A DNA stretch of 64,000 bases from the sequence record PV467749.1; one strand, written 5' to 3'. Within the stretch, counting starts at the first letter, position 1; each line of letters opens with the position of its first letter. The position numbers were made by a program, and so were the translations under genes. This document shows, piece by piece, positions 1 through 64,000 of the stretch. This DNA is from a phage. Under the pieces are notes generated by a model that was given only the letters and a program-made list of their open reading frames with translations, searched no databases and was not told the origin of the DNA.

Positions 1-622
1 TACTTTGACGACCGATTATGATAGAATTTCGGATTAGAAAATTACTACAGTACTGAAAATCTTTGTAGTACTTGTCAAGGATATATGGCATTATCGCTTC
101 TTTCACTTCTTCATATCCATTTGAACTATCAATTGCAGTACAATAATCTTCTCGGTCTTTATTCCCTCGATGATTATCAAACTCGTACTCAAAGAATAAA
201 TTTTCATTTAATGAATTATTTGAACCAACTGATCCACTATAGTATGATTTTCTATCATTCATTCGATCATCGGGGCATGATGCATACATAGAAATGTCAT
301 GTGTTGACGTACCGATATAAATTTTCTTAGTAATGTGATTGTACGCGATGTAATCATAATCTTGTACTCCAGTGAGCATTAACTGGAACATCAATTCATC
401 AGGAACATCAATCAACGGGTACTCAAACTTCGAATATCTACTACGACAGAAATTCTTTTCAAATGCTCGATATGCGATGAAATCTTTTAGGTTTGTAATA
501 GATTCATGCTCATGTGTATTACTGGTGCGTACATTGACATTAGTAGACGAGCAATACCCTTCAGATTCTTCTGTGTAGTCATAATAACCCTTACTGTAGT
601 CAACGATTAGATAAAGTTTCAT
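1..622 (-). CDS. family A (FQ-motif) paralog, 3' end outside window
   Basis: ORF open to window edge; ATG at 620-622 preceded by GGAG; contains DELMFQLML. Confidence 0.5.
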   Translation of the reverse strand, partial: MKLYLIVDYSKGYYDYTEESEGYCSSTNVNVRTSNTHEHESITNLKDFIAYRAFEKNFCRSRYSKFEYPLIDVPDELMFQLMLTGVQDYDYIAYNHITKKIYIGTSTHDISMYASCPDDRMNDRKSYYSGSVGSNNSLNENLFFEYEFDNHRGNKDREDYCTAIDSSNGYEEVKEAIMPYILDKYYKDFQYCSNFLIRNSIIIGRQS

Positions 623-633
623 ATATCTCCAGA

Positions 634-664
634 CAAAAAAAGGACGAGATATTATATCCCGTCC
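634..664 (-). terminator. intrinsic terminator
   Basis: Hairpin GGACGAGAT..ATCCCGTCC 642-664 next to A-run 634-641 (U-run on minus RNA), just 3' of gene 674-979. Confidence 0.5.
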
Positions 665-673
665 TTTGGTTTA

Positions 674-979
674 TTAGTGGCTTGCCCAGCAGTAAACAGG
701 ACGTAGATTTTCCATTGGGTTTACTTCAGGCTTCAGTACTGTAACACGAACTTCATACGGAGTACCATCTGCATGATGGAACGTTTCGTAATGAATACTC
801 TCAATGAAGGTTTCATATTCTTCTTGAGAACGAGCACGAACTGATGGGGAATATTTCTTTTTGGTATCTGATTTTAGTGTAACACTTACTAGTTCTGATT
901 CTTCACCATTTTCAAGTTTATTGAAATCGAACTCTGGTACACCTTCAAACATATCAAATTTCATTCCGTTGTCTTCCAT
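674..979 (-). CDS. hypothetical protein
   Basis: 101 aa ORF, minus strand, terminator downstream. Confidence 0.5.
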   Translation of the reverse strand: MEDNGMKFDMFEGVPEFDFNKLENGEESELVSVTLKSDTKKKYSPSVRARSQEEYETFIESIHYETFHHADGTPYEVRVTVLKPEVNPMENLRPVYCWASH

Positions 980-1030
980 TTTAAATTCCTTTTTATATAA
1001 TGTTAGTTAGATAGTTTTTAATAAATCAGA

Positions 1031-1417
1031 TTAGATTACGTCATACGGTAGAGTACCGTGACGGAATTTATCAAGTTGTGCAAGAACTTCTTTACGTTCG
1101 ACAATCTCTGGCACATCTTCTTGCAGTTGGTCACATACTTCAACGATGAAATCCCAATCGCTCTCACAACTCACACGTACTGCTTCAATTGTTTTCCAAT
1201 CAGCACTAATTTCACCTTCAGGATTTACATACGAAGGCCATACCTTTCCATAGTCTTGTACTGATTTGTCGTTAAGAACACGAATAGCATTGAAAATCTG
1301 TCCAGTACTGAAGTGTTTAGTATTCTTCATGTCTTCTAAGCAACATAGCTTAGGTTCACCCTGGACTTCAATCAGAAGTACACCACCAATAGCTTTTAGA
1401 ACAGAACTTGTATTCAT
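1031..1417 (-). CDS. hypothetical protein
   Basis: 128 aa ORF, minus strand. Confidence 0.5.
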   Translation of the reverse strand: MNTSSVLKAIGGVLLIEVQGEPKLCCLEDMKNTKHFSTGQIFNAIRVLNDKSVQDYGKVWPSYVNPEGEISADWKTIEAVRVSCESDWDFIVEVCDQLQEDVPEIVERKEVLAQLDKFRHGTLPYDVI

Positions 1418-1488
1418 CTATATCTCCATTTATCAAAAAAAGATGTGAACATTATATCACAAGGAATTGTCATGTCCACAATATTTTA

Positions 1489-1782
1489 TCAAATAGTCAA
1501 ACTTTCGTGCCAGTTATTGAAATCGTTAATAGCCAGCATAAACATATTCTCATCATTAAATTCTAGAATATGTTCATTGTATAAGTAGCTAATGTACTTA
1601 TTACTACAGTGTTTGCTATTCATAATTAGCATTTCAACTGCACGTTCATACGAACATGGGCTGAGATACAATTTTGTTCCATCAGGATGCTCAATCTCCA
1701 CAGCACCAGGTGGAATAAAACGTTCACCAGTATAAGGGATATACGGCTCTGTTTTGAAAATAAGTTTGAATTTAGTATCCAT
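1489..1782 (-). CDS. hypothetical protein
   Basis: 97 aa ORF, minus strand. Confidence 0.45.
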   Translation of the reverse strand: MDTKFKLIFKTEPYIPYTGERFIPPGAVEIEHPDGTKLYLSPCSYERAVEMLIMNSKHCSNKYISYLYNEHILEFNDENMFMLAINDFNNWHESLTI

Positions 1783-1798
1783 ACCAAATCCTCCATAA

Positions 1799-2647
1799 TT
1801 ACATTGTTTCTTTTATGTTGCGTAACATAGTATTAACTATGTTCATCTTCCCGCCCAACTTGAAGTAATATTCCAATTTATTAATAATATTACTTTTTAA
1901 TATCTCAAATATTTGATATTCATTTGTTTTGAAACTAAGTTCGAATTGGAAAGTATATAAATTGTTGAATAGATGTACCAACGATGCATCAGGTGATTCC
2001 ATTGTAAATGTGTAGTTGGCACGATAACCAGTACTAATCACTACATCCGATGTTTCACCATTCATTGATATGTCAATATTATACATCATTGGGCGACCAG
2101 TTGCAATATCTTTCATTCGGAAGAATGCAGTACTACGATACACAACACCATCTTCGGTAACCTGTTCTTGTATAGTGATATTTGAAACTTCACTCTCTTT
2201 GAATTTGGATTCGAATGAATGAATACGATTTGATTTTTCATCATCCGTATACATAGTGCATGTATATTTTCCAAAATCATCTCTAGATGTATAAGATTTA
2301 TCACTGGCGGTTTTATAAAACGAAACTCCATTGATGTGTTCTTCTTTGTACATCATAGTGTCATTGGATTTGTAGTATGAACAATTAGGTGTTGAAAGAG
2401 ATTCAAAATTGTTCACATCATGACAGTAAGAAATAGAAGAATCGCTATACAGTACAACATCACGAATTGCAACTTCTTTTGAAGTACCTTTTTTGACAGA
2501 AATTTGAAAGTCATTGCATGGGAAGATTCTATATCCATCGTATGTATCTGATGTACTGATGCCAAATGGTGTTGGGGAATTCAGAAATTCGTTGATATGT
2601 TCAAGTACTGAATACTTTTTGAAATTACGAAAATCTGTGATATCCAT
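1799..2647 (-). CDS. hypothetical protein
   Basis: 282 aa ORF, longest in this block. Confidence 0.55.
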   Translation of the reverse strand: MDITDFRNFKKYSVLEHINEFLNSPTPFGISTSDTYDGYRIFPCNDFQISVKKGTSKEVAIRDVVLYSDSSISYCHDVNNFESLSTPNCSYYKSNDTMMYKEEHINGVSFYKTASDKSYTSRDDFGKYTCTMYTDDEKSNRIHSFESKFKESEVSNITIQEQVTEDGVVYRSTAFFRMKDIATGRPMMYNIDISMNGETSDVVISTGYRANYTFTMESPDASLVHLFNNLYTFQFELSFKTNEYQIFEILKSNIINKLEYYFKLGGKMNIVNTMLRNIKETM

Positions 2648-2671
2648 CGTAATACAATCTCCTAAATTTCG

Positions 2672-2703
2672 GACAAAAAATTAGTCGAGAATAAATCTCG
2701 ACT
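2672..2703 (-). terminator. putative intrinsic terminator
   Basis: Perfect hairpin AGTCGAGA-ataaa-TCTCGACT 2683-2703 followed on minus RNA by AAUUUUUUG. Confidence 0.4.
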
Positions 2704-2814
2704 TGTGTTTTACTTTACCATTCTTCATTGCTTTTTTACGGTCCACATGTGTTTGAGGTTTATTAAACTCATTCATATGCTTTTGTACAAAGTTGTTTAC
2801 ATTTTTAGCCATAC

Positions 2815-3288
2815 TTACTCCAAATCGGGATCTTTAACTGTTAGGCTTTCAATATCACTTGCGTAAAGAACTACATTAGTTTGTGTCTCTGATACTTTAA
2901 AATCATGATAACTATCTTTCACTTTAAAATTATCCAAAATAAACCCTTTACTACAACACATCATGATTTTATCATCTTTGATAGTGTATGTATTCTTTTT
3001 CTTACGTACTTCAGATTGTGGGGTAATATTATCATTGTTACGAATAACACAATCAATGTACTCGTCATTTGTACTCATAGGCATACCCATGATAAACGAA
3101 TTACTAGTACTGATTGTTAGTATAAAAACATTAGTATTTGGATTGTGAAAGAAGTCGTGCATAGTTTTACTGCATAAAAACAAGCACTGAATTATGTCCT
3201 TTACATTGAACATTATATCATGAACTTTGAATGCGTCCAACTCTAAAATGTCATCTATCTTTCCATTCTCAACAGTTTTAATCTCCAT
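2815..3288 (-). CDS. hypothetical protein
   Basis: 157 aa ORF. Confidence 0.5.
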   Translation of the reverse strand: MEIKTVENGKIDDILELDAFKVHDIMFNVKDIIQCLFLCSKTMHDFFHNPNTNVFILTISTSNSFIMGMPMSTNDEYIDCVIRNNDNITPQSEVRKKKNTYTIKDDKIMMCCSKGFILDNFKVKDSYHDFKVSETQTNVVLYASDIESLTVKDPDLE

Positions 3289-3330
3289 GATCTATCCTTG
3301 ATCTTCAAAGGCACTCCATGTGCACATATA

Positions 3331-3831
3331 TTAGGTCACAGCTTTGTATTTCTCCATTGCTTCGGTGATATTCAATACTGCTTGCGGTACGTCACTTTTG
3401 TTGTATGCAATGGTTAGTTTTTCCATGTTATTGAGAAGACTTAGAAACAATGGAAGTACTTCTGCATTGTCACTGAAGTTACAATCATTGACAGTACTCA
3501 ATTGAAATAACTCACCCGCATCAACATTGAGTGTGTTGTATTCTTTAACAATGTTTTCTTCAGTATTGAAGATGTAGAATACAGTCCCCATGTGGTGTAA
3601 GTATACACCAGTTTCATTCTGAATATGACATGGGGTGATTACAATTGCTGTGTTATCAATATTATTTACTATTGTCAAACGCAGACTATGTAACCCAAAG
3701 ATTACAGTACAATCCTTTGTACTGTGTTGGATCTGGTCACTAGTAAAGGAAGACCCACTATGATTTTTAGAACCATTTAGTATTTCTTTGATAATTTTAA
3801 ATGAAATCTTCATCGAATTAGTTAAAAGCAT
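3331..3831 (-). CDS. family A (FQ-motif) paralog
   Basis: 166 aa; motif GELFQLSTV. Confidence 0.55.
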   Translation of the reverse strand: MLLTNSMKISFKIIKEILNGSKNHSGSSFTSDQIQHSTKDCTVIFGLHSLRLTIVNNIDNTAIVITPCHIQNETGVYLHHMGTVFYIFNTEENIVKEYNTLNVDAGELFQLSTVNDCNFSDNAEVLPLFLSLLNNMEKLTIAYNKSDVPQAVLNITEAMEKYKAVT

Positions 3832-4231
3832 GAACTTTACCTTTAAGTAGATTAATTAATGTTCGCATAGATTCAGTACTGACAGTACCAAAATCAACAC
3901 CTAAGCACTCGTATTGAAAGAACTCAATAGAATCAATTGAGTCCAAAGGAATCTCAACAACCTGATTCCCTATACCAGACATAGTAACATTGCTTTTATT
4001 AATCGTCAAGAAGTTTTTTGAATAAGTATTAAATTTTAGTGAAATCGCGTCGGGGTGCTTTGTAACAATGCAGTACTGGGAACCATACACATATAGTACT
4101 TTACTTTCACTAAGATCTGTTTTAAAAAAATGAATCCCATTGAAGTATTTCTCATTGGCTCCCATCGCCGCGATTAGTTCATCTGTTGTTGTTAACCTTG
4201 TTTCGTTCTTCGTTAAACTGTTGAAAAGCAT
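3818..4231 (-). CDS. family A (FQ-motif) paralog
   Basis: 137 aa; motif IEFFQYECL. Confidence 0.5.
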   Translation of the reverse strand: MLFNSLTKNETRLTTTDELIAAMGANEKYFNGIHFFKTDLSESKVLYVYGSQYCIVTKHPDAISLKFNTYSKNFLTINKSNVTMSGIGNQVVEIPLDSIDSIEFFQYECLGVDFGTVSTESMRTLINLLKGKVHAFN

Positions 4232-4652
4232 AGAATACTACCTTAACCATTTGTAGTGTTTCAGACATTACTTCTGATGAAAATTCAACATCATTGAATT
4301 TCAGCATAGTGTTCTGTGTAAAGAAAGTTGCTTCTAAGTCTTCTAGATTGAAGGGTTCATCAAACAAATTAGTACTGAACATGTCAGTCTTCTTCTTGTA
4401 TGTGAACAAGAATTTGGAATTATAACGAAGAACTATTTCATCTTTATTGACCAGAATACGTGCAATGTTCTGACGTGCTAATGTGGTAATGTTTAAATTG
4501 AACACGTTCTTGCGTGTTTCTGTGATATCAACAAAATACCCATCTCCCTGATGGATATTACATCGTACATCCAACCCTTTCTGTACTGTATTGAACAGTG
4601 CATCTTGAATAAAATAATTTGCTGTATCGATGTTTCCTAAAATGTCTAACAT
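4179..4652 (-). CDS. hypothetical protein, divergent family A-like
   Basis: 157 aa; degenerate motif ATFFTQNTM; start may be downstream ATG. Confidence 0.45.
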   Translation of the reverse strand: MLDILGNIDTANYFIQDALFNTVQKGLDVRCNIHQGDGYFVDITETRKNVFNLNITTLARQNIARILVNKDEIVLRYNSKFLFTYKKKTDMFSTNLFDEPFNLEDLEATFFTQNTMLKFNDVEFSSEVMSETLQMVKVVFYAFQQFNEERNKVNNNR

Positions 4653-5164
4653 AACTTCTCCTTGATTGCTGTCATATTTAGAAGAAATTCTTCAAGCAAT
4701 TCCTCTGTAACATACTCAACATACCAGAATATCACAATATCTTTTGAAAGTCGAGTATTCTTAAAAATATCTACTAACTCTTTGTAGTACTCAAGATCAT
4801 ATACATCTTTTATAATTAGTGAGTACTGAAATAGTGATTCTTCAGTTAACTTAAATTCTGGATATAGTAGATCATTAAATTCCTTTGACCCAATTAGGAC
4901 TTTAATTTCTTTAAAATTATTTGTTATACCACCATTGCTTCCATATAACGCCGCATATTCCATGAATTTGGCTTTGGGGTTCCAGTCCAGAACCGTTTCC
5001 CCTTTATATGATAAACGATAGAACGCAGAGAACTTGGTTATTTCCCACGGTTGCTTAATGCCTAATTCATGTATATCAATCCCACTGTACAAAATATCAG
5101 TGAATATCTCACCAATCTTCAATAATAATTTAGTACGTGCTAGTACTGTCATAGGTTCAATCAT
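4646..5164 (-). CDS. family A (FQ-motif) paralog
   Basis: 172 aa; motif EESLFQYSL. Confidence 0.55.
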   Translation of the reverse strand: MIEPMTVLARTKLLLKIGEIFTDILYSGIDIHELGIKQPWEITKFSAFYRLSYKGETVLDWNPKAKFMEYAALYGSNGGITNNFKEIKVLIGSKEFNDLLYPEFKLTEESLFQYSLIIKDVYDLEYYKELVDIFKNTRLSKDIVIFWYVEYVTEELLEEFLLNMTAIKEKLC

Positions 5165-5577
5165 TATACACCTTCATATTCATCAAGGAAATCTTCGATG
5201 ATCATTTCAGCTTCATCCATGTGCATAGCATCAACTTCAACAATGCGAACCTTAGACGTATCCCAAATCATATAGCTAGGAACTGTATCTGGTTCGTAAT
5301 CGTTTTTGTACTGAACTGCATCATAGCCGTTAATTTCGCAGTACTCAATCACTCCACGCCATTCGTCGTCACTGCCCATATCCGTCCACAGAAGCACGTT
5401 ATCAACATCAACTTCTAAGGTATGTAAGTATACTGTATCAGCGTCAACAACGTTCAGTGGGCTTCTCAGCTTGCGTAATGCAGCTTCTAAAGCACTGTGT
5501 TTACCTCCCATATGAAGGCCACCATACGGGATATAAAAGTTATCAATTTTTACAGTACTCGCATGATACAGTTTCAT
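5164..5577 (-). CDS. hypothetical protein
   Basis: 137 aa; no FQ motif. Confidence 0.5.
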   Translation of the reverse strand: MKLYHASTVKIDNFYIPYGGLHMGGKHSALEAALRKLRSPLNVVDADTVYLHTLEVDVDNVLLWTDMGSDDEWRGVIEYCEINGYDAVQYKNDYEPDTVPSYMIWDTSKVRIVEVDAMHMDEAEMIIEDFLDEYEGV

Positions 5578-5586
5578 TATTCATTC

Positions 5587-6171
5587 CTATTTCAGTACTT
5601 TGACCAGGGCTTTAACCGCTGTTTCAAGTTGTGCAAAGTCGTTGATTGTAAGATAATGAATACCCAATGTACTCATTTCTGAATCTATTTTACTATACAA
5701 ATCGAACATGTCAAGTAGATATTGATATGTATATGACTCCGATGACACACATGATTCTTGAAATAGACGTTCTTCCATATCATTTACTACTTCATCATTT
5801 GCGTCTCGAATCACACCATCTTTGTATGTGTAGTAAATCTCATCCCATTCATCTGATAAGCGGAATAGTAAAGGTTTACCATTAAACATCTCAAGGTCAT
5901 ATGCATTGACTTCACTCAATAACATATCATCAGGATCAGGTGTGAAATCGAATTGAGCGAGTGAAGAACCATCATAATCCTTAAGGAATATACCAATAGC
6001 ATTCAATTTAACTTCGCCATAATTGCCATTCTTGAACTTTACACGAATATTAATATCAATGTTTTGAACAGTATCATCATCTTGGAATTGATAATCAATT
6101 TTATACTTTTCCCAAAGTTTTTTAATATCTTTAAAGTACTTAATTTTACTTTCTATTTCTTTAAAGTTCAT
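5587..6171 (-). CDS. family A (FQ-motif) paralog
   Basis: 194 aa; motif EERLFQESC. Confidence 0.55.
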   Translation of the reverse strand: MNFKEIESKIKYFKDIKKLWEKYKIDYQFQDDDTVQNIDINIRVKFKNGNYGEVKLNAIGIFLKDYDGSSLAQFDFTPDPDDMLLSEVNAYDLEMFNGKPLLFRLSDEWDEIYYTYKDGVIRDANDEVVNDMEERLFQESCVSSESYTYQYLLDMFDLYSKIDSEMSTLGIHYLTINDFAQLETAVKALVKVLK

Positions 6172-6799
6172 CTGGAACCGCCATCTCTTGTATGTTCTTG
6201 CATTTTATCATTGCACAATTAGTATGTAAAATGATAGCGTACTTGTGTAATGATTTAATTTTATAACACTCATTAAGTACTGAAATGATGCCCCATAACT
6301 CTTCTACATCAATAGTGATAGGTTCACTAGTACTAAGTTGCATTAGTGCTGCTTCCACATCATCTTTGTTATTGATTTTGAACTGCATACCACGTTTCAG
6401 TATTTTGGTTTTTGGGTTATACTCTGCCATTACATCACCTTCAGGGTAACCCTCGTGTAATAATAATGTAGTCTCATAATCTCCACAATTGAAATTAATT
6501 TCATCATAGTCAGGAACACAAATCATTCCTTCACCATATTGATTATCTACTGATTCGATTGTTAAAATACGCTGATGTTCATTACTCAGGATAATAGAAT
6601 CATGCCAGTACTGCGTAGTGAATTTACTACGTTTCTTTTGACAGCACATACTTGACATGGGACCATACTTTTTATATAGGGACTTCTTGAATGCTATCGC
6701 ATCAGGAGCCACCTTAATAACTTCTCGAATTAGGTCAATAGCTTCTTGATAACTTTTTCTCATTTGTCGTACCCATATAAAATATGATCTAAAGTGCAT
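6161..6799 (-). CDS. hypothetical protein
   Basis: 212 aa; no clear FQ motif. Confidence 0.5.
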   Translation of the reverse strand: MHFRSYFIWVRQMRKSYQEAIDLIREVIKVAPDAIAFKKSLYKKYGPMSSMCCQKKRSKFTTQYWHDSIILSNEHQRILTIESVDNQYGEGMICVPDYDEINFNCGDYETTLLLHEGYPEGDVMAEYNPKTKILKRGMQFKINNKDDVEAALMQLSTSEPITIDVEELWGIISVLNECYKIKSLHKYAIILHTNCAMIKCKNIQEMAVPDEL

Positions 6800-7311
6800 T
6801 GAACTTCTTCATGGAAGAACAGTGGGTAAATTTGTATCAATTTTTCTTTAAGTTCAAGTGAATGACATAATTCTAATGCTTTGATACAATCTTCATATTT
6901 GACTAAATTATGCAATGTACTTAACTGAAAATGTTGTTCTTCAGAGTAAGCTAAATCATATACCAAATTATCATCTAAAAGGTTTGATTTCTTTGAAGGA
7001 TCAAGTACTGTGTTGCTATGACCTACCCAGAAAAAAGCATTGGTGTTCATATTATTACAACCCCAACCTGCCCCCATTTTCTGGTGAATAGCAAAGACAC
7101 AACTATCATAGAGAATAATACCAAGACGCTCTTCGTTGACATAAATCGTAACACCATCGATTGTCATGGTTATTTGGAAACGCATTGAACCTTCACTTCG
7201 TGAACGTGCACAGAAGCCAAGATAACGGTTAATAATTGTATTGATTTTATCTGCCCATCCTTCCACATCTTTGGATGCACATAATTTAAAAAGATCATGA
7301 CTTTGATTCAT
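6760..7311 (-). CDS. family A (FQ-motif) paralog
   Basis: 183 aa; motif EEQHFQLST. Confidence 0.55.
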   Translation of the reverse strand: MNQSHDLFKLCASKDVEGWADKINTIINRYLGFCARSRSEGSMRFQITMTIDGVTIYVNEERLGIILYDSCVFAIHQKMGAGWGCNNMNTNAFFWVGHSNTVLDPSKKSNLLDDNLVYDLAYSEEQHFQLSTLHNLVKYEDCIKALELCHSLELKEKLIQIYPLFFHEEVQCTLDHILYGYDK

Positions 7312-7322
7312 GTAGTTCTCCG

Positions 7323-7904
7323 TTAATCAAGCATAAGTGGCATCATCGCCCATATCTTTTTCATAATCATATCTTCAGTAAAAACAAACGTTTTAGGTGC
7401 AGTATATGATATTGACAACCCAAATGGAAGTACGATTGCATCATCAATTATATTATGAATATCAAACCATGTTTTTACACAATCATATGGTGGAAGTTCA
7501 TGTATTGTACTTAACTGAAAGTATTGTTCTTCACCAAATGTACTGCAATCAATATCACAAATTTTAGTGAATTGATGATTCCATTTAGATATAATACTGT
7601 TTTTATTATTGAACATATTAGTTCTATGCATGAAACCATTTCTGCTAATATGATTTGATATTGCGTTTTCTTCAATATCATTGCTTATTTTAAAATTCAT
7701 GTCAAAGTTGTAGTGCGAACTCGACGATTCTTTGAATTTTAAATGAAAATAACGATTGTTATTAATTTCCATTTCAATACAAAACACATCTGAATCAAAA
7801 CGATTAAACTTGTAATCGTTGTCTTCAGGTAGAGTTTGTAATTTTTTCATAACACCAAGCATAGGGTGCACTAAGCTTCTAATAAAATCATTAGTTATTT
7901 TCAT
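7323..7904 (-). CDS. family A (FQ-motif) paralog
   Basis: 193 aa; motif EEQYFQLST, close relative of 6760-7311. Confidence 0.55.
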   Translation of the reverse strand: MKITNDFIRSLVHPMLGVMKKLQTLPEDNDYKFNRFDSDVFCIEMEINNNRYFHLKFKESSSSHYNFDMNFKISNDIEENAISNHISRNGFMHRTNMFNNKNSIISKWNHQFTKICDIDCSTFGEEQYFQLSTIHELPPYDCVKTWFDIHNIIDDAIVLPFGLSISYTAPKTFVFTEDMIMKKIWAMMPLMLD

Positions 7905-8397
7905 AGTATTCCTTTAGAACTTTAAATGATTCAACAATACTATCTTGTGTGTAATTAGAACTATATACAATTGCATTTGATTTGATTGACCACAGATATG
8001 ACATAAAGGTTATAACACTACTACATGAACTTAATGTATTGTTTTGGAATTCATTTTCTTCAATGTTATCAGTACTGGTATTGATGAATTGGATAGTATC
8101 TTGTTTCTGATTAGACATTGAAACTAAAGTACAATCAGTATAAGGAGTGTACAAAAACGTCTCATTACTAATTGAACTATCATTAGTATATGATGGTTTG
8201 GTAATATAAATCAAACGCATGATATCACGCTCAATACCCGATTTACGACTTTCCACTAAAGAAATCATATCTATATTTTTCATATGATCAACATTGACAT
8301 GGAACTTTTTGTTTAGAATTACATCTTTTGGGGAATTTTTATATGAAGATAAGATCTCATACATCTCAACTAATTCTCGTGCATTTAATAAACTCAT
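7891..8397 (-). CDS. family A (FQ-motif) paralog
   Basis: 168 aa; motif EENEFQNNT. Confidence 0.5.
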   Translation of the reverse strand: MSLLNARELVEMYEILSSYKNSPKDVILNKKFHVNVDHMKNIDMISLVESRKSGIERDIMRLIYITKPSYTNDSSISNETFLYTPYTDCTLVSMSNQKQDTIQFINTSTDNIEENEFQNNTLSSCSSVITFMSYLWSIKSNAIVYSSNYTQDSIVESFKVLKEYYENN

Positions 8398-8822
8398 GTT
8401 TTGTCTCTTAATGAAAGAATATCCTTAGTATAAACTGATACAGAAATGTGATTGTATTTCATCATTAATTTATACACATAAGAAGCTAGTACTAAATCGT
8501 AAATTAATTTAGTATCATACAGTACTCCGTATTGTAAAGCAAGTGAATCAATATCATCTTTACTTTCAATATCCAGAAATGTGCCGAAATATGTAGTACC
8601 GTGGAGATGAAAATTGGAATTAATGCAATCAATGCATTCATTGTCCAACAGAGTAGATGATGATGCCCTCGGTGAATCCCAAATAGTCACTGCGTGTATG
8701 CCCTCAACGAACAAATCTATCCATATTTTGTGTCGTTGTCTTTTTTTTGTTTTATAATTTTCTGGATTTGAAAGTGTAGTTTCAATTATATCCCATATGT
8801 ATAAGCATTCATCTCTTGTCAT
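8394..8822 (-). CDS. hypothetical protein
   Basis: 142 aa; ATGA overlap with neighbour. Confidence 0.5.
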   Translation of the reverse strand: MTRDECLYIWDIIETTLSNPENYKTKKRQRHKIWIDLFVEGIHAVTIWDSPRASSSTLLDNECIDCINSNFHLHGTTYFGTFLDIESKDDIDSLALQYGVLYDTKLIYDLVLASYVYKLMMKYNHISVSVYTKDILSLRDKT

Positions 8823-9400
8823 TATAGCACCTTATCCATTGCTGCATTTAATGCTTTTAAACGATCAACATTCAAAGTATTGAAGATGTACGTTCCTAAA
8901 ATGTGGAAATCGAACTGGTTCTTTTTGTATGTGTGATAAATTAAACTACAAAAAACAACAGTACTAAGAACCTCTTCCGGTATAACGGTGCTCATCTGAA
9001 ACAGTTCTTCATCAACTGTACTTGATTCTGGATTGATAGCTTTTAACTCATACTCTTTATCACCGAATAGTACTTTAATATTATATAAAACACCAACAGT
9101 ACTAATATGAAATGGGTGGTGTGAAAAACTTCCATCATCATTAATTTGGATATCGGATCTAATCTCGCACTCTTCATTACTTTTACTATTATTTTTTACA
9201 ATACAAATATTCCTGGCACCAGAAATAGTAAGAATACCGTGATCGTAATATTCTTTGGACATACATTTAGATGAAAATGACACATCACGAATGAGGTAAT
9301 GTTTGTTAATTTCTTTGGCACTACCAACAATGTGTAGCATCTTTGTACTGATATCATATAGCTGTTGGTGTCTGGCTGTCATATAACTATAAGCGTTCAT
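8822..9400 (-). CDS. family A (FQ-motif) paralog
   Basis: 192 aa; motif DEELFQMST. Confidence 0.55.
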   Translation of the reverse strand: MNAYSYMTARHQQLYDISTKMLHIVGSAKEINKHYLIRDVSFSSKCMSKEYYDHGILTISGARNICIVKNNSKSNEECEIRSDIQINDDGSFSHHPFHISTVGVLYNIKVLFGDKEYELKAINPESSTVDEELFQMSTVIPEEVLSTVVFCSLIYHTYKKNQFDFHILGTYIFNTLNVDRLKALNAAMDKVL

Positions 9401-9971
9401 ATGTATCCTTGATGTTTTTGATTGCCGTGTGTAGCTCTTTTAATGTATCGGATTCACAGTTAATGAACTTACTATACATTACCAATTCACCAGTGTCAAT
9501 AGCTTTTGCAGTTTCATAGCAAAGCATCATGTACTCAAACTCCTTGAAGTTGTCAAGTACTGATCTCTGGAAAATGTATGCTTCACGAATGTCTTCACTT
9601 TGATCTAGTTCTGGTGGAATTTCCAAATATGTATCATTCTCTACGTCATCAAAATTAGATTCAACAATTCGATTAATATCTTCGTGTAAAGCATTGACAA
9701 ATATCATGTTTGGAGTAATGGAACCGATTTGCTCACTATGCCTTGATGTGCGGATATACATTGCCATAGTATCCCATGAACCTTTTTTCGTCGTTCCATA
9801 ATCGTAAACTTTATAAGACTCCAGTACTACTGAACCAAAACGATATGGTGATTTGCATTCAACTTTAAGACGATAATTTCCAATAGGCTCATGTTCAGTA
9901 ATGTTGTGCTTTTCAGATAGTTCTGCAATGTCATGCATCAATTTCATAATTTGAATATGTTCAGCTTGCAT
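9387..9971 (-). CDS. family A (FQ-motif) paralog
   Basis: 194 aa; motif EAYIFQRSV. Confidence 0.5.
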   Translation of the reverse strand: MQAEHIQIMKLMHDIAELSEKHNITEHEPIGNYRLKVECKSPYRFGSVVLESYKVYDYGTTKKGSWDTMAMYIRTSRHSEQIGSITPNMIFVNALHEDINRIVESNFDDVENDTYLEIPPELDQSEDIREAYIFQRSVLDNFKEFEYMMLCYETAKAIDTGELVMYSKFINCESDTLKELHTAIKNIKDTYERL

Positions 9972-10534
9972 TATAAGTCCTCTAATTTAACAGGTACATG
10001 TTCATTGATGAACGTCTTAAGAGCCAGTACTAGATCTTCTAATTCTTCTGTACTGAATTTTAATATAGTTTTAAAGATTATCAATTCATTTCTTTCTATA
10101 ATCTTTGGAATTTCATATGCTAACATAAGATTGCGAACAGTACCAGCGTTGTGTATGAGGTTCGCATTGAATAAAAGTACATCGTACTCGTCTTTTTTAA
10201 TTTTATAATTGTACTCTTCAATTACTTCATGTGTGTATGTATTCTTATAAGCAATTTTATTTTTATGAAATTTATAACCAACAGTAACACTATCATCATA
10301 AAATGTAGAACGATAATCTTGTTTTCTATCGCCGGACGAAATGATGTGTAATGCTGTGTATTTGTCCTCAACATCTAACTCAATGTTTGCATAACTGTTA
10401 ACAGTTTCATTCTTTAGGACGTTAATGTTATATTTCTCATTAACTTTAATGTACTGGCGTGAACCATTATCATCAATGAACTTAAAACAATGCTTTACCA
10501 ACAATGTGATTTCTTTAATTAATTCAGTACTCAT
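9971..10534 (-). CDS. hypothetical protein
   Basis: 187 aa; no FQ motif. Confidence 0.5.
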   Translation of the reverse strand: MSTELIKEITLLVKHCFKFIDDNGSRQYIKVNEKYNINVLKNETVNSYANIELDVEDKYTALHIISSGDRKQDYRSTFYDDSVTVGYKFHKNKIAYKNTYTHEVIEEYNYKIKKDEYDVLLFNANLIHNAGTVRNLMLAYEIPKIIERNELIIFKTILKFSTEELEDLVLALKTFINEHVPVKLEDL

Positions 10535-10595
10535 ATCTTCTCCTGTACTCTGTTAAAAGCGATTATAACACACCTGAATGCTCATGTAAAGCACT

Positions 10596-10621
10596 AAACA
10601 CAAAAAGACCCATAAGGGTCT
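10596..10621 (-). terminator. intrinsic terminator
   Basis: Hairpin AGACCC-ataa-GGGTCT 10606-10621 abutting stop of 10622-11206; U-run follows on minus RNA. Confidence 0.5.
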
Positions 10622-11206
10622 TTATTTTGGTAAAACGCTGTCAATGTACGCTAGAGCCTCATCTCGGAGGTACGTTCCATCTATCGTTATGTAATAGTTC
10701 TTAGGGATATCACTACCAATCTTCTCGTAAATTTTCATACATGATATCACATCTTCATCACAAATGGTACTCAATTGAAACTGTACTTCATCAGTTAAAG
10801 GTACGATATCATGTTTAGATGGGGGGTTGGTATTTTCATTCAAAACAATATCAAACAAATTAGGAGTATTCTTTGACGAAATGTAACGATGTTTACTACG
10901 AATTACCATTCTCGACAGAGAAATACTGGAACTCCATCTTGGGTCCACATCTTCGTATGTTAACGCAATTAACATTTCATAATAATCTTGGAATTTCATT
11001 GATGCATAATATGTTTTGTCCTCACCGTACATTCCAAATGATTTGAATTCAATGTCACCTACATTGTGTGTATCGCTATCACTATTCACGAATTTTAACA
11101 GACTGTTGATTAGTCTGATTAGAATATCATCTTTATTCATTATCAGATAACTCCCTGTGCATGTTGTATAAATCTCTAAAGTCCTGATAGAAATCTTTTT
11201 CTTCAA
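10622..11206 (-). CDS. family A (FQ-motif) paralog
   Basis: 194 aa; motif DEVQFQLST. Confidence 0.55.
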   Translation of the reverse strand: MKKKISIRTLEIYTTCTGSYLIMNKDDILIRLINSLLKFVNSDSDTHNVGDIEFKSFGMYGEDKTYYASMKFQDYYEMLIALTYEDVDPRWSSSISLSRMVIRSKHRYISSKNTPNLFDIVLNENTNPPSKHDIVPLTDEVQFQLSTICDEDVISCMKIYEKIGSDIPKNYYITIDGTYLRDEALAYIDSVLPK

Positions 11207-11699
11207 GAATATCTTTTAAACTAGGAATCTCATCCATAATCTCATCGATATCAGTTTCAATAGTAAAACCTGATTTATAATTTTGTAAGAGATAACTAAA
11301 AGCAACAATGTAAAGAATTTCATTTGGTTTATGGATTAACATGTGTTGGAACATAACTGATTCTAAATCAGATTCAGTACTAAGGTCAGCATAACATGTA
11401 TCGTTTATGTCAATTCGTACTTTACTTGAATTTGGATTCCATGTAAAGCAATGTGTTCCAACTGTTCCCAAACATCCTACTCTTGTACTATCATTTGTTC
11501 CCAAAAAGATATCAAAATACGTTTCATCTGTATAATCGTATTTTTGTACTTTACCTTTTTTAAGGCATAAATCATTATCCTTTCGAAAAGTTTTAGATGA
11601 TAGTGTATCAATGATGCACATTAATGTTTTTGCAAATGCAATACAATGACGTAATTCAAGTCTATGGAAATTATAATTAGTAAAATTCAAAAAATTCAT
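11133..11699 (-). CDS. family A (FQ-motif) paralog
   Basis: 188 aa; motif SVMFQHML; start probably a downstream ATG. Confidence 0.5.
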   Translation of the reverse strand: MNFLNFTNYNFHRLELRHCIAFAKTLMCIIDTLSSKTFRKDNDLCLKKGKVQKYDYTDETYFDIFLGTNDSTRVGCLGTVGTHCFTWNPNSSKVRIDINDTCYADLSTESDLESVMFQHMLIHKPNEILYIVAFSYLLQNYKSGFTIETDIDEIMDEIPSLKDILEEKDFYQDFRDLYNMHRELSDNE

Positions 11700-12238
11700 A
11701 ATTGTACCTTCAATATTTTATCAGCAATTGATATAACCTTGTCATTGAATACATTACCAATTTCAATTCTTATATACATCGCAGGTGGAATCTTTCCCTG
11801 AAGTGCATAATATGTTTGTATACCTAAGTACTCATTATTTGATAATGAAAATTTGATTCTCTCCATATCTATGTCTGATTTTGGTAAATCTAAGAATTCA
11901 TGATGGAAGTCAACATTTTCAGTGTATATCTGTTCGACGTAATTTGAATAGTCACTACTAATGTAGATGCTATCATCACGAACAATTACTTTATAATCAG
12001 AAGGTTCAAACTTATCTTTAGGAGAAAAGAAGACATCATCTATCTTCTCTTCTCGTATACCGAATAACAATTTACCATCGTACTTTACATCAAGCATACT
12101 ACCTAGAATAGTAATTACACAATGTTCATCAATGTCATGACGTAATGAACGAGTCTTGTATTTTGGGTTAATGAAAATTTTCATTAATTTTATACAAATG
12201 TCGGCAATGCATTTTACATTATCATTTTCTATGTACAT
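11696..12238 (-). CDS. hypothetical protein
   Basis: 180 aa. Confidence 0.5.
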   Translation of the reverse strand: MYIENDNVKCIADICIKLMKIFINPKYKTRSLRHDIDEHCVITILGSMLDVKYDGKLLFGIREEKIDDVFFSPKDKFEPSDYKVIVRDDSIYISSDYSNYVEQIYTENVDFHHEFLDLPKSDIDMERIKFSLSNNEYLGIQTYYALQGKIPPAMYIRIEIGNVFNDKVISIADKILKVQL

Positions 12239-12716
12239 CGTAAATCCTCTTTAATTCTTTTACATTTTTAATGAATACTTTCATTGCAGAAATCTCAAAA
12301 GCTAATGATTTAAATTTGCAGTACTTTTTAAAGTACGACATAATGAATAGCATTTTGAGTTCTTTTTCTGTGTAAATTAAACTATTTTGAAAGTAACTTT
12401 CTTCTGATAAATCATCAAGAAAAGGATATACAACTCCATTTGGAGTCAAGAACATGACACGTTCACTCCAAGATCTAAATGAAATGTAATCAGTCTTACC
12501 ACATTCATATAAGGAGTTTATCATTCCGTCAATCATTAAGGAGAACTCAATACTGTATCCTAATCGTTGACACTTGTATCTCTTATCTTCTTTCTTTGTA
12601 ATTACAAAGTGACGACCCAATGCGTCTTTGTTATCGAAAATGAAATCAACTGTCTCTAAACACTCCTTAGCGAACTTTATAGTTTCTCTGTACTTTCGGT
12701 TCATTAGTCTCTCCAA
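12222..12716 (-). CDS. family A (FQ-motif) paralog
   Basis: 164 aa; motif EESYFQNSL. Confidence 0.55.
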   Translation of the reverse strand: MERLMNRKYRETIKFAKECLETVDFIFDNKDALGRHFVITKKEDKRYKCQRLGYSIEFSLMIDGMINSLYECGKTDYISFRSWSERVMFLTPNGVVYPFLDDLSEESYFQNSLIYTEKELKMLFIMSYFKKYCKFKSLAFEISAMKVFIKNVKELKRIYDVHRK

Positions 12717-13117
12717 ACTTTACCAGGGAAGTGTTTCTCGTAGAACTCATCATCACTTAACATATAATCAGGTGTTTCTACTTCTATGGGTTTGTAGAAT
12801 GTTTCTGGAATGTGTGTAATTTTATTGGGTAGTACTTTATGTTCGCGTAAAACCTTCTGTATAGCTCCTAGACGTTGTAAATCAATACAGCCCGGCAGAA
12901 CTAAGCTGTACTGAAATAGCTCATCAGGGGTCATTATAGATACATCCTTGGCTTGTTTGATTTTATTGTTGGCATTAATGAATATATCAAATCCAAGTAC
13001 TGCATTATAGCTTACATATGTTGTTTTGTTTTTGTCAATAGCTGCACTTAAACTATATCCATATATTCCATGTTGGTCAACAATGCATCGTTGCATAATT
13101 TTAATCATTTCGAACAT
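12704..13117 (-). CDS. family A (FQ-motif) paralog
   Basis: 137 aa; motif DELFQYSL. Confidence 0.55.
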   Translation of the reverse strand: MFEMIKIMQRCIVDQHGIYGYSLSAAIDKNKTTYVSYNAVLGFDIFINANNKIKQAKDVSIMTPDELFQYSLVLPGCIDLQRLGAIQKVLREHKVLPNKITHIPETFYKPIEVETPDYMLSDDEFYEKHFPGKVWRD

Positions 13118-13463
13118 AATTTACCTCGTATGTGTTATAATTCCACGTTTTAACACTATCCATTTGTATATCCTGAACTTCATGGAAATATTTAAGTACC
13201 TTCTGGTATTCCATTAGTTCGTACACATCTTCAGTATTGACAGTGCTCTCCTGAAACAATTCCTCTTCTGATAAAGTACTATAATCAGGGATTTTTATTT
13301 CAGAATATATCTCATTCATATATGAATCATTTTGGTAAATCTGTAGATAAAACTGATTATATTCAGGGATATAGGTTACGAAATGGTTCTTGATGAATTC
13401 ATATCTTGAAGCAAAGCAATCATTGCCATCCGTCATGTACTGAATTGTTGTTGTATTATGCAT
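13101..13463 (-). CDS. family A (FQ-motif) paralog
   Basis: 120 aa; motif EEELFQEST. Confidence 0.55.
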   Translation of the reverse strand: MHNTTTIQYMTDGNDCFASRYEFIKNHFVTYIPEYNQFYLQIYQNDSYMNEIYSEIKIPDYSTLSEEELFQESTVNTEDVYELMEYQKVLKYFHEVQDIQMDSVKTWNYNTYEVNYVRND

Positions 13464-13938
13464 TCAAATAATCCACGCATTTATGGTATACATCTAAATC
13501 TAAAAAGAATCGTTGTTTGTATTTGTAATGATGAAGTAGTGCACCATAAAGTAATATAGCATTAAGTACTTTTGCATCATGAATACAAGACCCTTGGAAG
13601 TACATTTCTTCTGTCATGAAAACTAACTCATTGTACGGGATAAGCACTGAATCTCTAAATGTATCAATGTTAATCTTCAAATCGGACCCTTGGCAATATG
13701 AAATATATTCACCTCGGTAATGAAAGTCATTATCGTCAAAGTACTCAGCATATACTTGATTGTTCCTATTATTTTTAAAGGCAAGTCTTCCTTTGGTTGA
13801 ACTGAATTGGTCATATTGGAACATTCCACCAAAAGGCATTCCACCGAAAGGTTGGGGACTTCTGAACTCCTTTGCAATGCGATGAATGTTAGATGCAAAT
13901 TCTAAAACACCATCGTAATCATATTCTGTTGTAATCAT
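13456..13938 (-). CDS. family A (FQ-motif) paralog
   Basis: 160 aa; motif EEMYFQGSC. Confidence 0.55.
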   Translation of the reverse strand: MITTEYDYDGVLEFASNIHRIAKEFRSPQPFGGMPFGGMFQYDQFSSTKGRLAFKNNRNNQVYAEYFDDNDFHYRGEYISYCQGSDLKINIDTFRDSVLIPYNELVFMTEEMYFQGSCIHDAKVLNAILLYGALLHHYKYKQRFFLDLDVYHKCVDYLNA

Positions 13939-14414
13939 AGACCATTTTTCTCCATGTACTCAATGATTTCATCTACGAAGTTTAAATCCATATAGAATCT
14001 ATCATTTGCGTCATTGAGTTCATCTTTAAGTACTGTAAAAATTGTAGAACTAAACACGATTCTCTCATTGTACAAAGTACTGTACTGGAAGAATTCTTCT
14101 TCTGATCTAACATTAAATGTGTCATATTCATCATCATCATTAGATCTAGGATGATAGTACTTAAAACTATCAGATGTATGGAAACAATATGAGATAAAAT
14201 CCCCTGATGGTGCATCGTCAAGTACACGAATACCACAGAAATTCTCATCTGTAGTATGCAACAAATTGCTATTCATTGACAAATAATTTTTGTACGCATA
14301 AAGTGTGCATCGTGGGAGAATTATATTCTCTTTAACTGTTACAAGGAACTTATGAAGTTTAATGATATTTTGTGCGATTTTTTGTGCATTGCTAAATGAT
14401 AGGTCTTTGGACAT
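13935..14414 (-). CDS. family A (FQ-motif) paralog
   Basis: 159 aa; motif EEEFFQYST. Confidence 0.55.
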   Translation of the reverse strand: MSKDLSFSNAQKIAQNIIKLHKFLVTVKENIILPRCTLYAYKNYLSMNSNLLHTTDENFCGIRVLDDAPSGDFISYCFHTSDSFKYYHPRSNDDDEYDTFNVRSEEEFFQYSTLYNERIVFSSTIFTVLKDELNDANDRFYMDLNFVDEIIEYMEKNGL

Positions 14415-14473
14415 TGTGATATAACCCTTTACAATTAATATAAAGAGATTATATCACAAAGATTTGGAGGGTG

Positions 14474-15064
14474 TCAAGAGTTCTCACGAAGTTCTACCAT
14501 TTCTTTCCATACTAAATGGTAATCTTCTAAGTCCAGATAGAAGTCTTCATTTAAGTGCTCATATAAGTACTTGTACATGAATAGTACACCTAAATTGTAT
14601 TCAGTAGTAAGCAATGATTGTTGGAAGTAGTTTTCTTCATTTAGTTCTATATCCATGAACTCAAATCTACCTAGACCTTTTAATGTACGTATCTCAACAT
14701 GTGAAGTATCTGTTTTACTGAAGCACATGAATCCACCTCTAAATTCGGGATCATATTCACATTCATACTGTCCACTGTTATTATAGAAATCTCTATTACC
14801 ATCCTTATCTTTTGGCTTAACAACTGATACGTGAAGGTCGTCATCTTTGTACATTGTACGTTCTGGCGTTTTCACACATTTTAACTTATTTTCTTTAATG
14901 TACTTGATAATATCAATTATATCTTGTGCAGTACTGATTGCTGCCTCGAACGTATCCAACTTAAGATGATTGTATAGAGTTCCCTCGTTCTTTATTTTAT
15001 CTAACATACTAACCTCATAGTTCATACATCTTTGATTTGAATTGCATTGGTCCACCAACTTCAC
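14474..15064 (-). CDS. family A (FQ-motif) paralog
   Basis: 196 aa; motif EENYFQQSL. Confidence 0.55.
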   Translation of the reverse strand: MKLVDQCNSNQRCMNYEVSMLDKIKNEGTLYNHLKLDTFEAAISTAQDIIDIIKYIKENKLKCVKTPERTMYKDDDLHVSVVKPKDKDGNRDFYNNSGQYECEYDPEFRGGFMCFSKTDTSHVEIRTLKGLGRFEFMDIELNEENYFQQSLLTTEYNLGVLFMYKYLYEHLNEDFYLDLEDYHLVWKEMVELRENS

Positions 15065-15353
15065 ATGGATAATTTTCCATAATACGATTCAAAAGTATCT
15101 GGTACTGTTGTAGTACTTCAATTTCCAAATGTATACTACTATCCAGTACTAATGACTCCTGAAACAATTCACCTGTATCTAAACCTGAAAAATCATTTAT
15201 AGTTAGCATTGGCTTATCATTTGTACGCAATGTAAATGATTCCTCATTTCGGATTAATGTACAGAATTCATTATGTTTTCTGTTATAATTCATTTTAACT
15301 AATAATAACTTAGTGTGAGTTGCGTACATTATTTTTACTAATTCAGTCTTCAT
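15015..15353 (-). CDS. family A (FQ-motif) paralog
   Basis: 112 aa; motif GELFQESL; start may be downstream. Confidence 0.5.
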   Translation of the reverse strand: MKTELVKIMYATHTKLLLVKMNYNRKHNEFCTLIRNEESFTLRTNDKPMLTINDFSGLDTGELFQESLVLDSSIHLEIEVLQQYQILLNRIMENYPCEVGGPMQFKSKMYEL

Positions 15354-15702
15354 AACGGAATAAAATTCTCCTGTACTGCTCCGGCTTAGTACTCAATCTC
15401 TTCACCGGATAATTGTCGAAGATCCTTTTCATTTCTTTCTGGATTAAACAAAGAAAATCAAAATCACAATAGTATTTTTTATCCCATACTAAACTTTCTT
15501 GAAATAACTCATCTTCTTGCATTAGCGTAGTATCAATCGTATCTTCACGTGTATTTGAGTACGCTTCATGACATTGAAATCCATCTTCTGACAATTCTAA
15601 TGTATATGCCGCCATTTCAAACATATCATCATTTGTCTTTAACGAAAGTAAACAACAAACGTATTTTTTCGTTGTGTAGTACGTAATACTAATGGTATTC
15701 AT
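15343..15702 (-). CDS. family A (FQ-motif) paralog
   Basis: 119 aa; motif EDELFQESL. Confidence 0.55.
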   Translation of the reverse strand: MNTISITYYTTKKYVCCLLSLKTNDDMFEMAAYTLELSEDGFQCHEAYSNTREDTIDTTLMQEDELFQESLVWDKKYYCDFDFLCLIQKEMKRIFDNYPVKRLSTKPEQYRRILFRYED

Positions 15703-15707
15703 GGCAT

Positions 15708-16310
15708 TTAAACCTCAGTATAAAGCTTACAATAGCTTTCATCGAAATCAAAAATACTTCTCAAGAACTGACAAAGGTCAGTAAAAATATTTACATTTGC
15801 TATATACACATTATCAAATTCTGTTCTTTCGAAGAATGTATGCATAGAATTTGTAATATATCTCATTGCAGATTCACGCTGCATTGTTATATCATTTGTG
15901 AACATCGCATCTTCATCAGTACTGACTAATTCAATATCAAATGATTGCATATATGGGATACTCTTCCCTAGTGCAAAGCTATCACCGTATGATGCTTCAA
16001 CTGCACCTTTAGAATACACCAATTGATATAAGTCCGAAATAGGGTTATAAAAAGTACGACATATTGATGAACATAATTTATTATCTATCCAAAAGAAAAC
16101 CCTATTTGTATTACCGTCAAATGCTATACGCAATCCATCACCATCTAACGATATATCACCATCGAGATTAAAAGAGAACTGAACTAATGCTTTTTCTAAG
16201 TCCATTCTTTTGTGATAAATGATTTCTTGCATATAGATAATATCATTTACTAATTTCTTAAAATACAAATGAACCTCAGTACTACAACATTTATTTGCAT
16301 TTAATAACAT
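15708..16310 (-). CDS. hypothetical protein
   Basis: 200 aa; no FQ motif. Confidence 0.5.
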   Translation of the reverse strand: MLLNANKCCSTEVHLYFKKLVNDIIYMQEIIYHKRMDLEKALVQFSFNLDGDISLDGDGLRIAFDGNTNRVFFWIDNKLCSSICRTFYNPISDLYQLVYSKGAVEASYGDSFALGKSIPYMQSFDIELVSTDEDAMFTNDITMQRESAMRYITNSMHTFFERTEFDNVYIANVNIFTDLCQFLRSIFDFDESYCKLYTEV

Positions 16311-16897
16311 AGTAGTTCCTTATACATTGCGTGTATTCTTTCAATATCTCTGTAATAACTCATATCTTCACGAGTATCATTAAAAATAGTAACACTGAAT
16401 ATATTAATACTAATTGAACTATTATCAATGTACTCTTTTAATTTATTATAAAGATATATACATTTAGTAGATGTATCATCCCACATAAGACTATTTTGAA
16501 AGATGTTTTCTTCTGTATTAGGATATAAGTACTGGTCAATATTGTACTCCAATGAACTATCACAGTTTTTATATACAGAAATAGATGGAAAATTTTTATT
16601 GTACATAATACTAATAACATTATCATTGTATGTAGAAATTAAACTGGTACTGGATGCTACACTTTCATCATAATTCAGTACTGAAATTCTTGCATTATCT
16701 GTGCAGTACAGATGTTTCATTCCACCTCTCATAGCCATAGTAAGAAATTTATCAGTGAACCATATTCCTTTTGTTTTCAGTATAGTTTCATGCATAAGAT
16801 AAGTTTCAATGAAGATTTTTACACGCTCAAATGCTAAGTCAAGTTCATTGTACATAACGGATATCCTTCTGTAAAGAATCAATATATTCTTTAACAA
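16301..16897 (-). CDS. family A (FQ-motif) paralog
   Basis: 198 aa; motif EENIFQNSL. Confidence 0.55.
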   Translation of the reverse strand: MLKNILILYRRISVMYNELDLAFERVKIFIETYLMHETILKTKGIWFTDKFLTMAMRGGMKHLYCTDNARISVLNYDESVASSTSLISTYNDNVISIMYNKNFPSISVYKNCDSSLEYNIDQYLYPNTEENIFQNSLMWDDTSTKCIYLYNKLKEYIDNSSISINIFSVTIFNDTREDMSYYRDIERIHAMYKELLCY

Positions 16898-17036
16898 CTT
16901 GTTCCTGATACTGTGTGCCCAAATACATCAGTACTTTTAACTCTTTGAATTCAGTACTATATGAGTCGGTTTGCATCATTTTAGAAGAATATATATTGAA
17001 TAGTTTGGCAATATCATCTTGGTCTATTATTTTCAT
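16845..17036 (-). CDS. family B (LGTNYQE-motif) small protein, outlier copy
   Basis: 63 aa; motif YLGTQYQEQVV. Confidence 0.5.
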   Translation of the reverse strand: MKIIDQDDIAKLFNIYSSKMMQTDSYSTEFKELKVLMYLGTQYQEQVVKEYIDSLQKDIRYVQ

Positions 17037-17241
17037 ATATTCTCTTCTGGATTAGTTCCTGTAAGTGCTGAATATAACCCTTCATTGCAACATCCTGTTT
17101 GTTAGAGCCAACGAAGAACAATAGCTTAAAGTCATGGTAATCCATTTTTGGTTTAGTAGTGAACCATATGTCCCACACTGCCCTCACAGTTCTCATGTAT
17201 TCAATTCGATTAAATGTTTTTGAATACTTCATCGAAATCAA
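17014..17241 (-). CDS. family B-like small protein
   Basis: 75 aa; degenerate motif FVGSNKQDVAM. Confidence 0.4.
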   Translation of the reverse strand: MISMKYSKTFNRIEYMRTVRAVWDIWFTTKPKMDYHDFKLLFFVGSNKQDVAMKGYIQHLQELIQKRIYENNRPR

Positions 17242-17743
17242 CCTTTAATAAATTGATATTTAAATTACTGTTAAATGCCATCTGCAATTCCATATAGAAC
17301 TGAATAATAGCATAGTCAGGATCAGTACAAGATAGTTGAAAGCACTGTTCTTCAAATGAATTGTAATTGTACTTAGGAATATTAATAGTACGATATAACT
17401 CTGGATAACCCCATATCATAGTGTACACGTCAATTTCAGTACACTTTTTCTTAAAAGTCATCTGTCGAATAGTTTCAGATCTGGATTCAAGGTATACAAC
17501 ATTCTTATGAACGGCTGAACCAATTGAAAGCAATGATGTATCAATGACGTGTTTCTCACGTATCTCACACTTCTGGAATGCACCATTCCCTTGTAGAAGT
17601 TTATGGAAATCGTACTTCTCACTAATAACTGTACTAGGATCAATTAATCCAGTACTGCATTTTTTCAGTACTGGTACGATAGTGCGAATTTTTTTTGATA
17701 AATCTTGTAATGCATCATAATCATTAATGTTAATTTTTCTCAA
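17210..17743 (-). CDS. family A (FQ-motif) paralog
   Basis: 177 aa; motif EEQCFQLSC. Confidence 0.55.
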   Translation of the reverse strand: MRKININDYDALQDLSKKIRTIVPVLKKCSTGLIDPSTVISEKYDFHKLLQGNGAFQKCEIREKHVIDTSLLSIGSAVHKNVVYLESRSETIRQMTFKKKCTEIDVYTMIWGYPELYRTINIPKYNYNSFEEQCFQLSCTDPDYAIIQFYMELQMAFNSNLNINLLKVDFDEVFKNI

Positions 17744-18185
17744 AGGATGCCTCTTCTATAGTAACGAAATCAACTAACCTATCCAGATTTTCAGTGTCAA
17801 GATAAAATACATCCAGTACTGACTTCTGATATAGTACACTAAATGTACATAGATTGTCAAGTGTTCCTTCATTATAAACAGTACTTCCCTGGAAGTACCC
17901 TTCTTCTGTACTCAGAGATAAAATATCAGAAATTTTAAAAGATTCTTCATTCTCATGACGCTCTATCGTAACTTCATCATATTTTCTGTTCAATGAAATA
18001 TAATCGTATGCTAACTCAATTAGACTATAATTATCCGCATTAGTATCAAATAAAGAATCAATTGTAATCTTCGTGCCATTAGAAACTTCTCTTCGTTCAT
18101 CATCTACGTATTCAGGATTTTCTTTGAAGAACTTAACAACTTTTAGAATATCATTTGCTTTCTTGATTGCACTTTCGTAACTCAT
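17730..18185 (-). CDS. family A (FQ-motif) paralog
   Basis: 151 aa; motif EEGYFQGST. Confidence 0.55.
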   Translation of the reverse strand: MSYESAIKKANDILKVVKFFKENPEYVDDERREVSNGTKITIDSLFDTNADNYSLIELAYDYISLNRKYDEVTIERHENEESFKISDILSLSTEEGYFQGSTVYNEGTLDNLCTFSVLYQKSVLDVFYLDTENLDRLVDFVTIEEASFEKN

Positions 18186-18624
18186 TTTTTCTGGACTCCA
18201 TATATATTACCTGATTTAGTTCATATACATAATCTAAATCAATGAATATAGAATTATTAAAGTTCTCTTGCAGGAATGCATTAAAAACTACTAAAGCTCT
18301 TAACGCCCCATTTGGGTATATAGTACTGTACTGGAAGTAAGCATCTTCTGAATTTAAAAATAGTACTTCTTCTTCTGTGAATTCAAAATATTTTCCACCT
18401 TCCTCTATATAATAGAAAGTTCCAGAATCCCATACGAAGTACTTGAATTCCAAATCATAATCATGGGACTCGTACTTATATTCATTACCTAATCCTAGAA
18501 TATCTGTACCAACACTTATAGTACTAATATATGCCCCTTTATAGTCTAAGTACTTTACATTATTTTGAAAGAACTTTACTATATTAACTAATTCCTCAGC
18601 GTGCTTAAGATCACTTTCGTACAT
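18151..18624 (-). CDS. family A (FQ-motif) paralog
   Basis: 157 aa; motif EDAYFQYST. Confidence 0.55.
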   Translation of the reverse strand: MYESDLKHAEELVNIVKFFQNNVKYLDYKGAYISTISVGTDILGLGNEYKYESHDYDLEFKYFVWDSGTFYYIEEGGKYFEFTEEEVLFLNSEDAYFQYSTIYPNGALRALVVFNAFLQENFNNSIFIDLDYVYELNQVIYMESRKNELRKCNQESK

Positions 18625-18938
18625 TATATTTCAATCTCTATATATTTTTGGGTAATTAAGTAATCCCAGTAGTACTTCACATGTTTTTGTATCTCAAGTA
18701 AAGCATAAAAATTAATTCTCTTATCCCATACAAGTGATTCCTGAAAAATAAATGATTCATGATCATCTCTGTAATCACATTCAAGGAAGTCAGGAAGATA
18801 ATCACAATCGTGAAGATATTCAATCATTAAAGATTCATTACATCTTCTAACGGCAAGGTGCTGGAAATTATCATGATCGAAGAAATACATTAAACTAATT
18901 GTACCTGGAATGTACTGAATACTGTATAATAATTTCAT
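18624..18938 (-). CDS. family A (FQ-motif) paralog
   Basis: 104 aa; motif ESFIFQESL. Confidence 0.55.
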   Translation of the reverse strand: MKLLYSIQYIPGTISLMYFFDHDNFQHLAVRRCNESLMIEYLHDCDYLPDFLECDYRDDHESFIFQESLVWDKRINFYALLEIQKHVKYYWDYLITQKYIEIEI

Positions 18939-19378
18939 CGTTTACCCTTATGTTCGGCACGTACATATTCATAATCCAAATAAAACCTTGTACTATCAAT
19001 ACTTTTAAAGTACCACATAATAACTAAAGTATCTAGTACTTCATCATCATACAAAGTACTATTCTGAAAGTAATACTCTTCACTATCCCACGGACCTTTC
19101 AGTACTTCAAAGTTCAATTTTAAAGGTCTGCTGCGATTATAAAAACGGATTTCACCACCATAAGCATAACTGATAAATTCTGCATCTGGATTGTATTGTG
19201 AAAAATCTGCGGGACTTTTGGAATTCAGCCCAAGAATAACTGTAGTTGTGGTAAAATCACTATCCTTGTAGTAGTTACCATTCTCGGCTTTGTATACTTC
19301 TTCGAACTTCCCAGCCTTAATATCTTCAATATATGCCTGTAGTTCTTTTGCTTTATCAAGAGCACTTTGTAATGACAT
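18935..19378 (-). CDS. family A (FQ-motif) paralog, subgroup PWDSEEYYFQ
   Basis: 147 aa; motif EEYYFQNST; one of 4 near-identical tandem copies. Confidence 0.6.
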   Translation of the reverse strand: MSLQSALDKAKELQAYIEDIKAGKFEEVYKAENGNYYKDSDFTTTTVILGLNSKSPADFSQYNPDAEFISYAYGGEIRFYNRSRPLKLNFEVLKGPWDSEEYYFQNSTLYDDEVLDTLVIMWYFKSIDSTRFYLDYEYVRAEHKGKR

Positions 19379-19844
19379 TATCTTCCCCTACAGTATTCTC
19401 TACGTATTCATAATCGAAATAGAAACTATCAGAACCAATACTTTTAAAGTACCACATAATTACAATAACATCTAATTCTTCTTCATTGTACACAGTACTG
19501 TTCTGGAAGTAATATTCTTCACTATCCCACGGACCTTCTAGTACTGAATACGGAATGATTGTGTCATAATCATCGTAATCAGGGCTGTAAATTATAATAT
19601 CTTCATCTCTACAATAACTAATGTACTGATTGTACATATGATATTCACAGTCATCAGTATCACCCGTATCAGTGTGTAGTACTAACGTTTCTGCATGTAT
19701 CTCTGACTCATCATAATCGTCGCGGTCTTTTACAAAAAATTCAGTATCAGATGTTTTATACACACCAGGCACTGAACCTTCTTGTACCATAATCATGTAC
19801 TCATGAATCTTCTTTGCTTCTTTCAATGCACTTTCTAATGACAT
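19356..19844 (-). CDS. family A (FQ-motif) paralog, subgroup PWDSEEYYFQ
   Basis: 162 aa; motif EEYYFQNST. Confidence 0.6.
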   Translation of the reverse strand: MSLESALKEAKKIHEYMIMVQEGSVPGVYKTSDTEFFVKDRDDYDESEIHAETLVLHTDTGDTDDCEYHMYNQYISYCRDEDIIIYSPDYDDYDTIIPYSVLEGPWDSEEYYFQNSTVYNEEELDVIVIMWYFKSIGSDSFYFDYEYVENTVGEDNVITKCS

Positions 19845-19846
19845 TA

Positions 19847-20287
19847 CTAATCCCCTGTACTTAAATATTCACATGCTCCCCAGTCAAGGAAGAAGGGTTC
19901 AAAATTCAATTCCTTAAAGTACCACAAAACAACCAAGGAATCAAGCATTTCTTGGTTAAAAATAAGACTCTGTTGGAAGTAATACTCTTCAGTACCCCAC
20001 GGTCCATCAAGTACCCCGAAGTCAACAGGTGTATTTGATGTGTCAAAAGTAATCTTAGTACCTGGAATATATACAAAAAAACTAGTATATTGACTACATG
20101 AAGAGTACTGTATAGTATTGTCTTTATCATGGCCCATAAGTAAAATATCATCAGAGTATGTCTTTATACCTGATAGATAATACTCATTACCAAATGCACT
20201 TACTTTATCACCATAGAAACCACTTTTTATGTTATCGTGGAAGTGATGTATTTTGTGTGCCAGTTTAAGTGCACTTGCTAAACTCAT
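19847..20287 (-). CDS. family A (FQ-motif) paralog, subgroup PWDSEEYYFQ
   Basis: 146 aa; motif EEYYFQQSL. Confidence 0.6.
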   Translation of the reverse strand: MSLASALKLAHKIHHFHDNIKSGFYGDKVSAFGNEYYLSGIKTYSDDILLMGHDKDNTIQYSSCSQYTSFFVYIPGTKITFDTSNTPVDFGVLDGPWGTEEYYFQQSLIFNQEMLDSLVVLWYFKELNFEPFFLDWGACEYLSTGD

Positions 20288-20754
20288 ATATCCTCTTTAA
20301 TAACTCGTAGTAGATCCAAGTCCAGATAGAAGCTAGGACAATCGGTATTATTAAAGTACCACAGAATGACAAGCTTGTCAAGCACATATTCCTCGTAGAT
20401 AGTATTCTGCTGGAAGTAGAACTCTTCACTTCCCCAGTCATTATCCAGTACTGAATACGGAAGATGTTTCTCTGCTGCACCAGTTTTAATGTCAGTATCT
20501 TGTATTAAAATATCAGCATCACGACAGAAGTACATGTAATTATCTTCCAGATTAACAACACACCCATTGAGTGTTGTTTCAGAAGAATCTAAGTTTTCTT
20601 CATACATGTGAATGTACTCACTACTGTCATCGTATATCATTCGACAATAAGCTTTACCTTCCTTGAATAGATACCCATTGAGACGATTGAGTACTATTTC
20701 CTTTTTACATAAATCAATTAACTTAGCAATTTCTAATGCTCTTGCAAAACTCAT
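20284..20754 (-). CDS. family A (FQ-motif) paralog, subgroup PWDSEEYYFQ
   Basis: 156 aa; motif EEFYFQQNT. Confidence 0.6.
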   Translation of the reverse strand: MSFARALEIAKLIDLCKKEIVLNRLNGYLFKEGKAYCRMIYDDSSEYIHMYEENLDSSETTLNGCVVNLEDNYMYFCRDADILIQDTDIKTGAAEKHLPYSVLDNDWGSEEFYFQQNTIYEEYVLDKLVILWYFNNTDCPSFYLDLDLLRVIKEDI

Positions 20755-20755
20755 A

Positions 20756-20941
20756 TCAACTCCTGTGTTGTGTCTTGATATAATCTCGGTAAACCATGTG
20801 AATATTAGCTATATACAATTCACTAATATCATATGTACCGAAGTACATGTCATTCCTAATGCTGTTGTTATGTCTAATATCAATTACGAATCGTCGAAGT
20901 ATTGTATTCATGAATGATTCCATTTGTTCTTTTTTATTCAT
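20756..20941 (-). CDS. hypothetical small protein
   Basis: 61 aa ORF filling the gap between array members. Confidence 0.4.
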   Translation of the reverse strand: MNKKEQMESFMNTILRRFVIDIRHNNSIRNDMYFGTYDISELYIANIHMVYRDYIKTQHRS

Positions 20942-21282
20942 AGCTTAAAACGATACCTATCTTTGGAATCAGTCTCTATACAGATTCTTCTATATTCTTT
21001 CATCTTCTGTTGGAGTTCAATAACTTCCTCTAGTGTACACAAGTACTTCTTGTCAAATATTAATGACTCTTGAAATATTTCAGCCTCACCCTGTACAGTT
21101 GTATAGTCTTTCATATTTTCTACAACTGTTCCTTTGGACTGATAATCAATTAAGCTAAAGTAAGAACCATTAAATTTAATGTACTGATCCATTTTGTGTT
21201 CATAATCACCTTTGTTAAGATTGCAATACACTTCCAGTGAAGTACTAATCTTAGGTATAAACATAGAAAAATCATATGTCAT
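20938..21282 (-). CDS. family A (FQ-motif) paralog, subgroup FDKKYLCT
   Basis: 114 aa; motif AEIFQESLIFDKKYLCT. Confidence 0.6.
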   Translation of the reverse strand: MTYDFSMFIPKISTSLEVYCNLNKGDYEHKMDQYIKFNGSYFSLIDYQSKGTVVENMKDYTTVQGEAEIFQESLIFDKKYLCTLEEVIELQQKMKEYRRICIETDSKDRYRFKL

Positions 21283-21638
21283 TATGTAATTCCTATATTG
21301 AATTTGTATTCTTGATTAATACTTACATTGGATGTATTCAAAGCAGCATACTCTTTCATTTCATTTTGTATTGTAATAACTTCTTCAAATGTACACAAGT
21401 ACTTCTTATCAAATACTAATGCAGCTTGGAATAGTTCAGCGGCATCCATTACTGTATAATCCGGCATATCTTGATGTGGATACTGTAATGAATCGTAATC
21501 AATAAATGTAAATTTACCCTGAGTGTAATGAATATACTCATTTGCACTGTGCATTAAATCACCTTTGTTTAAATTACAAAAGTACTGAAAACTGTTCTTA
21601 AAAGAATGTACTGATATTACAAAATCAAATTCCATCAC
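21282..21638 (-). CDS. family A (FQ-motif) paralog, subgroup FDKKYLCT
   Basis: 118 aa; motif AELFQAALVFDKKYLCT. Confidence 0.6.
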   Translation of the reverse strand: MMEFDFVISVHSFKNSFQYFCNLNKGDLMHSANEYIHYTQGKFTFIDYDSLQYPHQDMPDYTVMDAAELFQAALVFDKKYLCTFEEVITIQNEMKEYAALNTSNVSINQEYKFNIGIT

Positions 21639-22048
21639 TCTTCCCCTAGATTGAAATGATTACTAAAATTAGTTTCACCAGTTTTACACCATTTATCTAT
21701 ACATTCCCTGTGAATGCATTTAATTCTACGCTGGATTTCAACAATCTCTTCTAATGTACAGATGTACTTCTTGTCAAATACTAATGACTCCTGAAATAGT
21801 GCAGCATCATCCATTAAGGTATAGTCCAGCATATCGGTTGCTTTACAACTAAATCCAGTACCAAGATCCATTAAATAAAATTGTGAATTCCAGAACTTTA
21901 TAACCTTGCCCCTTGTGTAGTTTAAATCACCTTTGTACAAATTACAACACGTAATCAACTCACCCGTGTACATCCATGTCCCTATACAAAATTCATTATA
22001 TTTTATTTCCATAATAATCTCTACTGTAATTAATAAGGTAAACTCCAA
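21635..22048 (-). CDS. family A (FQ-motif) paralog, subgroup FDKKYLCT
   Basis: 137 aa; motif AALFQESLVFDKKYICT. Confidence 0.6.
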   Translation of the reverse strand: MEFTLLITVEIIMEIKYNEFCIGTWMYTGELITCCNLYKGDLNYTRGKVIKFWNSQFYLMDLGTGFSCKATDMLDYTLMDDAALFQESLVFDKKYICTLEEIVEIQRRIKCIHRECIDKWCKTGETNFSNHFNLGEE

Positions 22049-22210
22049 TATAAGGAGAACGTTTGCGGGGGCGGGGTATTTTTTGTTTCAGGAAACATGA
22101 ACTGTACTCTGTGAACACATTTTAAAACTTTATATTAAACATATACCTTAACATGTTTTTCAGCGAAAATTTTTTTGACCCCCCCAGCGGCCTGTGAAAA
22201 CGAAACGTCT

Positions 22211-22426
22211 CTATTTATTCAGCCTAGAAATCTTGATTTCTTCAATCCTTTTCATTGCACAAAGCCTTCGACTCGTCTTCTCGTATATATTCAATACTCG
22301 TTGTACTGCATTATCTGCATCTGCAATCTGAACCAAATATGTATCCTTCAAAATCGAATCCATCATGTATTCAAAACCTTTCACACTATAGCAATATACC
22401 ACTTCCGGCTCTTCAAACGTAATCAT
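22211..22426 (-). CDS. hypothetical small protein
   Basis: 71 aa ORF, minus strand. Confidence 0.4.
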   Translation of the reverse strand: MITFEEPEVVYCYSVKGFEYMMDSILKDTYLVQIADADNAVQRVLNIYEKTSRRLCAMKRIEEIKISRLNK

Positions 22427-22616
22427 AATTCCAATCCCCTATCCCATCTAACCTTCTAAGATATCTTGCGTAAATTATTTCGAAATATCTGTGCAACGAA
22501 ATTACGGATTGCTCATAATCATCATTCCTGTACATTGTGCATGTAAGAAAATCATTTAAACCGTAATCTAAACTGCACTTGAACTTCTCCTTTGCAACAT
22601 CTCTAAAATTATCCAT
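22413..22616 (-). CDS. hypothetical small protein
   Basis: 67 aa ORF, minus strand. Confidence 0.4.
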   Translation of the reverse strand: MDNFRDVAKEKFKCSLDYGLNDFLTCTMYRNDDYEQSVISLHRYFEIIYARYLRRLDGIGDWNYDYV

Positions 22617-22770
22617 AATATGTCCTCTGCACAGCGTAGGTGTACTGTGAACTCAGCACCGTTAATAGGTAATCTATGTTGTAAGCACGATTTCCTCGTT
22701 GACTAGCACGGCTAGAATAAAGAATATTATCCACATATGTATCGAACTGTTCTTCAAATAACTCTTTCAT
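22609..22770 (-). CDS. hypothetical small protein (below ORF-track cutoff)
   Basis: 53 aa ORF read by hand (MKELFEEQFDTYVDN...); its stop overlaps the ATG of 22413-22616; weak SD. Confidence 0.3.
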   Translation of the reverse strand: MKELFEEQFDTYVDNILYSSRASQRGNRAYNIDYLLTVLSSQYTYAVQRTYYG

Positions 22771-22779
22771 CAGCACCCT

Positions 22780-23334
22780 TTAGCACCCTTTAACAACTTT
22801 TGAAATGTAATCTTCTAATGCACCAATGTTCTTTGTATTCGTTCGAACTAAAAGATAACTTAAATCCTCGAACTCCTGAACATAATGCTTAACAGCGTAC
22901 ATGCATCGTAATTCAAAATCTGTATGAACCGTTTTGTACTGAAATAACATCTCTTCTGAAGCCTCTAAAAGCTCTGTGGCTTGTTCTGTACTGAACTTAA
23001 AGGGATTCTGTACTCCTGAACTAAAACACTTTTGTTCGTTCGTCTGGACACCCTGTGATAGATATAATCCTGTGCTACCATCTTGTGTTGATATCGAATT
23101 GAAACCATTACTTGCAACCATTAAATCTGAACTCAATACAAATAATAATTTATCTTCCTTATGAATTAATAAATCTGACTTCAGGGATTTTATTCCTGTA
23201 CTGGTTATATCACCTATACTAAGATTGTCACTGAACTTCTCAGCGTTGTTCGCAATGCTCTGGACAAGATTTTTTAATCTCTTAATGGCACTTCTGTCTT
23301 TTTCTAATGTATCTAATAAACTCATTGAACTCAT
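22780..23334 (-). CDS. family A (FQ-motif) paralog
   Basis: 184 aa after trimming to the ATG with an AGGAA SD; motif EEMLFQYKT. Confidence 0.5.
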   Translation of the reverse strand: MSSMSLLDTLEKDRSAIKRLKNLVQSIANNAEKFSDNLSIGDITSTGIKSLKSDLLIHKEDKLLFVLSSDLMVASNGFNSISTQDGSTGLYLSQGVQTNEQKCFSSGVQNPFKFSTEQATELLEASEEMLFQYKTVHTDFELRCMYAVKHYVQEFEDLSYLLVRTNTKNIGALEDYISKVVKGC

Positions 23335-23344
23335 TGTACTTTCC

Positions 23345-23689
23345 TTACATATTTGTACCGAACAAAACGGAACTTTGAATGCCATTAATCGACACTTCAT
23401 GTACATATATATTTTGTCTGAATACCTGAAGCAATTGAACTAAACTCTGTTGCATAATAATATGCATCGCTAAATTATCAAAGGCCGTTTCGTATTGGAA
23501 TCGTGCAGCTTCATCTTCTATGAAATTCGGAACTTGGACTGGATTTTCAAAATTTGTCCTTGTACTGAACTGTACATCATTGTCCTGTACCTTAATACCA
23601 TATGAATTATCATTGTTATCAACTACATCAAATTCAATTAAACTACCATCTTTACTGACGTTTACTATATAAACTGAAAATCTACTCAT
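23345..23689 (-). CDS. family A (FQ-motif) paralog
   Basis: 114 aa; motif AARFQYET. Confidence 0.5.
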   Translation of the reverse strand: MSRFSVYIVNVSKDGSLIEFDVVDNNDNSYGIKVQDNDVQFSTRTNFENPVQVPNFIEDEAARFQYETAFDNLAMHIIMQQSLVQLLQVFRQNIYVHEVSINGIQSSVLFGTNM

Positions 23690-24204
23690 AATCCTATTTC
23701 CTTTAAATCTTCCAAAAATGTTTCATAATCACTTAAGGAAAAAAAGATATCCGTATCGATGTTCGCATCTAATACATTATACAAATTCTGCATCTGTAAC
23801 ACATCAGGAGCATCAATCAATGATTGCTGGAAATATGCAGCTTCATCTTCTAAAATATCCCTGAATGATCTCTCTCGTACTCTGTGGTGTACTGAATTGA
23901 ATATTGATTTCTCATCCTTAAGCATTGGTAGGTATCGAATGTACATGTGTTCTCTTAGCTCTGGACTGATGGAACCCCTGAACTGTAACACGTATTCGAA
24001 GCACATAACAACATCCTGAAGGTAATTGGCACTGTAATTATTGCTGTAAACAATCTTATGACTTCTGAACTCATCATCATTTCTGAACCAATTGTCACCT
24101 ACTCTGGTGTACTTATGACTAAGCAATCCACCCTCTAACGCTTTGATGATCTTCAAAATGTTGTGTGCAAATGCATATGATGTATTGTACTTGGCCTGAT
24201 ACAT
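23686..24204 (-). CDS. family A (FQ-motif) paralog
   Basis: 172 aa after trimming to ATG at 24202-24204 (GAGG SD); motif AAYFQQSL. Confidence 0.5.
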   Translation of the reverse strand: MYQAKYNTSYAFAHNILKIIKALEGGLLSHKYTRVGDNWFRNDDEFRSHKIVYSNNYSANYLQDVVMCFEYVLQFRGSISPELREHMYIRYLPMLKDEKSIFNSVHHRVRERSFRDILEDEAAYFQQSLIDAPDVLQMQNLYNVLDANIDTDIFFSLSDYETFLEDLKEIGL

Positions 24205-24217
24205 GTGTGCCTCAACC

Positions 24218-24412
24218 TTATCTTGTGTTAAAATATTCACTGAAATGATTATAACACAAAAGCACCACGATGTTAAGCACTCTGTTGTCAAAATCATCTT
24301 GTGATGTAGGATGCAAGGACGCATTGATGTTAAAATTCACTATATCATTGTGGAATTGGTATGTGAACAAATCAAACTTCGTATGCCTTTGTTTGATATC
24401 ATAGGCGGTCAT
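24218..24412 (-). CDS. hypothetical small protein
   Basis: 64 aa ORF between two array members. Confidence 0.4.
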   Translation of the reverse strand: MTAYDIKQRHTKFDLFTYQFHNDIVNFNINASLHPTSQDDFDNRVLNIVVLLCYNHFSEYFNTR

Positions 24413-24413
24413 A

Positions 24414-25022
24414 TTATATATTCAACCCTTTAACAATGGAAATAAATTCTTTGTATACATTTTCAGGTAAAGCTCTACTACCATAAAGAACACTAAATTC
24501 AGGTAACATATCCGAAATCTCTTTCGCTAAATTTATTTCATCCCTGAACATTTGCACAGGCATGATATCCTGTACCAATGATAACTGAAAGAAAAATGAT
24601 TCAATATCTTCATGCACCTCTGAATTTAAATAAATCTCTTCTGGAAACTGGGCTGTACTGTAATAATAAAATACGTCAATTCTTTTTTCATTATTTTGTA
24701 CAAGAGGTAAATTTCTTTCGTCTCTCTTATTAATATTTGTTTTCCATGACTCAATGTTATTCGGAACCCAAAACTCATAAGGTGTCTTCTCTCCTGAAAT
24801 ATTATCCAGCTTCAATCCATAATATTCACTTTCGCCGTACTTTTGCTTCAAAACAATACCTGTACTACTAATGTTTACAATGTACGTATCAACAATCCCT
24901 TCTGTGGTAAAAGGAATATTTAACTCTGAACCTTCAGGGTACTTAGCATTGAATGCATCTAATGCTTTACTTAGCACTGGAATTGCACTTGTACTGTACT
25001 TCATTAATTGGTCTATGTTCAT
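24414..25022 (-). CDS. family A (FQ-motif) paralog
   Basis: 202 aa; motif ESFFFQLSL. Confidence 0.55.
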   Translation of the reverse strand: MNIDQLMKYSTSAIPVLSKALDAFNAKYPEGSELNIPFTTEGIVDTYIVNISSTGIVLKQKYGESEYYGLKLDNISGEKTPYEFWVPNNIESWKTNINKRDERNLPLVQNNEKRIDVFYYYSTAQFPEEIYLNSEVHEDIESFFFQLSLVQDIMPVQMFRDEINLAKEISDMLPEFSVLYGSRALPENVYKEFISIVKGLNI

Positions 25023-25603
25023 TTTAATTCCCCTGTAATCATACTGATATTTGAACGATACATATCGTACACTGTACTTTCTTTCTTGTGCACAATGAAA
25101 TCATAAAGATCAACAAATGCAGGAATAATAATCTTGAATGATTTATTTGGGTACGTCCCAAAATCAACTGTACTCAATTTTGCAACGAGCATAACAACAA
25201 AGATTTCTTCTGGACTATGCAATGTACTGTACTGAAAATATTCCTCAGCACTCATGGCACTTATTGCATTTATATCTTGTGTTTGTAATGTAATATTAAG
25301 ATATTCAAAAATAGAATAAAACTCTGATTTTGTTTGTATTTTGTATTTGTCAATTGGGGTATCTCTCATGAACCATAAACGGTCCTGACCATAAAAAGGA
25401 ATGATTGAATTTGGGGAACCCAAAAAAACTTCTTCTCTATCAATATCCTTTAACTCAATTTGCATACCGGATGAATTGGCAATAATTAATTCATTAAAAA
25501 TGTAATGAACCTTGTGTACAATCTCTTGTACTGAATTGAAATCATCTGGTATTTTAAAATTTTCCATAGGTATCTCCTTAAAAATGATTACACATTGTAC
25601 CAT
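25019..25603 (-). CDS. family A (FQ-motif) paralog
   Basis: 194 aa; motif AEEYFQYST. Confidence 0.55.
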   Translation of the reverse strand: MVQCVIIFKEIPMENFKIPDDFNSVQEIVHKVHYIFNELIIANSSGMQIELKDIDREEVFLGSPNSIIPFYGQDRLWFMRDTPIDKYKIQTKSEFYSIFEYLNITLQTQDINAISAMSAEEYFQYSTLHSPEEIFVVMLVAKLSTVDFGTYPNKSFKIIIPAFVDLYDFIVHKKESTVYDMYRSNISMITGELK

Positions 25604-25640
25604 GCATTTGTACTCGTGTCAAACAAAAAAAGCCCATATC

Positions 25641-26138
25641 TTACGATACAGGCATGTTTATTTGAATTTCATTGTACAAATCATCAATATATAGACATGA
25701 AAACGATAAACTTTCTTTAACTATATTGTTGTGATAAAGCATTTTAAACACTATATAGAAAAATAAATCAATATCATCATGAACTAAATTCTGCTGGAAC
25801 CACCACTCTTCTGTTAAATCTTGTGCATTAAAATCATCAGGAACTTCAATTGACGACATATCAGCATCTTCTTTGTACTCAAACCACATGTCGTCATTTG
25901 GAAAACGTTCATGCTTCTCTGGGTAACAATTGCTGGGATTAAATGCTAAAATATAAAATACCGTCGCAGAATGTTCTTTATTAAAAAATGAATTATTCCA
26001 CACCTGATACCTTTCACCAACATCAAGCTCTTTTGATACTGATGTTATTGCACATAATGTACGATATATTGTTTCTATTTTGTGAACAAATTTAAAGGCT
26101 GCATCTAAACTAAACTCTAAATCAGACATGCGGTGCAT
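25641..26138 (-). CDS. family A (FQ-motif) paralog
   Basis: 165 aa; motif EEWWFQQNL. Confidence 0.55.
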   Translation of the reverse strand: MHRMSDLEFSLDAAFKFVHKIETIYRTLCAITSVSKELDVGERYQVWNNSFFNKEHSATVFYILAFNPSNCYPEKHERFPNDDMWFEYKEDADMSSIEVPDDFNAQDLTEEWWFQQNLVHDDIDLFFYIVFKMLYHNNIVKESLSFSCLYIDDLYNEIQINMPVS

Positions 26139-26458
26139 AAAATTACCTCAACTAAAATAAGAACGGTATTGAATTCGAGGCAACCTTTGATACCTTGATT
26201 GTACATGTACTTTGCTACTACATATTTCTGTACTAAATTATAATTATTAAATTCCTCAAAATTGTAATTTAGAATGAAATTTGTACTCAAAAATAACTTA
26301 TGCATCTCTAATGCACTCTGATAATATTTGTACAACTCACTGATATCAATACTTTGTAAATCACTTTGTTCATATGTATGATAAGGAATGGCGTCAATAT
26401 CAATATTATTAAACCATTCTCTTAACTTATTAATATCAAATGTATTATTCAGCTTCAT
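26117..26458 (-). CDS. hypothetical protein
   Basis: 113 aa; no clear FQ motif. Confidence 0.45.
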   Translation of the reverse strand: MKLNNTFDINKLREWFNNIDIDAIPYHTYEQSDLQSIDISELYKYYQSALEMHKLFLSTNFILNYNFEEFNNYNLVQKYVVAKYMYNQGIKGCLEFNTVLILVEVILCTACLI

Positions 26459-27023
26459 AACTCAATACCTCCATTAAGCACTCATAAACACCATCAATCG
26501 CATAAGCACAAAAACTGAAATTAATTTTGTTATTCTTGTGTAATGGACTATCGTGTACTGTACTCAACATAACACTATAAAACAAAGAACGTTCATGTGT
26601 AAATAATGATTCCTGAAAAAATGCTTCCTCTGATTTAATTTTATTATATTCAATCGATTGATCATTAGAATAAAATGAATCTTGATTTGAATTGTACCAT
26701 GTGTAATCCAAATCATTCTTTGATATAACTGGTGTTGGATTAAACTGTAAAAGACTAATAACACTACGGGCATTTGGGGTATCAGGTGTATTGAATCGTT
26801 TATCAAAATGACTCGTGCACGCAATATGTGAATCAAAATCAGATGGTTTAAACCCCATGAATGCGTTAATGATTCTTGTATATGGTTTTTTATTATGTGC
26901 TGCTTTCTGTACATTATATAAGGCTGCAACAATACAAGCTAACTTTTGTCCCATAAGGATTGCATTAGCGTAGGTGTACTGAATTTCATTGTACTCATTG
27001 CTTTCATTGTACTTCGAGATCAT
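26445..27023 (-). CDS. family A (FQ-motif) paralog
   Basis: 192 aa; motif EEAFFQESL. Confidence 0.55.
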   Translation of the reverse strand: MISKYNESNEYNEIQYTYANAILMGQKLACIVAALYNVQKAAHNKKPYTRIINAFMGFKPSDFDSHIACTSHFDKRFNTPDTPNARSVISLLQFNPTPVISKNDLDYTWYNSNQDSFYSNDQSIEYNKIKSEEAFFQESLFTHERSLFYSVMLSTVHDSPLHKNNKINFSFCAYAIDGVYECLMEVLSYEAE

Positions 27024-27345
27024 GGAACAGCCTCACTTTGCCTAACTCGTCATTGGATATAAATTCGTTAACAGCTTTCTGTATATTCCTTAATAATAGC
27101 ACATCAAATCCTTTTGTGTCAAGCACACATTGCATTTGGAAGAATTCTTCTTCTGATAATGTATTAAAATCCACAAAATTGTCTAATATTACGTCATTAT
27201 CCAAATGTGCCATGTGCCATGTATTTCTTTCGGAGCGTTTAATAAAATTCCATCCATCTGGATAATCGGGTTCTAATTCTACATATATCCCCGATACTGT
27301 ATAAAGCATTTTATATATCATAACTATTGTACTCATTGCTTTCAC
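27004..27345 (-). CDS. family A (FQ-motif) paralog
   Basis: 113 aa; motif LSEEEFFQMQC; close copy of 27342-27653. Confidence 0.6.
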   Translation of the reverse strand: MKAMSTIVMIYKMLYTVSGIYVELEPDYPDGWNFIKRSERNTWHMAHLDNDVILDNFVDFNTLSEEEFFQMQCVLDTKGFDVLLLRNIQKAVNEFISNDELGKVRLFHDLEVQ

Positions 27346-27653
27346 TGTACGTCGATGTCATAATACGCTCCTACCTCATAATCTTTCTTGCTTTGGAATT
27401 CATTAACGACTTTCTGTATATTTCTTAATGTTACCATGTCATGTCCGTACATGTCAACCACCAATTGCATTTGGAAAAATTCTTCTTCAGATAATGTATT
27501 AAAATCTATAAAATAATCCGTAACAACATGTTCGTCTAAATTTGCCATGTACCATTGATTGGTATCGACCTCTTTAACCAAATTCCATGCATCTGGATCG
27601 GATTCTAATTCTACATATATTAATGTTAATGTATACAGCATTTTATACTTCAT
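27342..27653 (-). CDS. family A (FQ-motif) paralog
   Basis: 103 aa; motif LSEEEFFQMQL. Confidence 0.6.
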   Translation of the reverse strand: MKYKMLYTLTLIYVELESDPDAWNLVKEVDTNQWYMANLDEHVVTDYFIDFNTLSEEEFFQMQLVVDMYGHDMVTLRNIQKVVNEFQSKKDYEVGAYYDIDVQ

Positions 27654-28203
27654 AACTATATCCTTGCATTAAAAGAACATAAGCAATATCAACTAATTCT
27701 AAACGAATGAAAAATTTTAAATTATCTTTCAATAGATTCAAATGCATTATACTAAACAACATAAGATACTTCATTTGATTTGTATTGTATATTAGGGATG
27801 TCTGAAATACTTCTGCTTCATTGTAAGGATCAATAAATTTTATACCTTCTTCACTGTAATCCGTTTTGGAATTCTGATATATAAAATAATCATCACCAGC
27901 ATTGTACCACAAATAACCTTCAAAACTAGAATCAAATTCTGAATTTTCATTTCGCATTAAAGGTGATACTGAAATTGGATTTGAACCAACTGTTGCACAA
28001 ACCTCAATGTAAGCATCTTCACTTCCCTTAACTTCCTCTTTGATTTTATCATTGTACTGTCCTGCAAAACCAGCTTTTACTTCCAAATATAAACTACTCC
28101 CAACTTTATTAATTCTTAAAAGGGAACTCTGTACTGTATTCGCATTGTTCAGCACTAACGATATTGTGCAAATCTTATGTACCAATAACTCAATATCATT
28201 CAT
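27643..28203 (-). CDS. family A (FQ-motif) paralog
   Basis: 186 aa; motif AEVFQTSL. Confidence 0.55.
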   Translation of the reverse strand: MNDIELLVHKICTISLVLNNANTVQSSLLRINKVGSSLYLEVKAGFAGQYNDKIKEEVKGSEDAYIEVCATVGSNPISVSPLMRNENSEFDSSFEGYLWYNAGDDYFIYQNSKTDYSEEGIKFIDPYNEAEVFQTSLIYNTNQMKYLMLFSIMHLNLLKDNLKFFIRLELVDIAYVLLMQGYSYEV

Positions 28204-28214
28204 ATTGGTATTCC

Positions 28215-28397
28215 TTAATTTGGTGGATTTGGATGTAATAAACGATCTTGATAATTTAAATGCTCTTGTAATATTGCACTAAGATAATAACTAAAATCAT
28301 TAATTCCACCCTTTAAATGTATATTGTAATACATCTTAATGCTTGTAATCAATGAATTATTTAAATCATCAAATGTTCTTGCTTCATATGATTTCAT
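28215..28397 (-). CDS. hypothetical small protein
   Basis: 60 aa ORF. Confidence 0.35.
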   Translation of the reverse strand: MKSYEARTFDDLNNSLITSIKMYYNIHLKGGINDFSYYLSAILQEHLNYQDRLLHPNPPN

Positions 28398-28536
28398 TAA
28401 AATTCTTCCCTCAAATAACGCTTAATGGCACAATCTAAATAAAAATCATAATACATCATATCTCTATTCTTAACCCATACACAATAATCTGCATTAATAT
28501 TTCTTAATAATATATTCATATTATAATCTTCACACC

Positions 28537-28947
28537 CTAATCGTGCCATTTAATAGGATACTCCGTTCCATTTATTGTATAAGATATAATCCATCCGTAA
28601 TGAATAGGATGATTTTTGTCTGAAACAGGAATAAAATATAAAGATGTACTAGGATTATAACTGAATAAATCGTTGTTACCAATTGTAAAATGTGATAACT
28701 CAATCTTCCTTGTACCTGTACTTGGACGAAGAACATTCTTAACACCGAAGACTGTACCTTGATATTTCTCGGAAAATTCAAACAATGCATCTGCAATTAA
28801 ATCACGAAACTCCGCATGTATGGTTTCAAAAAAATCTATATTACACGATGTTTTAATATCCTTGAACTCCTTATATAAAGAGCTTCTTGTATTCAAAAGA
28901 AATATTACTTTTTTAAGATCCTGAACTATTTCTGGATTCATATTCAT
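28537..28947 (-). CDS. hypothetical protein
   Basis: 136 aa; no family motif. Confidence 0.5.
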   Translation of the reverse strand: MNMNPEIVQDLKKVIFLLNTRSSLYKEFKDIKTSCNIDFFETIHAEFRDLIADALFEFSEKYQGTVFGVKNVLRPSTGTRKIELSHFTIGNNDLFSYNPSTSLYFIPVSDKNHPIHYGWIISYTINGTEYPIKWHD

Positions 28948-29188
28948 TTATCTCATTCTGTAACTTAAGCATCAAAATTTGCATATTAATTTTTTGTACA
29001 AGATGATTGAGAAATTTCTGTACTGTATCTTCTTGTTCTTTTGTACCAAGATAAAATAACATATTAAATTCAGATAATCTCAGAGCGAAATCTTCCTCTC
29101 CCCCTAGTAAACAAAAATCCCTGTACTTTGAAGCATACAAATAAGCATCTATCTTTTTATAATTCACTGTACTTCCTTTCATATGCAT
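28913..29188 (-). CDS. family B (LGTNYQE-motif) small protein, outlier copy
   Basis: 91 aa; motif YLGTKEQEDTV; start probably a downstream ATG. Confidence 0.5.
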   Translation of the reverse strand: MHMKGSTVNYKKIDAYLYASKYRDFCLLGGEEDFALRLSEFNMLFYLGTKEQEDTVQKFLNHLVQKINMQILMLKLQNEINEYESRNSSGS

Positions 29189-29199
29189 TAGGTATCTCC

Positions 29200-29511
29200 T
29201 TATATATTGACATGTTTTGTTATCCCTGCTGTACCTTGTATTAAATTATCATACATATCGAGCATCACTTTTTGAATACTAATTAATACTGGCATCGTGC
29301 AAATATCAATGTCGTATATTAAGCTGTACTGGAATAATTCCTCTTCCTGCATTTGTACTAAATTAGGTAAAAGATAATTGTCTGCCTCTTCATCCTGGTA
29401 CTTGAAATGCATAACACCATCCTTTTTGTACAAAAGAATGTCAATATCACCTAACTCTTCTGCATAACCAAAAATACATATACTCGATGTTTTTGCTATA
29501 TTAAATTTCAT
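29200..29511 (-). CDS. family A (FQ-motif) paralog
   Basis: 103 aa; motif EEELFQYSL. Confidence 0.55.
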   Translation of the reverse strand: MKFNIAKTSSICIFGYAEELGDIDILLYKKDGVMHFKYQDEEADNYLLPNLVQMQEEELFQYSLIYDIDICTMPVLISIQKVMLDMYDNLIQGTAGITKHVNI

Positions 29512-29520
29512 ATTCTTCTC

Positions 29521-29871
29521 TTATATGTAGAATTCACATACGCGTTGAACAAAATTCTTTGGAAGATGACAATGTGCAATCATCTGCTTTTGTACTTCCT
29601 TCATGTCTTCGAATGTAAATCCTAAAGAATCATCATGTACTAACAAGTACTGAAACTCTTCTTCTTCAGAGATAGAACATAAATTCGGTACTGAAATTGT
29701 TTTTGCTTTTCTTGCACCCAATTTCCAATGAAAAGAATTATTGCATTTTCTGTACTCAAATATCTTCAACCCAGAACCTGTATTAAAATCAGCTACTACA
29801 ATGTAACATGAATTCTTACGTACAATACAATTGAACTTACGCATTATCTCCACCTCTCTCCGTCTGTACAA
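29521..29871 (-). CDS. family A (FQ-motif) paralog
   Basis: 116 aa; motif EEEEFQYLL. Confidence 0.55.
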   Translation of the reverse strand: MYRRREVEIMRKFNCIVRKNSCYIVVADFNTGSGLKIFEYRKCNNSFHWKLGARKAKTISVPNLCSISEEEEFQYLLVHDDSLGFTFEDMKEVQKQMIAHCHLPKNFVQRVCEFYI

Positions 29872-30089
29872 GAGTACTGGTACGTTGTCGTTAGGGTAGG
29901 GACCATGTTTGTAATGGGCATATTATTAACAATAACGGTAACAGGCATAAGAATCGTCTCTTCTCTACTCTGTCCTGTCCTTGTGCAATTCATCTTTTGC
30001 ATTTCATCGGACTCCATGAAATACAATACAAATGGTGCAATCCCAAGAACAATACACAAGACGATAAGGAAATTTAAAAAATTCAACAT
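29844..30089 (-). CDS. small membrane protein
   Basis: 81 aa; hydrophobic N-terminal stretch FLIVLCIVLGIAPFVLYF; own promoter upstream. Confidence 0.45.
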   Translation of the reverse strand: MLNFLNFLIVLCIVLGIAPFVLYFMESDEMQKMNCTRTGQSREETILMPVTVIVNNMPITNMVPTLTTTYQYSCTDGERWR

Positions 30090-30118
30090 AATTTTTACCC
30101 CATGATTAACGTACAGGT

Positions 30119-30147
30119 ACTATATCAGTAATGAAAAGTACTGTCAA
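30119..30147 (-). promoter_or_regulatory. sigma70-like promoter
   Basis: Minus-strand TTGACA, 17 bp spacer, TATAGT, upstream of 29844-30089. Confidence 0.45.
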
Positions 30148-30153
30148 GTACTG

Positions 30154-30369
30154 TCATTTGCATTTGGACTTTATTTGACACATCAACCCCCAAATTAAAT
30201 ATCGAACACTATCAGCTTGATAGTTTGTTCCTACTGTGTGTTTTAAGATTAACTCATCTTTCAGTACTGAACATTCTGCATTAGATATAGGAAGAGAATT
30301 AATTCTTTTAATTTCTGGTTGTAAAGTCCTGATAAGATTGGTGTAATCTTTGTATGATAATCTTTTCAT
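30154..30369 (-). CDS. family B (LGTNYQE-motif) small protein
   Basis: 71 aa; motif VGTNYQADSV. Confidence 0.5.
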   Translation of the reverse strand: MKRLSYKDYTNLIRTLQPEIKRINSLPISNAECSVLKDELILKHTVGTNYQADSVRYLIWGLMCQIKSKCK

Positions 30370-30372
30370 TGT

Positions 30373-30714
30373 TCAGTACTCAACGATGTGTTCTTCATAA
30401 CCATTAAACTCCGGTTTAGTTTCTTTCATTAGGACTACCATTTTATGTACTAATGGCATAGGAAATTCTAAATCCCATACTAATGATTCTTGAAAGTATT
30501 CTTCTTCAGATAAAGTACTTAAATCTTTAATATCAACGTGCTTGTATATTTTATTTTCGTAATTAAGAAATGATATATATAAATCATTAACATAAGAATC
30601 ATAAGTAATTGTGAATGGCTTACCCTTGTAGTCCATTACATCTTTACATAGACTGCATTTGATATATGTATGTTCTTCTGAACTGTATACATTGAGTTGT
30701 ATATTAGTTTTCAT
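30373..30714 (-). CDS. family A (FQ-motif) paralog
   Basis: 113 aa; motif DLSTLSEEEYFQESLVWDLEFPMPLVHKM, near-identical to next gene. Confidence 0.6.
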   Translation of the reverse strand: MKTNIQLNVYSSEEHTYIKCSLCKDVMDYKGKPFTITYDSYVNDLYISFLNYENKIYKHVDIKDLSTLSEEEYFQESLVWDLEFPMPLVHKMVVLMKETKPEFNGYEEHIVEY

Positions 30715-30728
30715 AGTTACCTTATATA

Positions 30729-31067
30729 TTAATACTCAATAATGTGATCTTCATAACCATTAGGTACAGGCTTAGTTTCTTTTATTAGTACTATCATCTT
30801 ATGTACTAATGGCATAGGAAACTCCAAATCCCATACTAATGATTCTTGAAAGTATTCCTCTTCAGATAAAGTACTTAAATCTTCAATGTCAATGTGTTCG
30901 TACATGTTATATTTGTAATCAGCAAAAGATATATAAAAACCTCTTGTATTATCATAAGTAAGTGCAAATGGCTTACCTTTGTAGTCCATTACAGAGTTAC
31001 ATGTATGGCATTTGATGTATGTACTTGCAAATGATTTATATACCTTGAGTTTTATATTAGTTTTCAT
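30729..31067 (-). CDS. family A (FQ-motif) paralog
   Basis: 112 aa; same motif as 30373-30714. Confidence 0.6.
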   Translation of the reverse strand: MKTNIKLKVYKSFASTYIKCHTCNSVMDYKGKPFALTYDNTRGFYISFADYKYNMYEHIDIEDLSTLSEEEYFQESLVWDLEFPMPLVHKMIVLIKETKPVPNGYEDHIIEY

Positions 31068-31341
31068 ATTTCTCTTTATTAGCTTGTTTAGATTGTTTGG
31101 TTTTATAGTGAATGAAATCTATTAATGTAATCAAGTACAACGTCAAATAGTACTCTTGTTGATCTGTACCTAATGATACAAAGAACTTGTGCTCATAGAT
31201 TAAAACCTGTTTCTCTTCAAATGGACATTTAATCCTCTGTATAGGCTTAAGTAAATGATAGTACTTATTAAATCTATGATACATTTCTAGTTCTGTCAGT
31301 ACTTTCATATTAAACATGTACTCCATTAGCTGTAGCATCAC
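31057..31341 (-). CDS. family B (LGTNYQE-motif) small protein
   Basis: 94 aa; motif SLGTDQQEYYL; start probably an internal ATG. Confidence 0.5.
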   Translation of the reverse strand: MMLQLMEYMFNMKVLTELEMYHRFNKYYHLLKPIQRIKCPFEEKQVLIYEHKFFVSLGTDQQEYYLTLYLITLIDFIHYKTKQSKQANKEKYEN

Positions 31342-31531
31342 GTAAAGCTCTCAAATACTTCTGTACTGCTTGCTCTTGATGATCTGTACCTAAAAGTATA
31401 TACATCCATAATTCACTGTAATGTACATCTTGTGTATAAGGGTTGTTGTAACTTTTTGATAATATAGCATCAAATTCAGATGCATGAACCCTTGCGAACT
31501 TAAGCATATCTTGTTGTGTTATGATTCTCAT
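31310..31531 (-). CDS. family B (LGTNYQE-motif) small protein
   Basis: 73 aa; motif LGTDHQEQAV. Confidence 0.55.
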   Translation of the reverse strand: MRIITQQDMLKFARVHASEFDAILSKSYNNPYTQDVHYSELWMYILLGTDHQEQAVQKYLRALRDATANGVHV

Positions 31532-31743
31532 ATCTTTTCCTGTACTATCTGCATAAGAATCTCTATGTGTGAATTAACAGTTCTCTCTTGATGCTGTGTT
31601 CCTAAGAGTGTCAGTACTATCATCTCTGAACGCAAAAGATTTTTTTCAAGTTCACTTATATCAGTTCTTGAATCAAGTGCCATATATTTGTGATTATTCT
31701 TCCTGAATAGTGCCAAGTACTCTTGATTTGATATTTCCTTCAT
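31528..31743 (-). CDS. family B (LGTNYQE-motif) small protein
   Basis: 71 aa; motif LGTQHQERTV; ATGA overlap. Confidence 0.55.
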   Translation of the reverse strand: MKEISNQEYLALFRKNNHKYMALDSRTDISELEKNLLRSEMIVLTLLGTQHQERTVNSHIEILMQIVQEKI

Positions 31744-31970
31744 AGTTTATTCCTGATGCCATTTAAAAGTGCTCTAATATGCTCCTGTACGAATTTGTAC
31801 TGACTGTCTGTTCCTAGAGTGAGTAGTAATCTTAAATCTGAACTTTTGATATGATATTCTAAATCATTATTTGATTCTTGCATCAGTTTCTTAAAGGATG
31901 AGAAGTTTGCAGCCATTAGTTCAATGTATTCTGCTGTTCCTAGTGGTTTGTGTATTGGCTGTTTGTGCAT
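31740..31970 (-). CDS. family B (LGTNYQE-motif) small protein
   Basis: 76 aa; motif LGTDSQYKFV. Confidence 0.55.
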   Translation of the reverse strand: MHKQPIHKPLGTAEYIELMAANFSSFKKLMQESNNDLEYHIKSSDLRLLLTLGTDSQYKFVQEHIRALLNGIRNKL

Positions 31971-32182
31971 TTTAATTTTATTACCCTTTTGAGTGTATTA
32001 ATGTAATTATACACATTGGCTTCTTGATAGTTAGTTCCCAGTGTAGCTTGAACATAGATTTCATTTAACTTAATAATTTTATCAGTATCTGGTAGTTTTG
32101 ATGTGTTAATGGCAAATAACTTCAAAAACAGTCCATTTAAGATTGTTAGGTATTCTTCGTCGGTAATGATTCGCATTTGCAT
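31940..32182 (-). CDS. family B (LGTNYQE-motif) small protein
   Basis: 80 aa; motif LGTNYQEANV; near-copy of next gene. Confidence 0.55.
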   Translation of the reverse strand: MQMRIITDEEYLTILNGLFLKLFAINTSKLPDTDKIIKLNEIYVQATLGTNYQEANVYNYINTLKRVIKLKCTNSQYTNH

Positions 32183-32388
32183 TGGATAAACCTTTTTAGT
32201 TCTTTGATGTAATCATTAATATTGCATTCTTGATAGTTAGTCCCTAGGGTAGCTTGAACATAGATTTCACTCATTAGAATATTTTTTTCTTCATCAGGTA
32301 AATCTGTGGTCTTTGCTATATACAATTTTAGAATTAAACTACTTAATAGTTCGTGGTATTCACTTGGTGAAAGGATTTTCATTTGCAT
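32146..32388 (-). CDS. family B (LGTNYQE-motif) small protein
   Basis: 80 aa; motif LGTNYQECNI. Confidence 0.55.
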   Translation of the reverse strand: MQMKILSPSEYHELLSSLILKLYIAKTTDLPDEEKNILMSEIYVQATLGTNYQECNINDYIKELKRFIQCKCESLPTKNT

Positions 32389-32594
32389 GTTCTCAGTACA
32401 GATTCTTTAAGTTCATCGATGTAGTCCTCAACGAATTGCTCTTGGAAGTTAGTTCCAACATATAAAAGAACTCTTAAATCTGCTCTAAGTAACTCTTTTT
32501 CATCATCATCTATATCAGACAATGTTATGTTTAAGAATTTACTTGTATTAAAGATTAACAATTCTGTTTGTTCACTGTGGCTTAAAATTTTCAT
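32379..32594 (-). CDS. family B (LGTNYQE-motif) small protein
   Basis: 71 aa; motif VGTNFQEQFV. Confidence 0.55.
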   Translation of the reverse strand: MKILSHSEQTELLIFNTSKFLNITLSDIDDDEKELLRADLRVLLYVGTNFQEQFVEDYIDELKESVLRTCK

Positions 32595-32802
32595 AATCTC
32601 TTTTTGCTTTCCTCGCCAAAAGGTACATATACGATTCTTCGTATTGTGCTTGGTAGTTTGTGTTTAAGAGTCGAAACAACTTCTGTTCTGCTAGAACGAG
32701 TTGCTTATCTTCATAACAACGATAGCGTATCAACTTTTTGTATTCGATGTTGATTACATCCATTACTATAAGCCCATGTTCATCATCTGTCAAGTGTTTC
32801 AT
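32572..32802 (-). CDS. family B (LGTNYQE-motif) small protein
   Basis: 76 aa; motif LNTNYQAQYE. Confidence 0.5.
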   Translation of the reverse strand: MKHLTDDEHGLIVMDVINIEYKKLIRYRCYEDKQLVLAEQKLFRLLNTNYQAQYEESYMYLLARKAKRDYENFKPQ

Positions 32803-33041
32803 GCATTTTTTCTTTTTCTTATATGTTTAGTTAAAAGGTATATTAGTTTTCTGATGTATTCTTCTTGGTAGTTTGTTCCTAGGAGTGCAAGAAGCTTTGC
32901 TTCAACTAGAGCTAATTGACGTTCTTCAAATGTGTGTTCCAGTATGTACTTTGGGTTTGATTTTTTAGAAATTGCACTATTAGTTTTCATTACAATCTTA
33001 TGATATTCATTAACTGTTAGGATTTTTAAATTCTTGAGCAT
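32799..33041 (-). CDS. family B (LGTNYQE-motif) small protein
   Basis: 80 aa; motif LGTNYQEEYI. Confidence 0.55.
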   Translation of the reverse strand: MLKNLKILTVNEYHKIVMKTNSAISKKSNPKYILEHTFEERQLALVEAKLLALLGTNYQEEYIRKLIYLLTKHIRKRKNA

Positions 33042-33267
33042 GTACCTTTTCCTTTATAGAGAATTTAAGATATCGAAGCATACTTTCAATGTAATACTCT
33101 TGTCTGTCAGTTCCAAGAAAGTACATGAGTTGAATGTATAAAACTTCTGCACTCCTTTCGGCAGGTGACTTGTTTGTGTCGTTTGGAAGTTGATTTGTAA
33201 GTTTTCTGGATTTAATTAATCGTTCTTTTAACTCATCGTCTGTTAAGTATTTCATTTCATTTTGCAT
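33010..33267 (-). CDS. family B (LGTNYQE-motif) small protein
   Basis: 85 aa; motif LGTDRQEYYI; near-copy of 33477-33713. Confidence 0.55.
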   Translation of the reverse strand: MQNEMKYLTDDELKERLIKSRKLTNQLPNDTNKSPAERSAEVLYIQLMYFLGTDRQEYYIESMLRYLKFSIKEKVHAQEFKNPNS

Positions 33268-33487
33268 TTACTTTTTCCATAATACTCATTACAAGATGTT
33301 CAATCATATTTTGAACCATAAATTCTTGTTTATCAGTTCCAAGAACGTATTGTAGCTTCTGAAACAATACATTCGCAGACATTTCATATATTGATTGATT
33401 TGGAACGAACTTAAGAGTAATGTTATTGGCTTTTAACATCTTCTCTTGAAATTCTTCATTCGTTAAGTATATCATTTCACTTTGCAT
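33257..33487 (-). CDS. family B (LGTNYQE-motif) small protein
   Basis: 76 aa; motif LGTDKQEFMV. Confidence 0.55.
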   Translation of the reverse strand: MQSEMIYLTNEEFQEKMLKANNITLKFVPNQSIYEMSANVLFQKLQYVLGTDKQEFMVQNMIEHLVMSIMEKVNAK

Positions 33488-33713
33488 TTATTTTTTCCAT
33501 AATAGTGATTTTAAGATATTTAATTATACGTTCAACGTGATACTCTTGCCTATCAGTTCCAAGAAGGTATGGTAATGACTGGAATAAAACTTCTGCACTC
33601 CTTTCCGCTGGGGTTTGGTTTGGGTTGTGTGGAAGATATTTTGTAAGTTTTTTGGATTTATCTAGTCTTTCTGTTAACTCATCATGTGTTAAGTATATCA
33701 TTTCATTTTGCAT
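33477..33713 (-). CDS. family B (LGTNYQE-motif) small protein
   Basis: 78 aa; motif LGTDRQEYHV. Confidence 0.55.
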   Translation of the reverse strand: MQNEMIYLTHDELTERLDKSKKLTKYLPHNPNQTPAERSAEVLFQSLPYLLGTDRQEYHVERIIKYLKITIMEKINAK

Positions 33714-33940
33714 TTAATGTTCCTTACGTAAATTGTCTGGATTAAAAGTGAAATCCATTTTTCTACATATTGGTTTTGATACTGTGTACCTAAGAGGAAC
33801 TGCATTTTAAACTCTGCTTCAAGTTCATATCTCTTTTCTATAGAAAAGCTTAAATGACCATATTCCTTATCGTATCGTCTCATAGCTTCCCCAATTCTAT
33901 CAAATCTTTCTGCTAATCTGATGTTATTCACAATATTCAT
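33698..33940 (-). CDS. family B (LGTNYQE-motif) small protein
   Basis: 80 aa; motif LGTQYQNQYV. Confidence 0.55.
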   Translation of the reverse strand: MNIVNNIRLAERFDRIGEAMRRYDKEYGHLSFSIEKRYELEAEFKMQFLLGTQYQNQYVEKWISLLIQTIYVRNIKCKMK

Positions 33941-34194
33941 CGATCAGTACACCTCAGTGGTTGGGTCATTTGATAAAAGTACAGCTTACCTTTGATTTCC
34001 AATAGTAACTCCGCGATTAAGCGATTTACTTCTGGCTCTTGATAGTTTGTTCCTAAGAATACACCCATCTTTAACTCACGCATCATAATCATTTTCTTAC
34101 TGTGTTGAATTTCTGGGTTGTGATAGATTGTATTACGTTTGTGTGTAATTTTTGTCATACGCTCGGTATATTCATCTTTACTTAAATTGATCAT
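33937..34194 (-). CDS. family B (LGTNYQE-motif) small protein
   Basis: 85 aa; motif LGTNYQEPEV. Confidence 0.55.
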   Translation of the reverse strand: MINLSKDEYTERMTKITHKRNTIYHNPEIQHSKKMIMMRELKMGVFLGTNYQEPEVNRLIAELLLEIKGKLYFYQMTQPLRCTDR

Positions 34195-34427
34195 TTTTTA
34201 TTCTCCAAAGCATCGCATTTATTTTCGATACAATTCATTAGTTCTCTAAGATAGTTTTTTACCTTACCTGCCTGATAGTTCGTCCCCAGGAAGTTGCATA
34301 ACTCTGCTTCTATTATTTTGATTCTTCTGTTATCAGGTTTCAATTTTTTGTTATTGAAGATTTGAATCCTTATATCCCTTGATGCATTTAAACGTTTTTG
34401 ATAATCATGGTAAGATAAATGAATCAT
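34191..34427 (-). CDS. family B (LGTNYQE-motif) small protein
   Basis: 78 aa; motif LGTNYQAGKV. Confidence 0.55.
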   Translation of the reverse strand: MIHLSYHDYQKRLNASRDIRIQIFNNKKLKPDNRRIKIIEAELCNFLGTNYQAGKVKNYLRELMNCIENKCDALENKK

Positions 34428-34642
34428 TTACTTTGTATCTCTCTCTTGAGGGCATCAATTAACAACAGTACAGCATTCTCTTGATAGTTTGTTCCTAAGA
34501 CTGAAAGCATCTTAATCTCATTTACTACAATCAACTTCTTTGAGCGTTCAATAATGTTACTATTATAAACGGCGTTACGTGCTGGATAAGTTTTTGCAAG
34601 ACGATCATAATATTCATCTTTACTTAAATTAATCATTTGCAT
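34424..34642 (-). CDS. family B (LGTNYQE-motif) small protein
   Basis: 72 aa; motif LGTNYQENAV. Confidence 0.55.
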   Translation of the reverse strand: MQMINLSKDEYYDRLAKTYPARNAVYNSNIIERSKKLIVVNEIKMLSVLGTNYQENAVLLLIDALKREIQSK

Positions 34643-34851
34643 TTACTTTTGACCTCTTTCAGTAGAGCATCAACCCATATGTCTACATACATTTGTTGAT
34701 AGTTTGTGTCTAATAGTGCACCTACATATAGTTCAGCTACCATTGCGTGCTTTAGGTCAACAGGGATGCTCTTATCAGATTGAATCTTTACCCTTCTGCT
34801 TCCACATGTTTTCAGAAGCTTAACATATTCGTAACCTATTAATTTTCTCAT
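34633..34851 (-). CDS. family B (LGTNYQE-motif) small protein
   Basis: 72 aa; motif LDTNYQQMYV. Confidence 0.55.
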   Translation of the reverse strand: MRKLIGYEYVKLLKTCGSRRVKIQSDKSIPVDLKHAMVAELYVGALLDTNYQQMYVDIWVDALLKEVKSKCK

Positions 34852-35063
34852 TCTCTGGATAACACCTTGTTGCGTAAGGCACTTAACAATACGTCAGTGT
34901 AGATGTTTTGATAGTTTGTTCCTACGAAAGCACCCAACTTCATTTCAGCTATTATAACACATTTGTCCTCTTGTGCAATAGACTTGTCTAAAGAAATACT
35001 AACAACTTTCCTTCTTATAGCTTGTAACCTCCAATGATACTGAAACTCATTTAGTGTTATCAT
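34848..35063 (-). CDS. family B (LGTNYQE-motif) small protein
   Basis: 71 aa; motif VGTNYQNIYT. Confidence 0.55.
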   Translation of the reverse strand: MITLNEFQYHWRLQAIRRKVVSISLDKSIAQEDKCVIIAEMKLGAFVGTNYQNIYTDVLLSALRNKVLSRE

Positions 35064-35298
35064 TATCTCGTCTCCATATCTCGGTTCTAATGTGTTGACA
35101 TTGTGCTTCGATGAACATATCTATTGATTTGGCAATTGCGTTTTTATCTGTGCCAGTCATCAGTACAAGCATCTCGGCCTCACAGTGAAGTAAACGCATG
35201 ATATCATAGGGTAATATTCCAGATACCGTGTCATAGTGTTTCTGTGCCAGTGTCTGTAATAGTTTACAATACATTTTGTGATTTAGTCTGTGTCGCAT
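35047..35298 (-). CDS. family B-like small protein (divergent)
   Basis: 83 aa; degenerate motif TGTDKNAIAK. Confidence 0.45.
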   Translation of the reverse strand: MRHRLNHKMYCKLLQTLAQKHYDTVSGILPYDIMRLLHCEAEMLVLMTGTDKNAIAKSIDMFIEAQCQHIRTEIWRRDNDNTK

Positions 35299-35558
35299 TG
35301 TTTATTCCATTCTTTTTTTTTGGCCTTGATGGTTTTATATTGGATTTGGTTTCTTAATGCTGATAAGTATCGTTGAATGAACAGATCTTGATAGTTTGTT
35401 CCAATGAATTTCATAAGATAAAGTTCACCGTTGATAACATCCACTTCAGGTGCACCATATAAGGCATTGTTTTTTCTAAGGGCATGGATTAAAGAGAATA
35501 GGGCAGTTTGATACTCAACTCCTGATAAAATCTTCATGTTTTGTGAGCAAATAATCAT
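35283..35558 (-). CDS. family B (LGTNYQE-motif) small protein
   Basis: 91 aa; motif IGTNYQDLFI. Confidence 0.5.
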   Translation of the reverse strand: MIICSQNMKILSGVEYQTALFSLIHALRKNNALYGAPEVDVINGELYLMKFIGTNYQDLFIQRYLSALRNQIQYKTIKAKKKEWNKQCDTD

Positions 35559-35772
35559 CTAGTTTATCCTGTATAACATTCGTTAATTGTTCGATATATT
35601 CTGTGCAAAACTTATCTTGATATTGAGTCCCCATAAAGTACAGCAACCATAGCTCATTAACTTTAGCTCGCATTTGGTTCCATGTAAGGCTGGGGTCATC
35701 GTAGACTATCCTTGCTATAGGGGTTAGTTTACGGACTATAGTTTCATATTCATCTAGTGTTAAGTGTTTCAT
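35515..35772 (-). CDS. family B (LGTNYQE-motif) small protein
   Basis: 85 aa; motif MGTQYQDKFC. Confidence 0.5.
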   Translation of the reverse strand: MKHLTLDEYETIVRKLTPIARIVYDDPSLTWNQMRAKVNELWLLYFMGTQYQDKFCTEYIEQLTNVIQDKLDDYLLTKHEDFIRS

Positions 35773-35987
35773 TTACATTTGTCCCTTATTAGATCAGTGA
35801 GGGCAACTATGTGTGCAACAACATACTCTTCCTGAAAGTTCGTCCCCAGTACAGCCATCATGCGTATATCGGTGGTGTTTATCCTGTGTTCCCTTACACA
35901 TAAACCTTCTGTGTGAGGAAGTGTAAAATATTTGTTTATTGCAGCAACGATAATTTTATTCTTCTCGGAGTTACTTAAATGTTTCAT
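35769..35987 (-). CDS. family B (LGTNYQE-motif) small protein
   Basis: 72 aa; motif LGTNFQEEYV. Confidence 0.55.
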   Translation of the reverse strand: MKHLSNSEKNKIIVAAINKYFTLPHTEGLCVREHRINTTDIRMMAVLGTNFQEEYVVAHIVALTDLIRDKCK

Positions 35988-36196
35988 AGTTTACTCCTGA
36001 TATAATTCTGAAGTGCAATTAAGTATTCCCCTACATAATACACCTGAAAGTCTGTATCAAGGAATGCACCCATAAGTAAATCTTTTTCTAATACCCTTGA
36101 TAAGTTAAGGTCTGCATTTGAAAGGTATATAAGTAAGATTTCACCCTGTGCGGAATTGAAACGTTTCTTATATTCTTCTGGTGTTAAAAAAATCAT
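35984..36196 (-). CDS. family B (LGTNYQE-motif) small protein
   Basis: 70 aa; motif LDTDFQVYYV; near-copy of next gene. Confidence 0.55.
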   Translation of the reverse strand: MIFLTPEEYKKRFNSAQGEILLIYLSNADLNLSRVLEKDLLMGAFLDTDFQVYYVGEYLIALQNYIRSKL

Positions 36197-36408
36197 AATT
36201 TGCTCCTGATATATTTCTCAAGAGATGACAAATACTTTTCCTCATAATACTTCTGATAGTCTGTTCCTAAGAATGCACCCAAAAGTATTTCATTTTCCAA
36301 TACCTCGGCTAAGTTTAAATCAGAAGTCTCTTCGTATATTATGAGGATTTCAAGTTGTCTGGCAGCGATGCGTTCAGTATATTGATATGAGTTTTCTATA
36401 ATAATCAT
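36193..36408 (-). CDS. family B (LGTNYQE-motif) small protein
   Basis: 71 aa; motif LGTDYQKYYE. Confidence 0.55.
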   Translation of the reverse strand: MIIIENSYQYTERIAARQLEILIIYEETSDLNLAEVLENEILLGAFLGTDYQKYYEEKYLSSLEKYIRSKL

Positions 36409-36614
36409 AATTTACTCTTTATATCTTGAATTAAAAATCGAATCCATTCTTCAACATAATCTTCCTGATGGTTTGTGTTCAGTACAGCCAACATGCGGAT
36501 CTCTGCTCTTGCAACTTCAATTTCAGTTTTAGGAAGGTCTTTGCTGATATCCACCATTAAGTCCATGTATTTCAAGATAAGACCGTATGATTGGGTTCGT
36601 GTTATAGTTTTCAT
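36405..36614 (-). CDS. family B (LGTNYQE-motif) small protein
   Basis: 69 aa; motif LNTNHQEDYV. Confidence 0.55.
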   Translation of the reverse strand: MKTITRTQSYGLILKYMDLMVDISKDLPKTEIEVARAEIRMLAVLNTNHQEDYVEEWIRFLIQDIKSKL

Positions 36615-36811
36615 TGTTTCCTCGTGGACAATATTTTATTTTTCAATGTATCCATATATTGAATCACCCATCTTTCCTGATAGTTAGTTCCCAAAGTAAT
36701 CAAAAGGTATAACTCCATTCGTTCTACGTGTGTGTCTGTATTATAAATCTTTGTGAAGTTTTTACGTAACAGTTCTTGATAATCTTCTTTATTTAAAATA
36801 CGCATTTTCAT
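36611..36811 (-). CDS. family B (LGTNYQE-motif) small protein
   Basis: 66 aa; motif LGTNYQERWV. Confidence 0.55.
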   Translation of the reverse strand: MKMRILNKEDYQELLRKNFTKIYNTDTHVERMELYLLITLGTNYQERWVIQYMDTLKNKILSTRKQ

Positions 36812-37005
36812 AGTCTACCTTTTATGTCCCTTCGTAATTCTTGTAAGTATAGTTCGATATACTTTTCTTGATAGTTAGTTCCTATGAAAAGTTTCATAAC
36901 CAATTCACGCTTATATGCAATACCACGGATATGTGACATATGTAGGATATATGCCATGTTGGATATGAGTGTGTGGTTGTGCTCTTCTTGAGTTAAAATA
37001 CGCAT
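36808..37005 (-). CDS. family B (LGTNYQE-motif) small protein, first gene of array
   Basis: 65 aa; motif IGTNYQEKYI. Confidence 0.55.
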   Translation of the reverse strand: MRILTQEEHNHTLISNMAYILHMSHIRGIAYKRELVMKLFIGTNYQEKYIELYLQELRRDIKGRL

Positions 37006-37254
37006 AGGGACTCCATTAAAAATAATATCAATCCAATAATATACGATTCATATAAAAAGTCAATAACATTTTATAAGTAATACCCCTTTATCGAAGTCGC
37101 TAAGGTTACCCGCCCTTTAGCCCCCTACGCATTTTGCCATAGTCCAATCCCTTTTTATTCATAAAAGTCAAGGGATTACCTATGCATTTTTTTAACGCTG
37201 AAGTTTAAAAATGCCTTGACTTTTTTATGATTCAGTACTAAATCCTTTTACGCA

Positions 37255-37464
37255 TTAATCCTTCGTTACGCTTACGATTATCTGTGTATCCCCATAGTCC
37301 TGCCATACTTCCACGCCAGCCGTCGCCCTGGTTAGTCGTGCTGTCATCTGCTTAATGGTCTTAGGCTTTAGTGGAACCTGTTGCAGTACTGTACGCATAG
37401 CACTATCGACGTTATCATGTACGCCTGCAATAGTGCCTAGGACGCTGTATACTGTATAGAACAT
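37255..37464 (-). CDS. hypothetical small protein
   Basis: 69 aa; AGGAGG SD; intergenic hairpin AGGCCGC..GCGGCCT upstream. Confidence 0.5.
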   Translation of the reverse strand: MFYTVYSVLGTIAGVHDNVDSAMRTVLQQVPLKPKTIKQMTARLTRATAGVEVWQDYGDTQIIVSVTKD

Positions 37465-37532
37465 ATGTATGCCCTCCTGATATAGTTAAGGCCGCTACAA
37501 GGCGGCCTATGATGTTTGGTGATGTGTAACGC

Positions 37533-37934
37533 TTACAGTCCTAAGATAGTGCGTGCTTCGTTACGTTCCGTACACAGCTGCATGATGTGAGCAAGTAAGT
37601 CCTTGCTAATGTATCCGGTGTTCATAGCTTCACGAATAGATACATCATAAGCACCGAACCCAGTGCGAACGATACGCACATCATTCAGGTTAGTATTATA
37701 GATACCGCCGAGATCAACGGCTTCGAATACTACATCAACAGAATATTCATTGTTGCCATCGTGGAAGTTTTCCAGTGCAATAGTATTGGAAACCGCCCAA
37801 CGTTTGCAGTTTCCAATGATGCGGCACTGTTCCGGTTGGATAGTGCCATTACTTACAGCGTACTCCAGTGCATCTTTACCAAAAGTCCGAGCCAGTACTA
37901 AAACGTCAGCGAAGGAAGTGATTGAGAAGGTCAT
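37533..37934 (-). CDS. hypothetical protein
   Basis: 133 aa from ATG 37932-37934 (AAGGAG SD); track ORF extended through promoter. Confidence 0.55.
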   Translation of the reverse strand: MTFSITSFADVLVLARTFGKDALEYAVSNGTIQPEQCRIIGNCKRWAVSNTIALENFHDGNNEYSVDVVFEAVDLGGIYNTNLNDVRIVRTGFGAYDVSIREAMNTGYISKDLLAHIMQLCTERNEARTILGL

Positions 37935-37988
37935 GATAAAACTCCTTAATTTAGGAGGGAGAACCATTTCCCCCTCTCTATGTAAAAC

Positions 37989-38016
37989 ATTATACATGAA
38001 TCTAAGTACTATGCAA
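37989..38016 (-). promoter_or_regulatory. sigma70-like early promoter
   Basis: Minus-strand TTGCAT, 16 bp spacer, TATAAT; transcript start context TACAT. Confidence 0.5.
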
Positions 38017-38023
38017 GTACTTT

Positions 38024-38356
38024 TTACATTTTGATACCTGGATTCAGGTAGCGGTGAGATCCATACTCTGGATCGGTTTCGGTCCAGTACTGTAAATCGA
38101 TAGTACCTTTCGCGTTAATCTTGTCTACCAGCTTATTCATCTTAGCGTATACTACATCAGCATCGATGCGTTTAAAGCCAGTGGCTTTAGTGAAGTAGTA
38201 GTGATTTGCTTCACTATCATTCAGGATGTACCGAGAACCGTTTGCCGTTTGTGCGATAATGATTGAGTATTCTACGTTACGGTCGAGGCCGTCGATGAAT
38301 ACAGAGGAAACATTAGTACGGATGAATGCTTTAACGATAGCGATTGAAGTAGTCAT
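38024..38356 (-). CDS. hypothetical protein
   Basis: 110 aa; AGGAG SD. Confidence 0.55.
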   Translation of the reverse strand: MTTSIAIVKAFIRTNVSSVFIDGLDRNVEYSIIIAQTANGSRYILNDSEANHYYFTKATGFKRIDADVVYAKMNKLVDKINAKGTIDLQYWTETDPEYGSHRYLNPGIKM

Positions 38357-38409
38357 TTTGAATCTCCTAACTTTGTGGGCCGTCGCACCATTGCCGCCCT
38401 ACGAGATAC

Positions 38410-38438
38410 ATTATCGCAGTACTGATATACTTTGTCAA
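38410..38438 (-). promoter_or_regulatory. sigma70-like early promoter
   Basis: Minus-strand TTGACA, 17 bp spacer with CAGTACTG, GATAAT. Confidence 0.5.
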
Positions 38439-38560
38439 TACTTTTTTATTAATAGTTTTCACCCCACCAGCAGATAGTTACTCACCGTTATTAACTATAT
38501 ATTTTGGATACACCTATGCACCCTGTGGGCTAGTTTTTGTCTATGCGTATATAATAGCAA

Positions 38561-38584
38561 AGGGACTGACCGGAGTCAATCCCT
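38561..38584. terminator. bidirectional terminator inside repeated intergenic cassette
   Basis: Hairpin AGGGACTGAC-cgga-GTCAATCCCT with T7 on plus and U-rich tail on minus; 3' of gene 38602-38802. Confidence 0.5.
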
Positions 38585-38601
38585 TTTTTTATTCTTTTTT
38601 G

Positions 38602-38802
38602 TTAGATGATTCTCCAATCATCAACGATCATGGTAAGATACCGAACCAGTGATTCGAGTGATTCGTGTTCTCGATAGTCTGCCGCTCCACCAGCGGTACA
38701 AGTACAGCCGATTAAGCCGTTTTGTAGTTCCTGGATCTTTACGTCGATCTGGTTGGCTTTAGCTTCTTTCAGTACTGCAACCAGGGCGATAGCGATAGAC
38801 AT
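38602..38802 (-). CDS. hypothetical small protein
   Basis: 66 aa. Confidence 0.5.
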   Translation of the reverse strand: MSIAIALVAVLKEAKANQIDVKIQELQNGLIGCTCTAGGAADYREHESLESLVRYLTMIVDDWRII

Positions 38803-38892
38803 AATGTTTTACTCCAAACTATTGGCGGGAGAACTATTCCCCCGCTCTATGTAAAACATTATACATTACTGGTTAGTACTGTCAAATAGTTT

Positions 38893-39150
38893 TTATGAAA
38901 TATCTTCGATGTAGTCGGCCCATTTCATTTTTTCAGTACTGTCAATGGCGACCGGATTATTTGGATCAAACCATTCACCATCACCGCAATACATACCCAC
39001 GGCTACGGTTTTATAGCCATCCTGGGCAGTACACCACGACATTGCACGATAGATATGGCCTTTAACTGGTTGCAGTACTGGTAACGTTTTATGGTCTTCT
39101 ACGTAGGCCATAGCTTGTGGATTTACCCGATATTGTGTGAACTGATCCAT
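38893..39150 (-). CDS. hypothetical protein
   Basis: 85 aa. Confidence 0.5.
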   Translation of the reverse strand: MDQFTQYRVNPQAMAYVEDHKTLPVLQPVKGHIYRAMSWCTAQDGYKTVAVGMYCGDGEWFDPNNPVAIDSTEKMKWADYIEDIS

Positions 39151-39226
39151 TATGTTTCCCCTTGTAGTTAGTAAAGTTATTACATCAGTACTATCAAGCT
39201 ATGTCAATAGTACTGAAATAAAACTT

Positions 39227-39451
39227 TTAGATTAGATTATTGAGGCCGTCAATGGTAGACTCACCTTCTTCTTTCTCCCATTGTCGGTAGTACTTCCATG
39301 CTTCATGATAGGTGGCGATTAGTTCATCTTTTTGATCCTGGTTACATGCCAGTACTGAATCACGGTGAGCGGTGTTATAGATAGAATCGAATGATTTCTT
39401 CTCTTCTGCCAGGTTAGCTACTTCCCGCATCAGTTCATCAAAGTTAGCCAT
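39227..39451 (-). CDS. hypothetical small protein
   Basis: 74 aa; promoter and hairpin upstream. Confidence 0.5.
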   Translation of the reverse strand: MANFDELMREVANLAEEKKSFDSIYNTAHRDSVLACNQDQKDELIATYHEAWKYYRQWEKEEGESTIDGLNNLI

Positions 39452-39518
39452 TTTATTACTCCTTTTAGTGGGGGAGGATATCTCCCCCTATGCAAAACAT
39501 TATACTTTGTTTTAGTTA

Positions 39519-39782
39519 TTATGCAAGTACTTTTTTCATATAAACATTAAATTCTACACCGCCGTAACCTTCCACGATGATATGTTTTGCGTTATCACGT
39601 TTGCACATAGTGAAACCGTTGTTGATGTGTTCTGAATTTTCCAGGGCGACATCACCGATAGCGGCACATACAGCACTAATAACAGTATTCCGCAAAGTAC
39701 TGGTATCATTGGCGGTCATAGTAGTTTGCAGTACTACGTTGTCGTATACGTGTGCATTGATAGTGATTTCGATAGTGTTCAT
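39519..39782 (-). CDS. hypothetical protein
   Basis: 87 aa from ATG 39780-39782 (AGGAG SD); track N-terminus MFYIERGKWF is promoter and hairpin sequence. Confidence 0.55.
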   Translation of the reverse strand: MNTIEITINAHVYDNVVLQTTMTANDTSTLRNTVISAVCAAIGDVALENSEHINNGFTMCKRDNAKHIIVEGYGGVEFNVYMKKVLA

Positions 39783-39869
39783 GTTGTATCTCCTGGACTT
39801 GAGGGGAAACCATTTCCCCCTCTCGATATAAAACATTATACGTTAATCTAACTACAATGCAAGTACTTT

Positions 39870-40061
39870 TTAAATTTTATTTCCGATATAGTCCGGCATG
39901 TTCTTTTCAGTCATACGCTTTGCTAATGTCTGCATATGGCTTATAGCGTTCAAGGTGTCTTCCTCCAGGGATGAATCGAGATAATCAGGATCATTCTTCA
40001 CCTTGCAATGATTATGATAGCGTAGTACTGCCAGTACTTTTTTAACTTCTTCAACTGTCAT
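39870..40061 (-). CDS. hypothetical small protein
   Basis: 63 aa; ATGA overlap with upstream gene. Confidence 0.5.
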   Translation of the reverse strand: MTVEEVKKVLAVLRYHNHCKVKNDPDYLDSSLEEDTLNAISHMQTLAKRMTEKNMPDYIGNKI

Positions 40062-40330
40062 AATAAGTACTCCACTTCGTTAGCTTTCAGGTTAGTATCA
40101 ATCATCAATGGTTTTTTGTAGTTCACAAAACGATTAGTTTTTTCGATAGCAAATCCCATATAATCCAGCTTACTAACAGTACATTCATTCTTAAAAACTT
40201 CTTTCGCTGCATCGATGGCTGATTGCATGGATAACCGACCATCTAAATTAATGTTTCCAAATGATCCACCAGCAGAAGTAGGATTACCGTTCATATCTTT
40301 AATGATCATAGTAGCGGAGTAGCTGGACAT
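40058..40330 (-). CDS. hypothetical protein
   Basis: 90 aa; PeSL cassette upstream. Confidence 0.55.
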   Translation of the reverse strand: MSSYSATMIIKDMNGNPTSAGGSFGNINLDGRLSMQSAIDAAKEVFKNECTVSKLDYMGFAIEKTNRFVNYKKPLMIDTNLKANEVEYLL

Positions 40331-40352
40331 AATTTTGTTTCCTTTTATTGGT

Positions 40353-40411
40353 GGGGAGAACTATTCTCCCCTTGATGTAAACTATTATACAGTACTGATA
40401 TACTTTGTCAA
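40353..40411 (-). promoter_or_regulatory. promoter plus stem-loop cassette (PeSL-like)
   Basis: TTGACA 40406-40411, 16 bp spacer, TATAAT 40384-40389, then hairpin GGGGAGA-actat-TCTCCCC 40353-40371. Confidence 0.55.
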
Positions 40412-40417
40412 ATACTT

Positions 40418-40825
40418 TTATTCGCCCATATAGATTAGATTATCATCGCCTACATAGGGATCGCAAACGTTGATTTCTTCGCAGTACTTAGTGAATATAT
40501 CATCATAGTGACCGATATCACGATCCCAAAAACCAGTGCCGTGACCTTCGCGAGTAAGAAAGAGATCATGACCTGCATGACTATAAGTATAATCAGGATT
40601 ATGGTGTTTTTGTACTGTTTCCATATCTTCACCATGTACAGCAAGGAAACGTGAACATGCAATCACTGCCGCTTGATGGGCTTGCTCTGATAATTCATAA
40701 TCTTCCAGGTATTCGCCGTTCTCATTGTGTACTGTACTGAATTGCATAGCTTCAATGTAACCAGCGACCATTGCAGCATGATTTTTATCGTTGGCGATGG
40801 ACCGAGCTTGATTAGTAGTAGTCAT
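40418..40825 (-). CDS. hypothetical protein
   Basis: 135 aa; His-rich motif GHDLFLTREGHGTGFWDRDIGHYDD. Confidence 0.55.
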   Translation of the reverse strand: MTTTNQARSIANDKNHAAMVAGYIEAMQFSTVHNENGEYLEDYELSEQAHQAAVIACSRFLAVHGEDMETVQKHHNPDYTYSHAGHDLFLTREGHGTGFWDRDIGHYDDIFTKYCEEINVCDPYVGDDNLIYMGE

Positions 40826-40846
40826 GATTTTATTCCTTTTAGTATC

Positions 40847-40905
40847 GGGGAGAACTATTCTCCCCTTGATGTAAACTATTATACAGTACTGGTATACTTT
40901 GTCAA
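40847..40905 (-). promoter_or_regulatory. promoter plus stem-loop cassette (PeSL-like)
   Basis: Identical architecture to 40353-40411. Confidence 0.55.
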
Positions 40906-40908
40906 TAC

Positions 40909-41130
40909 TTAATTACGTTTAAAATGATATGTACCTTTATCATCCTGTACGCCCCATACTGATTTACCATTTAAACCAGTGAAGCCGGATTGTAATTCAA
41001 TATGGAAACCATTATTATCAACTACAAAAACTTTTTTATTTTCATCCCGATAGCATTGATATTCTTCACCTGCTTTAAATGCTGCATCATTCAGAAGATT
41101 TGAAGCGTGAACGCAGGTCATAGTAGTCAT
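40909..41130 (-). CDS. hypothetical small protein
   Basis: 73 aa from ATG 41128-41130; track ORF extended through promoter. Confidence 0.5.
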   Translation of the reverse strand: MTTMTCVHASNLLNDAAFKAGEEYQCYRDENKKVFVVDNNGFHIELQSGFTGLNGKSVWGVQDDKGTYHFKRN

Positions 41131-41317
41131 CGTCTTGATTCCTTTTAGTACTAGGGAGAACCATTTCCCCCTCTCGATATAAAACATTATACGCTCATTG
41201 AGATAGTTTGCAAGTACTTTTTTAAAAATAGTTTTCAGTACTGAATACTTATATAATAGATACACTTCCGCACCCTATGGGTCAGTGAGTTATCTCTCAA
41301 TGGATATATAATAGCAA

Positions 41318-41341
41318 AGGGACTGACCGGAGTCAATCCCT
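41318..41341. terminator. bidirectional terminator inside repeated intergenic cassette
   Basis: Same hairpin as 38561-38584, followed by T6; 3' of kinase-like gene. Confidence 0.5.
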
Positions 41342-41354
41342 TTTTTAATCTTTT

Positions 41355-41939
41355 TTATCGTGTTACCTTACTTGCTGCCACATCACGCTTTTTATAGTAC
41401 TGATTCCAGATATTGCAGGTTAAACCGTAATCAAGTACTTTAATAAGGCCATTACGATCCTGGCCGATATTCTGTTTTCTGATATCTCTTATCGTTAGTG
41501 TTGATAATGTATCATCGACGTGTTGTAGTGCATCAGCAAAGCGGTGCTGGCGTTCGATTGCATTACGTTTAATATTGTACTTTAATTCATTGCACGCGTT
41601 TACGTGCTTCACACTACCTTTGCTTGCAGTACTCAACCGATCCATAACGATAAACATATTATCAGGATCGCATAAATGCATATGCACCTTTGCAAAGTAC
41701 TGTTTCAACTGAGGGCGGTCATAGTCTAAAAAATTCCATACCTTACATTCAGTTTCATTTTGTTCTACACCCGCATCACAATTCGCGACCTTAATCACTA
41801 ACCGATCATTTAAAGCGAAAACTATACGGGAAGAACCAGCACCGATGATCTCCAGGCCAGCTAACCGACAAGCTGAAAGGATCTCTTTGTTGGTTTCCAT
41901 TTCTGACAGTGTACGGATGAATTTAGTATAATTACGCAT
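41355..41939 (-). CDS. protein kinase-like protein (minimal ePK/RIO/KdoK-like fold)
   Basis: 194 aa from ATG 41937-41939 (AAGGAG SD); motifs in order IIGAGSSRIVF, VIKV, RDIRKQN, VLDYG. Confidence 0.5.
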   Translation of the reverse strand: MRNYTKFIRTLSEMETNKEILSACRLAGLEIIGAGSSRIVFALNDRLVIKVANCDAGVEQNETECKVWNFLDYDRPQLKQYFAKVHMHLCDPDNMFIVMDRLSTASKGSVKHVNACNELKYNIKRNAIERQHRFADALQHVDDTLSTLTIRDIRKQNIGQDRNGLIKVLDYGLTCNIWNQYYKKRDVAASKVTR

Positions 41940-41970
41940 TGCATGTTCTCCTTGAGTTAATGAAACTATA

Positions 41971-42213
41971 TTACAGTACTTTACTATCAATGGCAACTAC
42001 TTTTTTAACATTAACGGCGTGGATCACTTCCTTCGTGTTTTTAGTACTGAATACTTTCGCCGCTCCTTGTTCGACCGTGATACGATAGCGACCATTAACA
42101 TCAACCATATTAATAAAGTCCGGCGTGCTGAATGGTGTTGTTTTACATTTGAGTACTGTTAACAGTTCCACCAGCGATGTAGTTTCTTTGATACGTTTTT
42201 CTAAAGTAATCAT
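41971..42213 (-). CDS. hypothetical protein
   Basis: 80 aa from ATG 42211-42213; upstream leader duplicated at 42490-42546. Confidence 0.5.
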   Translation of the reverse strand: MITLEKRIKETTSLVELLTVLKCKTTPFSTPDFINMVDVNGRYRITVEQGAAKVFSTKNTKEVIHAVNVKKVVAIDSKVL

Positions 42214-42270
42214 TTTGTTTCCCCCGTGTTGGTATGTACATATAGTACTAAAACATTTGAGTACTGTCAA

Positions 42271-42489
42271 TTAGATAATATTATATTTCTTAAAATAAAA
42301 TGCGTCCTGTGTTGGTTGATACTCAATTCCATTGCCGTTATTGACTTCAACTAATAAACCTTTGTCAATAAGTTTTTTAATAGTACGATACCCTTGTTGA
42401 AAATTGGTAAAATGTGAATCATTACGAAAGGTATAACCGTGCTTAACTGCTTCATCAATAGTTTTCTTTTCGATTTTAGATAATTTCAT
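42271..42489 (-). CDS. hypothetical small protein
   Basis: 72 aa from ATG 42487-42489; promoter TTGACA-17-TACTAT upstream. Confidence 0.5.
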   Translation of the reverse strand: MKLSKIEKKTIDEAVKHGYTFRNDSHFTNFQQGYRTIKKLIDKGLLVEVNNGNGIEYQPTQDAFYFKKYNII

Positions 42490-42542
42490 TTTGTTTCTCC
42501 CGTGTTGGTATGTGTACATAGTACTAAAACATTTGAGTACTG

Positions 42543-42797
42543 TCAACGTGATATTAGTTTTATTTTCTTATTGTATTGTTGATGCTCATAAAGGTTTATC
42601 TTTCCTGTGTTCTCGATTACTATCCTGTTGTTAGTGTCCACGTCGATTACACGCAGTTTCCCGTTGCTTAACTTCCTAGGTAATAGGTTACCATTAATAA
42701 ACTCATTAGCAAGCTGTACGGCCTTTGTGATGATTCTCTGAGGTGCTTTATAGTGTACCCGTAAGATGTTATCTTTATATAGTTGAACCTTAATCAT
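42543..42797 (-). CDS. hypothetical protein
   Basis: 84 aa. Confidence 0.5.
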   Translation of the reverse strand: MIKVQLYKDNILRVHYKAPQRIITKAVQLANEFINGNLLPRKLSNGKLRVIDVDTNNRIVIENTGKINLYEHQQYNKKIKLISR

Positions 42798-42804
42798 TTT
42801 GTTT

Positions 42805-42836
42805 GTCCGATAAAAAAGGCGGGAACTGATCCCGCC
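42805..42836 (-). terminator. intrinsic terminator
   Basis: Hairpin GGCGGGA-actga-TCCCGCC 42818-42836 with U-run on minus RNA; 3' of gene 42859-43254. Confidence 0.55.
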
Positions 42837-42858
42837 GTGTTGTTAGTACTGCAAGTTA

Positions 42859-43254
42859 TTAGATAACCTGGCGGCGTTTACTGTATACTGTTACACGATT
42901 ACCCTTACGATCATGTCGGATCTCTTTCTGGTTGCGAATCAGTTCACTTGGACGCTTAAGGTTTGCCAGGTGATCCGCGTGAGTCCATGCGGTGTGGTTT
43001 ACCTGTACTTTGATATCAGAATCAGCGATAAACTCATCTTGTGCGTCAAGTATTGCCGCCAGCATATCCGCTCGTTTTAGTTCTGCTGCTGTCAGTACTG
43101 GCTCAGGTGAATTCACAATATCAGAGATTTCTTTGAACTGTACGGCCCAGCGTTGACCTTTCGGTGCATCTTTGCCCATGTCTTTAAATGCTGCTCCTTC
43201 CTCGCGTGCAACAATACGGGCAGCTTCACGGGTAGCGTAGAATTTAGTAATCAT
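42859..43254 (-). CDS. hypothetical protein, paralog of 54841-55107
   Basis: 131 aa; shared N-terminal YFATRE.AR..AR..GA.FKDMG and C-terminal DRKGNRVTVY. Confidence 0.55.
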   Translation of the reverse strand: MITKFYATREAARIVAREEGAAFKDMGKDAPKGQRWAVQFKEISDIVNSPEPVLTAAELKRADMLAAILDAQDEFIADSDIKVQVNHTAWTHADHLANLKRPSELIRNQKEIRHDRKGNRVTVYSKRRQVI

Positions 43255-43349
43255 GGTATACATCCTATTAGTTAAGTTAGTACTACAAGTTAGAGTCTAT
43301 TATAAAGTACTATCTGGACAGTGTCAAATAGTACTTTAAATGGATTCTA

Positions 43350-43673
43350 TTACATGTCTTTCTTACGTTTTACATCGTGGTAGCGAACTGTAATTTCTTT
43401 GTTGATCTCTTCCTCGATGCGGTGAATAACTTTTTCTTTCGGGTTGAAACCTATAACGGTTTCTTTAATGATCTCCAAGCCCGTGTATTCGCCTTGTGTA
43501 CCGTAACCGTATGTAAAGGTTTCGTGTCCCAGGTCTTCCCAGCGATCACCAATCAATGCGGACACGTAGCAGGAGTGGTAAGTATTGCCGTGGCTATCAG
43601 TCCACCGATTAACTTTAATGTCAAAGGAGGTTACAATTTTCAGTTCTACTTTCTGGGTAAGGATCATAGCCAT
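43350..43673 (-). CDS. hypothetical protein, paralog of 49861-50184
   Basis: 107 aa; shared RWTDS.GNTYHSC.VS and TYGY; C-terminal VKRKKD. Confidence 0.55.
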   Translation of the reverse strand: MAMILTQKVELKIVTSFDIKVNRWTDSHGNTYHSCYVSALIGDRWEDLGHETFTYGYGTQGEYTGLEIIKETVIGFNPKEKVIHRIEEEINKEITVRYHDVKRKKDM

Positions 43674-43696
43674 TTTTATTTCTCTCTCTTTGTTAG

Positions 43697-43757
43697 GAGG
43701 GGAACCATTCCCCTCGCTTGATGTAAACTATTATACAGTACTAAGATACTTTGTCAA
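43697..43757 (-). promoter_or_regulatory. promoter plus stem-loop cassette (PeSL-like)
   Basis: TTGACA 43752-43757, TATAAT 43730-43735, hairpin GAGGGGAA-cca-TTCCCCTC 43697-43715. Confidence 0.55.
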
Positions 43758-43760
43758 TAC

Positions 43761-43943
43761 TTATTTTTTGGAAAGTTTACGCATTAATTCTACGCTTTCT
43801 TGTGAACGTTTTGCTACCTGGCAAGCTGTATGGGCAGTAAACATTTTTGTATAGTCTGACGCTTTGCCACCGAACCGAGCGGCACGTTCACGGGCACTTG
43901 GAACTAATACTATTTCTTTCTTGCAGATAGTGCACTTAGCCAT
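43761..43943 (-). CDS. hypothetical small protein
   Basis: 60 aa; cysteines CTIC and C at 40. Confidence 0.45.
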   Translation of the reverse strand: MAKCTICKKEIVLVPSARERAARFGGKASDYTKMFTAHTACQVAKRSQESVELMRKLSKK

Positions 43944-43966
43944 TTTTATTTCTCTCTTTTAGTTAG

Positions 43967-44026
43967 GAGGGGAACCATTCCCCCTCTCGATGTAAACTAT
44001 TATACAGTACTAAGATACTTTGTCAA
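43967..44026 (-). promoter_or_regulatory. promoter plus stem-loop cassette (PeSL-like)
   Basis: Near-duplicate of 43697-43757. Confidence 0.55.
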
Positions 44027-44029
44027 TAC

Positions 44030-44305
44030 TTAAGTATTGTAAATGTCGTGAATAGTGATAAAGTTTTTACGACCGTAAACATGTAAATCAGTATCAATGT
44101 AGTGCTTATCAAGTACATCATCGACGCTTAAAGACGTGTCGTGAATATCTTCATAAAATTGTGGATCAACAATCGTGCTTAAGTCATCTGGCGTTAACTT
44201 ATCGTTAAGGCATTGAACCGCCTGGATATCTGCTTCACGTTTCCATTGTTCCAGATTAGTAGTCAGTACTTGCTCGATTTCGTTAGCTGTAAGTAAAGTC
44301 CGCAT
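44030..44305 (-). CDS. hypothetical protein
   Basis: 91 aa. Confidence 0.5.
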   Translation of the reverse strand: MRTLLTANEIEQVLTTNLEQWKREADIQAVQCLNDKLTPDDLSTIVDPQFYEDIHDTSLSVDDVLDKHYIDTDLHVYGRKNFITIHDIYNT

Positions 44306-44374
44306 TTTAATGTTTCCTTATCAGTGGTTGATGTAAGTATTATACTCGTTTACTTTCTATTGTCAAACTATTTT

Positions 44375-44447
44375 ATCAGGGGAGTTTTTCGTATGTCTTA
44401 CTCCTGGACTACTTAACGGGGTTACTTATTTCGTTCCCCGTCCTGAT
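44375..44447 (-). ncRNA. candidate structured RNA element between tandem promoters (copy 1)
   Basis: 73 nt, outer stem ATCAGG/CCTGAT, inner hairpin CGGGG..CCCCG; second copy at 54161-54235 with compensatory stem changes. Confidence 0.3.
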
Positions 44448-44582
44448 GTAAAACATTATACTTGATTCTAAGTACAATGCAAGTACTTTTTAAAAATAGT
44501 TTTCAGTACTAGCCACCAGTAAACAATAGATACATTTATGCACCCGGTGGGCTGATTTGTTTCTATGCGTATATAATAGCAA

Positions 44583-44606
44583 AGGGACTGACCGGAGTCA
44601 ATCCCT
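44583..44606. terminator. bidirectional terminator inside repeated intergenic cassette
   Basis: Same hairpin as 38561-38584, T5 follows. Confidence 0.5.
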
Positions 44607-44619
44607 TTTTCAATTATTT

Positions 44620-44769
44620 TTAAACTTCTTTCGGGTTGCGATATGTGATAGCGTTCGGGTACATTTGTTTAATGTTATTCCATGCCTGGTTAACATTATA
44701 ACCACTTGATCGAATCAGTTGGTTATTACCGACACCTTGAAACACTACTTCAAATAAGAATTCTTTCAT
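44620..44769 (-). CDS. hypothetical small protein (below ORF-track cutoff)
   Basis: 49 aa ORF read by hand (MKEFLFEVVFQGVGNNQ...); ATGA overlap with stop of upstream gene. Confidence 0.35.
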   Translation of the reverse strand: MKEFLFEVVFQGVGNNQLIRSSGYNVNQAWNNIKQMYPNAITYRNPKEV

Positions 44770-44939
44770 GCTTTCACCTCGCTATCTGCTTTGCCTTTAC
44801 GCCAGGCCGTTGCTAATTGTTCGCGTTGCCATAAGTCGAGTGATACGTAAAGTTTTGCATTATCACCCTTCGGATATTCGCCAGTAGTACCAATCCGATA
44901 AAACAGATCTTTCAGTACTGTTAATTCTACCTGGACCAT
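44766..44939 (-). CDS. hypothetical small protein
   Basis: 57 aa from ATG 44937-44939; track ORF extended through promoter. Confidence 0.45.
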   Translation of the reverse strand: MVQVELTVLKDLFYRIGTTGEYPKGDNAKLYVSLDLWQREQLATAWRKGKADSEVKA

Positions 44940-45026
44940 TATACTTTCCTCTTTGTTCGGAGGGGAACTATTCCCCTTCCGATATAAAACATTATACACT
45001 TTATTCAGTACTGTGCAAGTACTTTT

Positions 45027-45239
45027 TTAATCTTTCAGCCAATGATCCTGAATGAATTTTTCACCGGAACCTTGCTGCATTGATTGTAACAGACGTTCGC
45101 GATGAGCGGCGGCGAATTGCTCAGTACTATGCGTTACACCTGGTTGATATCTGGATTCACCATTGGGGGCGATGTATTGTACATCCCACGGTTTTTCGTT
45201 AGTATCAGACCATTTACGAACGATTAGTTGACCTTGCAT
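45027..45239 (-). CDS. hypothetical small protein
   Basis: 70 aa; PeSL cassette upstream. Confidence 0.5.
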   Translation of the reverse strand: MQGQLIVRKWSDTNEKPWDVQYIAPNGESRYQPGVTHSTEQFAAAHRERLLQSMQQGSGEKFIQDHWLKD

Positions 45240-45324
45240 TTTTCTTTCCTCTTAGTGGGGAGAATCATTTCTCCCCTTCATGTAAACTATTATACAGTAC
45301 TATAATCTATTGTCCAGTACTTTT

Positions 45325-45513
45325 TTACAGTTTATGAATCAATTCTTTATCTAAGCGATAGCGTACATTATTAATGGTAACAGCATTATTTTTAATGCTA
45401 CGCTGTACGGGTCCACCAGCAATAACAAACGTTGCTTTATTGCCCCGAACAATGATAGCACTTCCAGGATTACCGAAATCATCTTGTACTAAAATACTTG
45501 ATAAGTTTTCCAT
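45325..45513 (-). CDS. hypothetical small protein
   Basis: 62 aa; promoter and GGGGAA..TTCCCC hairpin upstream. Confidence 0.5.
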   Translation of the reverse strand: MENLSSILVQDDFGNPGSAIIVRGNKATFVIAGGPVQRSIKNNAVTINNVRYRLDKELIHKL

Positions 45514-45591
45514 TTTTATTTCCTCTTAGTAGGGGAAGATGTTTCCCCTTGATGCAAGTACTATAACAGTACTGAAAACTAAATGCAAGTA

Positions 45592-45948
45592 CTATGATAA
45601 AATCATGATAGGATATTCACTATCGATCAGTACCTCGAATCCGAATCCTTCGTACCATTCTTTAAGATTAAAGGCGTTATCTTCTCCCGTATCGCATTCT
45701 AAGATGATACAATCTGAATCATCGGCGGCATCGATAAAGGCATTCATTAATTCGTTACCTTCACCATTGCCCCGACTATCAGGATCAACATAAAGAGAAT
45801 CAATAAACGCTACACGGTCATAATCAAGATCCGGTGCAATGATTCCACGTTTAACAAACCAGTACTGCAATTGTGCTACTTTGCCCTGTACTTGATAACC
45901 AGTGATCTCGCCATTGTCAGTAGTACGCGTGATATGTTGTATTCCCAT
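45592..45948 (-). CDS. GNAT-family acetyltransferase-like protein
   Basis: 118 aa; motif A-like VDPDSRGNGEGNELMNAF and C-terminal EGFGFEV. Confidence 0.5.
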   Translation of the reverse strand: MGIQHITRTTDNGEITGYQVQGKVAQLQYWFVKRGIIAPDLDYDRVAFIDSLYVDPDSRGNGEGNELMNAFIDAADDSDCIILECDTGEDNAFNLKEWYEGFGFEVLIDSEYPIMILS

Positions 45949-46011
45949 GATTTCAATCCTCAGTTAAGATATAAAACATTATACACTACTGGATAGTACT
46001 GTCAATACTTT

Positions 46012-46269
46012 TTATCTCATAGATCTATGCCAACAATTACGCGGATCTCTTTTAAAAGTACTATCATGATCCTCCTGGCAAGTAATACAATACATGCACC
46101 CTATAACGGCCTGGCGTCGATTCTCAGGGATTTTATCGCCGCAGTCGAGGCAATGTACTAGTGATTCTCTTTGTGCGTTAATTTGCTTTCTAGCGTGGTT
46201 AACGGCGGCCTGAATCACTGCGTTAATCTCGTCTTGCTCGGCCCCATCTTTCGCGAATCCTACTGCCAT
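46012..46269 (-). CDS. TraR/DksA-family C4 zinc-finger protein
   Basis: 85 aa; CLDCGDKIPENRRQAVIGCMYCITCQE matches C-x2-CG-x2-IP-x2-RR and C-x2-CQ. Confidence 0.6.
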   Translation of the reverse strand: MAVGFAKDGAEQDEINAVIQAAVNHARKQINAQRESLVHCLDCGDKIPENRRQAVIGCMYCITCQEDHDSTFKRDPRNCWHRSMR

Positions 46270-46430
46270 TATTTTAACCTCATTATAAAAATACTATAGT
46301 ACTGTAATGCTACAATAATACTACTAGTGTTTATCTTATTCAAACCATATGATACTACATATCCACCAGCATTACCACGGATAGTAACGCCTTTGTACTG
46401 TCTATATAAATTCAACTGCGTATATTGCCT

Positions 46431-46503
46431 TTGATCAAGAATTGATCAGAATTATACTCCTTATGCTAAATTGATCCAGTACTTTTTTGATCATTTATTG
46501 ATC
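46431..46503. repeat. GATC / TGATCA cluster
   Basis: Five GATC sites within 73 bp inside a 290-bp non-coding leader. Confidence 0.5.
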
Positions 46504-46605
46504 GATATTATATAGTTACATTTGTGCACCCTATGGGTTAGTGACGTTCTCGTCTTGATGTAAGTATTATGCCAGTACTGGCATTGTATGTCAACAATTA
46601 TTTTC

Positions 46606-46643
46606 AAAAAAAGAAAAAGCCCACCAGCGTTAACCAGTGGGCT
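46606..46643 (-). terminator. intrinsic terminator
   Basis: Hairpin AGCCCAC..GTGGGCT 46618-46643 with long U-rich tail on minus RNA. Confidence 0.45.
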
Positions 46644-46649
46644 ATAATC

Positions 46650-46793
46650 TTACATCTTGCGGATAATCTTAACAGTATCTTTCACCGATTTACCGTTTTG
46701 CTGACATTGCTCGATCATTGCGTATTGTTCTGCGGTCAGATCCTCGCCAGTTTTTGCCAGTACTGCATCGATGAATGAATCCAGTGCGATCAT
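46650..46793 (-). CDS. hypothetical small protein (below ORF-track cutoff)
   Basis: 47 aa ORF read by hand (MIALDSFIDAVLAKTGEDL...), terminator immediately 3'. Confidence 0.4.
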   Translation of the reverse strand: MIALDSFIDAVLAKTGEDLTAEQYAMIEQCQQNGKSVKDTVKIIRKM

Positions 46794-46884
46794 TTTGTTT
46801 CTCTCTTATGTTAAGTTAACTACTGTTTATAAAACTTATTATACAGTACTATCAAACTATGTCAATAGTACTGGTAATATATTT

Positions 46885-47097
46885 TTAGTTAATGATAGTC
46901 AGTGTAAAATTGTAATCACCTGCCTGGTATAGTACTTTGTCGCCGAACGTTCCAACACGTTTCATATTGCAATAGATACCCATAACACTTTTTACATCTT
47001 TGATATTCCGAACGCCAGTAATATCCTTGTTTAAATGATCGTGATCAGAAAATAAAACTTGTTTTGCATTTTTCAGTACAGTGCAGATATTAGCCAT
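46885..47097 (-). CDS. hypothetical small protein
   Basis: 70 aa; PeSL cassette upstream. Confidence 0.5.
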   Translation of the reverse strand: MANICTVLKNAKQVLFSDHDHLNKDITGVRNIKDVKSVMGIYCNMKRVGTFGDKVLYQAGDYNFTLTIIN

Positions 47098-47193
47098 TTT
47101 GTTTTCTCTCTCTGTTAGTGGGGAGAAGTTTTTCTCCCCTTGATGTAAACTATTATACAGTACTATAATCTATTGTCAAACTATTTTTTTATA

Positions 47194-47535
47194 TTATTCG
47201 AAATCTTCTGGACCGGACTGATAATCATCTTCACCGCATGCACTTTCTAACGTTTCACCAGTGTAGTCATCAGTTAGTGAGTCATCCTCATAGTTCACGT
47301 CTACGCCAGTGATGTAAAACTGGCTATCGTCTGGATCATTGAAATTAATTTTTTGGATGTTTACAATAACTGTATTGATACCCAGGACACCGCCATCAGC
47401 CGTTACAAAGTACTGATATTTTTCACAACCGCCTGAATTGAAACCGTAATTAATTTCGGCCCGACCATCATTTAAACGCAGTGCCTGGGCGATGATTTCA
47501 TTTTCAAAGTTAGATTGAGCAATTGAGATAGTCAT
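47194..47535 (-). CDS. hypothetical acidic protein
   Basis: 113 aa; strongly acidic C-terminus. Confidence 0.5.
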   Translation of the reverse strand: MTISIAQSNFENEIIAQALRLNDGRAEINYGFNSGGCEKYQYFVTADGGVLGINTVIVNIQKINFNDPDDSQFYITGVDVNYEDDSLTDDYTGETLESACGEDDYQSGPEDFE

Positions 47536-47617
47536 GATTTGTTTCCTTATTACCAGGGGAAACCGTTTCCCCTTTCGATGTAAAACATTATACGCTTATC
47601 AGGAAGTAATGCAAGTA

Positions 47618-48085
47618 CTATTTCACGTTAATTTCAAAGTACTGCTCTTTGATGTTTTCCTGTTGGTAAATCTCGTTTAATGCTTTAAGATCTAAAACCT
47701 GTTTACCTGCTGCCTGAATATACTTTTTAAGAGTCGCTAACAGCTTCTCAGGCGTGTTTGTAGTCTTACGTGTTGGGATCTTATCGTGCCCCATAGCGTA
47801 ATACTGCTTACGTGCTATAGTACTGATAACACTGCGGTACGGTTCCATGATCAGCTTGTCTGTGTATTCGTCGCTATCCCCAAACTTCATACCGTGGATC
47901 GCAAAGGTCATCATCATGCGGTCGTTATCGCGGATATTGTGGGGGCAGTCGGCAAGCTCGCGAGTCAGTGACATAGTGATCCCCACGTCGCCACCCAGCG
48001 GTAAAGGTCGGGCGATAAAGAAACCGTTAGGGAATACTTTCAGGAAGTTTTCTTGAACTGCTGCGACGAATTCGATGCTATTCAT
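47618..48085 (-). CDS. hypothetical protein
   Basis: 155 aa; PeSL cassette upstream. Confidence 0.55.
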   Translation of the reverse strand: MNSIEFVAAVQENFLKVFPNGFFIARPLPLGGDVGITMSLTRELADCPHNIRDNDRMMMTFAIHGMKFGDSDEYTDKLIMEPYRSVISTIARKQYYAMGHDKIPTRKTTNTPEKLLATLKKYIQAAGKQVLDLKALNEIYQQENIKEQYFEINVK

Positions 48086-48300
48086 AATTCATTTCCTTAA
48101 TTAGTGGGGGAAACCGTTTCCCCTTTCGATGTAAAACATTATACGCCTATTGAGATAGTTTGCAAGTACTTTTTAAAAATAGTTTTCAGTACTCAATACT
48201 TATATAATAGATACACTTCCGCACCCTGTGGGCTAGTGAGCTATCTCTCAATGAATATATAATAGCAAAATGGCTGACCGAAGTCAACCACTTTTTTCAT

Positions 48301-48435
48301 TTATTTTTTAGCTTTAAGTACTGCGGCCTTTCGCGTCATGCCTTGCTTGATGTACTCCTTTACTTTCGCTTTTTTAGCGTTTACCTTGTCTGCTTTCGTT
48401 TTAGGAGTACTGTAAATTATACCGTTAGGATTCAT
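48301..48435 (-). CDS. hypothetical small basic protein (below ORF-track cutoff)
   Basis: 44 aa Lys-rich ORF read by hand; start overlaps stop of 48436-48525. Confidence 0.35.
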   Translation of the reverse strand: MNPNGIIYSTPKTKADKVNAKKAKVKEYIKQGMTRKAAVLKAKK

Positions 48436-48525
48436 TTAAATCACCATAAAGAATAGATAGGTTACTAACAATGCCGCGATCAATGCACCGACCAGGGCCG
48501 AACTATAGTAAGCTAATGATTTCAT
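48436..48525 (-). CDS. hypothetical hydrophobic peptide
   Basis: 29 aa (MKSLAYYSSALVGALIAALLVTYLFFMVI); ATGA overlap with upstream gene. Confidence 0.3.
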   Translation of the reverse strand: MKSLAYYSSALVGALIAALLVTYLFFMVI

Positions 48526-48674
48526 TTTTTAGCCTGAAAATAATGTTTAATTTGAGCGGCGGTCAGTGCACAATTACGCAGGAAGTTTTCTGTATAACTT
48601 TTGCGAGTACTGAAAGAGAATTGACCTTTGCCGTTACCGATAGTAACATCAAACCGAGCGTTGTATTGTTTCAT
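48522..48674 (-). CDS. hypothetical small protein
   Basis: 50 aa from ATG 48672-48674 (AGGAG SD); first gene of a coupled trio. Confidence 0.45.
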   Translation of the reverse strand: MKQYNARFDVTIGNGKGQFSFSTRKSYTENFLRNCALTAAQIKHYFQAKK

Positions 48675-48755
48675 TTTGATTCTCCTGTTATTGGGGAGAA
48701 TCATTTCTCCCCTCTATGTAAAACATTATACGCGTTTAAAAACTAATTACAAGTA

Positions 48756-48902
48756 CTATTTTTTAGATTTACGCAAACTTTCTACCATCTCAGGAGTAAG
48801 GCCCGGCGGGTAGGAAACTACTTCATCAACGAAACGTAATGGGAATACCCCATCTAAGGTTGAACGTGCTTTCTTGTTAGTACTCTTTTTTGATGCTTTC
48901 AT
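48756..48902 (-). CDS. hypothetical small protein (below ORF-track cutoff)
   Basis: 48 aa ORF read by hand; PeSL cassette upstream. Confidence 0.4.
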   Translation of the reverse strand: MKASKKSTNKKARSTLDGVFPLRFVDEVVSYPPGLTPEMVESLRKSKK

Positions 48903-48971
48903 TTCATATTCCTTAATTAGTGGGGAGAATCATTTCTCCCCTTCATGTAAAACATTATACGCGTTTAAAAA

Positions 48972-49181
48972 CTAATTACAAGTACTATTTGAAAGTAAAT
49001 GCTCATACGCTGCATTAACTACGTTTTCAATAACCGACTGTACAGAAAGATCCCCCACGTCCTGGCTATAGTAGAAATTGCTTACAGTGGTGTCATCGTA
49101 TGCAAATACTTTACCAGGTACGGCATCAATCACATACATATTAACCTTTAAGATGTCGATCTTATCCTGTACAGTAAGCAT
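48972..49181 (-). CDS. hypothetical small protein
   Basis: 69 aa. Confidence 0.5.
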   Translation of the reverse strand: MLTVQDKIDILKVNMYVIDAVPGKVFAYDDTTVSNFYYSQDVGDLSVQSVIENVVNAAYEHLLSNSTCN

Positions 49182-49186
49182 ATTAA

Positions 49187-49459
49187 TTACCCTTTTAAGT
49201 ACTGGATTAAGTAGTCTTGTTGATCTTCGGTGATTGCCGCCATCTTCCCTAGTACTGGATTAATGATATAATCCCCGGTAACGTCCTGTAACGCATTCTC
49301 AGGCGGTGAAACGGCTGGGGTAGCCATAGCCATCGCCTGGACTTGTTCGACGCTGTATCGCTCATATAGGCGGCATTCTTCCGGTGTTAACATAGCATCA
49401 GTACGCTTCATCGGTTTAATGATGCTTTCGATCTCATTCAGTACTTGATTAACGTTCAT
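49187..49459 (-). CDS. hypothetical protein
   Basis: 90 aa. Confidence 0.5.
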   Translation of the reverse strand: MNVNQVLNEIESIIKPMKRTDAMLTPEECRLYERYSVEQVQAMAMATPAVSPPENALQDVTGDYIINPVLGKMAAITEDQQDYLIQYLKG

Positions 49460-49510
49460 GGTATAATCCCCAATATAAGCGGCCTGAATCGACCGCTAAC
49501 GATGTTTTGA

Positions 49511-49780
49511 TTAATAGGTGTATGGTTGACGCTCAAACAATGATTGCACGTTGTACGCCCCGCTTATGGGCTTCGCTGGTAAATCAATTTTATATTGTTC
49601 ACGCTTAAAGATAATAAAACGGCAATTGTTTTTAACATCAAAATTGATTGAACGTTCCAGGAGTTTTCCATCGTGCACAAATACAAGATAACCGCTTGCT
49701 ACTTGTTTTGTAGTACTGGTTGCAACCATAGACCGCCGAACATGTGTACCTGCGTCGATTAAAGTACTGATATTTTTCAT
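49511..49780 (-). CDS. hypothetical protein
   Basis: 89 aa. Confidence 0.5.
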   Translation of the reverse strand: MKNISTLIDAGTHVRRSMVATSTTKQVASGYLVFVHDGKLLERSINFDVKNNCRFIIFKREQYKIDLPAKPISGAYNVQSLFERQPYTY

Positions 49781-49860
49781 TATACGATCCTCTTAAGTTA
49801 ATTTAATTTCTTTCCCCTATGCAGACACTATATCAAAGTATCTGCATAAAGTAAAGCTAA

Positions 49861-50184
49861 TTAAAGATCTTTTTTGCGTTTAACATTCTGTACAGTACAA
49901 TGCAACGGGATATTAAGATCATTGCACAAACGAGTAAGGGAGGTTTCATCAGTATTAAGCCCGTCTACTGATTCCTTTAAGAGAGATAACGCCGTTTGTT
50001 GATATGCATCTTCATAGCCATAAGTAAATGATTCAACCGCCAGATCATTCAAACCGTTATCCAGTTCAACGCTTACATGACAAGAATGATAAGTATTGCC
50101 ATATGAATCAGTCCAACGTTTACCGTCAACATTGATTGCACGGATTGCAGCCAGGGAAACGGTGTTAATGATAGTTTTAGCCAT
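49861..50184 (-). CDS. hypothetical protein, paralog of 43350-43673
   Basis: 107 aa; shared RWTDSYGNTYHSCHVS and TYGY motifs. Confidence 0.55.
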   Translation of the reverse strand: MAKTIINTVSLAAIRAINVDGKRWTDSYGNTYHSCHVSVELDNGLNDLAVESFTYGYEDAYQQTALSLLKESVDGLNTDETSLTRLCNDLNIPLHCTVQNVKRKKDL

Positions 50185-50273
50185 TTTTGTATTCCTTAAA
50201 TTAATATGTTGTCTTGATAAAATCTATTATGCCAGTACTATCAAACTATGTCAATAGTACTGTGATAATATTT

Positions 50274-50417
50274 TTACTTACTTTTTGCTTTCTTTGCTGC
50301 TTCCACCTGGTCGGCCCATTCTTTACCCCATACTTGTAAATTATAATGGTACTGGCAAAGAGCAACGCCCCGCTTTAAACCAGTAATAGATTTCTGACCA
50401 CATTGACAAGTTTTCAT
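50274..50417 (-). CDS. hypothetical small Cys-containing protein (below ORF-track cutoff)
   Basis: 47 aa ORF read by hand (MKTCQCGQKS...); PeSL cassette upstream. Confidence 0.4.
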   Translation of the reverse strand: MKTCQCGQKSITGLKRGVALCQYHYNLQVWGKEWADQVEAAKKAKSK

Positions 50418-50502
50418 TTTAGTTTCCTTGTAGTGGGGAGAACCATTTCTCCCCTTGATGTAATGTATTATACTTTATTCGATTTACTTTGCAAGTACTT
50501 TT

Positions 50503-50730
50503 TTAATTTAATTCATCAAGGCAAAGGATACGCTCAACGCCCAAATCAGTTAAACTAATCGACGGCACTTGATAGGTTTCAATGTATGCTACACTTGCCC
50601 ACTGACCGAACTCATTAACGGCCCAGGTATTCATTGCATTTTGCAATTCCGCACCTTCCTTGTTGGTAATGACTGCAACTACTTGTTCGTTGCCAGTAGT
50701 ACCAGATACGCGAGTAATGATAATAGCCAT
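50503..50730 (-). CDS. hypothetical small protein
   Basis: 75 aa from ATG 50728-50730; track ORF extended through promoter. Confidence 0.5.
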   Translation of the reverse strand: MAIIITRVSGTTGNEQVVAVITNKEGAELQNAMNTWAVNEFGQWASVAYIETYQVPSISLTDLGVERILCLDELN

Positions 50731-50962
50731 TGTTTTGATTCCTTTGATTTTGAAGGAGAACCGTTTCCCCCTCTCGATGTAAAACATTATACGCTAATCT
50801 CTTAATCGTGCAAGTACTTTTTATTACTTTTTGCAAAATACTTTAAACGCTCTCAATCGCGTTCTTACAGCCTTAACGCCACCAGCTAGGGCAATGCATC
50901 AGATAATCAGTTTAATGCGTTAGAATCGTTTCTAGGCGGTGCTGGTGGCCTGGTAAACGATA

Positions 50963-50994
50963 AACACAAAAAAGCCCACCGTTTAAGGTGGGCT
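50963..50994 (-). terminator. intrinsic terminator
   Basis: Hairpin AGCCCACC-gtttaa-GGTGGGCT 50973-50994, U-run on minus RNA, 3' of gene 51016-51498. Confidence 0.6.
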
Positions 50995-51015
50995 AGTGAT
51001 TCAGTACTTTAATTG

Positions 51016-51498
51016 TTATGCTTCAACTTTGCGATGAGCTTCGATCCATTCCTCGCGAGTCATACCACTGGAGTTAATCGCGTCCAGTACTACCGCAATA
51101 CAGTTACCACGCACCGGAATCAGATATTCTTCCCCGTTGTCCAGTACTACCGCTACGCGTTCCTGAATCCATTTTTTGGCTTTTACTTCTGGCTTGTCTT
51201 CCCCATACTTAACCGCCAGGGCTTTTTGTGCCATCTCTGTAACTACTTCCAGATCCAATCCAACTACTGCCGCCTGAATACTTTCGATTGTTGCTTGTAG
51301 TTCTGCTTCACGGGCCGCCTTTGCCGCTTCAATTTCTGCCGCTTTATTTGCTTGTAGTTCTTTCGCAGTACTGTACGCGATGTTAAAATTATTGCGTACC
51401 GCTTTCATGGTATCGTTATCCAGTTCAGCCAGGATCTCAGCCGCTACGTTAGTTTCATTTGCTACCAGTGCTTTGATGAATGATTTTACATTAGCCAT
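51016..51498 (-). CDS. hypothetical Ala/Glu-rich protein
   Basis: 160 aa from ATG 51496-51498 (AGGA SD); promoter TTGACA-16-TAGAAT upstream. Confidence 0.55.
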   Translation of the reverse strand: MANVKSFIKALVANETNVAAEILAELDNDTMKAVRNNFNIAYSTAKELQANKAAEIEAAKAAREAELQATIESIQAAVVGLDLEVVTEMAQKALAVKYGEDKPEVKAKKWIQERVAVVLDNGEEYLIPVRGNCIAVVLDAINSSGMTREEWIEAHRKVEA

Positions 51499-51697
51499 TT
51501 TATAAATCCTCAATTAAAGTTTAGTTTACGTTTATTAGTGTATCAAAGTTTTCTCGACGTGTCCAGTTTTTCGTTCGACTTACTGGCGGTCTACTTAGTG
51601 CTCCCCGTCTTGATGTAATACATTCTACGCTTTTCTGCGGTAATGTCAACTACTTTCTTAAAACTATTTTCAAAGTATCTCAGTACTACGATACTAC

Positions 51698-51724
51698 AAA
51701 AACAAAAAAGCCCACCAGGTGGGC
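51698..51724 (-). terminator. intrinsic terminator
   Basis: Hairpin AGCCCACC..GGTGGGCT 51708-51724 with U-run on minus RNA, 3' of gene 51732-51962. Confidence 0.55.
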
Positions 51725-51731
51725 TATGTAC

Positions 51732-51962
51732 TTAATCAGTGAGTAAAATATTAAACACTTTACCATTTAACGTTATTGGTGCACTGCTACCAGGCTCAAG
51801 ATCCGTTAATATACCTGCAATCGCTTTATCATTGGCGACCTTTCCAGTGTCCAACAGTACTACAGTACTGATAAGATTAACGCTCGTTTCAATATCATAA
51901 TGCACGGCGTTAAGTAGTTGTGTAGTACTGCTTTCGTTAAGTAAAACAATTCGCTTAGTCAT
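51732..51962 (-). CDS. hypothetical small protein
   Basis: 76 aa. Confidence 0.5.
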   Translation of the reverse strand: MTKRIVLLNESSTTQLLNAVHYDIETSVNLISTVVLLDTGKVANDKAIAGILTDLEPGSSAPITLNGKVFNILLTD

Positions 51963-51983
51963 GATGTTACCCCGTAGTATCTA

Positions 51984-52283
51984 TCAACGGCAATTAATAA
52001 CGCCGGTATGCGTTACTTTCTCAGTATCCATTACAGTGACCGAACCGCGTTTAGTACTGGCATCATAATAAATTGTTGTGCTACCGTTTTCGTCTTCTTC
52101 ATGGAACGGGCCGTTTTTAAATGCTTCCGGCTGGATCTCTAAATCCTTTAATACAATCTCGCCAGTACTTTCATCGGTCATTGCAACAGTGCACTGAATG
52201 AATTTTTCACTACTTACATCTAATGACGCATTAACAGCGAAAGAGGAAACAGATAAAGCCAGGGCGATGATTGTAATTTTCAT
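51984..52283 (-). CDS. secreted or periplasmic protein with signal peptide
   Basis: 99 aa from ATG 52281-52283; N-terminus MKITIIALALSVSSFAVNA then S. Confidence 0.5.
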   Translation of the reverse strand: MKITIIALALSVSSFAVNASLDVSSEKFIQCTVAMTDESTGEIVLKDLEIQPEAFKNGPFHEEDENGSTTIYYDASTKRGSVTVMDTEKVTHTGVINCR

Positions 52284-52389
52284 TTGATTATCCTTAGTTA
52301 CCAGGGGAACCGCTCCCCTATGCAAAACATTATACGCGTTTAAAAACTAATTGCAAGTATTTTAATAAAAAGTATTTGAAAAATAATTG

Positions 52390-52418
52390 TTGACAACTGC
52401 ATCCAGTACTGGCATAAT
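52390..52418 (+). promoter_or_regulatory. plus-strand sigma70-like promoter, antisense to gene array
   Basis: TTGACA 52390-52395, 17 bp spacer with CAGTACTG, CATAAT 52413-52418. Confidence 0.45.
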
Positions 52419-52499
52419 TACTACATCAAGACGAAACAGTCACTAACCCACCGGGTGCCGAGATCCGTCTATTAAATGATTCAGTACTGAAAAAGTAAC

Positions 52500-52518
52500 G
52501 GGGAGTTATTATCTCCCC
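52500..52518. terminator. bidirectional terminator
   Basis: Hairpin GGGGAG-ttattat-CTCCCC; U-rich on both strands; 3' of minus gene 52525-52746 and of the short plus transcript. Confidence 0.5.
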
Positions 52519-52524
52519 GCGTTG

Positions 52525-52746
52525 TTATTTTGTAAGGTATAAACAGAAGTCGCCTTTATTTGCTACGCCGCCAGTGTAACGCGATGAATAGTTAGAAACG
52601 TCCTGGACTTCTGCTATTACCAGGGTATCATCATTCAATTCGTCGCAGAAGCAAACGGCTGGATCTTGTACGCCGATTTTGTCGGCATGTTCCCGCATAG
52701 ATTTAACCAGTGCTTCCAGTTGGGAAAGAGTAGTGATATTAGCCAT
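52525..52746 (-). CDS. hypothetical small protein
   Basis: 73 aa from ATG 52744-52746; track ORF extended through promoter. Confidence 0.5.
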   Translation of the reverse strand: MANITTLSQLEALVKSMREHADKIGVQDPAVCFCDELNDDTLVIAEVQDVSNYSSRYTGGVANKGDFCLYLTK

Positions 52747-52832
52747 TTTATTTTCCTCATTACCAGGGAGAACCATTTCTCCCTTTGATGTAAACCATTA
52801 TACAGTACTGAAAACTAATTGCAAGTACTTTT

Positions 52833-53093
52833 TCAATATTGTTTGTCGTCGTCTTCCTCGATGAATTGACCGACGAAATGATCTACTTTCGCTTTGAGGC
52901 TTTTATAATCTTCTTCTACTTCCTTTAAACGTTCCTGGTAGTATTCCAATGCTTCAAGATACGCCGCCTCAGCAGTTTTTGCACGCATGGCTAAATTCAT
53001 GCCACGCGTTTCATCAAATAGCCAATAACCATCGGTGCACTGGCTAATAGATAATGTCTTGCTTAGTGCTGTATAGCTAATTACTTTACTCAT
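52833..53093 (-). CDS. hypothetical protein
   Basis: 86 aa; charged helical C-terminal half; GAGGG SD. Confidence 0.5.
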   Translation of the reverse strand: MSKVISYTALSKTLSISQCTDGYWLFDETRGMNLAMRAKTAEAAYLEALEYYQERLKEVEEDYKSLKAKVDHFVGQFIEEDDDKQY

Positions 53094-53150
53094 TAGATAA
53101 CCCTCAGTAAAGGCGGGAACTATTACCCGCCATTATCTCAGTACTGAATA

Positions 53151-53390
53151 TTACATTCCAACCATTGCAGCACGGATCGCAGTAGTGCTATATTTGAATC
53201 CGTCCGGCGTTGTAGTAGTACCGTTGGCTTTTAATCTGCGGTACATACATTCCGCAGCAATATCTTTAGTTCTACTTTGTGCGATGCAACTTTGTGCAAG
53301 CCGATACAATGACTCACCGTTATTAATCCAAAGGCTTACATTCCAATGAGTTTTGTTTTTGTGTCCGTTGTAAGTTTTAGTACTAGCCAT
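53151..53390 (-). CDS. hypothetical protein, paralog of 55196-55435
   Basis: 79 aa from ATG 53388-53390; shared HKNKTHWNVSLWINN and PDGFKYSTTAIRAAMVGM. Confidence 0.55.
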   Translation of the reverse strand: MASTKTYNGHKNKTHWNVSLWINNGESLYRLAQSCIAQSRTKDIAAECMYRRLKANGTTTTPDGFKYSTTAIRAAMVGM

Positions 53391-53480
53391 TTTTAAATCC
53401 TCGTTTGAGCGGGGAACCACTCCCCGCCTTGATGTAAAGTATTATACGCTTTTAAACTTAGTTTACAAGTACTTTTTAAA

Positions 53481-54092
53481 TTAATATTCGATTGATTCCA
53501 CTACGCCATCAATAACATTGAATTGATATTCGTTACCCTCAATCAGTGCAGTAATGTTTTCAGTAGTGAATTGATCCTCATATGCATTCTCTAAATCACG
53601 GTACAACTTACGAGATAATTCACGGATCGCATCAGTCAGTAAGTTTTCCAGGTCATCAGCAAGTGCCGCTTGTTTTACAGTTAAATCAGTGTAGCGAGTA
53701 TCAACGCAACCGCTTACCGTGTTTTCGTGTGCGTAGCGAGAGTGTGAACGTTCTACACTCATTGCCAAATCATCTTCATTCAACAAGTGACGGATTGAAC
53801 GATATTTCGTTAACGCCTTAACCTTGCGTAAAAACTTCTCAGCGTCAACGTGGTTAGTACTGATTGATGCACCGTCACCTTGCGACCAAAAACCACTGTA
53901 TTGCAATTCAGCTTCATCTATGCCGTATTCTGGTAGTACTGTTTCTTTATAGTACTCGATAACGCCCTCAGCAAAGAAATTATCCTCACATGAACGCTCA
54001 CGATCCCGAACCAGTTCGATAGCCGCCGTTTTTTGTTCTGCGTTCAGTTCAGAAAAAGCCATAACAAAAGTAGTAGTAGTGATAGTTTTCAT
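53481..54092 (-). CDS. hypothetical protein
   Basis: 203 aa; motif YSGFWSQGDGASIS; no family recognised. Confidence 0.55.
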   Translation of the reverse strand: MKTITTTTFVMAFSELNAEQKTAAIELVRDRERSCEDNFFAEGVIEYYKETVLPEYGIDEAELQYSGFWSQGDGASISTNHVDAEKFLRKVKALTKYRSIRHLLNEDDLAMSVERSHSRYAHENTVSGCVDTRYTDLTVKQAALADDLENLLTDAIRELSRKLYRDLENAYEDQFTTENITALIEGNEYQFNVIDGVVESIEY

Positions 54093-54160
54093 TTTGTAAC
54101 CCTCATTCAGTAGTTGATGTAAGTATTATACGCTTTTAAAAACATTTGTCAAACTATTTT

Positions 54161-54235
54161 ATCAGGGGAGTTTTTCGTGTGCCTTACTCCTGGGCTACTT
54201 AACGGGAAGTTACTTATTTCGTTCCCCGTCCTGAT
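54161..54235 (-). ncRNA. candidate structured RNA element between tandem promoters (copy 2)
   Basis: 75 nt duplicate of 44375-44447; inner stem CGGGAA..TTCCCG replaces CGGGG..CCCCG. Confidence 0.3.
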
Positions 54236-54316
54236 GTAAAACATTATACGCTTATTGAGATAGTTTGCAAGTACTTTTTAAAAATAGTTTTCAGTACTGA
54301 ATAGTAAAAAAAAGTA

Positions 54317-54345
54317 TTGACAGCATTATCAAGTACTGGCATAAT
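54317..54345 (+). promoter_or_regulatory. plus-strand sigma70-like promoter
   Basis: TTGACA, 17 bp spacer with AGTACTG, CATAAT; followed by the ACCCACCGGGTGC box. Confidence 0.45.
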
Positions 54346-54522
54346 ATACCCCATGACAACAGCTAACCCACCGGGTGCACAATTGTAACTATACTAAACT
54401 AATTTTTCTATAGATACACTCCCGCACCCTATGGGCTACGGCTTATCTGCCAATGAATACATTATGCCAGTACTGACAAAATAAGTCAATACCGGCAATT
54501 GTAAATTTTTCAAAAAATATGA

Positions 54523-54753
54523 TTATACTGCAATCGCGTCCAGGCTGTAATAATAATAAGTGCCGTATTGGTGTACTTTATTACCTTTTATTTCAGTACT
54601 GAATGAATCCGAACGATTTGCATATGATGTTAATTTAAAGTACTTTGATTTGCTGATACGTTGCCATACACCACAGATCCGCTGTAAGTAAGTAGTTTTA
54701 TTCGTGGTCGTATCTTTTACGGTTTTAACTTCAGTCATATACATATTAGTCAT
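54523..54753 (-). CDS. hypothetical small protein
   Basis: 76 aa; PeSL cassette upstream. Confidence 0.5.
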   Translation of the reverse strand: MTNMYMTEVKTVKDTTTNKTTYLQRICGVWQRISKSKYFKLTSYANRSDSFSTEIKGNKVHQYGTYYYYSLDAIAV

Positions 54754-54840
54754 TTTTATTACTCCAGGTTATAGGCGGGAAGAGTTCCCGCTCTCGATGT
54801 AAAACATTATACGCCTTTAAACATAGTTTGCAAGTACTTT

Positions 54841-55107
54841 TTATTCAAGTACTGCAATCTTTTTAGTACGGTACACGGTCACGCGGTTGCCCTTTCGGTC
54901 GAGCTTTATTTCTACCACTCGACGCGATACACTATCGGGACTTTTTAAGGCCGCTAACCAGTACTGTAATGATCTGGCGGTACTACGCTTTACAATGGCC
55001 CAACGTTTACCACGTTCCGATTGTACGCCCATATCTTTAAACGTTGCCCCGTCCTGGCGTGCGGCGATCCGAGCTTGTTCACGCGTCGCAAAATACTTAA
55101 TATTCAT
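54841..55107 (-). CDS. hypothetical protein, paralog of 42859-43254
   Basis: 88 aa from ATG 55105-55107. Confidence 0.55.
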   Translation of the reverse strand: MNIKYFATREQARIAARQDGATFKDMGVQSERGKRWAIVKRSTARSLQYWLAALKSPDSVSRRVVEIKLDRKGNRVTVYRTKKIAVLE

Positions 55108-55195
55108 GCTGTTGCCCTTATCGTTGGTGTATGAATAAAACACTATTATAAAGTACTATCCCCGTGCAATAGTACTTTAAATAAATTCTATTCTA

Positions 55196-55435
55196 TTACA
55201 TTCCAACCATTGCCGCACGGATCGCAGTAGTGCTATATTTGAATCCGTCCGGTGTTTTATCTTGTCCAGTCTGTTCTAAAAATAACATCATATGACGGGC
55301 CGCATCATTGCGATTAGTGCTATCGTTAATAAAGTCCTGGGCCAACCGGTATAATGATTCATCGTTATTAATCCAAAGGCTTACATTCCAATGAGTTTTG
55401 TTTTTGTGACCTAAGAACATTTTTGATTTAGCCAT
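55196..55435 (-). CDS. hypothetical protein, paralog of 53151-53390
   Basis: 79 aa from ATG 55433-55435. Confidence 0.55.
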   Translation of the reverse strand: MAKSKMFLGHKNKTHWNVSLWINNDESLYRLAQDFINDSTNRNDAARHMMLFLEQTGQDKTPDGFKYSTTAIRAAMVGM

Positions 55436-55528
55436 TTTTTTAATCCTCTTATATAGTGGGGAACTATTCCCCACCTGATGTAAAACATTATACGCTTTTA
55501 AACTTAGTTTGCAAGTACTTTATTAAAC

Positions 55529-55891
55529 TTATTTGTAAATTTTGCCACTTTCTACCCATACCAGGAAACGAGGCATATTATCCCATGCATCTTGCTTTAA
55601 GTTTAAGCCGTGCAATTCCTCAGTTGTTGCCATGCCTGGGACTGGTTTACTATACACCGAGAATTTTTCGCCCATGTACTGATAAACCATCGTCAAATCA
55701 CTGGCGATCATCTTATGGATCATCGCATCAAGCATCACGGTCGCGGCGTATTGTTCACGCTTAAGCGGCAGCATTTTAATCAGTTCGCGGTATGCGTCAA
55801 TGTGAGTTTTAACCGTTGCCGCCGGAAGATCTTTCATCTCGTCGCGGAAGTTAACCAGGTTAGCAATAATTTTGGTGATTTGAGTCGCCAT
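55529..55891 (-). CDS. hypothetical protein
   Basis: 120 aa from ATG 55889-55891; track ORF extended through promoter. Confidence 0.55.
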   Translation of the reverse strand: MATQITKIIANLVNFRDEMKDLPAATVKTHIDAYRELIKMLPLKREQYAATVMLDAMIHKMIASDLTMVYQYMGEKFSVYSKPVPGMATTEELHGLNLKQDAWDNMPRFLVWVESGKIYK

Positions 55892-56199
55892 CGTTTTAAT
55901 CTCTCTTAAAAGTGAGTTAGGAGCGTTTCCCCCGTCTCGATGTAAAACATTATACGCCTTTAAACATAGTTTACAAGTACTTTCTACAAATACTTTTAAA
56001 ATAGTTTTCTTTCTATATAGGGAAACTATCATTCAGTACTGAATCAACCAAATCACTACTACACCCCGTAAAACGGCCTCAATCGCATTCTAACGCATTA
56101 TTACACCTAAGCTATACATTTGCACCATTCTAATCATTCCAGTGCGTTACGGGCCGTTTAAACGCGTTAAATTATTTTCAATTATTTTGTTTTTAGGTA

Positions 56200-56227
56200 T
56201 TGACTCAGTACTAAAAAAGCGTATAAT
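56200..56227 (+). promoter_or_regulatory. plus-strand promoter 1 of non-coding hub
   Basis: TTGACT, 16 bp spacer with CAGTACT, TATAAT. Confidence 0.45.
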
Positions 56228-56415
56228 TACTACATAGACGCGAGAAAGCGGATACCCCAGGGGGTGCGGAATTGTGCCCAAAATTCAAGATATAAAAAAA
56301 GGATACACTCCCGCACCCTAGCAGGTAAACGCACTTTCTCAGTACTGAAATATAGTACCATAGTCCGGCCCAGGATAGCAAGCAAATTAATTAAAACTTT
56401 TTTGCTTCCAGGGTA

Positions 56416-56443
56416 TTGCTTTATTTTTTCAGTACTGTATAAT
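56416..56443 (+). promoter_or_regulatory. plus-strand promoter 2 of non-coding hub
   Basis: TTGCTT, 16 bp spacer with CAGTACTG, TATAAT. Confidence 0.4.
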
Positions 56444-56540
56444 AGTTCCATCAAGTCGAGAAAGACTCAAGCCCACCGGGTGCATAGTTACGCCCAAAAT
56501 TCAGTACTGAAAAAATTTTTAAAAATATCCGTCCAGGTCG

Positions 56541-56569
56541 TTGACATTGCCCCCAGTTTATAAGATAAT
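56541..56569 (+). promoter_or_regulatory. plus-strand promoter 3 of non-coding hub
   Basis: TTGACA, 17 bp spacer, GATAAT; faces the iteron cluster. Confidence 0.45.
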
Positions 56570-56659
56570 GATTCCAGATTCAGAAAAATCTAACACCAGA
56601 TACTGCGGGGAAACTATCCCCACGCGGTAGGGGAACTATTGGAAAAAACAAAATAAAAT

Positions 56660-56810
56660 TTTGATTTAGCCGTCTATACTTCCAGACGTGTAACCATCTA
56701 GCCGTTTAGCCGTCCAAACGTCTAGCCATCCAGCCATCCAGAAATCTAGCCGTTTAGCCGTCTAGATGGATAGCCATCTTTACTTCCAGACTTCTGGAGG
56801 GCTAGACATA
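56660..56810. repeat. iteron cluster
   Basis: Short direct repeats TAGCCGT, CCATCCAG, GGCTAGA and twice TACTTCCAGAC within about 150 bp; no ORF. Confidence 0.55.
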
Positions 56811-57180
56811 TCTACGCCCAAAATCCATCCAGGGTAACTACACCCAAAATCCGTCAGTACTATACCATAGATCTATCTTTTGAAAGGGAGTATTCAGTAC
56901 TGCCATCATAGCCCTCACTATGTTACCCTAGGAGGATGAAGACTATCATGTAGTACTGAATACTGTTAGAGGGAATCCACCAGCTTGTGCTGGTGGCATA
57001 ATGCTTTAGATTAAAATCAGTACTGACACCATTCTGTTAATATCAGTACTGTTATTACGATTTTCATATGAGGTTCAAAAAGATGTACCACCACAGGAGG
57101 AACTATCTTTTCTGTACTGTCTCACGACAGGAGGTAGAGTAAATGAATTGTTCGCAGCAACTCATCTCTCTATGTAGAAC

Positions 57181-57209
57181 ATTATACAGTACTGAATCAT
57201 AATGTCAAT
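57181..57209 (-). promoter_or_regulatory. minus-strand promoter facing into the non-coding hub
   Basis: TTGACA 57204-57209, 17 bp spacer with CAGTACTG, TATAAT 57181-57186. Confidence 0.45.
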
Positions 57210-57875
57210 AGCTTTCTTTCATTATTCAGTACTGATATTCTTGAGAACTACCCGACTACAAACATCATTATATCCCACAAATCATAAACGTCCCAACGTA
57301 AATTTCAACTTTCGAAGAACCAACTTTTATTTCATAGGTACTCCAAAATTTTTAGGATCGAGATTTAGGATGGAGTACTAACCAACTTTTTGCTGGAGCC
57401 TCAAGGGGTAATTGAATTTTACCCCGAAGGGTAAAAGGGTAATTGAAATTAAGGTGAAAGTAATAATTCAGTACTAATCATTGCGTGATTACTTTTGATT
57501 ACATTTGATGTAATTTGCAAAATGGAAAAGGAGCTTGGAAACTACAAAGTACGGCAGACTTCCTCTGCCTACTTAGTGACATATCGACACCTTCAGTACT
57601 GAATACTTTTAGGGCAGTACTGAATCCTTCCCTAGCATTCTTGAGTAATCTTGTCTATAATAATCAGTACTGAATCATATATAATCATTCTGTGATTCTA
57701 CGGTGCTCATATAAATGTTTATATATGATTACTTATGACTACATATGATTACGGGGTTTAGCCTGGGGAGAATCCTAGTGATCGCATTTGTCCAGGCTGA
57801 ATTTTAACAATTCTTCTAATTGTTAAAGCCTGTCCAATGCTTTCCCTGCGGAGCTTCCCCTGTCTATATGTTGAA

Positions 57876-58082
57876 TTACTTCCTATATATAAGCATTAAC
57901 ATATAGTAGTACTGATTATGCTGTACATTCTCTTTAATATTATAAGGGTCTATAGCAATCTCGGTACATCTGTTAAATGCATATCTATTAAATGCCAGTA
58001 CTATTATAGATCTAATCCATGCTTGGTCAGTCGGTGGTAGTTTACTTATATAGTACTCTTTATAGTTTTTTATGTTCTGCAT
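57876..58082 (-). CDS. family C small protein
   Basis: 68 aa; conserved N-terminal K-[EY]-YY-x-KL and C-terminal Y..L.LIYR. Confidence 0.5.
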   Translation of the reverse strand: MQNIKNYKEYYISKLPPTDQAWIRSIIVLAFNRYAFNRCTEIAIDPYNIKENVQHNQYYYMLMLIYRK

Positions 58083-58093
58083 AGTATACCTTA

Positions 58094-58285
58094 TTATTTC
58101 AAAGTACCATATAGTACTCTTAATAGGAAGTAGTACGTATTAGAGATATCATTAGTAGTTAAAACAATCTTAGTACACATATTAAATTCGTATTGAGTCA
58201 TTGCCAGGGGGATTAAATTGTTAACCCATGCTTGTTCGTTTTCTTTGAGTTTACTTATATAGAAATCTTTATGTTCTTTATTCAT
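58094..58285 (-). CDS. family C small protein
   Basis: 63 aa; MNKEHKDFYISKL...LLRVLYG. Confidence 0.5.
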   Translation of the reverse strand: MNKEHKDFYISKLKENEQAWVNNLIPLAMTQYEFNMCTKIVLTTNDISNTYYFLLRVLYGTLK

Positions 58286-58487
58286 ATAGGAATAGTATAC
58301 CTATGATGCCGGAGTACATATTAGTACTGTTATTATTGTCGTTTGCGTTTAAGGTCATTTGAATACAATTATTGTAGCATAATCTGCCGAAATATGTATC
58401 AGTACTTAAAGGTGCTGTAGTCCTTAGAAACATTTGTTCTGTGGGGCTGAGGTGTTTGGAGTAGAATTCTTTATGTTCTTTATTCAT
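58278..58487 (-). CDS. family C small protein
   Basis: 69 aa; MNKEHKEFYSKHL; near-copy of 58861-59067. Confidence 0.5.
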   Translation of the reverse strand: MNKEHKEFYSKHLSPTEQMFLRTTAPLSTDTYFGRLCYNNCIQMTLNANDNNNSTNMYSGIIGILFLYE

Positions 58488-58492
58488 ATTAG

Positions 58493-58678
58493 TTAGTGTC
58501 TGTATATAAGTAATAGTAAGAATACGTACTGCACCTGTTCATCTTTAGTATTGAGTACTGTACGTATTGCGTCATGGAACAAGAATATAGTACTTGGGTC
58601 ATTAGAATTTAAGGGGTTTACGGGGACGGCGTGTTTGTAGTTCCCTTTAACAAATTGTATATAGTATTCTCTATGCAT
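58493..58678 (-). CDS. family C small protein
   Basis: 61 aa; MHREYYIQF...LLLLIYRH. Confidence 0.5.
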   Translation of the reverse strand: MHREYYIQFVKGNYKHAVPVNPLNSNDPSTIFLFHDAIRTVLNTKDEQVQYVFLLLLIYRH

Positions 58679-58679
58679 A

Positions 58680-58868
58680 TCAGTACCTATATATTAGGGC
58701 GAGAATGTAGTACAGTTTATATGTATTATAATCTGGGTTGATAGCACATAGTGTGTGGTAGTGGAATTGTTTGGTATTTTTCTTATCCTTGATATCTATT
58801 GGGATTTGTGGTATAAGCATTTGGGAGTTTAGATCGAGATGGCTTAAGTAGAATTCTTTGTTATTCAT
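58680..58868 (-). CDS. family C small protein
   Basis: 62 aa; MNNKEFYLSHL...ILALIYRY. Confidence 0.5.
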   Translation of the reverse strand: MNNKEFYLSHLDLNSQMLIPQIPIDIKDKKNTKQFHYHTLCAINPDYNTYKLYYILALIYRY

Positions 58869-59067
58869 AGAAGAATATTAGTCCCATTACGCCTGAGTAT
58901 TGAATATTTTTGTTATTGTTTTCTAAAGCTTCTAGAGTAATACGTATACAATTATTAAAGCAATCTCTGGCGTGTGGTGTATCTAAACGTAAAGGTGATA
59001 CACTCCTTAGAAACATTTGTTCTGATGCACTGAGGTGTTTGGTGTAAAATTCTTTCTGTTCGTTCAT
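58861..59067 (-). CDS. family C small protein
   Basis: 68 aa; MNEQKEFYTKHL. Confidence 0.5.
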   Translation of the reverse strand: MNEQKEFYTKHLSASEQMFLRSVSPLRLDTPHARDCFNNCIRITLEALENNNKNIQYSGVMGLIFFYE

Positions 59068-59077
59068 ATTGGCCTCT

Positions 59078-59266
59078 TTAGTACACGAAAGCTAGGTACA
59101 GTACATGATACAGTACTCGATGATAGCTATCAAAATCTAGTATACATGCTTTAGTGCACATAGTAAAGTACACTTTATCGTTTTGAGCATTGATACCGCG
59201 AGGTTTATCTAATAGATTAGTACTGAGGTACATTGGGAAATATTTTGTGTAGTATTCTTTATGCAT
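59078..59266 (-). CDS. family C small protein
   Basis: About 62 aa from the internal ATG (MHKEYYTKYF); track ORF 59078-59311 is longer. Confidence 0.45.
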   Translation of the reverse strand: MHKEYYTKYFPMYLSTNLLDKPRGINAQNDKVYFTMCTKACILDFDSYHRVLYHVLYLAFVY

Positions 59267-59267
59267 A

Positions 59268-59450
59268 TTAGTACCTGAATATAAGTAGGATAGTGTTATA
59301 TAATTGGTCATAGCTACTACTATTTTCTATACTGCGTTCTATGCAATTATTGAATCCCAGTACTGCCAAATCGTTATCCAGGGGGACTTTATATCTGGCG
59401 TAGTGTTCAAATATACTGGGGAGAAATTGTGTGTAGTATTCTTTGTGCAT
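59268..59450 (-). CDS. family C small protein
   Basis: 60 aa; MHKEYYTQFL...ILLIFRY. Confidence 0.5.
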   Translation of the reverse strand: MHKEYYTQFLPSIFEHYARYKVPLDNDLAVLGFNNCIERSIENSSSYDQLYNTILLIFRY

Positions 59451-59451
59451 A

Positions 59452-59643
59452 TTAGTACTTATATATTAGTAAAAGGATGTGATACAGTACTCTATTATAG
59501 TCCTCAATATATATCGAGGATTTAGTGCACTGAATGAAGTAGTCTTTTTCGTAGTCTTTTTCTATACTCAATTGTTTTGTTGGTACAAGGTGTTGGAGAT
59601 ACATTGGGAGTTTCTCTATGTAGTATTCTTTGTGGTTATTCAT
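59452..59643 (-). CDS. family C small protein
   Basis: 63 aa; MNNHKEYYIEKL...ILLLIYKY. Confidence 0.5.
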   Translation of the reverse strand: MNNHKEYYIEKLPMYLQHLVPTKQLSIEKDYEKDYFIQCTKSSIYIEDYNRVLYHILLLIYKY

Positions 59644-59651
59644 ATTATGTG

Positions 59652-59825
59652 TTATTTCGTGAAAACAAGGGTTAGTACTGCATAGTACAAGTCATACGTA
59701 TCTTTAGGGTTAATAGCACCTTTAATACATTCTTTCATTACTTCATTATAGATAATTTTAGTACTGAATGTATTGGATGTTACTATATCGGAATTAAGGT
59801 ACGAGAGGTAGAATTCTTTATACAT
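59652..59825 (-). CDS. family C small protein
   Basis: About 57 aa from the internal ATG (MYKEFYLSYL); track ORF 59652-59888 is longer. Confidence 0.45.
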   Translation of the reverse strand: MYKEFYLSYLNSDIVTSNTFSTKIIYNEVMKECIKGAINPKDTYDLYYAVLTLVFTK

Positions 59826-60477
59826 AGTTTGAAATATACGTAATGAGGTGATGAAATTTCTTATCAGTACTGATAAGTTCCTGTACATGTTTTGTTAGTT
59901 TGTACGCGTTTTTATAGAGTCCTGGATTATCGATTACAGTACTGTACATGAATTCTTCTTCCTCGGATAATTCTTTGTGTTCTAGTTCTTTGAGGAATTG
60001 CAGTACTGTATCAGTTTCGTTAGTACGTTGCTTTTGGAAGAAGTGCATGTTATCGTGTATTTTTTCTGAACCCATGCAGTACATATCGCCGATTTGGAAT
60101 TGTGCAGTACTGATATCATGGGTGCTATTACAATTCCCGAAGAAGTATACATTCCCGAAAGATAGAATTATAGTGCACGGGATATTATCCATGTGTATAT
60201 AGATAGATGCATTCTTTAGTGCTTTTGTGCTGGTATTAGTACTCAATACTTTTAAATCAGTATTATAGATATTAATAAAAGCAAGAGCTATATTATTTTT
60301 CTTCAAGTACGATTTGAGGTTCTTAGATACGAGAACATTTCTGGATTTTTTCTTTTTATTTCGTTTCTTTAGTACACACGGGTCGTAAGTATATGCTGGT
60401 GTAAAAGATTCTGCTTGAATACTGTTGAGGTATTTAAAGTGCTTAAGGTATTGTTTGCTGTGTGCATTAAGTTTCAT
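59818..60477 (-). CDS. family A-like protein embedded in family C array
   Basis: 219 aa; motif LSEEEEFMYSTVID (FM in place of FQ). Confidence 0.5.
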   Translation of the reverse strand: MKLNAHSKQYLKHFKYLNSIQAESFTPAYTYDPCVLKKRNKKKKSRNVLVSKNLKSYLKKNNIALAFINIYNTDLKVLSTNTSTKALKNASIYIHMDNIPCTIILSFGNVYFFGNCNSTHDISTAQFQIGDMYCMGSEKIHDNMHFFQKQRTNETDTVLQFLKELEHKELSEEEEFMYSTVIDNPGLYKNAYKLTKHVQELISTDKKFHHLITYISNYV

Positions 60478-60487
60478 TTGGTTTCCT

Positions 60488-60667
60488 TTATACAGATGCG
60501 AGAGCGAGGATTTCCCTGAAGGGATTATCTTTTGTTAGTGCGTGATGAATGCAGCTATTGAGATTAATATTTTTAGTACTATTAGTTGCCAGGTTGTAGT
60601 ACTTCACGAAGGTGTCGTACATGAAACGGTCTTTAATGCTTATGTGTTCTATATAGTATTCTTGCAT
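60488..60667 (-). CDS. family C small protein (below ORF-track cutoff)
   Basis: 59 aa ORF read by hand (MQEYYIEHISIKDRF...). Confidence 0.4.
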   Translation of the reverse strand: MQEYYIEHISIKDRFMYDTFVKYYNLATNSTKNINLNSCIHHALTKDNPFREILALASV

Positions 60668-60675
60668 ATTATTCC

Positions 60676-60864
60676 TTACATAGAGATGAGTTTCAGTACA
60701 TCAATATACATATAACGTTCAGATGACAGTACACGGGTAGTGATAATCTCAATCGATATATTTTTAATTCCATGTGCAGATGATTGATGGTGCTGAATAA
60801 ATGAGTTGTGCATACTTTGTTCTATGTGGTTTAGTTTATTGAAGTAGTACTCAAAAGTGTTCAT
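60676..60864 (-). CDS. family C small protein, subgroup VLKLI
   Basis: 62 aa; MNTFEYYFNKL...YIDVLKLISM. Confidence 0.5.
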   Translation of the reverse strand: MNTFEYYFNKLNHIEQSMHNSFIQHHQSSAHGIKNISIEIITTRVLSSERYMYIDVLKLISM

Positions 60865-60871
60865 GTCTACC

Positions 60872-61051
60872 TTAGATTAAGATTAGTTTAAGTACTTCTC
60901 TGTACGTGTACTTTTCGTTTTGTGCTTCTACTGTACACGAGAGTAGATAACGTTTTTTATCTCTTTTGTTCCCGACTGTGTAGTACCTTTGGAATTTATT
61001 ATAGTTGTATCTATCTTTGTGCTGGAGGTTATAGATATAGAATTCTTGCAT
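60872..61051 (-). CDS. family C small protein, subgroup VLKLI (below ORF-track cutoff)
   Basis: 59 aa ORF read by hand (MQEFYIYNL...YTYREVLKLILI). Confidence 0.4.
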   Translation of the reverse strand: MQEFYIYNLQHKDRYNYNKFQRYYTVGNKRDKKRYLLSCTVEAQNEKYTYREVLKLILI

Positions 61052-61059
61052 AGAGTACC

Positions 61060-61245
61060 TTAGATTGCTATCAGTTTGAGTACTTCAATATATGTGCGGT
61101 ACTCTGCTTTAATTAAATTTGTACACACTGTAAGGGAATTTCTTTGTATAAGTTTATTGCCGCTTTTATACGCATTTCTCCACACATAGAGATGAGATCT
61201 TTCAGGCATAGATAGTTTATTTGTATAGTACTCAAATGTGTTCAT
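61060..61245 (-). CDS. family C small protein, subgroup VLKLI
   Basis: 61 aa; MNTFEYYTNKL...YIEVLKLIAI. Confidence 0.5.
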   Translation of the reverse strand: MNTFEYYTNKLSMPERSHLYVWRNAYKSGNKLIQRNSLTVCTNLIKAEYRTYIEVLKLIAI

Positions 61246-61253
61246 ATATTACC

Positions 61254-61436
61254 TCAAATAGAGATTAGTTTAAGTACTTCTCTGTATGTGTACTTTTCGT
61301 TTTGTGCATCTCTTGTGCTTGTATATAGGTATCCTCGACGATATTTGTTGCTCCCGTTCTTGTAGTTGAATTCGAACTTATTGTAGATGAATCTATCGCC
61401 AGGCTGTAATTTACTTAAGTACAATTCAATGTTCAT
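61254..61436 (-). CDS. family C small protein, subgroup VLKLI
   Basis: About 60 aa from the internal ATG (MNIELYLSKL...YTYREVLKLISI). Confidence 0.45.
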   Translation of the reverse strand: MNIELYLSKLQPGDRFIYNKFEFNYKNGSNKYRRGYLYTSTRDAQNEKYTYREVLKLISI

Positions 61437-61446
61437 AGTATTCTCT

Positions 61447-61632
61447 TTACATATCAATAAGTTTCAGTACTGCTCTGTACGTGTACTTAGTTGTTAGTGC
61501 TTCTTTTATAGCAATACAGAAGTAATGTTGTTTGTCTCTTATACTACCGCGTTTGTAGTACCATACATTGGAGTTGTGGGTGTACTTGTCCCTGTCGGAT
61601 AGATTTTGGTAATAGTATAATATATGATTCAT
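61447..61632 (-). CDS. family C small protein, subgroup VLKLI
   Basis: 61 aa; ...YTYRAVLKLIDM. Confidence 0.5.
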   Translation of the reverse strand: MNHILYYYQNLSDRDKYTHNSNVWYYKRGSIRDKQHYFCIAIKEALTTKYTYRAVLKLIDM

Positions 61633-61841
61633 GGTAATGTAATTAGCCTTATTATGTTAAAGTACTCGGTCCCTGGTACACCTTGTAGAATATTATCAAC
61701 TACATTTTCTTGGTGCAGGATTAATACATTCGGTGCGGTTCTTTTAAGGTTTTTTAAAGTACTGTATTCTTGTTTAAGGATGAACTGTACATCTTTAGGG
61801 AGAATATCTAAGTAGTACTGGTGTATGTTCATAGTTTTCAT
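61629..61841 (-). CDS. family C small protein
   Basis: 70 aa; MKTMNIHQYYLDIL...IIRLITLP. Confidence 0.5.
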   Translation of the reverse strand: MKTMNIHQYYLDILPKDVQFILKQEYSTLKNLKRTAPNVLILHQENVVDNILQGVPGTEYFNIIRLITLP

Positions 61842-61852
61842 ATAGTACTCTT

Positions 61853-62038
61853 TTAGAACTTAAAGATGAGGTTCATGATAGATAAGTACTTAGTTTCAGG
61901 AAATTGATGTTCTATTGCATAACGTGTCTCCAGTCTGAAGTCAAATTTATAAAAGGGACTATTCATATCCATAGGTTCATTGGGAAATGAATCTCTGTAT
62001 TGTTTGTGCAGCTTACTACAGTAGAATTCTTTATACAT
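61853..62038 (-). CDS. family C small protein
   Basis: 61 aa; MYKEFYCSKL...IMNLIFKF. Confidence 0.5.
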   Translation of the reverse strand: MYKEFYCSKLHKQYRDSFPNEPMDMNSPFYKFDFRLETRYAIEHQFPETKYLSIMNLIFKF

Positions 62039-62039
62039 A

Positions 62040-62252
62040 TTAGTGCTCGATTAAAAGGGTTAGGATGTAATAGTATTGCATACTTTCTACCCCTTGTACA
62101 GCATTTCTTATTTTATTATTCCTGTACGAGTTCAAGAGTTTAGGACAATGTTTGAAGTTTATATAATTATTTTGTGTATACAGTAGGCTTTCTCGTAGAC
62201 CTTTTGTTGGTAGTGCATCAATGTAGTACTGTTCAATGTTCATAGTGTTCAT
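62040..62252 (-). CDS. family C small protein
   Basis: 70 aa; MNTMNIEQYYIDAL...ILTLLIEH. Confidence 0.5.
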   Translation of the reverse strand: MNTMNIEQYYIDALPTKGLRESLLYTQNNYINFKHCPKLLNSYRNNKIRNAVQGVESMQYYYILTLLIEH

Positions 62253-62476
62253 AGAGCTACCAGTACTAAGATTTTTGATAATTGTTTATTGCTATCCCCG
62301 CAGATGTTGCTGTGTAAAATACTCACTACAAGGGTATCAAGTGCATTGTTCAGCATAAGGTTACATCCAGTACTGTTATGTGTTTTTAGCTCAATTAGCC
62401 ACGAACTATCCGCGAGAAACTTCGCGTACTCTAGTTCATTTAGAGTATTAATGTAGTACTTAAGTGTAGTTGTCAT
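62249..62476 (-). CDS. family C-like small protein, first gene of array
   Basis: 75 aa; MTTTLKYYINTL...ILVLVAL. Confidence 0.45.
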   Translation of the reverse strand: MTTTLKYYINTLNELEYAKFLADSSWLIELKTHNSTGCNLMLNNALDTLVVSILHSNICGDSNKQLSKILVLVAL

Positions 62477-62562
62477 GTACAGTTCTCCTTATATTCCTTA
62501 TATTCCTTCTATAGTACATCAGTACTGAAAGGTTGTCAAGGGTTTTCTTTTTGGGGTAAATA

Positions 62563-62571
62563 TGATATAAT
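62563..62571 (+). promoter_or_regulatory. extended -10 promoter
   Basis: TGaTATAAT about 15 bp upstream of AGGAGG SD and ATG 62588; no good -35 at 17 bp. Confidence 0.35.
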
Positions 62572-62587
62572 GAATAAAGGAGGAAAT

Positions 62588-63724
62588 ATGTTACCTTTTG
62601 CAAGAATGGTTAAGTACGGGAACGTAGCACCAGATAAACTAAAAATACGTGATATTGTTGCAGGTGCTAATTCATTATTACTAATAACCGAGGATAATGA
62701 ATTATGGGTGCGTGGTAATAATGCGTATGGCAAATTAGGTATAGGAACTGATACTATAGTGAATGTAACCGAGTGGACTAAAGTTAGAGATGATGTTAAG
62801 TTTGCTTGTGCTAGTAATTTAGTATGCGTTGTATTAACTGTAGATAATAAAATTTTCTACTGTGGTGATCAATGGTTTGAATCTGGTGGTTCGACAAGTT
62901 CTAAAGTTGTTACATGGAAAGATGTTACGACACAATTTAGTGCAGTGAATCTAAGCACAGTTCGTGAAATGAAAATAACTTATTATTGTGTAGGATTACT
63001 TACAAATGATAATAGATTATATGCTAAAGGATATGATAATAACCAATCATTTGGTGGTTCAACAAGCAAAGTTAATGCTGTATTAGTTGCGTCAAATGTT
63101 TCAAAATTCTACACTTCTCTATCTGGTACTATATATTCTAGTACTACTGGTGGTTACTACCGCTGTGGTATAAGCAATACTGGAGCATTGGGTACTAGCA
63201 CAAATTTAACTTCTTATAATTTGTACTCTGCTCCCGAATTTGCATCCGAATGTGCAGTTGGTATGTCAACATTAAACTCTGGTATATTATATTATGATAC
63301 TAATGGTATCACTAGATATGTTATAGCAGGTCAAAATAGAAATTATCAACTAGGTAATTCTTCTTCAAATACCACAAACGTATATTCGTATACAGAATTA
63401 ACCGGATATAGAGGCAGGTTTAGGGATTTGTGGAGTGATATGAATAACTCTGTTCTTTCTTTTGCTATAAGCACAGATGGCAATACTTTATATTATGCTG
63501 GTACTAACAATACACTATCTTCTGGTGATCCTGGTGTTGAATATTCATCTGCATTTAAAGAAGTACCACACGGGTTTAATGATATAACAAAGGTGGTATC
63601 GTTAGCCTATCTATCTATAGTGCAAGATTCAACTGGATGGTATTATTCTGGAAATGCAACTACGTTATATGGTTTGCCATCGAGTGATGAATTTATACCA
63701 TTACCATTACCAACAATAATTTAA
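62588..63724 (+). CDS. RCC1-like repeat protein
   Basis: 378 aa from ATG after AGGAGG SD; repeats such as VRGNNAYGKLGIG and YAKGYDNNQSFGG. Confidence 0.5.
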   Translation: MLPFARMVKYGNVAPDKLKIRDIVAGANSLLLITEDNELWVRGNNAYGKLGIGTDTIVNVTEWTKVRDDVKFACASNLVCVVLTVDNKIFYCGDQWFESGGSTSSKVVTWKDVTTQFSAVNLSTVREMKITYYCVGLLTNDNRLYAKGYDNNQSFGGSTSKVNAVLVASNVSKFYTSLSGTIYSSTTGGYYRCGISNTGALGTSTNLTSYNLYSAPEFASECAVGMSTLNSGILYYDTNGITRYVIAGQNRNYQLGNSSSNTTNVYSYTELTGYRGRFRDLWSDMNNSVLSFAISTDGNTLYYAGTNNTLSSGDPGVEYSSAFKEVPHGFNDITKVVSLAYLSIVQDSTGWYYSGNATTLYGLPSSDEFIPLPLPTII

Positions 63725-63730
63725 ATACAG

Positions 63731-63757
63731 GCCAGTACTTGATACTGGCTTTTTTTG
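63731..63757 (+). terminator. intrinsic terminator
   Basis: Hairpin GCCAGTA-cttga-TACTGGC 63731-63749 followed by T7. Confidence 0.6.
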
Positions 63758-63790
63758 ATTAAATATAGTATAATGAATAAGGGAGGGAAT

Positions 63791-64000
63791 ATGTTACCTT
63801 TTGTAAGAATGTTTGATTATGGAAATGAAGCTCCTACCAACTCTGGTCGTTATAAAATATATTCCAGTGATTCTATGTATCTTCATGATACTTATACTGA
63901 CAAGTTGTATGCATCTTCTGCGACGAATTGGGGTACTGGTACAGGTGTAGCATCGAGTAAATTTATTCTTTGTGCGGAGAATGTTAAACGAGTTCTATTG
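63791..64000 (+). CDS. paralog of RCC1-like repeat protein, 3' end outside window
   Basis: Starts MLPFVRMFDYGN, same N-terminus as 62588-63724; GGGAGG SD; ORF open to window end. Confidence 0.45.
   Translation, partial: MLPFVRMFDYGNEAPTNSGRYKIYSSDSMYLHDTYTDKLYASSATNWGTGTGVASSKFILCAENVKRVLL

Follow-up and report, generated by a model that had tools for sequence, protein, structure and literature searches.

Why should one palindromic hexamer, AGTACT, recur several times per kilobase in phage DNA? The question is raised by the 64,000-nucleotide stretch analysed here (the window), which comes from a Rak2-like (Asteriusvirus) jumbo coliphage, is 98% identical to phage fEgEco12 and includes a 20.5 kb terminal repeat. 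The original prediction, made from the sequence letters, was that AGTACT is over-represented across the window and could reflect a promoter-spacer requirement, a binding site for a phage protein or a DNA modification target. We found no published report of this signature in the literature.

Abundance and distribution of AGTACT

The window holds 274 copies of AGTACT (4.3 per kb), the commonest of all hexamers in this stretch. Base composition predicts 21.4 copies, a first-order Markov model (dinucleotides) 19.0, a second-order model (trinucleotides) 49.2 and a third-order model 116, while a fourth-order model predicts 232 of the 274. With 274 copies against 19.0 and 49.2, the word is therefore not within its di- or trinucleotide expectation, and its over-representation proved stronger than had been claimed (19-49 copies expected at orders 0-2). 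The longer form CAGTACTG occurs 63 times, whereas dinucleotide-preserving shuffles give 0.91 +/- 0.94. AGTACT is the sole strong outlier in the window (12.8x) when all 64 palindromic hexamers are compared, the runners-up being GTGCAC (3.3x) and TGTACA (2.3x). The whole genome contains 1115 copies, or 1 per 340 bp, against 126 expected (8.8x). These counts confirm that the enrichment is real.

Genome-wide density is about 3 sites per kb and reaches about 7 per kb within the terminal repeats. The sites are spaced somewhat evenly: no gap exceeds 2 kb over 285 kb, where one of about 3 kb would be expected. The host chromosome shows no AGTACT excess and carries about 0.06 sites per kb, giving a phage to host density ratio of 50-100x. 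The word is identical in sequence to the ScaI / Eco255I site (AGT^ACT). Restriction targets are avoided by phages, and this phage has purged its other G+C-containing palindromes, with 25 of 64 palindromic hexamers absent and GCGC at 0 copies against 382 expected. AGTACT, in contrast, is enriched about ninefold while nearly all other palindromes are purged. Restriction avoidance, already considered unlikely in the original prediction, is rejected, since the word is not under-represented in either the window or the whole genome.

The features of the window are listed in Table 1. Its copy of the terminal repeat contains 148 AGTACT (about 7 per kb); the minus strand of this repeat carries small early genes and about 40 early sigma-70 promoters that come close to consensus. 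A terminal repeat is also annotated in vB_Ec-M-J, and that of fEgEco12 has been confirmed experimentally (PMC13070987). Enrichment is highest in the non-coding DNA of the equivalent fEgEco12 repeat, with 11.5 AGTACT per kb. The non-coding hub was correctly predicted to be rich in the word; it has 17 AGTACT (about 9 per kb) and 12 CAGTACTG, and many of its sites, the best in quality of the window, form the full (A)TTCAGTACTGAA(T) palindrome. In the paralogous small-gene families at the start of the window, 73 AGTACT lie in coding sequences, compared to 20.2 expected from synonymous shuffles, and the sense-strand variant AGTACA is also in excess.

Table 1. Coordinates of AGTACT-related features in the window.
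Feature	Position	Strand	Remarks
Paralogous small-gene families	1..21600	-	80 AGTACT
Island 1	21650..29600	-	0 AGTACT
Island 2, about 24 tandem paralogous ORFs of 65-85 aa	31750..37100	-	0 AGTACT in 5.4 kb
Direct terminal repeat, one copy in window	37103..57573	-	Boundaries from BLAST of fEgEco12 repeat ends
Non-coding hub	56000..57900		Straddles physical genome end; repeat starts at 57573
Unique region before right terminal repeat; small paralogous genes	57574..64000		About 6-8 AGTACT per kb
Two-site promoter	52804..52829		AGTACT 52824-52829 abuts -35, 52804-52809 abuts -10
Type A promoter example	AGTACT 55976..55981		Overlaps first T of -35; TATAAT 55949-55954, - strand
Type B promoter example	AGTACT 57188..57193		AGTACT-G adjoins TATAAT 57181-57186, - strand

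Two stretches free of AGTACT, at 21.65-29.6 kb and 31.75-37.2 kb, had not been mentioned in the original prediction. Coding sequences of the first (island 1) contain 40 sense-strand AGTACA, compared to 15.7 +/- 2.7 expected, in all three codon phases. These variants keep the same c..g flanks as AGTACT, and just one AGTAC lies on the antisense strand.

Coding DNA and related phages

Selection for AGTACT works at the level of DNA and is strong enough to skew proteins. The coding DNA of fEgEco12 contains 882 copies, compared to 244 +/- 14.5 in synonymous-codon shuffles (3.6x), and the ratio is uniform at 3.2-4.0x per genome region, whether early, replication or structural genes are considered. 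Within genes, the word does arise from Ser-Thr and Val-Leu codon pairs as predicted, with all three codon phases represented (AGT-ACT 63, xAG-TAC-Txx 48, xxA-GTA-CTx 72). Codon usage favours AGT, ACT and GTA. In fEgEco12, AGTACT encodes 54% of the Ser-Thr dipeptides where 15% would be expected, and the dipeptides ST, VL and QY are enriched 1.3-1.5x whereas TS and LV are not. Paralogs sharing 22-24% amino-acid identity acquired their AGTACT sites independently.

Every relative whose capsid identity is 90% or more is enriched in AGTACT (3.2-7.5x), while the enrichment is absent from relatives at 64-72% capsid identity. One distant relative instead shows TTCGAA at 9.6x, selected in all codon phases. 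When the phage is compared with Serratia BF (69.5% nucleotide identity, both 6.2x), 31% of the AGTACT sites are positionally conserved against a baseline of 17%. Density is kept while individual sites turn over. T4 and T5, which share the same host, lack the signature.

Motif symmetry and early promoters

The extended consensus in the window is TTnC-AGTACT-GnAA, with weak T at -4/-3, C at -1, G at +1 and A at +3/+4. The flanks are symmetric and graded, C(-1) being mirrored by G(+1) and the T-rich positions -3/-4 by A-rich ones, and G is found at -1 in 2-11% of sites. The near-cognates TGTACT/AGTACA and TGTACA are likewise enriched (2-4x), and one-mismatch neighbours of AGTACT show no depletion. 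Being a palindrome with symmetric flanks, the motif has no strand or orientation bias and is polar only in its island 1 variant AGTACA. Two-fold symmetry combined with graded flanks is typical of a dimer footprint and would not be expected of a sharp enzyme site.

The same extended motif with the same flank preferences is found in an unrelated lineage of small temperate siphoviruses integrated in Leclercia, where AGTACT reaches 11-20x. In its fine structure, the motif does not differ between these two unrelated phage lineages. No genes shared between the jumbo phage and the Leclercia siphoviruses were detected apart from a lysozyme, the comparison covering partial genomes of the small phages.

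In the early promoters, AGTACT occupies two fixed positions. In type A (20 promoters in the repeat), it abuts the -35 element and ends 21 nt upstream of TATAAT, as in the example of Table 1, which reads AAAAAGTACTTGTAAA...N...TATAAT. In type B (11 promoters in the repeat), it ends 1 nt upstream of TATAAT. The original prediction placed the word directly 5' of the -10 hexamer, which describes the type B promoters, but the position abutting the -35 is the commoner one. Some promoters carry both sites, 20 bp apart from start to start (Table 1). Promoters with both sites are the norm in RaK2 and in a third genus, which keep agtacTTGACA-N9-agtactG-TATAAT although the remaining spacer sequence has changed. 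The fixed positions are kept in RaK2 and L123, and across three genera overall the promoters show a geometry that is fixed and conserved. Paired AGTACT sites over the -35 edge and beside the -10 fit the geometry that would be expected of operator sites for a dimeric repressor. In part, however, the promoter positions could stem from the shared ancestry of promoter cassettes that were duplicated, and not from function.

Possible readers of the motif

Our leading, still tentative, reading is that AGTACT is a distributed site for a putative two-fold symmetric DNA-binding protein and doubles as paired operators of the early promoters. The palindrome of about 14 bp (TTnC-AGTACT-GnAA) would be recognised by a dimeric, sequence-specific DNA-binding protein, and selection holds AGTACT at high density along the entire phage chromosome. 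Given this high density and the roughly 0.06 sites per kb of the host, phage DNA, unlike the host chromosome, would be occupied or marked by the reader. At the early promoters, the two fixed sites, 20 bp apart and on the same helical face, would form an operator pair that makes early transcription respond to the same AGTACT-binding protein, in the simplest form by shut-off. We infer a DNA-binding protein, not an enzyme, as the reader; its binding may serve to mark or organise phage DNA, to protect the ends or to shut off early transcription.

The suggestion of a binding site for a phage protein is upheld in that protein binding is the best-supported reading, but a phage origin is less certain, since an unrelated lineage carries the same extended motif and the genome parts compared showed no candidate gene common to both. 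The Leclercia lineage and the lack of a common gene point to a factor conserved in enterobacteria as the reader, while the operator-like promoter sites favour one encoded by the phage. No HTH or other recognisable DNA-binding domain was seen in the annotated fEgEco12 'regulators' that we examined, and a fold search with the early proteins g012 and g017, which are conserved across genera, gave no significant match. Two further points speak against the binding model. With about 2-3 bound sites per kb, late genes that are heavily transcribed could be blocked, and binding would therefore need to be weak, transient or stage-specific. In addition, island 1 is strand-polar, with sense AGTACA and never AGTACT, which a symmetric protein explains poorly.

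Covalent modification of AGTACT by a methyltransferase of phage or host, or by another enzyme, could mark self or alter the physical or regulatory properties of the DNA, and we consider it unlikely. The word is a short palindrome of the kind recognised by Type II methyltransferases, the phage has genes for two DNA methyltransferases, one small-phage locus ends with an ORF that weakly resembles SAM methyltransferases, and the paired promoter sites could yield methylation-sensitive transcription. However, the C5 enzyme of the phage resembles Dnmt3-type CpG methylases and the second enzyme belongs to the phage Dam family, while AGTACT contains neither CpG nor GATC; the recognisable enzymes thus lend no support to the modification target put forward in the original prediction, although an enzyme beyond those recognised may still fit the word. 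Graded flanks and enriched near-cognates are also untypical of enzyme recognition, and enriching a modification target brings no obvious benefit. RaK2 DNA has been reported to be CpG-methylated (PMC3622015), and fEgEco12 DNA was cut as predicted by ten enzymes, a set that did not include ScaI or RsaI (PMC13070987).

Quite unlikely, in our view, is a role in DNA processing, with AGTACT as a nick or cleavage site, a primase start or a recombination hotspot. In the cleavage variant, cuts at A^GTAC^T would be staggered by 4 bases, as those of a type II topoisomerase or a symmetric nuclease are. The many sites would then help a very large genome to be replicated, recombined or unlinked. The polarity of island 1, where sense AGTACA is in excess (40 vs 15.7) and antisense AGTAC almost absent, fits strands that are acted on separately; density peaks at the genome ends, and the phage encodes a T4-type topoisomerase II, a primase and recombination nucleases. 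Yet we know of no such sequence requirement in these enzyme families, and T4-type replication or topoisomerase genes were not found in the examined genome parts of the small siphoviruses that share the motif. Processing also leaves the fixed sites over the -35 and -10 unexplained, and symmetric cuts at about 1100 sites would be dangerous.

It is very improbable that AGTACT is solely a promoter element, that is, a spacer or upstream requirement of strong sigma-70 early promoters with all other copies incidental. A spacer requirement, as originally proposed, could account for the approximately 31 of 274 window sites that stand at two fixed distances from TATAAT, conserved in other genera. These represent about 11% of the sites in the window and about 3-6% of those in the genome; about 89% of the window sites lie away from promoter positions, and the coding sites, those in late structural genes included, exceed synonymous shuffles throughout. 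The TG of the promoter AGTACT moreover falls at -14/-13, off the extended -10 positions -15/-14. As a complete explanation, a promoter element is already contradicted by the coding-region statistics.

That the excess arose neutrally, from base composition, preferred codon pairs, biased mutation or repair or the loss of other palindromes, has hardly any likelihood: the pentamers AGTAC and GTACT are themselves common, codon usage favours the constituent triplets and the fourth-order model comes close to the observed count, but a high-order model just absorbs the signal, and this explanation is already contradicted by the 3.6x that remains when shuffles preserve codon usage, the peak in non-coding repeat DNA, dipeptide skew in one orientation only, undepleted one-mismatch neighbours (contrary to conversion bias) and the lack of excess in T4, T5, the host and two islands of the same genome.

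Among known systems, we consider it highly improbable that the sites are those of the host nucleoid-occlusion protein SlmA, with phage DNA soaking up or activating SlmA and thereby blocking host division. SlmA is conserved in enterobacteria, which would fit a motif common to two unrelated lineages, and its consensus GTGAGTACTCAC has at positions 4-9 an AGTACT core identical to the phage word. SlmA binding, however, needs G at position 1, T at 2, a purine at 3 and the mirror images of these (PMC3020112). The phage sites prefer T, n and C there, and just 9 of them have at most two flank mismatches to the consensus where 27 would be expected by chance; identity with SlmA sites is rejected, the core matching and the required flanks lacking. 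Like AGTACT, the sites of SlmA (Escherichia coli) and Noc (Bacillus subtilis) are palindromic and scattered, and theirs are read by a dimeric DNA-binding protein that reports DNA location. A bacterial chromosome carries tens of nucleoid-occlusion sites, whereas the 375-kb phage genome has more than 1000 AGTACT.

Similar in geography are SPO1 TF1 and phi29 p6, phage proteins made in abundance that coat the phage genome and repress early transcription; TF1 prefers sites at early promoters within the terminal redundancy, and p6 prefers sites at the genome ends. This matches the AGTACT-rich terminal repeat, early promoters and genome end, but TF1 reads hydroxymethyluracil and p6 bendability, neither of them a defined hexamer. 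No homolog of TF1 or p6 was identified among the regulator domains and early-protein folds examined.

As with words of the Chi, DUS and KOPS type, AGTACT shows a genome-wide excess beyond codon usage and composition and turnover at constant density. Chi (GCTGGTGG, read by RecBCD in E. coli) is likewise a short word at high density chromosome-wide; its effect depends on how many copies there are and how they are spread, not on fixed loci, and it distinguishes 'own' DNA; turnover at maintained density is a Chi-like trait. Chi is, however, asymmetric and orientation-dependent, while AGTACT is palindromic with symmetric flanks, far denser (1 per 340 bp, compared to roughly 1 per 4-5 kb for Chi) and in part fixed at promoter positions. 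The phage terminal repeat also holds an excess of genuine Chi sites. The DUS/USS of Neisseria and Haemophilus occur about once per kb, are read by a specific protein and, through selection or drive, shape coding sequences as AGTACT does, but they are non-palindromic, belong to bacterial chromosomes and serve DNA uptake, and no uptake-like process applies to the phage.

A bolder and somewhat unlikely proposal is that sequence rich in AGTACT and free of GCGC serves as a 'sequence identity tag', with a putative reader in infected enterobacteria telling phage from host DNA by the density of one palindrome. If so, the contrast between 3-7 sites per kb in the phage and 0.06 in the host would serve protection, organisation or timing of the phage chromosome. 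A clade of virulent jumbo myoviruses and a small temperate siphovirus would each have taken up the tag on their own, while sister lineages would use other palindromes (TTCGAA). Such a tag would do for a phage what the Chi 'self' signal does for bacteria, and would need no base modification.

Excess of AGTACT in the window and in the fEgEco12 genome

By megablast, the window was assigned to the Rak2-like jumbo coliphages of the genus Asteriusvirus, with Escherichia phage fEgEco12 (PP777464.1, 374,733 bp) as the nearest record, at ~98% identity and in antiparallel orientation. The direct terminal repeat contained in the window measures 20,993 bp in fEgEco12, where it was confirmed with PhageTerm and restriction digests (PMC13070987); a terminal repeat is annotated in the vB_Ec-M-J record as well. 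Unique DNA flanks one repeat copy on both sides, and the source assembly therefore holds a single collapsed copy.

AGTACT occurs 274 times in the window, where Markov models of order 0, 1, 2 and 3 predict 21.4, 19.0, 49.2 and 116 copies, respectively, which bears out the over-representation claimed in the original prediction. It is the top-ranking hexamer by count and the sole strong outlier (12.8x) among the 64 palindromic hexamers, 24 of which are missing from the window, as is GCGC (0 vs 57 expected). The related word CAGTACTG reaches 63 copies vs 0.91 ± 0.94 in dinucleotide-preserving shuffles. The flanks of the window sites are weakly and symmetrically biased, with C at -1 and G at +1 (45% each), G scarce at -1 (4%), and T-rich positions at -3/-4 mirrored by A-rich positions. 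A longer repeat unit behind the sites is ruled out, the flank logos showing weak symmetric preferences and no repeat family. Restriction avoidance, which had already been doubted, is ruled out because the word is in excess.

Counted over the whole fEgEco12 genome, AGTACT occurs 1115 times vs 126 expected. Its density, 2-3 per kb in replication and structural genes, rises to 6.5-8.6 per kb in the two terminal repeats and in the 9 kb that precede the right one, and falls close to zero in two AGTACT-free stretches, islands 1 and 2. Spacing is mildly even (CV 0.89 vs 1.00; largest gap 2.0 kb vs ~3.0 kb expected), too mildly for strong regular spacing, which was dropped. Coding statistics were derived from a greedy ORF model with 642 genes, and synonymous codons were shuffled within genes, leaving proteins and codon usage unchanged. 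The 882 coding sites occupy every phase (AGT-ACT 431, xxA-GTA-CTx 291, xAG-TAC-Txx 160), vs 244 ± 14.5 in the synonymous shuffle and 146 in a codon-order shuffle, and the ratio of observed to synonymously shuffled counts is 3.2-4.0 in all regions, islands excepted. The surplus of the end regions is non-coding: such DNA holds 11.5 sites per kb within the repeat and 10.6 per kb directly ahead of it, with 0.9-4.6 per kb in other intergenic DNA. According to the shuffles and the Markov counts, the excess is not compositional.

Ser-Thr dipeptides in fEgEco12 are written AGTACT in 54% of cases (15% expected), and dipeptides are themselves in excess (ST 1.49x, VL 1.32x, QY 1.49x; none for TS and LV). 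The motif has pulled the protein sequences themselves toward it. Four of the six fEgEco12 tRNA genes (Ser-UGA, Ser-GCU, Met, Asn and two Thr-UGU) are for Ser or Thr, tRNA-Ser(GCU) decoding AGU, and RaK2 retains the Ser(GCU), Ser(UGA) and Thr(UGU) set. As circumstantial evidence, this Ser/Thr-heavy set fits a codon demand driven by the motif. Between fEgEco12 and Serratia phage BF (69.5% nucleotide identity), AGTACT is found at homologous positions in 31% of cases, vs 17% for hexamers generally, and at equal density; window paralogs with 22-24% amino-acid identity have gained sites at differing positions. AGTACT sites turn over, and their number is maintained.

Features of the window and related loci, with their coordinates
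Feature	Location	Strand	Basis or details
Direct terminal repeat	window 37103-57573		BLAST of fEgEco12 repeat ends
Unique DNA after left repeat	window 1-37102		BLAST of fEgEco12 repeat ends
Unique DNA before right repeat	window 57574-64000		BLAST of fEgEco12 repeat ends
Island 1	window 21.65-29.6 kb	- (genes)	AGTACT-free
Island 2	window 31.75-37.2 kb		AGTACT-free
Non-coding hub	window 56.0-57.9 kb		
g012	window 51016-51513	-	165 aa
g017	window ~49305-49574	-	89 aa
Tandem paralog array	window 31310-37005	-	~24 ORFs of 65-85 aa
Paralog families	window 57.9-62.3 kb		ORFs of ~60-70 aa
Two paralog families	window 12-31 kb		ORFs of 110-190 aa
Chi octamer GCTGGTGG	window 38464-56996	- (9 of 11)	
GTTTTACATC and 5'-UTR hairpin	window 37103-57573, e.g. 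~47555-47575	-	after early promoters
8-bp tandem repeats	window 56671-56822		CGTCTAGC / CATCCAGC ...
fEgEco12 tRNA genes	L007 40892-45140; record 290.9-295.1 kb		
RaK2 tRNA genes	L011 26487-32119		
Small-siphovirus contigs	L145, L160, L163, L134, L117, L124, L169, L130 and others		IMG/VR
Integrated small siphoviruses	L215, L216		Leclercia chromosomes

Early promoters and the chromosome end

About 40 near-consensus sigma-70 promoters lie on the - strand of the terminal repeat. AGTACT ends 21 nt upstream of TATAAT in 20 of them, where its last T also opens the -35 hexamer (AAAAAGTAC-TTGCAA), and 1 nt upstream in 11 (AGTACT-G-TATAAT); some window promoters have both sites. The predicted position just 5' of the -10 element thus holds for 11 promoters, but is incomplete as an account of the motif, promoters covering only ~31 of the 274 sites. 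As a rule, repeat promoters in RaK2 (L104) and in a third genus (L123) take the two-site form agtacTTGACA-N9-agtactG-TATAAT, with the paired sites 20 bp apart from start to start in an otherwise diverged spacer. The two-site arrangement has an operator-like geometry.

The hub is without a credible ORF and spans the physical genome end at 57573. AGTACT is abundant there, as had been noted, with 17 copies accompanied by 12 of CAGTACTG, many in the full (A)TTCAGTACTGAA(T) palindrome form, which places the best sites of the window in a cluster at the chromosome end.

Several further elements were observed in the terminal repeat. At ~10-35 nt downstream of TATAAT, nearly all early promoters have GTTTTACATC and, immediately 5' of the ribosome-binding site, a conserved G/C-rich 5'-UTR hairpin (GGGGAGAA-ATGR-TTCTCCCC). 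Hairpins of other sequence occupy the equivalent place in RaK2 and the third genus (GGGGATACATAGTGTATCCCC; GGGGGAAACATCTTCCCCC). The hairpin is a compensated structure that may stabilise early mRNAs or take part in their processing or regulation. Degenerate 8-bp repeats form a tandem array ~0.8 kb into the terminal repeat from the genome end; the array is among the few places with CTAG and may be a signal for packaging, replication or DNA ejection. The host Chi octamer is present in 11 copies vs 0.38 expected, all in the terminal repeat and mostly in the same orientation; fEgEco12 has 34 + 14 copies vs ~2.5 expected, with 10 per repeat. This suggests that host Chi sites serve the unmodified linear genome by taming RecBCD that enters from one end.

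Distribution among jumbo phages and small siphoviruses

The AGTACT excess recurs in Serratia phage BF (6.2x), in Klebsiella phage RaK2 (7.5x) and in every IMG/VR relative whose capsid is at least 90% identical (3.2-6.5x), and GCGC is totally absent from all of these. In fEgEco12 (375 kb, loci L002-L009), GCGC has 0 occurrences vs 382 expected, and 25 of the 64 palindromic hexamers are missing. Relatives at 64-72% capsid identity have neither the AGTACT excess nor the full GCGC loss, and the signature is missing from T5 (7 AGTACT vs 9.9 expected) and T4 (3 vs 8.5), in which GCGC is not avoided either. In a distant relative with a 65% identical capsid (L037, IMGVR_UViG_3300044959_000303; 21 kb locus), TTCGAA occurs 68 times vs 7.1 expected, with 58 copies in coding sequence vs 21.6 ± 3.9 in synonymous shuffles, in all three phases and with T/A-rich flanks; ATCGAT is also high (25 vs 7.1) and GCGC near-absent (3 vs 25). 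This suggests that lineages of this phage group have repeatedly come to favour palindromes of their own.

A scan of IMG/VR for clusters of AGTACT sites returned Rak2-like repeat fragments and ~16 contigs of 25-34 kb with a GC content of 0.39-0.43, representing an uncultured lineage of small temperate siphoviruses. A cleaner census of such AGTACT-rich lineages by stricter multi-site patterns was dropped, these patterns being too rare even among true positives. AGTACT is enriched 11-20x in these contigs, GCGC is absent and ~30 palindromic hexamers are missing; the loss of palindromes and GCGC was always found together with the AGTACT excess, this lineage included. No nucleotide similarity to fEgEco12 was found, which rules out fragments of jumbo terminal repeats, and the search returned no close cultured relative. 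The contigs encode lambda-like small and large terminase, portal, a fused protease-capsid, and a major tail protein, a tape-measure protein and a distal tail protein of their own, a full head and tail set that rules out satellites mimicking a jumbo helper. Phages of Escherichia, Salmonella and Klebsiella account for the great majority of homologs of the long tail fibre, and the accessory genes include those for a RelA/SpoT-like protein, a GTPase and a DUF6216 protein. Leclercia chromosomes carry integrated relatives, with capsids 88% and 74% identical, in which the signature extends across all 21.8 kb examined.

The flanks of the small lineage match those of the jumbo phages, with C 54% and G 8% at -1 and T 43-45% and C 11% at -3/-4, and its coding sites are 4-5 fold over synonymous shuffles. 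A lysozyme domain is the sole protein common to both according to BLASTP and phmmer, which covered part of each small-phage genome, and a shared reader gene was therefore dropped as a candidate. No excess of Chi was found in the small lineage.

A putative AGTACT-binding protein

We tentatively posit that the AGTACT pattern is the footprint of a dimeric DNA-binding protein, or reader, whose occupancy of the whole chromosome would be under selection. Five features would jointly make up this footprint: the two-fold symmetry and graded flank preferences over ~14 bp, the enrichment of near-cognate words, the density kept despite turnover, the grouping of the best sites at the chromosome end, and the helically phased site pairs over core elements of early promoters, conserved between genera. 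The nearest functional parallels to such a reader are SPO1 TF1 and phi29 p6, genome-coating phage proteins that are also repressors of early promoters; for a density-coded "self" word, we take Chi and nucleoid-occlusion sites to be the nearest parallels.

Island 1 holds 40 sense-strand AGTACA in its coding DNA vs 15.7 ± 2.7 expected, in all three codon phases and with the same c..g flanks as AGTACT, antisense AGTAC being nearly absent; a weaker sense-strand excess extends over window 1-21.6 kb. AGTACA is here a strand-polar, "half-mutated" palindrome selected at the nucleotide level, and the paralogous small-gene region is the only one to show it. Such a half-site would be expected of an enzyme acting on single strands, and mainly because of it we retain, as an improbable alternative to the dimeric binding protein, a DNA-processing enzyme that acts at AGTACT. 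Recent acquisition of the islands is ruled out: the genes of island 1 and their site-bearing counterparts are ancient paralogs (22-24% identity), and the build-up of AGTACA in the former means that they are not merely "unameliorated". A one-to-one match of AGTACT and AGTACA between paralogs was not found. The tandem array of small paralogs is tightly packed and without AGTACT enrichment.

As to the origin of the proposed binding protein, the identical fine structure of the second lineage and the absence of a common gene favour a conserved enterobacterial factor. The operator-like sites on early promoters speak instead for a factor of the phage, which would have little to gain from keeping host-repressor sites there. 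Two 50-kb samples of E. coli K-12 contain three AGTACT each (0.06 per kb) vs 11.6 by base composition, counts that are ordinary by dinucleotides (4.6-4.9 ± 2.2 expected); host depletion as a sign of a host reader was accordingly withdrawn. AGTACT is scarce in the host without specific avoidance, and its density ratio between phage and host is 50-100.

The early repeat proteins g012 (a long helix and a small beta-hairpin/two-helix C-terminal domain) and g017 (all-beta) are conserved in three genera, in a region that apart from them evolves fast. Both were rejected as readers, with homologs in the clade only, AlphaFold pLDDT of 64 and 79, and no significant Foldseek match in the PDB; a family match was found for neither. 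Pfam searches of the small-phage ORFs and the fEgEco12 "regulators" found no DNA-binding domain or DNA methylase. SlmA sites, which require G, T and a purine at positions 1-3 (PMC3020112), are ruled out on the flanks, with 9 matches to the consensus vs 27 by chance. A target of the recognisable phage methylases was rejected as an explanation, since g455, a compact C5 methylase nearest to Dnmt3 catalytic domains, is CpG-type and g162, a phage Dam-family enzyme, is Dam-type; CpG methylation has been reported for RaK2 DNA (PMC3622015).

Our literature search found no paper combining AGTACT and jumbo phages, and the motif is absent from the CBB, RaK2 and fEgEco12 genome papers, which describe promoters, methylases or termini. 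Phages purge short palindromes to escape restriction; of the opposite drive, to ~1 copy per 340 bp and biasing neighbouring amino acids, no prior description was found. We class AGTACT as a distributed genomic recognition word, unusual in being palindromic, at extreme density, in a phage and common to unrelated lineages. The motif provides a simple metagenome diagnostic for both lineages, and extreme sensitivity to hosts with a ScaI-type restriction system is predicted. The reader protein, the switch-off of early genes in the 21-kb terminal repeats and the discrimination of own from host DNA are now open to test. The finding implies a strong selective agent on the whole chromosome in therapeutically relevant jumbo phages, and the same signature in unrelated prophages, together with another palindrome in a sister lineage, suggests that sequence alone can serve, as a general principle, to mark unmodified phage DNA.

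Follow-up and report, generated by a model that had tools for sequence, protein, structure and literature searches.

A tandem array of 27 small paralogous genes beside the terminal repeat of an Asteriusvirus coliphage: a possible early operon of diversified binding proteins

In this work, we describe a tandem multigene family in a jumbo coliphage of the genus Asteriusvirus (121Q/PBECO4 group; host E. coli). In the window, that is, the whole stretch of 64,000 nucleotides analysed (record PV467749.1), positions 31057-37005 of the minus strand are filled by 27 contiguous, gap-free ORFs of 65-94 aa that make up one family, here called family B; four outlier copies bring its total to 31. As the best explanation, which we put forward tentatively and at somewhat less than even chances, the sequence features suggest an operon expressed early, encoding small, diversified binding proteins that may serve host takeover or anti-defence. 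Together with a second array, family A (~43 paralogs with the motif E-E-x-[YF]-F-Q-x-S), the window holds ~74 paralogous genes over ~34 kb, about a tenth of the ~350-380 kb genome. The features are as follows, with the evidence in brackets.

36808..37005, minus: gene 1, 65 aa, first after the terminal repeat (ORF, alignment, HMM, phrog_4148 at E 9e-15)
36611..36811, minus: gene 2, 66 aa (ORF, alignment, HMM, phrog_4148)
36405..36614, minus: gene 3, 69 aa (ORF, alignment, HMM)
36193..36408, minus: gene 4, 71 aa, 50% identical to gene 5 (ORF, alignment, HMM)
35984..36196, minus: gene 5, 70 aa (ORF, alignment, HMM)
35769..35987, minus: gene 6, 72 aa, chimera relative to PBECO4 (ORF, HMM, paralog comparison)
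35515..35772, minus: gene 7, 85 aa (ORF, alignment, HMM)
35283..35558, minus: gene 8, 91 aa from the first ATG, a later start being probable (ORF, alignment, HMM)
35047..35298, minus: gene 9, 83 aa, divergent, without the YQE core (alignment, hhalign)
34848..35063, minus: gene 10, 71 aa (ORF, alignment, HMM)
34633..34851, minus: gene 11, 72 aa (ORF, alignment, HMM)
34424..34642, minus: gene 12, 72 aa, AlphaFold2 model with pLDDT 97.3 (ORF, HMM, phrog_4148)
34191..34427, minus: gene 13, 78 aa (ORF, alignment, HMM)
33937..34194, minus: gene 14, 85 aa (ORF, HMM, phrog_4148)
33698..33940, minus: gene 15, 80 aa (ORF, alignment, HMM)
33477..33713, minus: gene 16, 78 aa, recent triplet with genes 17 and 18 (ORF, HMM)
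33257..33487, minus: gene 17, 76 aa (ORF, HMM)
33010..33267, minus: gene 18, 85 aa (ORF, HMM)
32799..33041, minus: gene 19, 80 aa (ORF, HMM, phrog_4148)
32572..32802, minus: gene 20, 76 aa (ORF, alignment, HMM)
32379..32594, minus: gene 21, 71 aa (ORF, alignment, HMM)
32146..32388, minus: gene 22, 80 aa (ORF, HMM, phrog_4148)
31940..32182, minus: gene 23, 80 aa (ORF, alignment, HMM)
31740..31970, minus: gene 24, 76 aa (ORF, alignment, HMM)
31528..31743, minus: gene 25, 71 aa (ORF, HMM, phrog_4148)
31310..31531, minus: gene 26, 73 aa (ORF, alignment, HMM)
31057..31341, minus: gene 27, 94 aa from GTG, a later ATG being likely; end of the array (ORF, alignment, HMM)
30154..30369, minus: outlier B copy, with two array-A genes between it and the array (HMM, phrog_4148 at E 9e-14)
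28913..29188, minus: outlier B copy, 91 aa, weak member (HMM, E 2e-7)
17014..17241, minus: outlier B copy, 75 aa, TTG start, weak member (HMM, E 6e-6)
16845..17036, minus: outlier B copy, 63 aa (HMM, E 2e-13)
37036..37063, minus: sigma-70-like promoter, TTGACT-16-TATTAT, 10/12
37103..57573, no strand: direct terminal repeat (context), mapped from fEgEco12 and vB_Ec-M-J

A preliminary description of this DNA had claimed 27 consecutive paralogs plus four scattered copies, and both counts hold. The 27 ORFs are collinear in alignment and a leave-one-out HMM recovers 26 of them (E <= 1.4e-10). Gene 9 alone, with the core 'TGTDKNAIAKS', is missed (E 1.4), and this divergent member is joined to the rest of the family through hhalign of its ortholog group (prob 77%, E 2e-5). 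The HMM built from the 27 array genes also finds the outliers, at E 1e-14 (30154-30369), 2e-13 (16845-17036), 2e-7 (28913-29188) and 6e-6 (17014-17241), whereas the best non-member ORF of the whole window scores 0.14.

All 26 junctions of the array overlap. The 4-nt overlap earlier described for these genes is confined to part of them: the ATGA type occurs at 13 of the 26 junctions when the first ATG is used and at 16 when an in-frame ATG further downstream is accepted, the remainder overlapping by 10-44 nt. Of the 27 starts, 18 have a Shine-Dalgarno (SD) match of 4 nt or more in front of them; among background positions the share is 16%. Since the operon overlaps so tightly, translation of its genes by coupling is most likely, and the tight, probably coupled paralogous array that had been proposed is supported.

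With dN/dS well below 1 and SD motifs enriched, we regard these ORFs as real genes. Chance frames in a repetitive, AT-rich and non-coding DNA array would agree with their annotation, which is solely 'hypothetical protein' throughout, and with the fact that no proteomic evidence was found for the products. Such an origin is nevertheless extremely improbable, given the two signals just named, a very confidently predicted fold and a single reading frame kept across 27 units in 36 genomes. The published virion proteome of phAPEC6 (PMC7247149, Table 1) holds no protein from the family-B gene range; the family-B proteins are not structural, i.e., not virion components.

The direct terminal repeat (DTR), experimentally confirmed in fEgEco12 (PMC13070987), spans ~20.5 kb and ends at 37,103. 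The first ATG of the array lies at 37,005, so that the array begins in unique sequence 98 bp past the DTR, within an arm that is read in one direction and has many consensus host promoters. It has its own promoter ~30 nt upstream of that ATG, and a GGAG Shine-Dalgarno comes after this promoter. The coding strand carries 27 promoter matches of 11/12 or better and the opposite strand 5, and 12 perfect host-consensus promoters occur at 38.8-57.2 kb, within ~20 kb upstream of the array; in the 12-kb region of the array promoter itself, the count of promoter-like sequences is not above that of shuffles. The array's own sigma-70-type promoter and the 12 upstream promoters make early transcription by host RNA polymerase (RNAP) most likely, and the region that holds arrays A and B is probably the first expressed after infection.

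The terminal redundancy of the Bacillus phage SPO1 contains a host-takeover module: ~24 small early genes within the repeat, most of them unrelated to one another, which have strong host-sigma promoters and strong ribosome-binding sites and subvert the host. Family B likewise clusters small genes beside a long terminal repeat, and it too has host-type promoters and strong ribosome-binding sites, but it is one family in 27 copies, it lies just outside the repeat and it is known here from sequence. In PA5oct, a distant relative with another host, transcription of the DTR genes is high at 5 min, and host RNAP is required for infection (PMC7318152). In CBB, RpoD-like promoters over short ORFs beside the repeat were read as marking early host-takeover genes (PMC5259590).

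Family B corresponds to phrog_4148 (PHROGs v4, 'unknown function'), matched by 10 of 10 tested members at E 1e-11 to 9e-26 over profile positions ~1-72 of 74, and by divergent metagenomic members too. This is the same family, but as a catalogue entry without function, array description, structure or context. Hua et al. (2017) devoted one sentence to very similar genes arrayed in tandem in 121Q (PMC5646251), without specifying the array or giving a family signature, position or function. Because of these two records, family B is not wholly undescribed, although the preliminary description knew of no family with this signature; it has no characterised relative in Pfam, NCBIfam, PADLOC or PDB. 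Apart from phrog_4148, profile searches placed it in no well-characterised domain: for 75 members, no Pfam or NCBIfam cut-off was reached, and the 46 different families that appeared, each with one or two members at E >= 0.0025, represent noise. Among PADLOC-DB defence proteins, four unrelated models matched one member each (best E 5e-4), and these defence proteins were rejected as relatives. Colicin-type immunity proteins (Im7/Im9-like) were rejected as well, there being no fold match to their ~85-aa distorted four-helix bundle. No likeness to known anti-defence, antitoxin or host-takeover proteins was found in Pfam, NCBIfam, PADLOC or PDB, by sequence or fold; an inhibitor or antitoxin role would fit the gene context.

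The AlphaFold2 (AF2) model of gene 12 (pLDDT 97.3, pTM 0.83) has four helices, and family B is confidently predicted to be a small helical bundle of ~70 aa. A check by structure prediction, proposed in the preliminary description, thus gave a confident bundle but no resemblance to a known fold, since fold searches returned no structural analogue. The two motifs were found as claimed, in the consensus M-K-x-L-[ST]-x-x-E-Y ... L-G-T-N-Y-Q-E-x-x-V-x-x-Y-I-x-x-L. Among polar residues, strong conservation is limited to positions that cluster in these motifs (E8, Y9, T, N, Y, Q, E), and the model links the two by a beta-bridge between residues 4 and 51. The conserved residues look structural: the motifs are of helix-capping type, and the last helix has a single conserved hydrophobic face. 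The remainder, net charge included, has diverged. The codon of the core Asn is AAC in 16 of 16 copies, which suggests unusually strong constraint at this site.

Such a concentration of conserved residues could mean that all copies attach to a single partner, e.g., a phage enzyme or a protease of the host, through one conserved pole formed by the N-terminal strand and the LGTNYQE cap, and that variable helix faces recruit different substrates; large eukaryotic viruses would offer a parallel in their F-box, BTB and ankyrin expansions. The bridged motifs and the invariant AAC codon are in its favour. Both motifs, however, also resemble helix N-capping boxes (S/T-x-x-E/Q) and may be purely structural, and we consider the adaptor model very unlikely. 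Somewhat less doubtful, yet still quite unlikely, is that these are small nucleic-acid-binding or transcription modulators, acting, e.g., on host RNA polymerase or on the phage early-to-middle switch, and not defence antagonists. They are small helical proteins from an early region, and paralog pI ranges from 4.5 to 9.9, with about half of the copies basic (8.5-9.9). A helix-turn-helix (HTH) assignment was rejected: HTH_26 matched marginally in 2 of 75 members (E 0.05) and no HTH was present among the fold matches.

The family is confined to Asteriusvirus-type genomes, where its paralogs are old and its orthologs well kept. Paralogs share 24.9% mean identity, whereas ortholog identity between most phages is 71-93%, and in most of the genus each paralog is still identifiable as an ortholog, in the same order. 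Ortholog dN/dS is 0.28-0.41, much like the 0.24-0.40 of neighbouring genes, and omega is below 1 in every alignment column (overall 0.42), indicating that the orthologs are under purifying selection. As support for a continuing arms race, this is weaker than accelerated evolution would be. The array persists, with the same layout, even in a divergent metagenomic relative that has just 40-85% identity in its DTR genes.

These data bear on the idea that the copies are ballast, i.e., tandem duplications tolerated or favoured as filler of an enlarged capsid, with little or redundant function. Hua et al. (2017) proposed exactly such a genome-expansion ratchet for the 121Q array (PMC5646251). The main array varies from ~17 to 29 copies across 8 genomes without obvious consequence, dN/dS of 0.3-0.4 is fairly relaxed and no function is assignable to the copies. 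Pure filler would, however, be expected to decay to pseudogenes, and here old paralogs have retained their ortholog identity and order, constraint at every column, their start signals and, in the divergent relative, the array. We therefore consider ballast unlikely. If the copies proved dispensable, they would offer a test case for jumbo-genome growth by tandem duplication filling a larger capsid.

The repertoire has changed by unit insertions and deletions, with 56 ortholog groups in the 8 genomes. Adjacent copies are 30.8% identical, compared with ~24% for distant ones; none of 5000 permutations attained the mean of the adjacent copies (p < 2e-4). Gene 6 combines the head of one PBECO4 paralog with the tail of another, and recombination between paralogs inside family B is real. 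JNE01 carries an almost wholly different B set (45% aa identity, 12 reciprocal-best-hit pairs) between flanks that are 89% identical.

The MGF110/360 families of ASFV and the amplification of poxvirus K3L are terminal multigene families, or 'genomic accordions', whose role is to counter host immunity. Family B shares with them same-orientation tandem paralogs near a genome end, neighbours that are more alike, copy-number differences and recombinant units between close relatives. Accordions and T-even amplifications involve recent, nearly identical copies or have a shown immune function, whereas the B copies are ancient (~25% identity), individually conserved and known from sequence. In phage T6, segmental amplification of anti-defence loci is reported (PMC13096335). 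Bacillus phage G has a ~35-copy zinc-ribbon expansion (Iyer et al. 2021; PMC7824862), of a kind unrelated to family B in sequence family; it, the 121Q array and family B represent the same phenomenon, lineage-specific expansion in a jumbo phage.

Under the early-operon explanation, family B would be a lineage-specific family of real, non-virion genes born by tandem duplication, and its 27 genes would form one tightly overlapping operon read early by host RNAP. Each paralog would be a small binder kept for its own partner, neutralising or redirecting variable host factors in host takeover, anti-defence or toxin neutralisation, and the repertoire would be remodelled through unit gain, unit loss and inter-paralog recombination. 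If the copies were specialised host-factor antagonists, they would supply dozens of small, stable and easily expressed proteins for E. coli defence screens. Differences in host range among the Asteriusvirus phages now proposed for therapy could also be explained in part by the variable repertoire.

A bolder extension, for which the odds appear distinctly low, sees a binder library: a rigid mini-scaffold, as modelled, with a conserved docking pole and hypervariable helix faces, its at least 56 ortholog groups having separate host targets. These would be host defence or housekeeping proteins, possibly passed to a common partner. That whole cassettes are swapped between phages, as the JNE01-type array might suggest, thereby retuning host range, seems similarly improbable. 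If true, the library would be to prokaryotic viruses what the F-box/BTB/ankyrin expansions are to giant viruses, and it would yield new anti-defence proteins in large numbers.

Array A resembles array B in being adjacent, on the same strand, tightly packed, of the same taxonomic restriction and interleaved with B copies, and [YF]-Q is common to both core motifs. Homology is ruled out (hhalign prob 0.2%) and the predicted structures differ: the AF2 model of A has five beta strands and two helices, with the FQ motif within a helix, whereas B is all-helical. The scattered B copies had been attributed to recombination between the two arrays. They occupy the same relative positions in relatives and so give no sign of recent A-B recombination; with the families unrelated, this attribution was abandoned. 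In 121Q, ~23 contiguous B copies and also RCC1-like paralogs are present, and the family-A array is longer than the B array in the 121Q lineage.

Family B, whose members are paralogs of about 70 aa with an LGTNYQE core, is an ancient multigene family of small folded proteins, individually conserved and cassette-wise flexible. In the ORF listing of the window, 27 minus-strand ORFs of 65-94 aa each fill 31057-37005 without gaps. Their products align collinearly, with two conserved motifs in the form that the preliminary description had given. Leave-one-out HMMs recovered 26 of the 27 members at E <= 1.4e-10, the exception being 35047-35298, in which the YQE core is gone and the region reads TGTDKNAIAKS. 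We regard this gene as a divergent member and not as an intruder, since it is kept in seven genomes and hhalign aligns its ortholog group with the remaining family over 67 columns (probability 77%, E 2e-5). The proposal of 27 consecutive paralogs of one family thus holds. The four scattered copies, also assigned to the family at the outset, are all recovered by an HMM built from the 27 alone (E values of 1e-14, 2e-13, 2e-7 and 6e-6), while the best non-family ORF among 984 six-frame ORFs of the window scored 0.14. The genes had been said to overlap by 4 nt. Overlap does occur at all 26 junctions, but the ATGA type was found at only 13 by the first ATG, or 16 when in-frame ATGs further downstream are admitted, and the remaining junctions overlap by 10-44 nt. 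A Shine-Dalgarno match of at least 4 nt precedes 18 of the 27 starts, compared with 16% of background positions, and at several junctions the codons for I-R-S-K-L, conserved at the C-terminus of the upstream product, supply the next Shine-Dalgarno sequence.

The scattered copies lie within a neighbouring array of other paralogs, array A:
about 3331-31067, minus strand, array A, about 43 paralogs (100-210 aa), motif E-E-x-[YF]-F-Q-x-S-[LT]
The F-Q pair is invariant within this motif, and array-A proteins match only PHROGs of unknown function. Given the shared [YF]-Q core, we considered whether family B could derive from the C-terminal part of family A by truncation. This was rejected: hhalign gave a probability of 0.2% whether the A alignment was full-length or C-terminal, and the predicted secondary structures differ. 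A short array-A member was modelled by AlphaFold2 as five beta strands and two helices, with the FQ motif within a helix (pLDDT 75). By profile comparison and modelling, array A is unrelated to family B. The scattered copies had been taken as a sign of recombination between the two arrays. However, all four occupy the same relative positions in fEgEco12, vB_Ec-M-J, PBECO4, 121Q and A4, and they are old insertions or duplications, not a sign of recent exchange between arrays. In several array-A copies, such as EEMYFQGS (13456-13938) and EEGYFQGS (17730-18185), the motif resembles a canonical protease site of the TEV/3C type, E-x-x-Y-x-Q|G/S.

The preliminary description knew of no described family with the signature of family B. 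In fact, no match was found among Pfam, NCBIfam and PADLOC profiles, nor any relative in the PDB by sequence profile, but the family is catalogued as phrog_4148 ("unknown function"; E down to 9e-26) in PHROGs, and a tandem array in phage 121Q was mentioned in one sentence by Hua et al. 2017 (PMC5646251), a statement repeated in the phAPEC6 paper (PMC7247149). A UniRef label "DUF3885" on one member was not reproduced by a Pfam scan. We found no literature on the function of these genes, and no paper on the signature, fold, position, promoter context, dynamics or function of the family. Prior knowledge amounts to an unnamed PHROG and the mention by Hua et al., and the family is best grouped with the tandem, lineage-specific multigene families known from large DNA viruses.

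An exhaustive hmmsearch of 1.84 billion cluster representatives returned only 84 family-B clusters, all short, and a further search, with a profile of 75 sequences, again found Asteriusvirus-size contigs alone. Word-indexed searches detected the family only on contigs of about 350 kb or their fragments, many of them mislabelled "Escherichia coli". By tblastn, matches among 50,697 phage records are limited to exactly 36, every one from the Asteriusvirus group. The family is absent from the 5,426 complete genomes of E. coli and from the 72,556 plasmids that were searched. Region 30000-37300 is likewise shared with 36 phage records (84-97% nucleotide identity); these are jumbo myoviruses of about 310-386 kb with E. 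coli or Salmonella hosts, from the genus Asteriusvirus (121Q/PBECO4 group). The nearest relative across the array is fEgEco12, in which the protein copy of one member is 100% identical. Judged from these searches, family B is an orphan confined to the Asteriusvirus-type phage lineage.

Orthologs were paired between the window and seven relatives. The dN/dS of family B was 0.28-0.41, compared with 0.24-0.40 for neighbouring genes, and the overall omega, summed over 31 ortholog groups, was 0.42. Positive selection among orthologs was rejected, as the per-column omega never exceeded 1 (maximum 0.84). The AlphaFold2 model of one member (34424-34642), obtained from an input alignment of 29 paralogs only, reached a pLDDT of 97.3 and a pTM of 0.83, with helices at residues 8-17, 19-26, 33-47 and 54-71 and a beta-bridge from residue 4 to residue 51, the Thr of LGTNYQE. 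Codon comparisons and the predicted fold indicate that the family-B ORFs are translated, folded proteins under purifying selection; that they are spurious ORFs has a negligible probability in our view.

Conservation in family B consists of the two bridge-joined motifs and a hydrophobic stripe on helix 4 (V-x-x-Y-I-x-x-L-x-x-x-I). By our own reading, and not by computation, both motifs ([ST]-x-x-E and T-x-x-Q-E) have the form of helix N-capping boxes. Elsewhere the proteins vary, with a mean pairwise identity of 24.9% and pI from 4.5 to 9.9. One way to read such a pattern is that the proteins are adaptors with a common docking pole, which we hold to be very unlikely; that they are regulators binding nucleic acids or RNAP is still improbable, if a little less so.

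Some family-B domains occur in longer proteins. P0173, a 269-aa ORF (EC.P1, PQ657772, 338002-338808; UB, MH383160), joins one to a domain of about 180 aa. In the phage collection, this extra C-terminal domain has further relatives only among the hypothetical proteins encoded by Klebsiella jumbo phages of the RaK2/K64-1 type (40% identity), and it is all that the RaK2-like phages share with P0173. An IMG/VR scan with P0173 gave no match. The records annotate it as two genes, and the fusion could be genuine or the product of a frameshift. No informative domain, and no clue from fusion, was found in P0173 or in P0171 (121 aa). P0001, a 154-aa protein from an ENA metagenome contig, is a read-through fusion of orthologs of the adjacent genes 32799-33041 and 32572-32802, which shows that neighbours merge into a two-domain protein when the ATGA stop/start is lost.

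Adjacent paralogs are more alike (30.8% identity) than distant ones (about 24%), and none of 5000 permutations reached the adjacent mean (p < 2e-4): the array grew by tandem duplication. Main-array copies number 27 in the window, 28 in fEgEco12, 26 in vB_Ec-M-J, 29 in PBECO4, 25 plus a fragment in SD-1_S14, 23 in 121Q, 20 in A4 and about 17 in JNE01. At a threshold of at least 62% identity, the family clusters into 56 ortholog groups, which are collinear and differ by single-unit insertions and deletions. Up to AHIVAL, gene 35769-35987 corresponds to one PBECO4 paralog, 6558-6783 (96% identity); from there on it has the tail of another, 6996-7152. We read this chimera as a unit deletion through recombination between paralogs. 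The LGTNYQ core was rejected as recombination breakpoint, the one clear chimera breaking at the shared HIVAL segment, in helix 4. In JNE01 (OR670491, array at 7465-12868), only two of 18 ortholog groups are common with other genomes; its array proteins show 45% aa identity to those of the window (12 reciprocal-best-hit pairs) and its flanking genes 89%. Such a JNE01-type array appears, from these identities, to be a wholesale replacement or a second array haplotype. Turkey5 (PQ471516), like JNE01, has an almost wholly different paralog set. The same layout is seen in a divergent uncultured relative, the 101-kb metagenome contig L008 (ENA ERZ14189038 NODE_1; 7088-13547), whose terminal-repeat-type genes are 40-85% identical and in which A and B genes are more interleaved than in the window. 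Both expansions therefore predate the cultured Asteriusvirus species. A growing array could also be duplication ballast for an enlarged capsid, but we consider this unlikely.

The Asn codon of LGTNYQE is AAC in all 16 window copies that have it and in 108 of 114 (108:6) across eight genomes, compared with only 40% at other Asn sites of the same genes; the Tyr codon of the core is TAT by 96:7. The core DNA (TTA GGA ACA AAC TAT CAA) recurs among paralogs at 65-83% identity over 40 nt, in contrast with the only ~25% identity of their proteins. Two examples from 13 listed copies are:
34039-34078, family-B core DNA
34481-34520, family-B core DNA
The AAC bias could reflect selection for accurate decoding of a critical residue, a signal at the nucleotide level or local gene conversion.

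The direct terminal repeat (DTR) of fEgEco12 is 20,993 bp, as established by PhageTerm and restriction digests (PMC13070987). Mapped on the window, its left genome end falls at 57,573 and the repeat end at 37,103, and the vB_Ec-M-J annotation gives the same repeat boundary. With the first family-B ATG at 37,005, the array starts 98 bp inside unique sequence, and this gap holds a promoter with a GGAG Shine-Dalgarno sequence:
37063-37036, minus strand, sigma-70-like promoter TTGACT-16-TATTAT
Over the whole window, the coding (minus) strand has 27 sites that match the sigma-70 consensus at 11/12 or better, and the plus strand has five. Inside the repeat, twelve perfect TTGACA-16/17-TATAAT sites lie on the coding (minus) strand between 38,858 and 57,208, a striking density of ideal host promoters. 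In phage CBB, RpoD-like promoters cluster on short ORFs adjoining the repeat, which were read as early host-takeover genes (PMC5259590). In PA5oct, RNA-seq revealed strong transcription of repeat genes at 5 min, and rifampicin blocks the infection (PMC7318152). These published data from relatives support the view that the family-B arm would be an early region. Moreover, none of the proteins in the virion proteome of phAPEC6 is encoded in this region (PMC7247149, Table 1). Family B is thus non-virion and forms a single operon at the terminal-repeat junction, in an arm full of host-type promoters.

We tentatively infer that family-B members could be made early and, by binding diverse factors of the host, neutralise or redirect them, each paralog being specialised; such binding would serve host takeover, anti-defence or toxin neutralisation. 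The family is of value mainly for screening and for testing ideas on genome expansion.

Three terminal-repeat genes gave hints, none of them significant, that would fit host manipulation: a sub-threshold protein kinase domain in 41355-41996 (minus; E 0.004), a sub-threshold papain-fold toxin in 51016-51513 (minus; E 0.007), and, for 42543-42797 (minus), a precomputed ParE_like Pfam label on its 85%-identical ortholog in L008 (3046-3297). No tRNAs or non-coding RNAs were found in the window.

The window holds the entire repeat of about 20.5 kb (37,103-57,573) once, and past its left end (57,574-64,000) GC skew and gene strand reverse. This part includes a gene annotated "DNA condensation", virion-associated in phAPEC6:
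62570-63724, plus strand, RCC1-like gene
Taken together, these features indicate that the source assembly is probably a collapsed or permuted form of the linear genome.

Two GC-rich hairpins stand in intergenic spacers of the repeat:
38559-38586, minus strand, hairpin AAAGGGATTGACT...GTCCCTTT
about 37146-37178, minus strand, hairpin aatcccttgact...aagggatt
Their stems include a -35-like TTGACT. The hairpins overlap promoter-like sites and may be combined terminator/promoter or regulator-binding elements.

Follow-up and report, generated by a model that had tools for sequence, protein, structure and literature searches.

Are the promoter plus stem-loop repeats that precede the small genes of this phage the PeSLs known from T4-type phages, and what is the stem-loop selected for? 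The window, the whole 64,000-nucleotide stretch analyzed here, has fEgEco12 as its closest match (97.8%), and its sequence identifies the phage as an Asteriusvirus, a Rak2-like jumbo coliphage, not a T4-type phage. By homology, window positions 37103–57573 (~20.47 kb, genes on the minus strand) are assigned as the long direct terminal repeat (DTR) of this Asteriusvirus-type phage. Base 1 of fEgEco12, vB_Ec-M-J, CRJP21, and BF17 aligns with window position 57573, and window position ~37103 corresponds to the DTR ends published or annotated for fEgEco12 (20,993) and vB_Ec-M-J (21,525). The DTR contains every cassette; none was found elsewhere in the window, and past 37103, where genes overlap by 4 nt, cassettes are absent. 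This coincidence of the cassette array with the terminal repeat had been missed in the preliminary description. The DTR is an "ORFanage" of ~50 small predicted minus-strand genes, in which protein matches are a GNAT acetyltransferase, a DksA/TraR zinc finger, and a weak kinase match, the remainder being without assignment. The DTR genes of PA5oct, a distant relative, are strongly transcribed early (PMC7318152), and this analogy, together with the protein matches, suggests an early, host-takeover character.

The preliminary description had recognized at least 18 cassettes. They are real, and their number was understated. A strict promoter scan, in which each hexamer had to match TTGACA or TTGCAA and TATAAT at 5 or more of 6 positions with a spacer of 16–18 nt, returned 82 minus-strand and 25 plus-strand matches in the whole window. 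Fifty sigma70-like promoters lie on the minus strand of positions 37000–57300, compared with a mean of 6.0 (maximum 12) in 100 dinucleotide shuffles. Promoter and hairpin occur together 27 times on that strand in the same interval (shuffles: mean 0.27, maximum 3) and not once on the plus strand of the whole window. When the window was searched with a hairpin covariance model, 20 matches reached E ≤ 0.1; all are minus-strand matches within 37948–55482, and the remaining ~43 kb has none. All 17 of the hairpin coordinates reported earlier match a real hairpin to within 8 nt. That most genes carry a cassette was, however, an overstatement: 24 of the ~50 predicted DTR genes carry it in full, and 33 are preceded by a promoter at no more than 130 nt, such that about two thirds possess their own near-consensus sigma70 promoter. 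In a BLAST search with one cassette and matched search space, 9 places were found in this DTR, 11–12 in 121Q, PBECO4, and slurp01, which apparently hold a single DTR copy, and 19–23 in records apparently holding both copies, the copy number per record being read from the BLAST counts alone. Judged by these counts, there would therefore be little room for cassette copies elsewhere in the genome.

The 24 complete, or canonical, cassettes are ~80 bp long, all on the minus strand. Each begins with an A-rich/AGTAC upstream element followed by the −35 (TTGACA or TTGCAA), typically a 16-bp spacer, TATAAT, and a conserved start context (..TTTACATC..). A hairpin of 7–9 bp follows, its 5′ arm rich in G and its 3′ arm rich in C, and then an A-rich linker, the SD, and ATG. 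The stem starts 12.0 ± 1.3 nt past the end of the −10, and the hairpin is thus placed inside the cassette's own transcript, at approximately +4 to +6; it ends 19.5 ± 2.3 nt before the ATG and has a mean ΔG of −11.5 kcal/mol. The measured loops are 3–5 nt, not the 4–5 nt given earlier, and the spacer ending CAGTACTG, described as frequent, is present in only about one third of canonical cassettes.

Units recovered by scan, covariance model, and geometry are (cassette; hairpin; gene): 52747–52824 (52765–52784; 52525–52746), 48903–48981 (48922–48941; 48756–48902), 48086–48165 (48107–48123; 47618–48085), 47536–47614 (47555–47573; 47194–47535), 47098–47179 (47120–47139; 46885–47097), 45240–45316, which has TGGACA (45257–45276; 45027–45239), 44940–45018 (44961–44977; 44766–44939), 43944–44026 (43967–43986; 43761–43943), 43674–43757 (43697–43715; 43350–43673), 41131–41213 (41153–41172; 40909–41130), 40826–40905 (40847–40865; 40418–40825), 38803–38885 (38825–38845; 38602–38802), and, with BLAST evidence as well, 40331–40411 (40353–40371; 40058–40330). 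Scan and geometry identify 55436–55514 (55455–55475; 55196–55435), 54754–54833 (54775–54791; 54523–54753), 53391–53468 (53408–53428; 53151–53390), 52284–52356 (52302–52320; 51984–52283), 45514–45588, with a 17-nt spacer and TATAGT (45531–45549; 45325–45513), and 39452–39526 (39470–39488; 39227–39451). Scan, covariance model, and geometry also identify 50731–50813 (50752–50773; 50503–50730) and 50418–50494 (50435–50454; 50274–50417), both in modules common to phage A73; 48675–48752 (48693–48712; 48522–48674), present in phage A4 as two copies around an additional gene; 39783–39862 (39801–39822; 39519–39782); and 37935–38016 (37955–37976; 37533–37934). The last two are the sources of the false N termini MFYIERGKWF (ORF start 39836) and MYNVLHREG (ORF start 37997), correctly recognized as such before, which arise from an ATG inside TATAATG or CATGTATAATG.

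Other promoter units share the DTR. On the minus strand, the promoter scan gave a degenerate cassette at 55892–55976 (TTGTAA N16 TATAAT, imperfect hairpin GACGGGGGAAACGCTCC; gene 55529–55891) and a variant at 38357–38438 with TTGACA N17 GATAAT and a larger, different leader hairpin (gene 38024–38356). Promoters without a hairpin on this strand, from promoter and terminator scans, include a 12/12 consensus at 54125–54152 (gene 53481–54092), TTGACA N17 CATAAT at 50226–50254 (gene 49861–50184), which occurs as two copies around an additional gene in vB_Ec-M-J, and consensus promoters at 46838–46865 (gene 46650–46793), likewise duplicated around an additional gene in CRJP21, Turkey3, and A4, at 45978–46005 (GNAT gene 45592–45948), at 44339–44366 (gene 44030–44305), and at 43299–43327 (gene 42859–43254). 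Promoter and terminator scans define four minus-strand class C units (38506–38592, 41258–41349, 44528–44614, and 48209–48300), in which a terminator-like hairpin (GGGATTGACTCCGGTCAGTCCC) overlaps both the −35 and the spacer, with TATTAT and then a conserved CCCACAGGGTGC..TGTATC element after it. Scans also gave class C variants at 46514–46600 on the minus strand (after terminator 46618–46643, with a CATAAT promoter and CCCATAGGGTGC element), at 54412–54495 on the minus strand, convergent with a plus-strand copy at 54317–54390, and on the plus strand at 52390–52470, 56200–56279, and 56410–56495. Class D units, found by promoter scan and comparison on the minus strand at 54165–54270, 44378–44482, and 51545–51649 (a divergent copy), consist of a promoter, a conserved non-coding leader of ~85 nt (..GTAAG(G/A)CA(C/T)ACGAAAAA..), and a second promoter. 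As a contrast case, the terminator scan found an intrinsic-terminator-like hairpin with a T run at 46618–46643 on the minus strand; further terminator-like hairpins are at 50973–50994, 51709–51725, 42818–42836, and 52498–52520, and genuine terminators in the DTR region have runs of T5–T6.

The canonical hairpins carry marks of selection on RNA. Among 52 distinct hairpins drawn from 166 cassettes in 7 genomes, the alignment has a standard pair in 98% of cells and two-sided changes in 5 of 8 pairs, pairing values that were equaled by none of 500 shuffles. Mismatches in the stem are G·T in 17 cases and A·C in 2. Compensatory changes, together with tolerance of G·U but not A·C, indicate an RNA leader element, and they show selection on the hairpin as sense-strand RNA. 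Purines always dominate the 5′ arm, which has G at its base, and G-C pairs with G on the 5′ arm outnumber C-G pairs 236 to 11, an orientation that is unexplained by a purely structural role; the loops vary (ATGG, TAG, CGG, ATGA, AAAC, ATATC). In Klebsiella phage Muenster (Alcyoneusvirus), the hairpin occupies the same position and its 5′ arm has the same character, with unrelated stems (e.g. GGGGATAC/GTATCCCC and GAGATTCCAG/CTGGAATCTC). Hairpins are scarcer in Alcyoneusvirus and almost missing in Eneladusvirus, whose promoter style is the same. Because roughly half of the DTR promoters lack the hairpin and it is scarce in these two genera, it is dispensable for early expression.

Comparison with relatives supports the cassettes as points of gene gain, loss, and reordering, the modular shuffling that is the hallmark of PeSLs. 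Against six relatives, 29 of 42 distinct indel breakpoints fall in cassette intervals, which make up 20% of the DTR (p = 8e-12). By itself this statistic does not prove recombination in cassettes, as breakpoints would be intergenic anyway because intragenic indels are selected against. At four loci, a relative has an additional gene between two cassette copies where a single copy is present here, with alignment overlaps of 39–80 bp, and at 55514 the cassette here is a hybrid between the two copies bordering EcMJ_002. Phage A73 (Vequintavirinae) holds modules of the window from 54.2, 50.8–50.3, 47.1, 55.4, and 47.4 kb in changed order, and the module joints are located in cassettes. Several neighboring cassettes are 85–92% identical; adjacent cassettes are not significantly more similar than distant ones (p = 0.11). 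Three dispersed paralogue pairs are found within the DTR; most genes behind cassettes are mutually unrelated.

We consider it fairly probable that the DTR is an ORFanage served by standard expression cassettes with RNA leader hairpins and cassette-mediated shuffling of modules. Host RNA polymerase would fire the cassette promoters upon DNA entry into the cell, and the hairpin would be transcribed within each leader. We propose, tentatively and at somewhat less than even odds, that the leader stem-loop protects or insulates the individual messages together with their ribosome-binding sites, such that any gene behind a cassette could be expressed regardless of context. A role as 5′-end protector alone is doubtful. 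A transcript start 7–8 nt past the −10 would leave 4–5 unpaired 5′ nucleotides on the mRNA, RppH requires just two or three, and RNase E easily scans past simple orthogonal stem-loops (PMC9943677; PMC3997798). At the DNA level, the 60–80 bp common to cassettes acts, in this reading, as portable homology; genome comparison shows modules of gene plus cassette being lost, gained, duplicated, and rearranged through recombination between cassettes, exchange with the unrelated Vequintavirinae coliphages included.

Could the stem-loops instead terminate or attenuate upstream transcription, as in the classical PeSL, with each small gene driven mainly by its own promoter? Such a role was proposed, with reporter support, for the stem-loops of RB49 PeSLs (PMC2839356), and with few terminators between DTR genes, read-through must be frequent. 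The four class C hairpins, which are followed by TTTGCTATTAT, and the real terminators score as terminator-like in the same scan. None of the 24 canonical hairpins does: the sequence past the stem is A-rich, with a mean of 1.6 T in 8 nt and no U tract, the geometry is unlike that of RB49, and a strong terminator at this position would abort the gene's own mRNA. We regard termination as unlikely; at the sequence level, by its base substitutions and flanks, the canonical hairpin is an RNA leader element and not an intrinsic terminator. Still harder to sustain is a hairpin with no RNA function, in which the repeats are relics of tandem gene duplication that resemble one another by common descent, or a DNA cruciform or recombination hotspot. 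Paralogous genes and the similar neighboring cassettes fit such relics, but the unrelated genes behind most cassettes do not; neither cruciforms nor neutral decay would produce the compensatory changes and the G·T excess, and hairpin position is retained across genera with different stems. We therefore consider this reading very improbable.

The remaining explanations concern the constraint beyond base pairing. In T4, RegB/S1 and RegA exert class-wide control of early messages. An RNA-binding protein or an endoribonuclease, of phage or host origin, could similarly switch off, process, or time early messages through the hairpin, a tag common to about half of them that would permit coordinated control. 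The purine-rich arm with its basal G, retained in Muenster, would suit such a site, and many stems read GGAG then AAUAG, resembling the strong RegB consensus GG*AGRAYARAA; secondary structure, however, shields RNA from RegB (PMC3014915). Loops are not conserved and stems differ wholly between genera. Moreover, among the 25 tblastn matches to T4 RegB listed, spread over 1138, were T4-type genomes and shorter records, all ≤172 kb, and no jumbo phage. A trans-acting factor thus seems improbable. The initial transcribed sequence of the T5 N25 promoter, which escapes well, is rich in purines (..GAGAGAGGAG..). By this parallel, the purine-rich 5′ arm could serve promoter escape, with the 3′ arm masking its SD-like tract (GGAG/GAGG) from ribosomes, which would account for both the fixed position beside the start site and the strict purine-arm-first orientation. 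Hairpin-less promoters in the same DTR are equally near consensus and lack the G tract, and we give this explanation little credence.

The answer to the question of PeSL identity is therefore a divided one. The cassettes are sigma70 promoter/stem-loop repeats that precede small ORFans and mark shuffling points, and in that respect the PeSL reading given earlier stands. A plain match to T4-type PeSLs does not, as hairpin geometry, the missing U tract, selection as sense RNA, and the Asteriusvirus affiliation of the phage set them apart. In RB49 PeSLs, which we scanned directly, the stem-loop lies in the −35/−10 spacer or across the −10, a geometry resembled here by the class C hairpins, whereas in the present cassettes it is fixed ~12 nt downstream of the −10, in what would be the cassette's own 5′ UTR; no sequence similarity between the cassettes and RB49 PeSLs was found. 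The portable unit of promoter, hairpin, and ribosome site as a point of gene exchange is thus a variation on a mechanism known from T4-like phages.

A repeated promoter-hairpin motif stands before many of the minus-strand genes between 37 and 57.5 kb, an observation of the preliminary description that is confirmed by a strict scan set against shuffled sequence. The scan called a promoter when each hexamer matched TTGACA or TTGCAA, and TATAAT, at five or more of six positions with a spacer of 16–18 nt, and it returned 82 matches on the minus strand of the window vs 25 on the plus strand. Between 37000 and 57300, 50 promoters were found, compared with a mean of 6.0 and a maximum of 12 in 100 dinucleotide shuffles, and 27 promoters were paired with a hairpin, compared with a mean of 0.27 and a maximum of 3. 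The same scan found no promoter-hairpin pair on the plus strand anywhere in the window. Eleven promoters match the consensus at all 12 positions and about 40 at 10–11 of 12, all of them on the minus strand; the sequence upstream of these near-consensus sigma70 promoters is AT-rich and reads AAAAAGTAC or similar. A looser scan gave only modest enrichment (95 vs 63) because matches of 9 in 12 were accepted, whereas the signal sits in matches of at least 10 in 12.

The canonical cassette (n = 24) has a uniform build. A 16-nt spacer is shared by 23 of the 24 copies, and the stem of the hairpin starts 12.0 ± 1.3 nt past the −10 hexamer. Stems are 7–9 bp long with G/A in the 5′ arm and C/T in the 3′ arm, loops are 3–5 nt, and the mean ΔG is −11.5 kcal/mol. 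An A-rich linker and the Shine-Dalgarno (SD) sequence follow, with the ATG 19.5 ± 2.3 nt from the end of the stem. Every hairpin position in the preliminary description lies within 8 nt of a canonical cassette hairpin, and the two false N-termini reported there are genuine, both arising from the ATG inside TATAATG. Its count of one cassette per small gene was too high: about 50 genes are predicted in this region, of which 24 carry a full cassette, and the remainder do not, although 33 genes have a promoter within 130 nt upstream.

The cassettes are placed by homology in the direct terminal repeat (DTR) of an Asteriusvirus-type jumbo coliphage. The closest match to the window is fEgEco12 (97.8% identity), whose DTR of 20,993 bp has an end backed by PhageTerm and restriction digests (PMC13070987). 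In alignments, window position 57573 corresponds to the first base in four relatives with records that open at the genome end, and the DTR ends of fEgEco12 and of vB_Ec-M-J (annotated, 21,525 bp) both fall at about window 37103; the cassette array therefore coincides with the DTR, 37103–57573. All 20 matches to a covariance model of the hairpin in the window lie within the DTR on the minus strand. A BLAST search with one cassette, its search space matched to that of the database search, hit 9 places in this DTR, 11–12 places in records with an apparent single DTR copy, and 19–23 in records that apparently have both copies. From these counts, which also serve to deduce the number of DTR copies per record, the cassette family therefore seems largely confined to the DTR genome-wide. 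The roughly 50 DTR gene products are 29–203 aa long and mostly of unassigned function; Pfam matched a GNAT acetyltransferase, a DksA/TraR-type zinc finger, and, weakly, a kinase, and no others. Early, high-level transcription of the DTR genes is described for PA5oct, a distant relative (PMC7318152). The promoter consensus and the PA5oct RNA-seq data suggest that the DTR is transcribed immediate-early by host RNA polymerase.

The limits of the repeat are also visible in other features. G+C content is 0.37–0.40 in the DTR vs 0.31–0.35 in the flanking unique DNA. Beyond the DTR end (35000–37005), genes of about 65–90 aa are chained by 4-nt overlaps (ATGA) and have neither promoters nor cassettes, making the boundary near 37103 a sharp switch in gene organization. 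At the other end, the first ~1.5 kb of the DTR (55900–57573) is essentially gene-free and carries an 8-bp periodic array at 56667–56765 (about 12 copies of TAGCCGTC) together with several plus-strand promoters of the class C type described below. The array and these promoters may be terminal, packaging, or injection signals.

Because the stem starts about 12 nt after the −10 hexamer, the hairpin falls inside its own transcript for any plausible start site. If transcription starts 8 nt past the −10, at the A in the conserved CAT, 4–5 unpaired nucleotides are predicted before the stem. The 166 cassettes of the window and six relatives reduce to 52 distinct hairpins, among which compensatory stems are numerous, including GGGGAGAA/TTCTCCCC, GTGGGGAA/TTCCCCAC, GCGGGAA/TTCCCGC, GGGGGAG/CTCCCCC, and GGGAAGTA/TACTTCCC. 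When both wobble types were searched alike in a per-hairpin count, stems contained 17 G·T (G·U) wobbles vs 2 A·C. In the covariance-model alignment, 98% of cells pair and five of the eight pairs change on both sides (73 cells); this alignment is biased toward the model, and the independent per-hairpin count agrees with it. None of 500 shuffles reached the observed value of any covariation measure. Comparative sequence data thus mark the hairpin as an RNA-level structure within the leader that is under structural selection. RNAalifold run on a MAFFT alignment of 37 leaders (A1) predicted no structure, because variable stem and loop lengths shift the arms out of register, and the covariance-model alignment and per-hairpin count were used instead.

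The hairpin is not a constant companion of the promoter in related phages. The DTR of Klebsiella phage Muenster (Alcyoneusvirus) has the same promoter style and about 10 leader hairpins at the same position with unrelated stems, and a Yersinia phage of the genus Eneladusvirus retains the promoter style with a hairpin in only one or two leaders. The hairpin is therefore an optional leader module, expanded in Asteriusvirus. An Rfam search (E ≤ 1) over 36.5–58.5 kb returned nothing relevant, with only a sub-threshold match to FuFi-1, and a search for tRNA and tmRNA found none.

The canonical hairpin is not an intrinsic (Rho-independent) terminator judging by the bases that follow it: the U run is absent, with a mean of 1.6 T in the 8 nt past the stem across the 24 hairpins. 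A terminator scan called none of the 24, and in the same region it called genuine terminators and class C hairpins. The role that we favor, tentatively, is that of a leader stem-loop protecting or insulating the message and its ribosome-binding site, which would make expression independent of context. The stem is strictly oriented with its purine arm first, which hints at a further constraint; candidates are promoter escape, concealment of an SD-like tract, and recognition by a trans-acting factor. With respect to the last of these, stem plus loop often reads GGAGAAUAG, which is near the RegB consensus; however, no jumbo phage appears among the matches listed, of 1138 records, for a RegB homologue.

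At the DNA level, the cassettes behave as joints. Collinear BLAST chains against the six relatives reveal dense indels in the DTR, and 29 of 42 distinct breakpoints fall inside the cassette intervals that make up 20% of it (binomial p = 8e-12), a statistic weakened because viable indels must end between genes anyway. More direct are four cassettes, at 55514, 50254, 48752, and 46865, where a relative has an extra gene of 217–277 bp and the flanking alignments overlap by 39–80 bp on the single window cassette; the relative's extra gene is therefore flanked by two cassette copies. A three-way alignment at 55514 shows a hybrid whose left part is like the copy upstream of EcMJ_002 and whose right part is like the downstream copy, with the switch point inside a 66-bp block common to both. 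The one-cassette blastn search also matched phages of the Vequintavirinae and Justusliebigvirus. One of the former, phage A73, carries a 1.7-kb mosaic of modules (76–89% identity) corresponding to window 54.2, 50.8–50.3, 47.1, 55.4, and 47.4 kb, in changed order and with joints in cassettes. On these alignments, recombination joints lie in cassettes, and modules are shared between phage families.

Three paralogue pairs are dispersed within the DTR: 53151–53390 and 55196–55435 (67% amino-acid identity), 43350–43673 and 49861–50184 (39%), and 42859–43254 and 54841–55107 (35%). In the promoter scan, every one of the six members except 54841–55107, which has no call upstream, is preceded by a sigma70-like promoter of its own, and one of the three families is also present in A73. 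Similarity between neighboring cassettes (0.684) does not significantly exceed that between distant ones (0.657; permutation p = 0.11).

The palindrome AGTACT occurs 274 times in the 64 kb where about 21 copies are expected (12.8-fold). Longer versions reading CAGTACTG are frequent, and the motif is present in all three codon phases as well as in non-coding DNA. Substitution relative to the related phages is 2.3–3.4% inside the motif vs 5.5–8.4% outside. In early promoters it occupies two fixed sites about 20 bp apart, AAAAAGTAC|TTGCAA and CAGTACTG|TATAAT, and both placements are kept in Alcyoneusvirus and Eneladusvirus. Two stretches, ~22001–29999 and 32001–37000, are free of AGTACT, with GTAC still common in one of them. 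A literature search on Asteriusvirus and its relatives, covering papers open without subscription, found no report that AGTACT is enriched.

Two further types of promoter-leader unit, distinct from the canonical cassettes, are present in the DTR. Ten copies of class C were found in the window, on the minus strand at 38506–38592, 41258–41349, 44528–44614, 48209–48300, 46514–46600, and 54412–54495 and on the plus strand at 52390–52470, 54317–54390, 56200–56279, and 56410–56495, some as convergent pairs. Each consists of a promoter and a non-coding leader downstream of it; the −35 and spacer are often overlain by a terminator-like hairpin, which in four units precedes TTTGCTATTAT and is called by the terminator scan. 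The leader forms a short hairpin with a covarying stem of 3–5 bp (GAC/GTC, CGC/GCG, TGAG/CTCA, TGGC/GCCG, CCAC/GTGG, and others) and a purine-rich loop (GAGAAA, GCGAAA, AGATAA), and on its 3′ side are the near-invariant CCCAYNGGGTGC and TGTATCTAT. Class C is conserved in Muenster and in Yersinia phage fHe-Yen9-03 and has no Rfam match. As a lead only, two small hairpins just past a promoter recall nut/put-type elements. Class D (minus strand, 54165–54270, 44378–44482, and 51545–51649; also L007 5893–6010) comprises a strong promoter and a ~85-nt leader that is conserved and non-coding (ACATCAGGACGGGGAAC..CCCGTTAAGTAG..CCAGGAGTAAGACATACGAAAAACTCCCCTGAT), after which come another promoter and then a gene. 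A73 has a copy that is 89% identical. Class D has no Rfam match, and its folding z-scores range from −2.7 to +0.6; for leaders of both classes, C and D, folded as single sequences, the z-scores were weak (−0.3 to −2.7).

The cassettes could be read together as a plug-and-play standard for early expression across unrelated phage families, coupled to a switch-off of the whole class read from the hairpin and AGTACT, although we regard this joint reading as rather unlikely. Large enterobacterial myoviruses (Asteriusvirus, Alcyoneusvirus, Vequintavirinae, and Justusliebigvirus) would draw on a common pool of promoter-hairpin-RBS units, allowing host-takeover genes to cross families by homologous recombination at co-infection. 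Dedicated phage factors would then read the leader hairpin and the AGTACT boxes flanking the −35, silencing the class after the early phase.

The cassettes extend the PeSL idea (the promoter-early stem-loop of T4-like phages, a regulatory cassette doubling as a recombination joint) to Rak2-like jumbo phages and tie it to a defined genome compartment, a long terminal repeat that probably bears immediate-early host-takeover genes. The stem-loop part is apparently re-purposable, being here a leader RNA element under structural selection, not a terminator. Gene-plus-cassette modules common to the Vequintavirinae offer a concrete path by which genes could pass between unrelated families of coliphages. 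For annotators, the cassette provides a rule for correcting false N-termini in such regions, and the units are predicted to be compact, strong, ready-made expression units.

Blocks of early or host-takeover genes in long terminal repeats are a feature of the SPO1 terminal redundancy and the T5 pre-early region. As in SPO1, T5, and PA5oct, the long direct terminal repeat of the present phage is packed with small genes of unassigned function, each or nearly each behind a strong host-sigma promoter. A standardized leader hairpin and promoter units that serve as recombination joints, both seen here, are not described for those systems in the literature consulted. Among related jumbo phages, the record of fHe-Yen9-03 (Eneladusvirus) has −35 and −10 signals annotated gene by gene over its first ~20 kb, and CBB has RpoD-like promoters in its early region and terminal repeat (PMC5259590). 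The likeness lies in sigma70 promoters before most small genes at the genome start. The literature on Asteriusvirus and Rak2-like phages, searched as far as it is open without subscription, mentions RpoD-like promoters at most and no such cassettes. No description of the leader hairpin, its covariation, the cassettes as indel junctions, or their sharing with Vequintavirinae was found in the literature searched.

For the leader hairpin itself, a parallel is offered by the 5′-terminal stabilizing stem-loops of E. coli mRNAs (ompA, papA), reportedly described by Emory, Bouvet, and Belasco in 1992. Both are stable stem-loops close to the start of the message, with an accessible ribosome-binding site downstream, and both belong to the transcript and are under selection as RNA, as position and covariation show for the cassettes. 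The ompA and papA elements, however, act with almost no unpaired nucleotides before the stem, whereas 4–5 are predicted in the cassettes.

The match to T4-type PeSLs that the preliminary description proposed is partly supported. PeSLs are reported from RB49/phi1, PST/T4, and nt-1/KVP40 among the T4-like phages (Arbiol et al. 2010, PMC2839356; Comeau et al. 2014, PMC4122927), and in the literature searched they are reported from T4-like phages only. By definition, a PeSL is a sigma70-like early promoter joined to a G-run/C-run stem-loop in a hyperplastic region; its stem-loop, a terminator, usually occupies the −35/−10 interval or overlaps the −10, and recombination between PeSLs yields indels and mini-circles (PMC2839356). 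PST and nt-1 have the stem-loop immediately 5′ of the promoter (PMC4122927). In all these placements the stem-loop falls outside the transcript of its own promoter. The cassettes resemble PeSLs in composition, genomic setting, and recombination: they are repeated intergenic units of about 60–80 bp in which a near-consensus sigma70 promoter is combined with a stem-loop (G run, loop, C run), they precede small, mostly ORFan genes in a plastic or hyperplastic region, and the insertion, deletion, and replacement junctions between close relatives lie in them, with cassette repeats flanking. The carrier, however, is a Rak2-like jumbo phage (Asteriusvirus) and not a member of the Straboviridae, and the cassettes form one block, the DTR, whereas PeSLs occupy several hyperplastic regions. 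Sequence is not shared either: cassette blastn matched no T4-like phage, and the hairpin model had no significant match in 49 kb of RB49 that include the PeSL-rich region. The canonical stem-loop has a fixed place within the 5′ UTR, about 12 nt past the −10, where it lacks a terminator signature and bears evidence of RNA-level selection. In the same 49 kb of RB49, the same script placed stem-loops at +5 to +23 from the start of the −35 (TTGACA GGGGATCACCGATCCCC TATAAT) or spanning the −10, and none downstream of the −10. An RB49-like geometry is seen here only in four class C units, at 38579, 41336, 44601, and 48287. The canonical cassettes therefore share with PeSLs their composition, setting, and recombination but differ from them in the position and likely role of the stem-loop.
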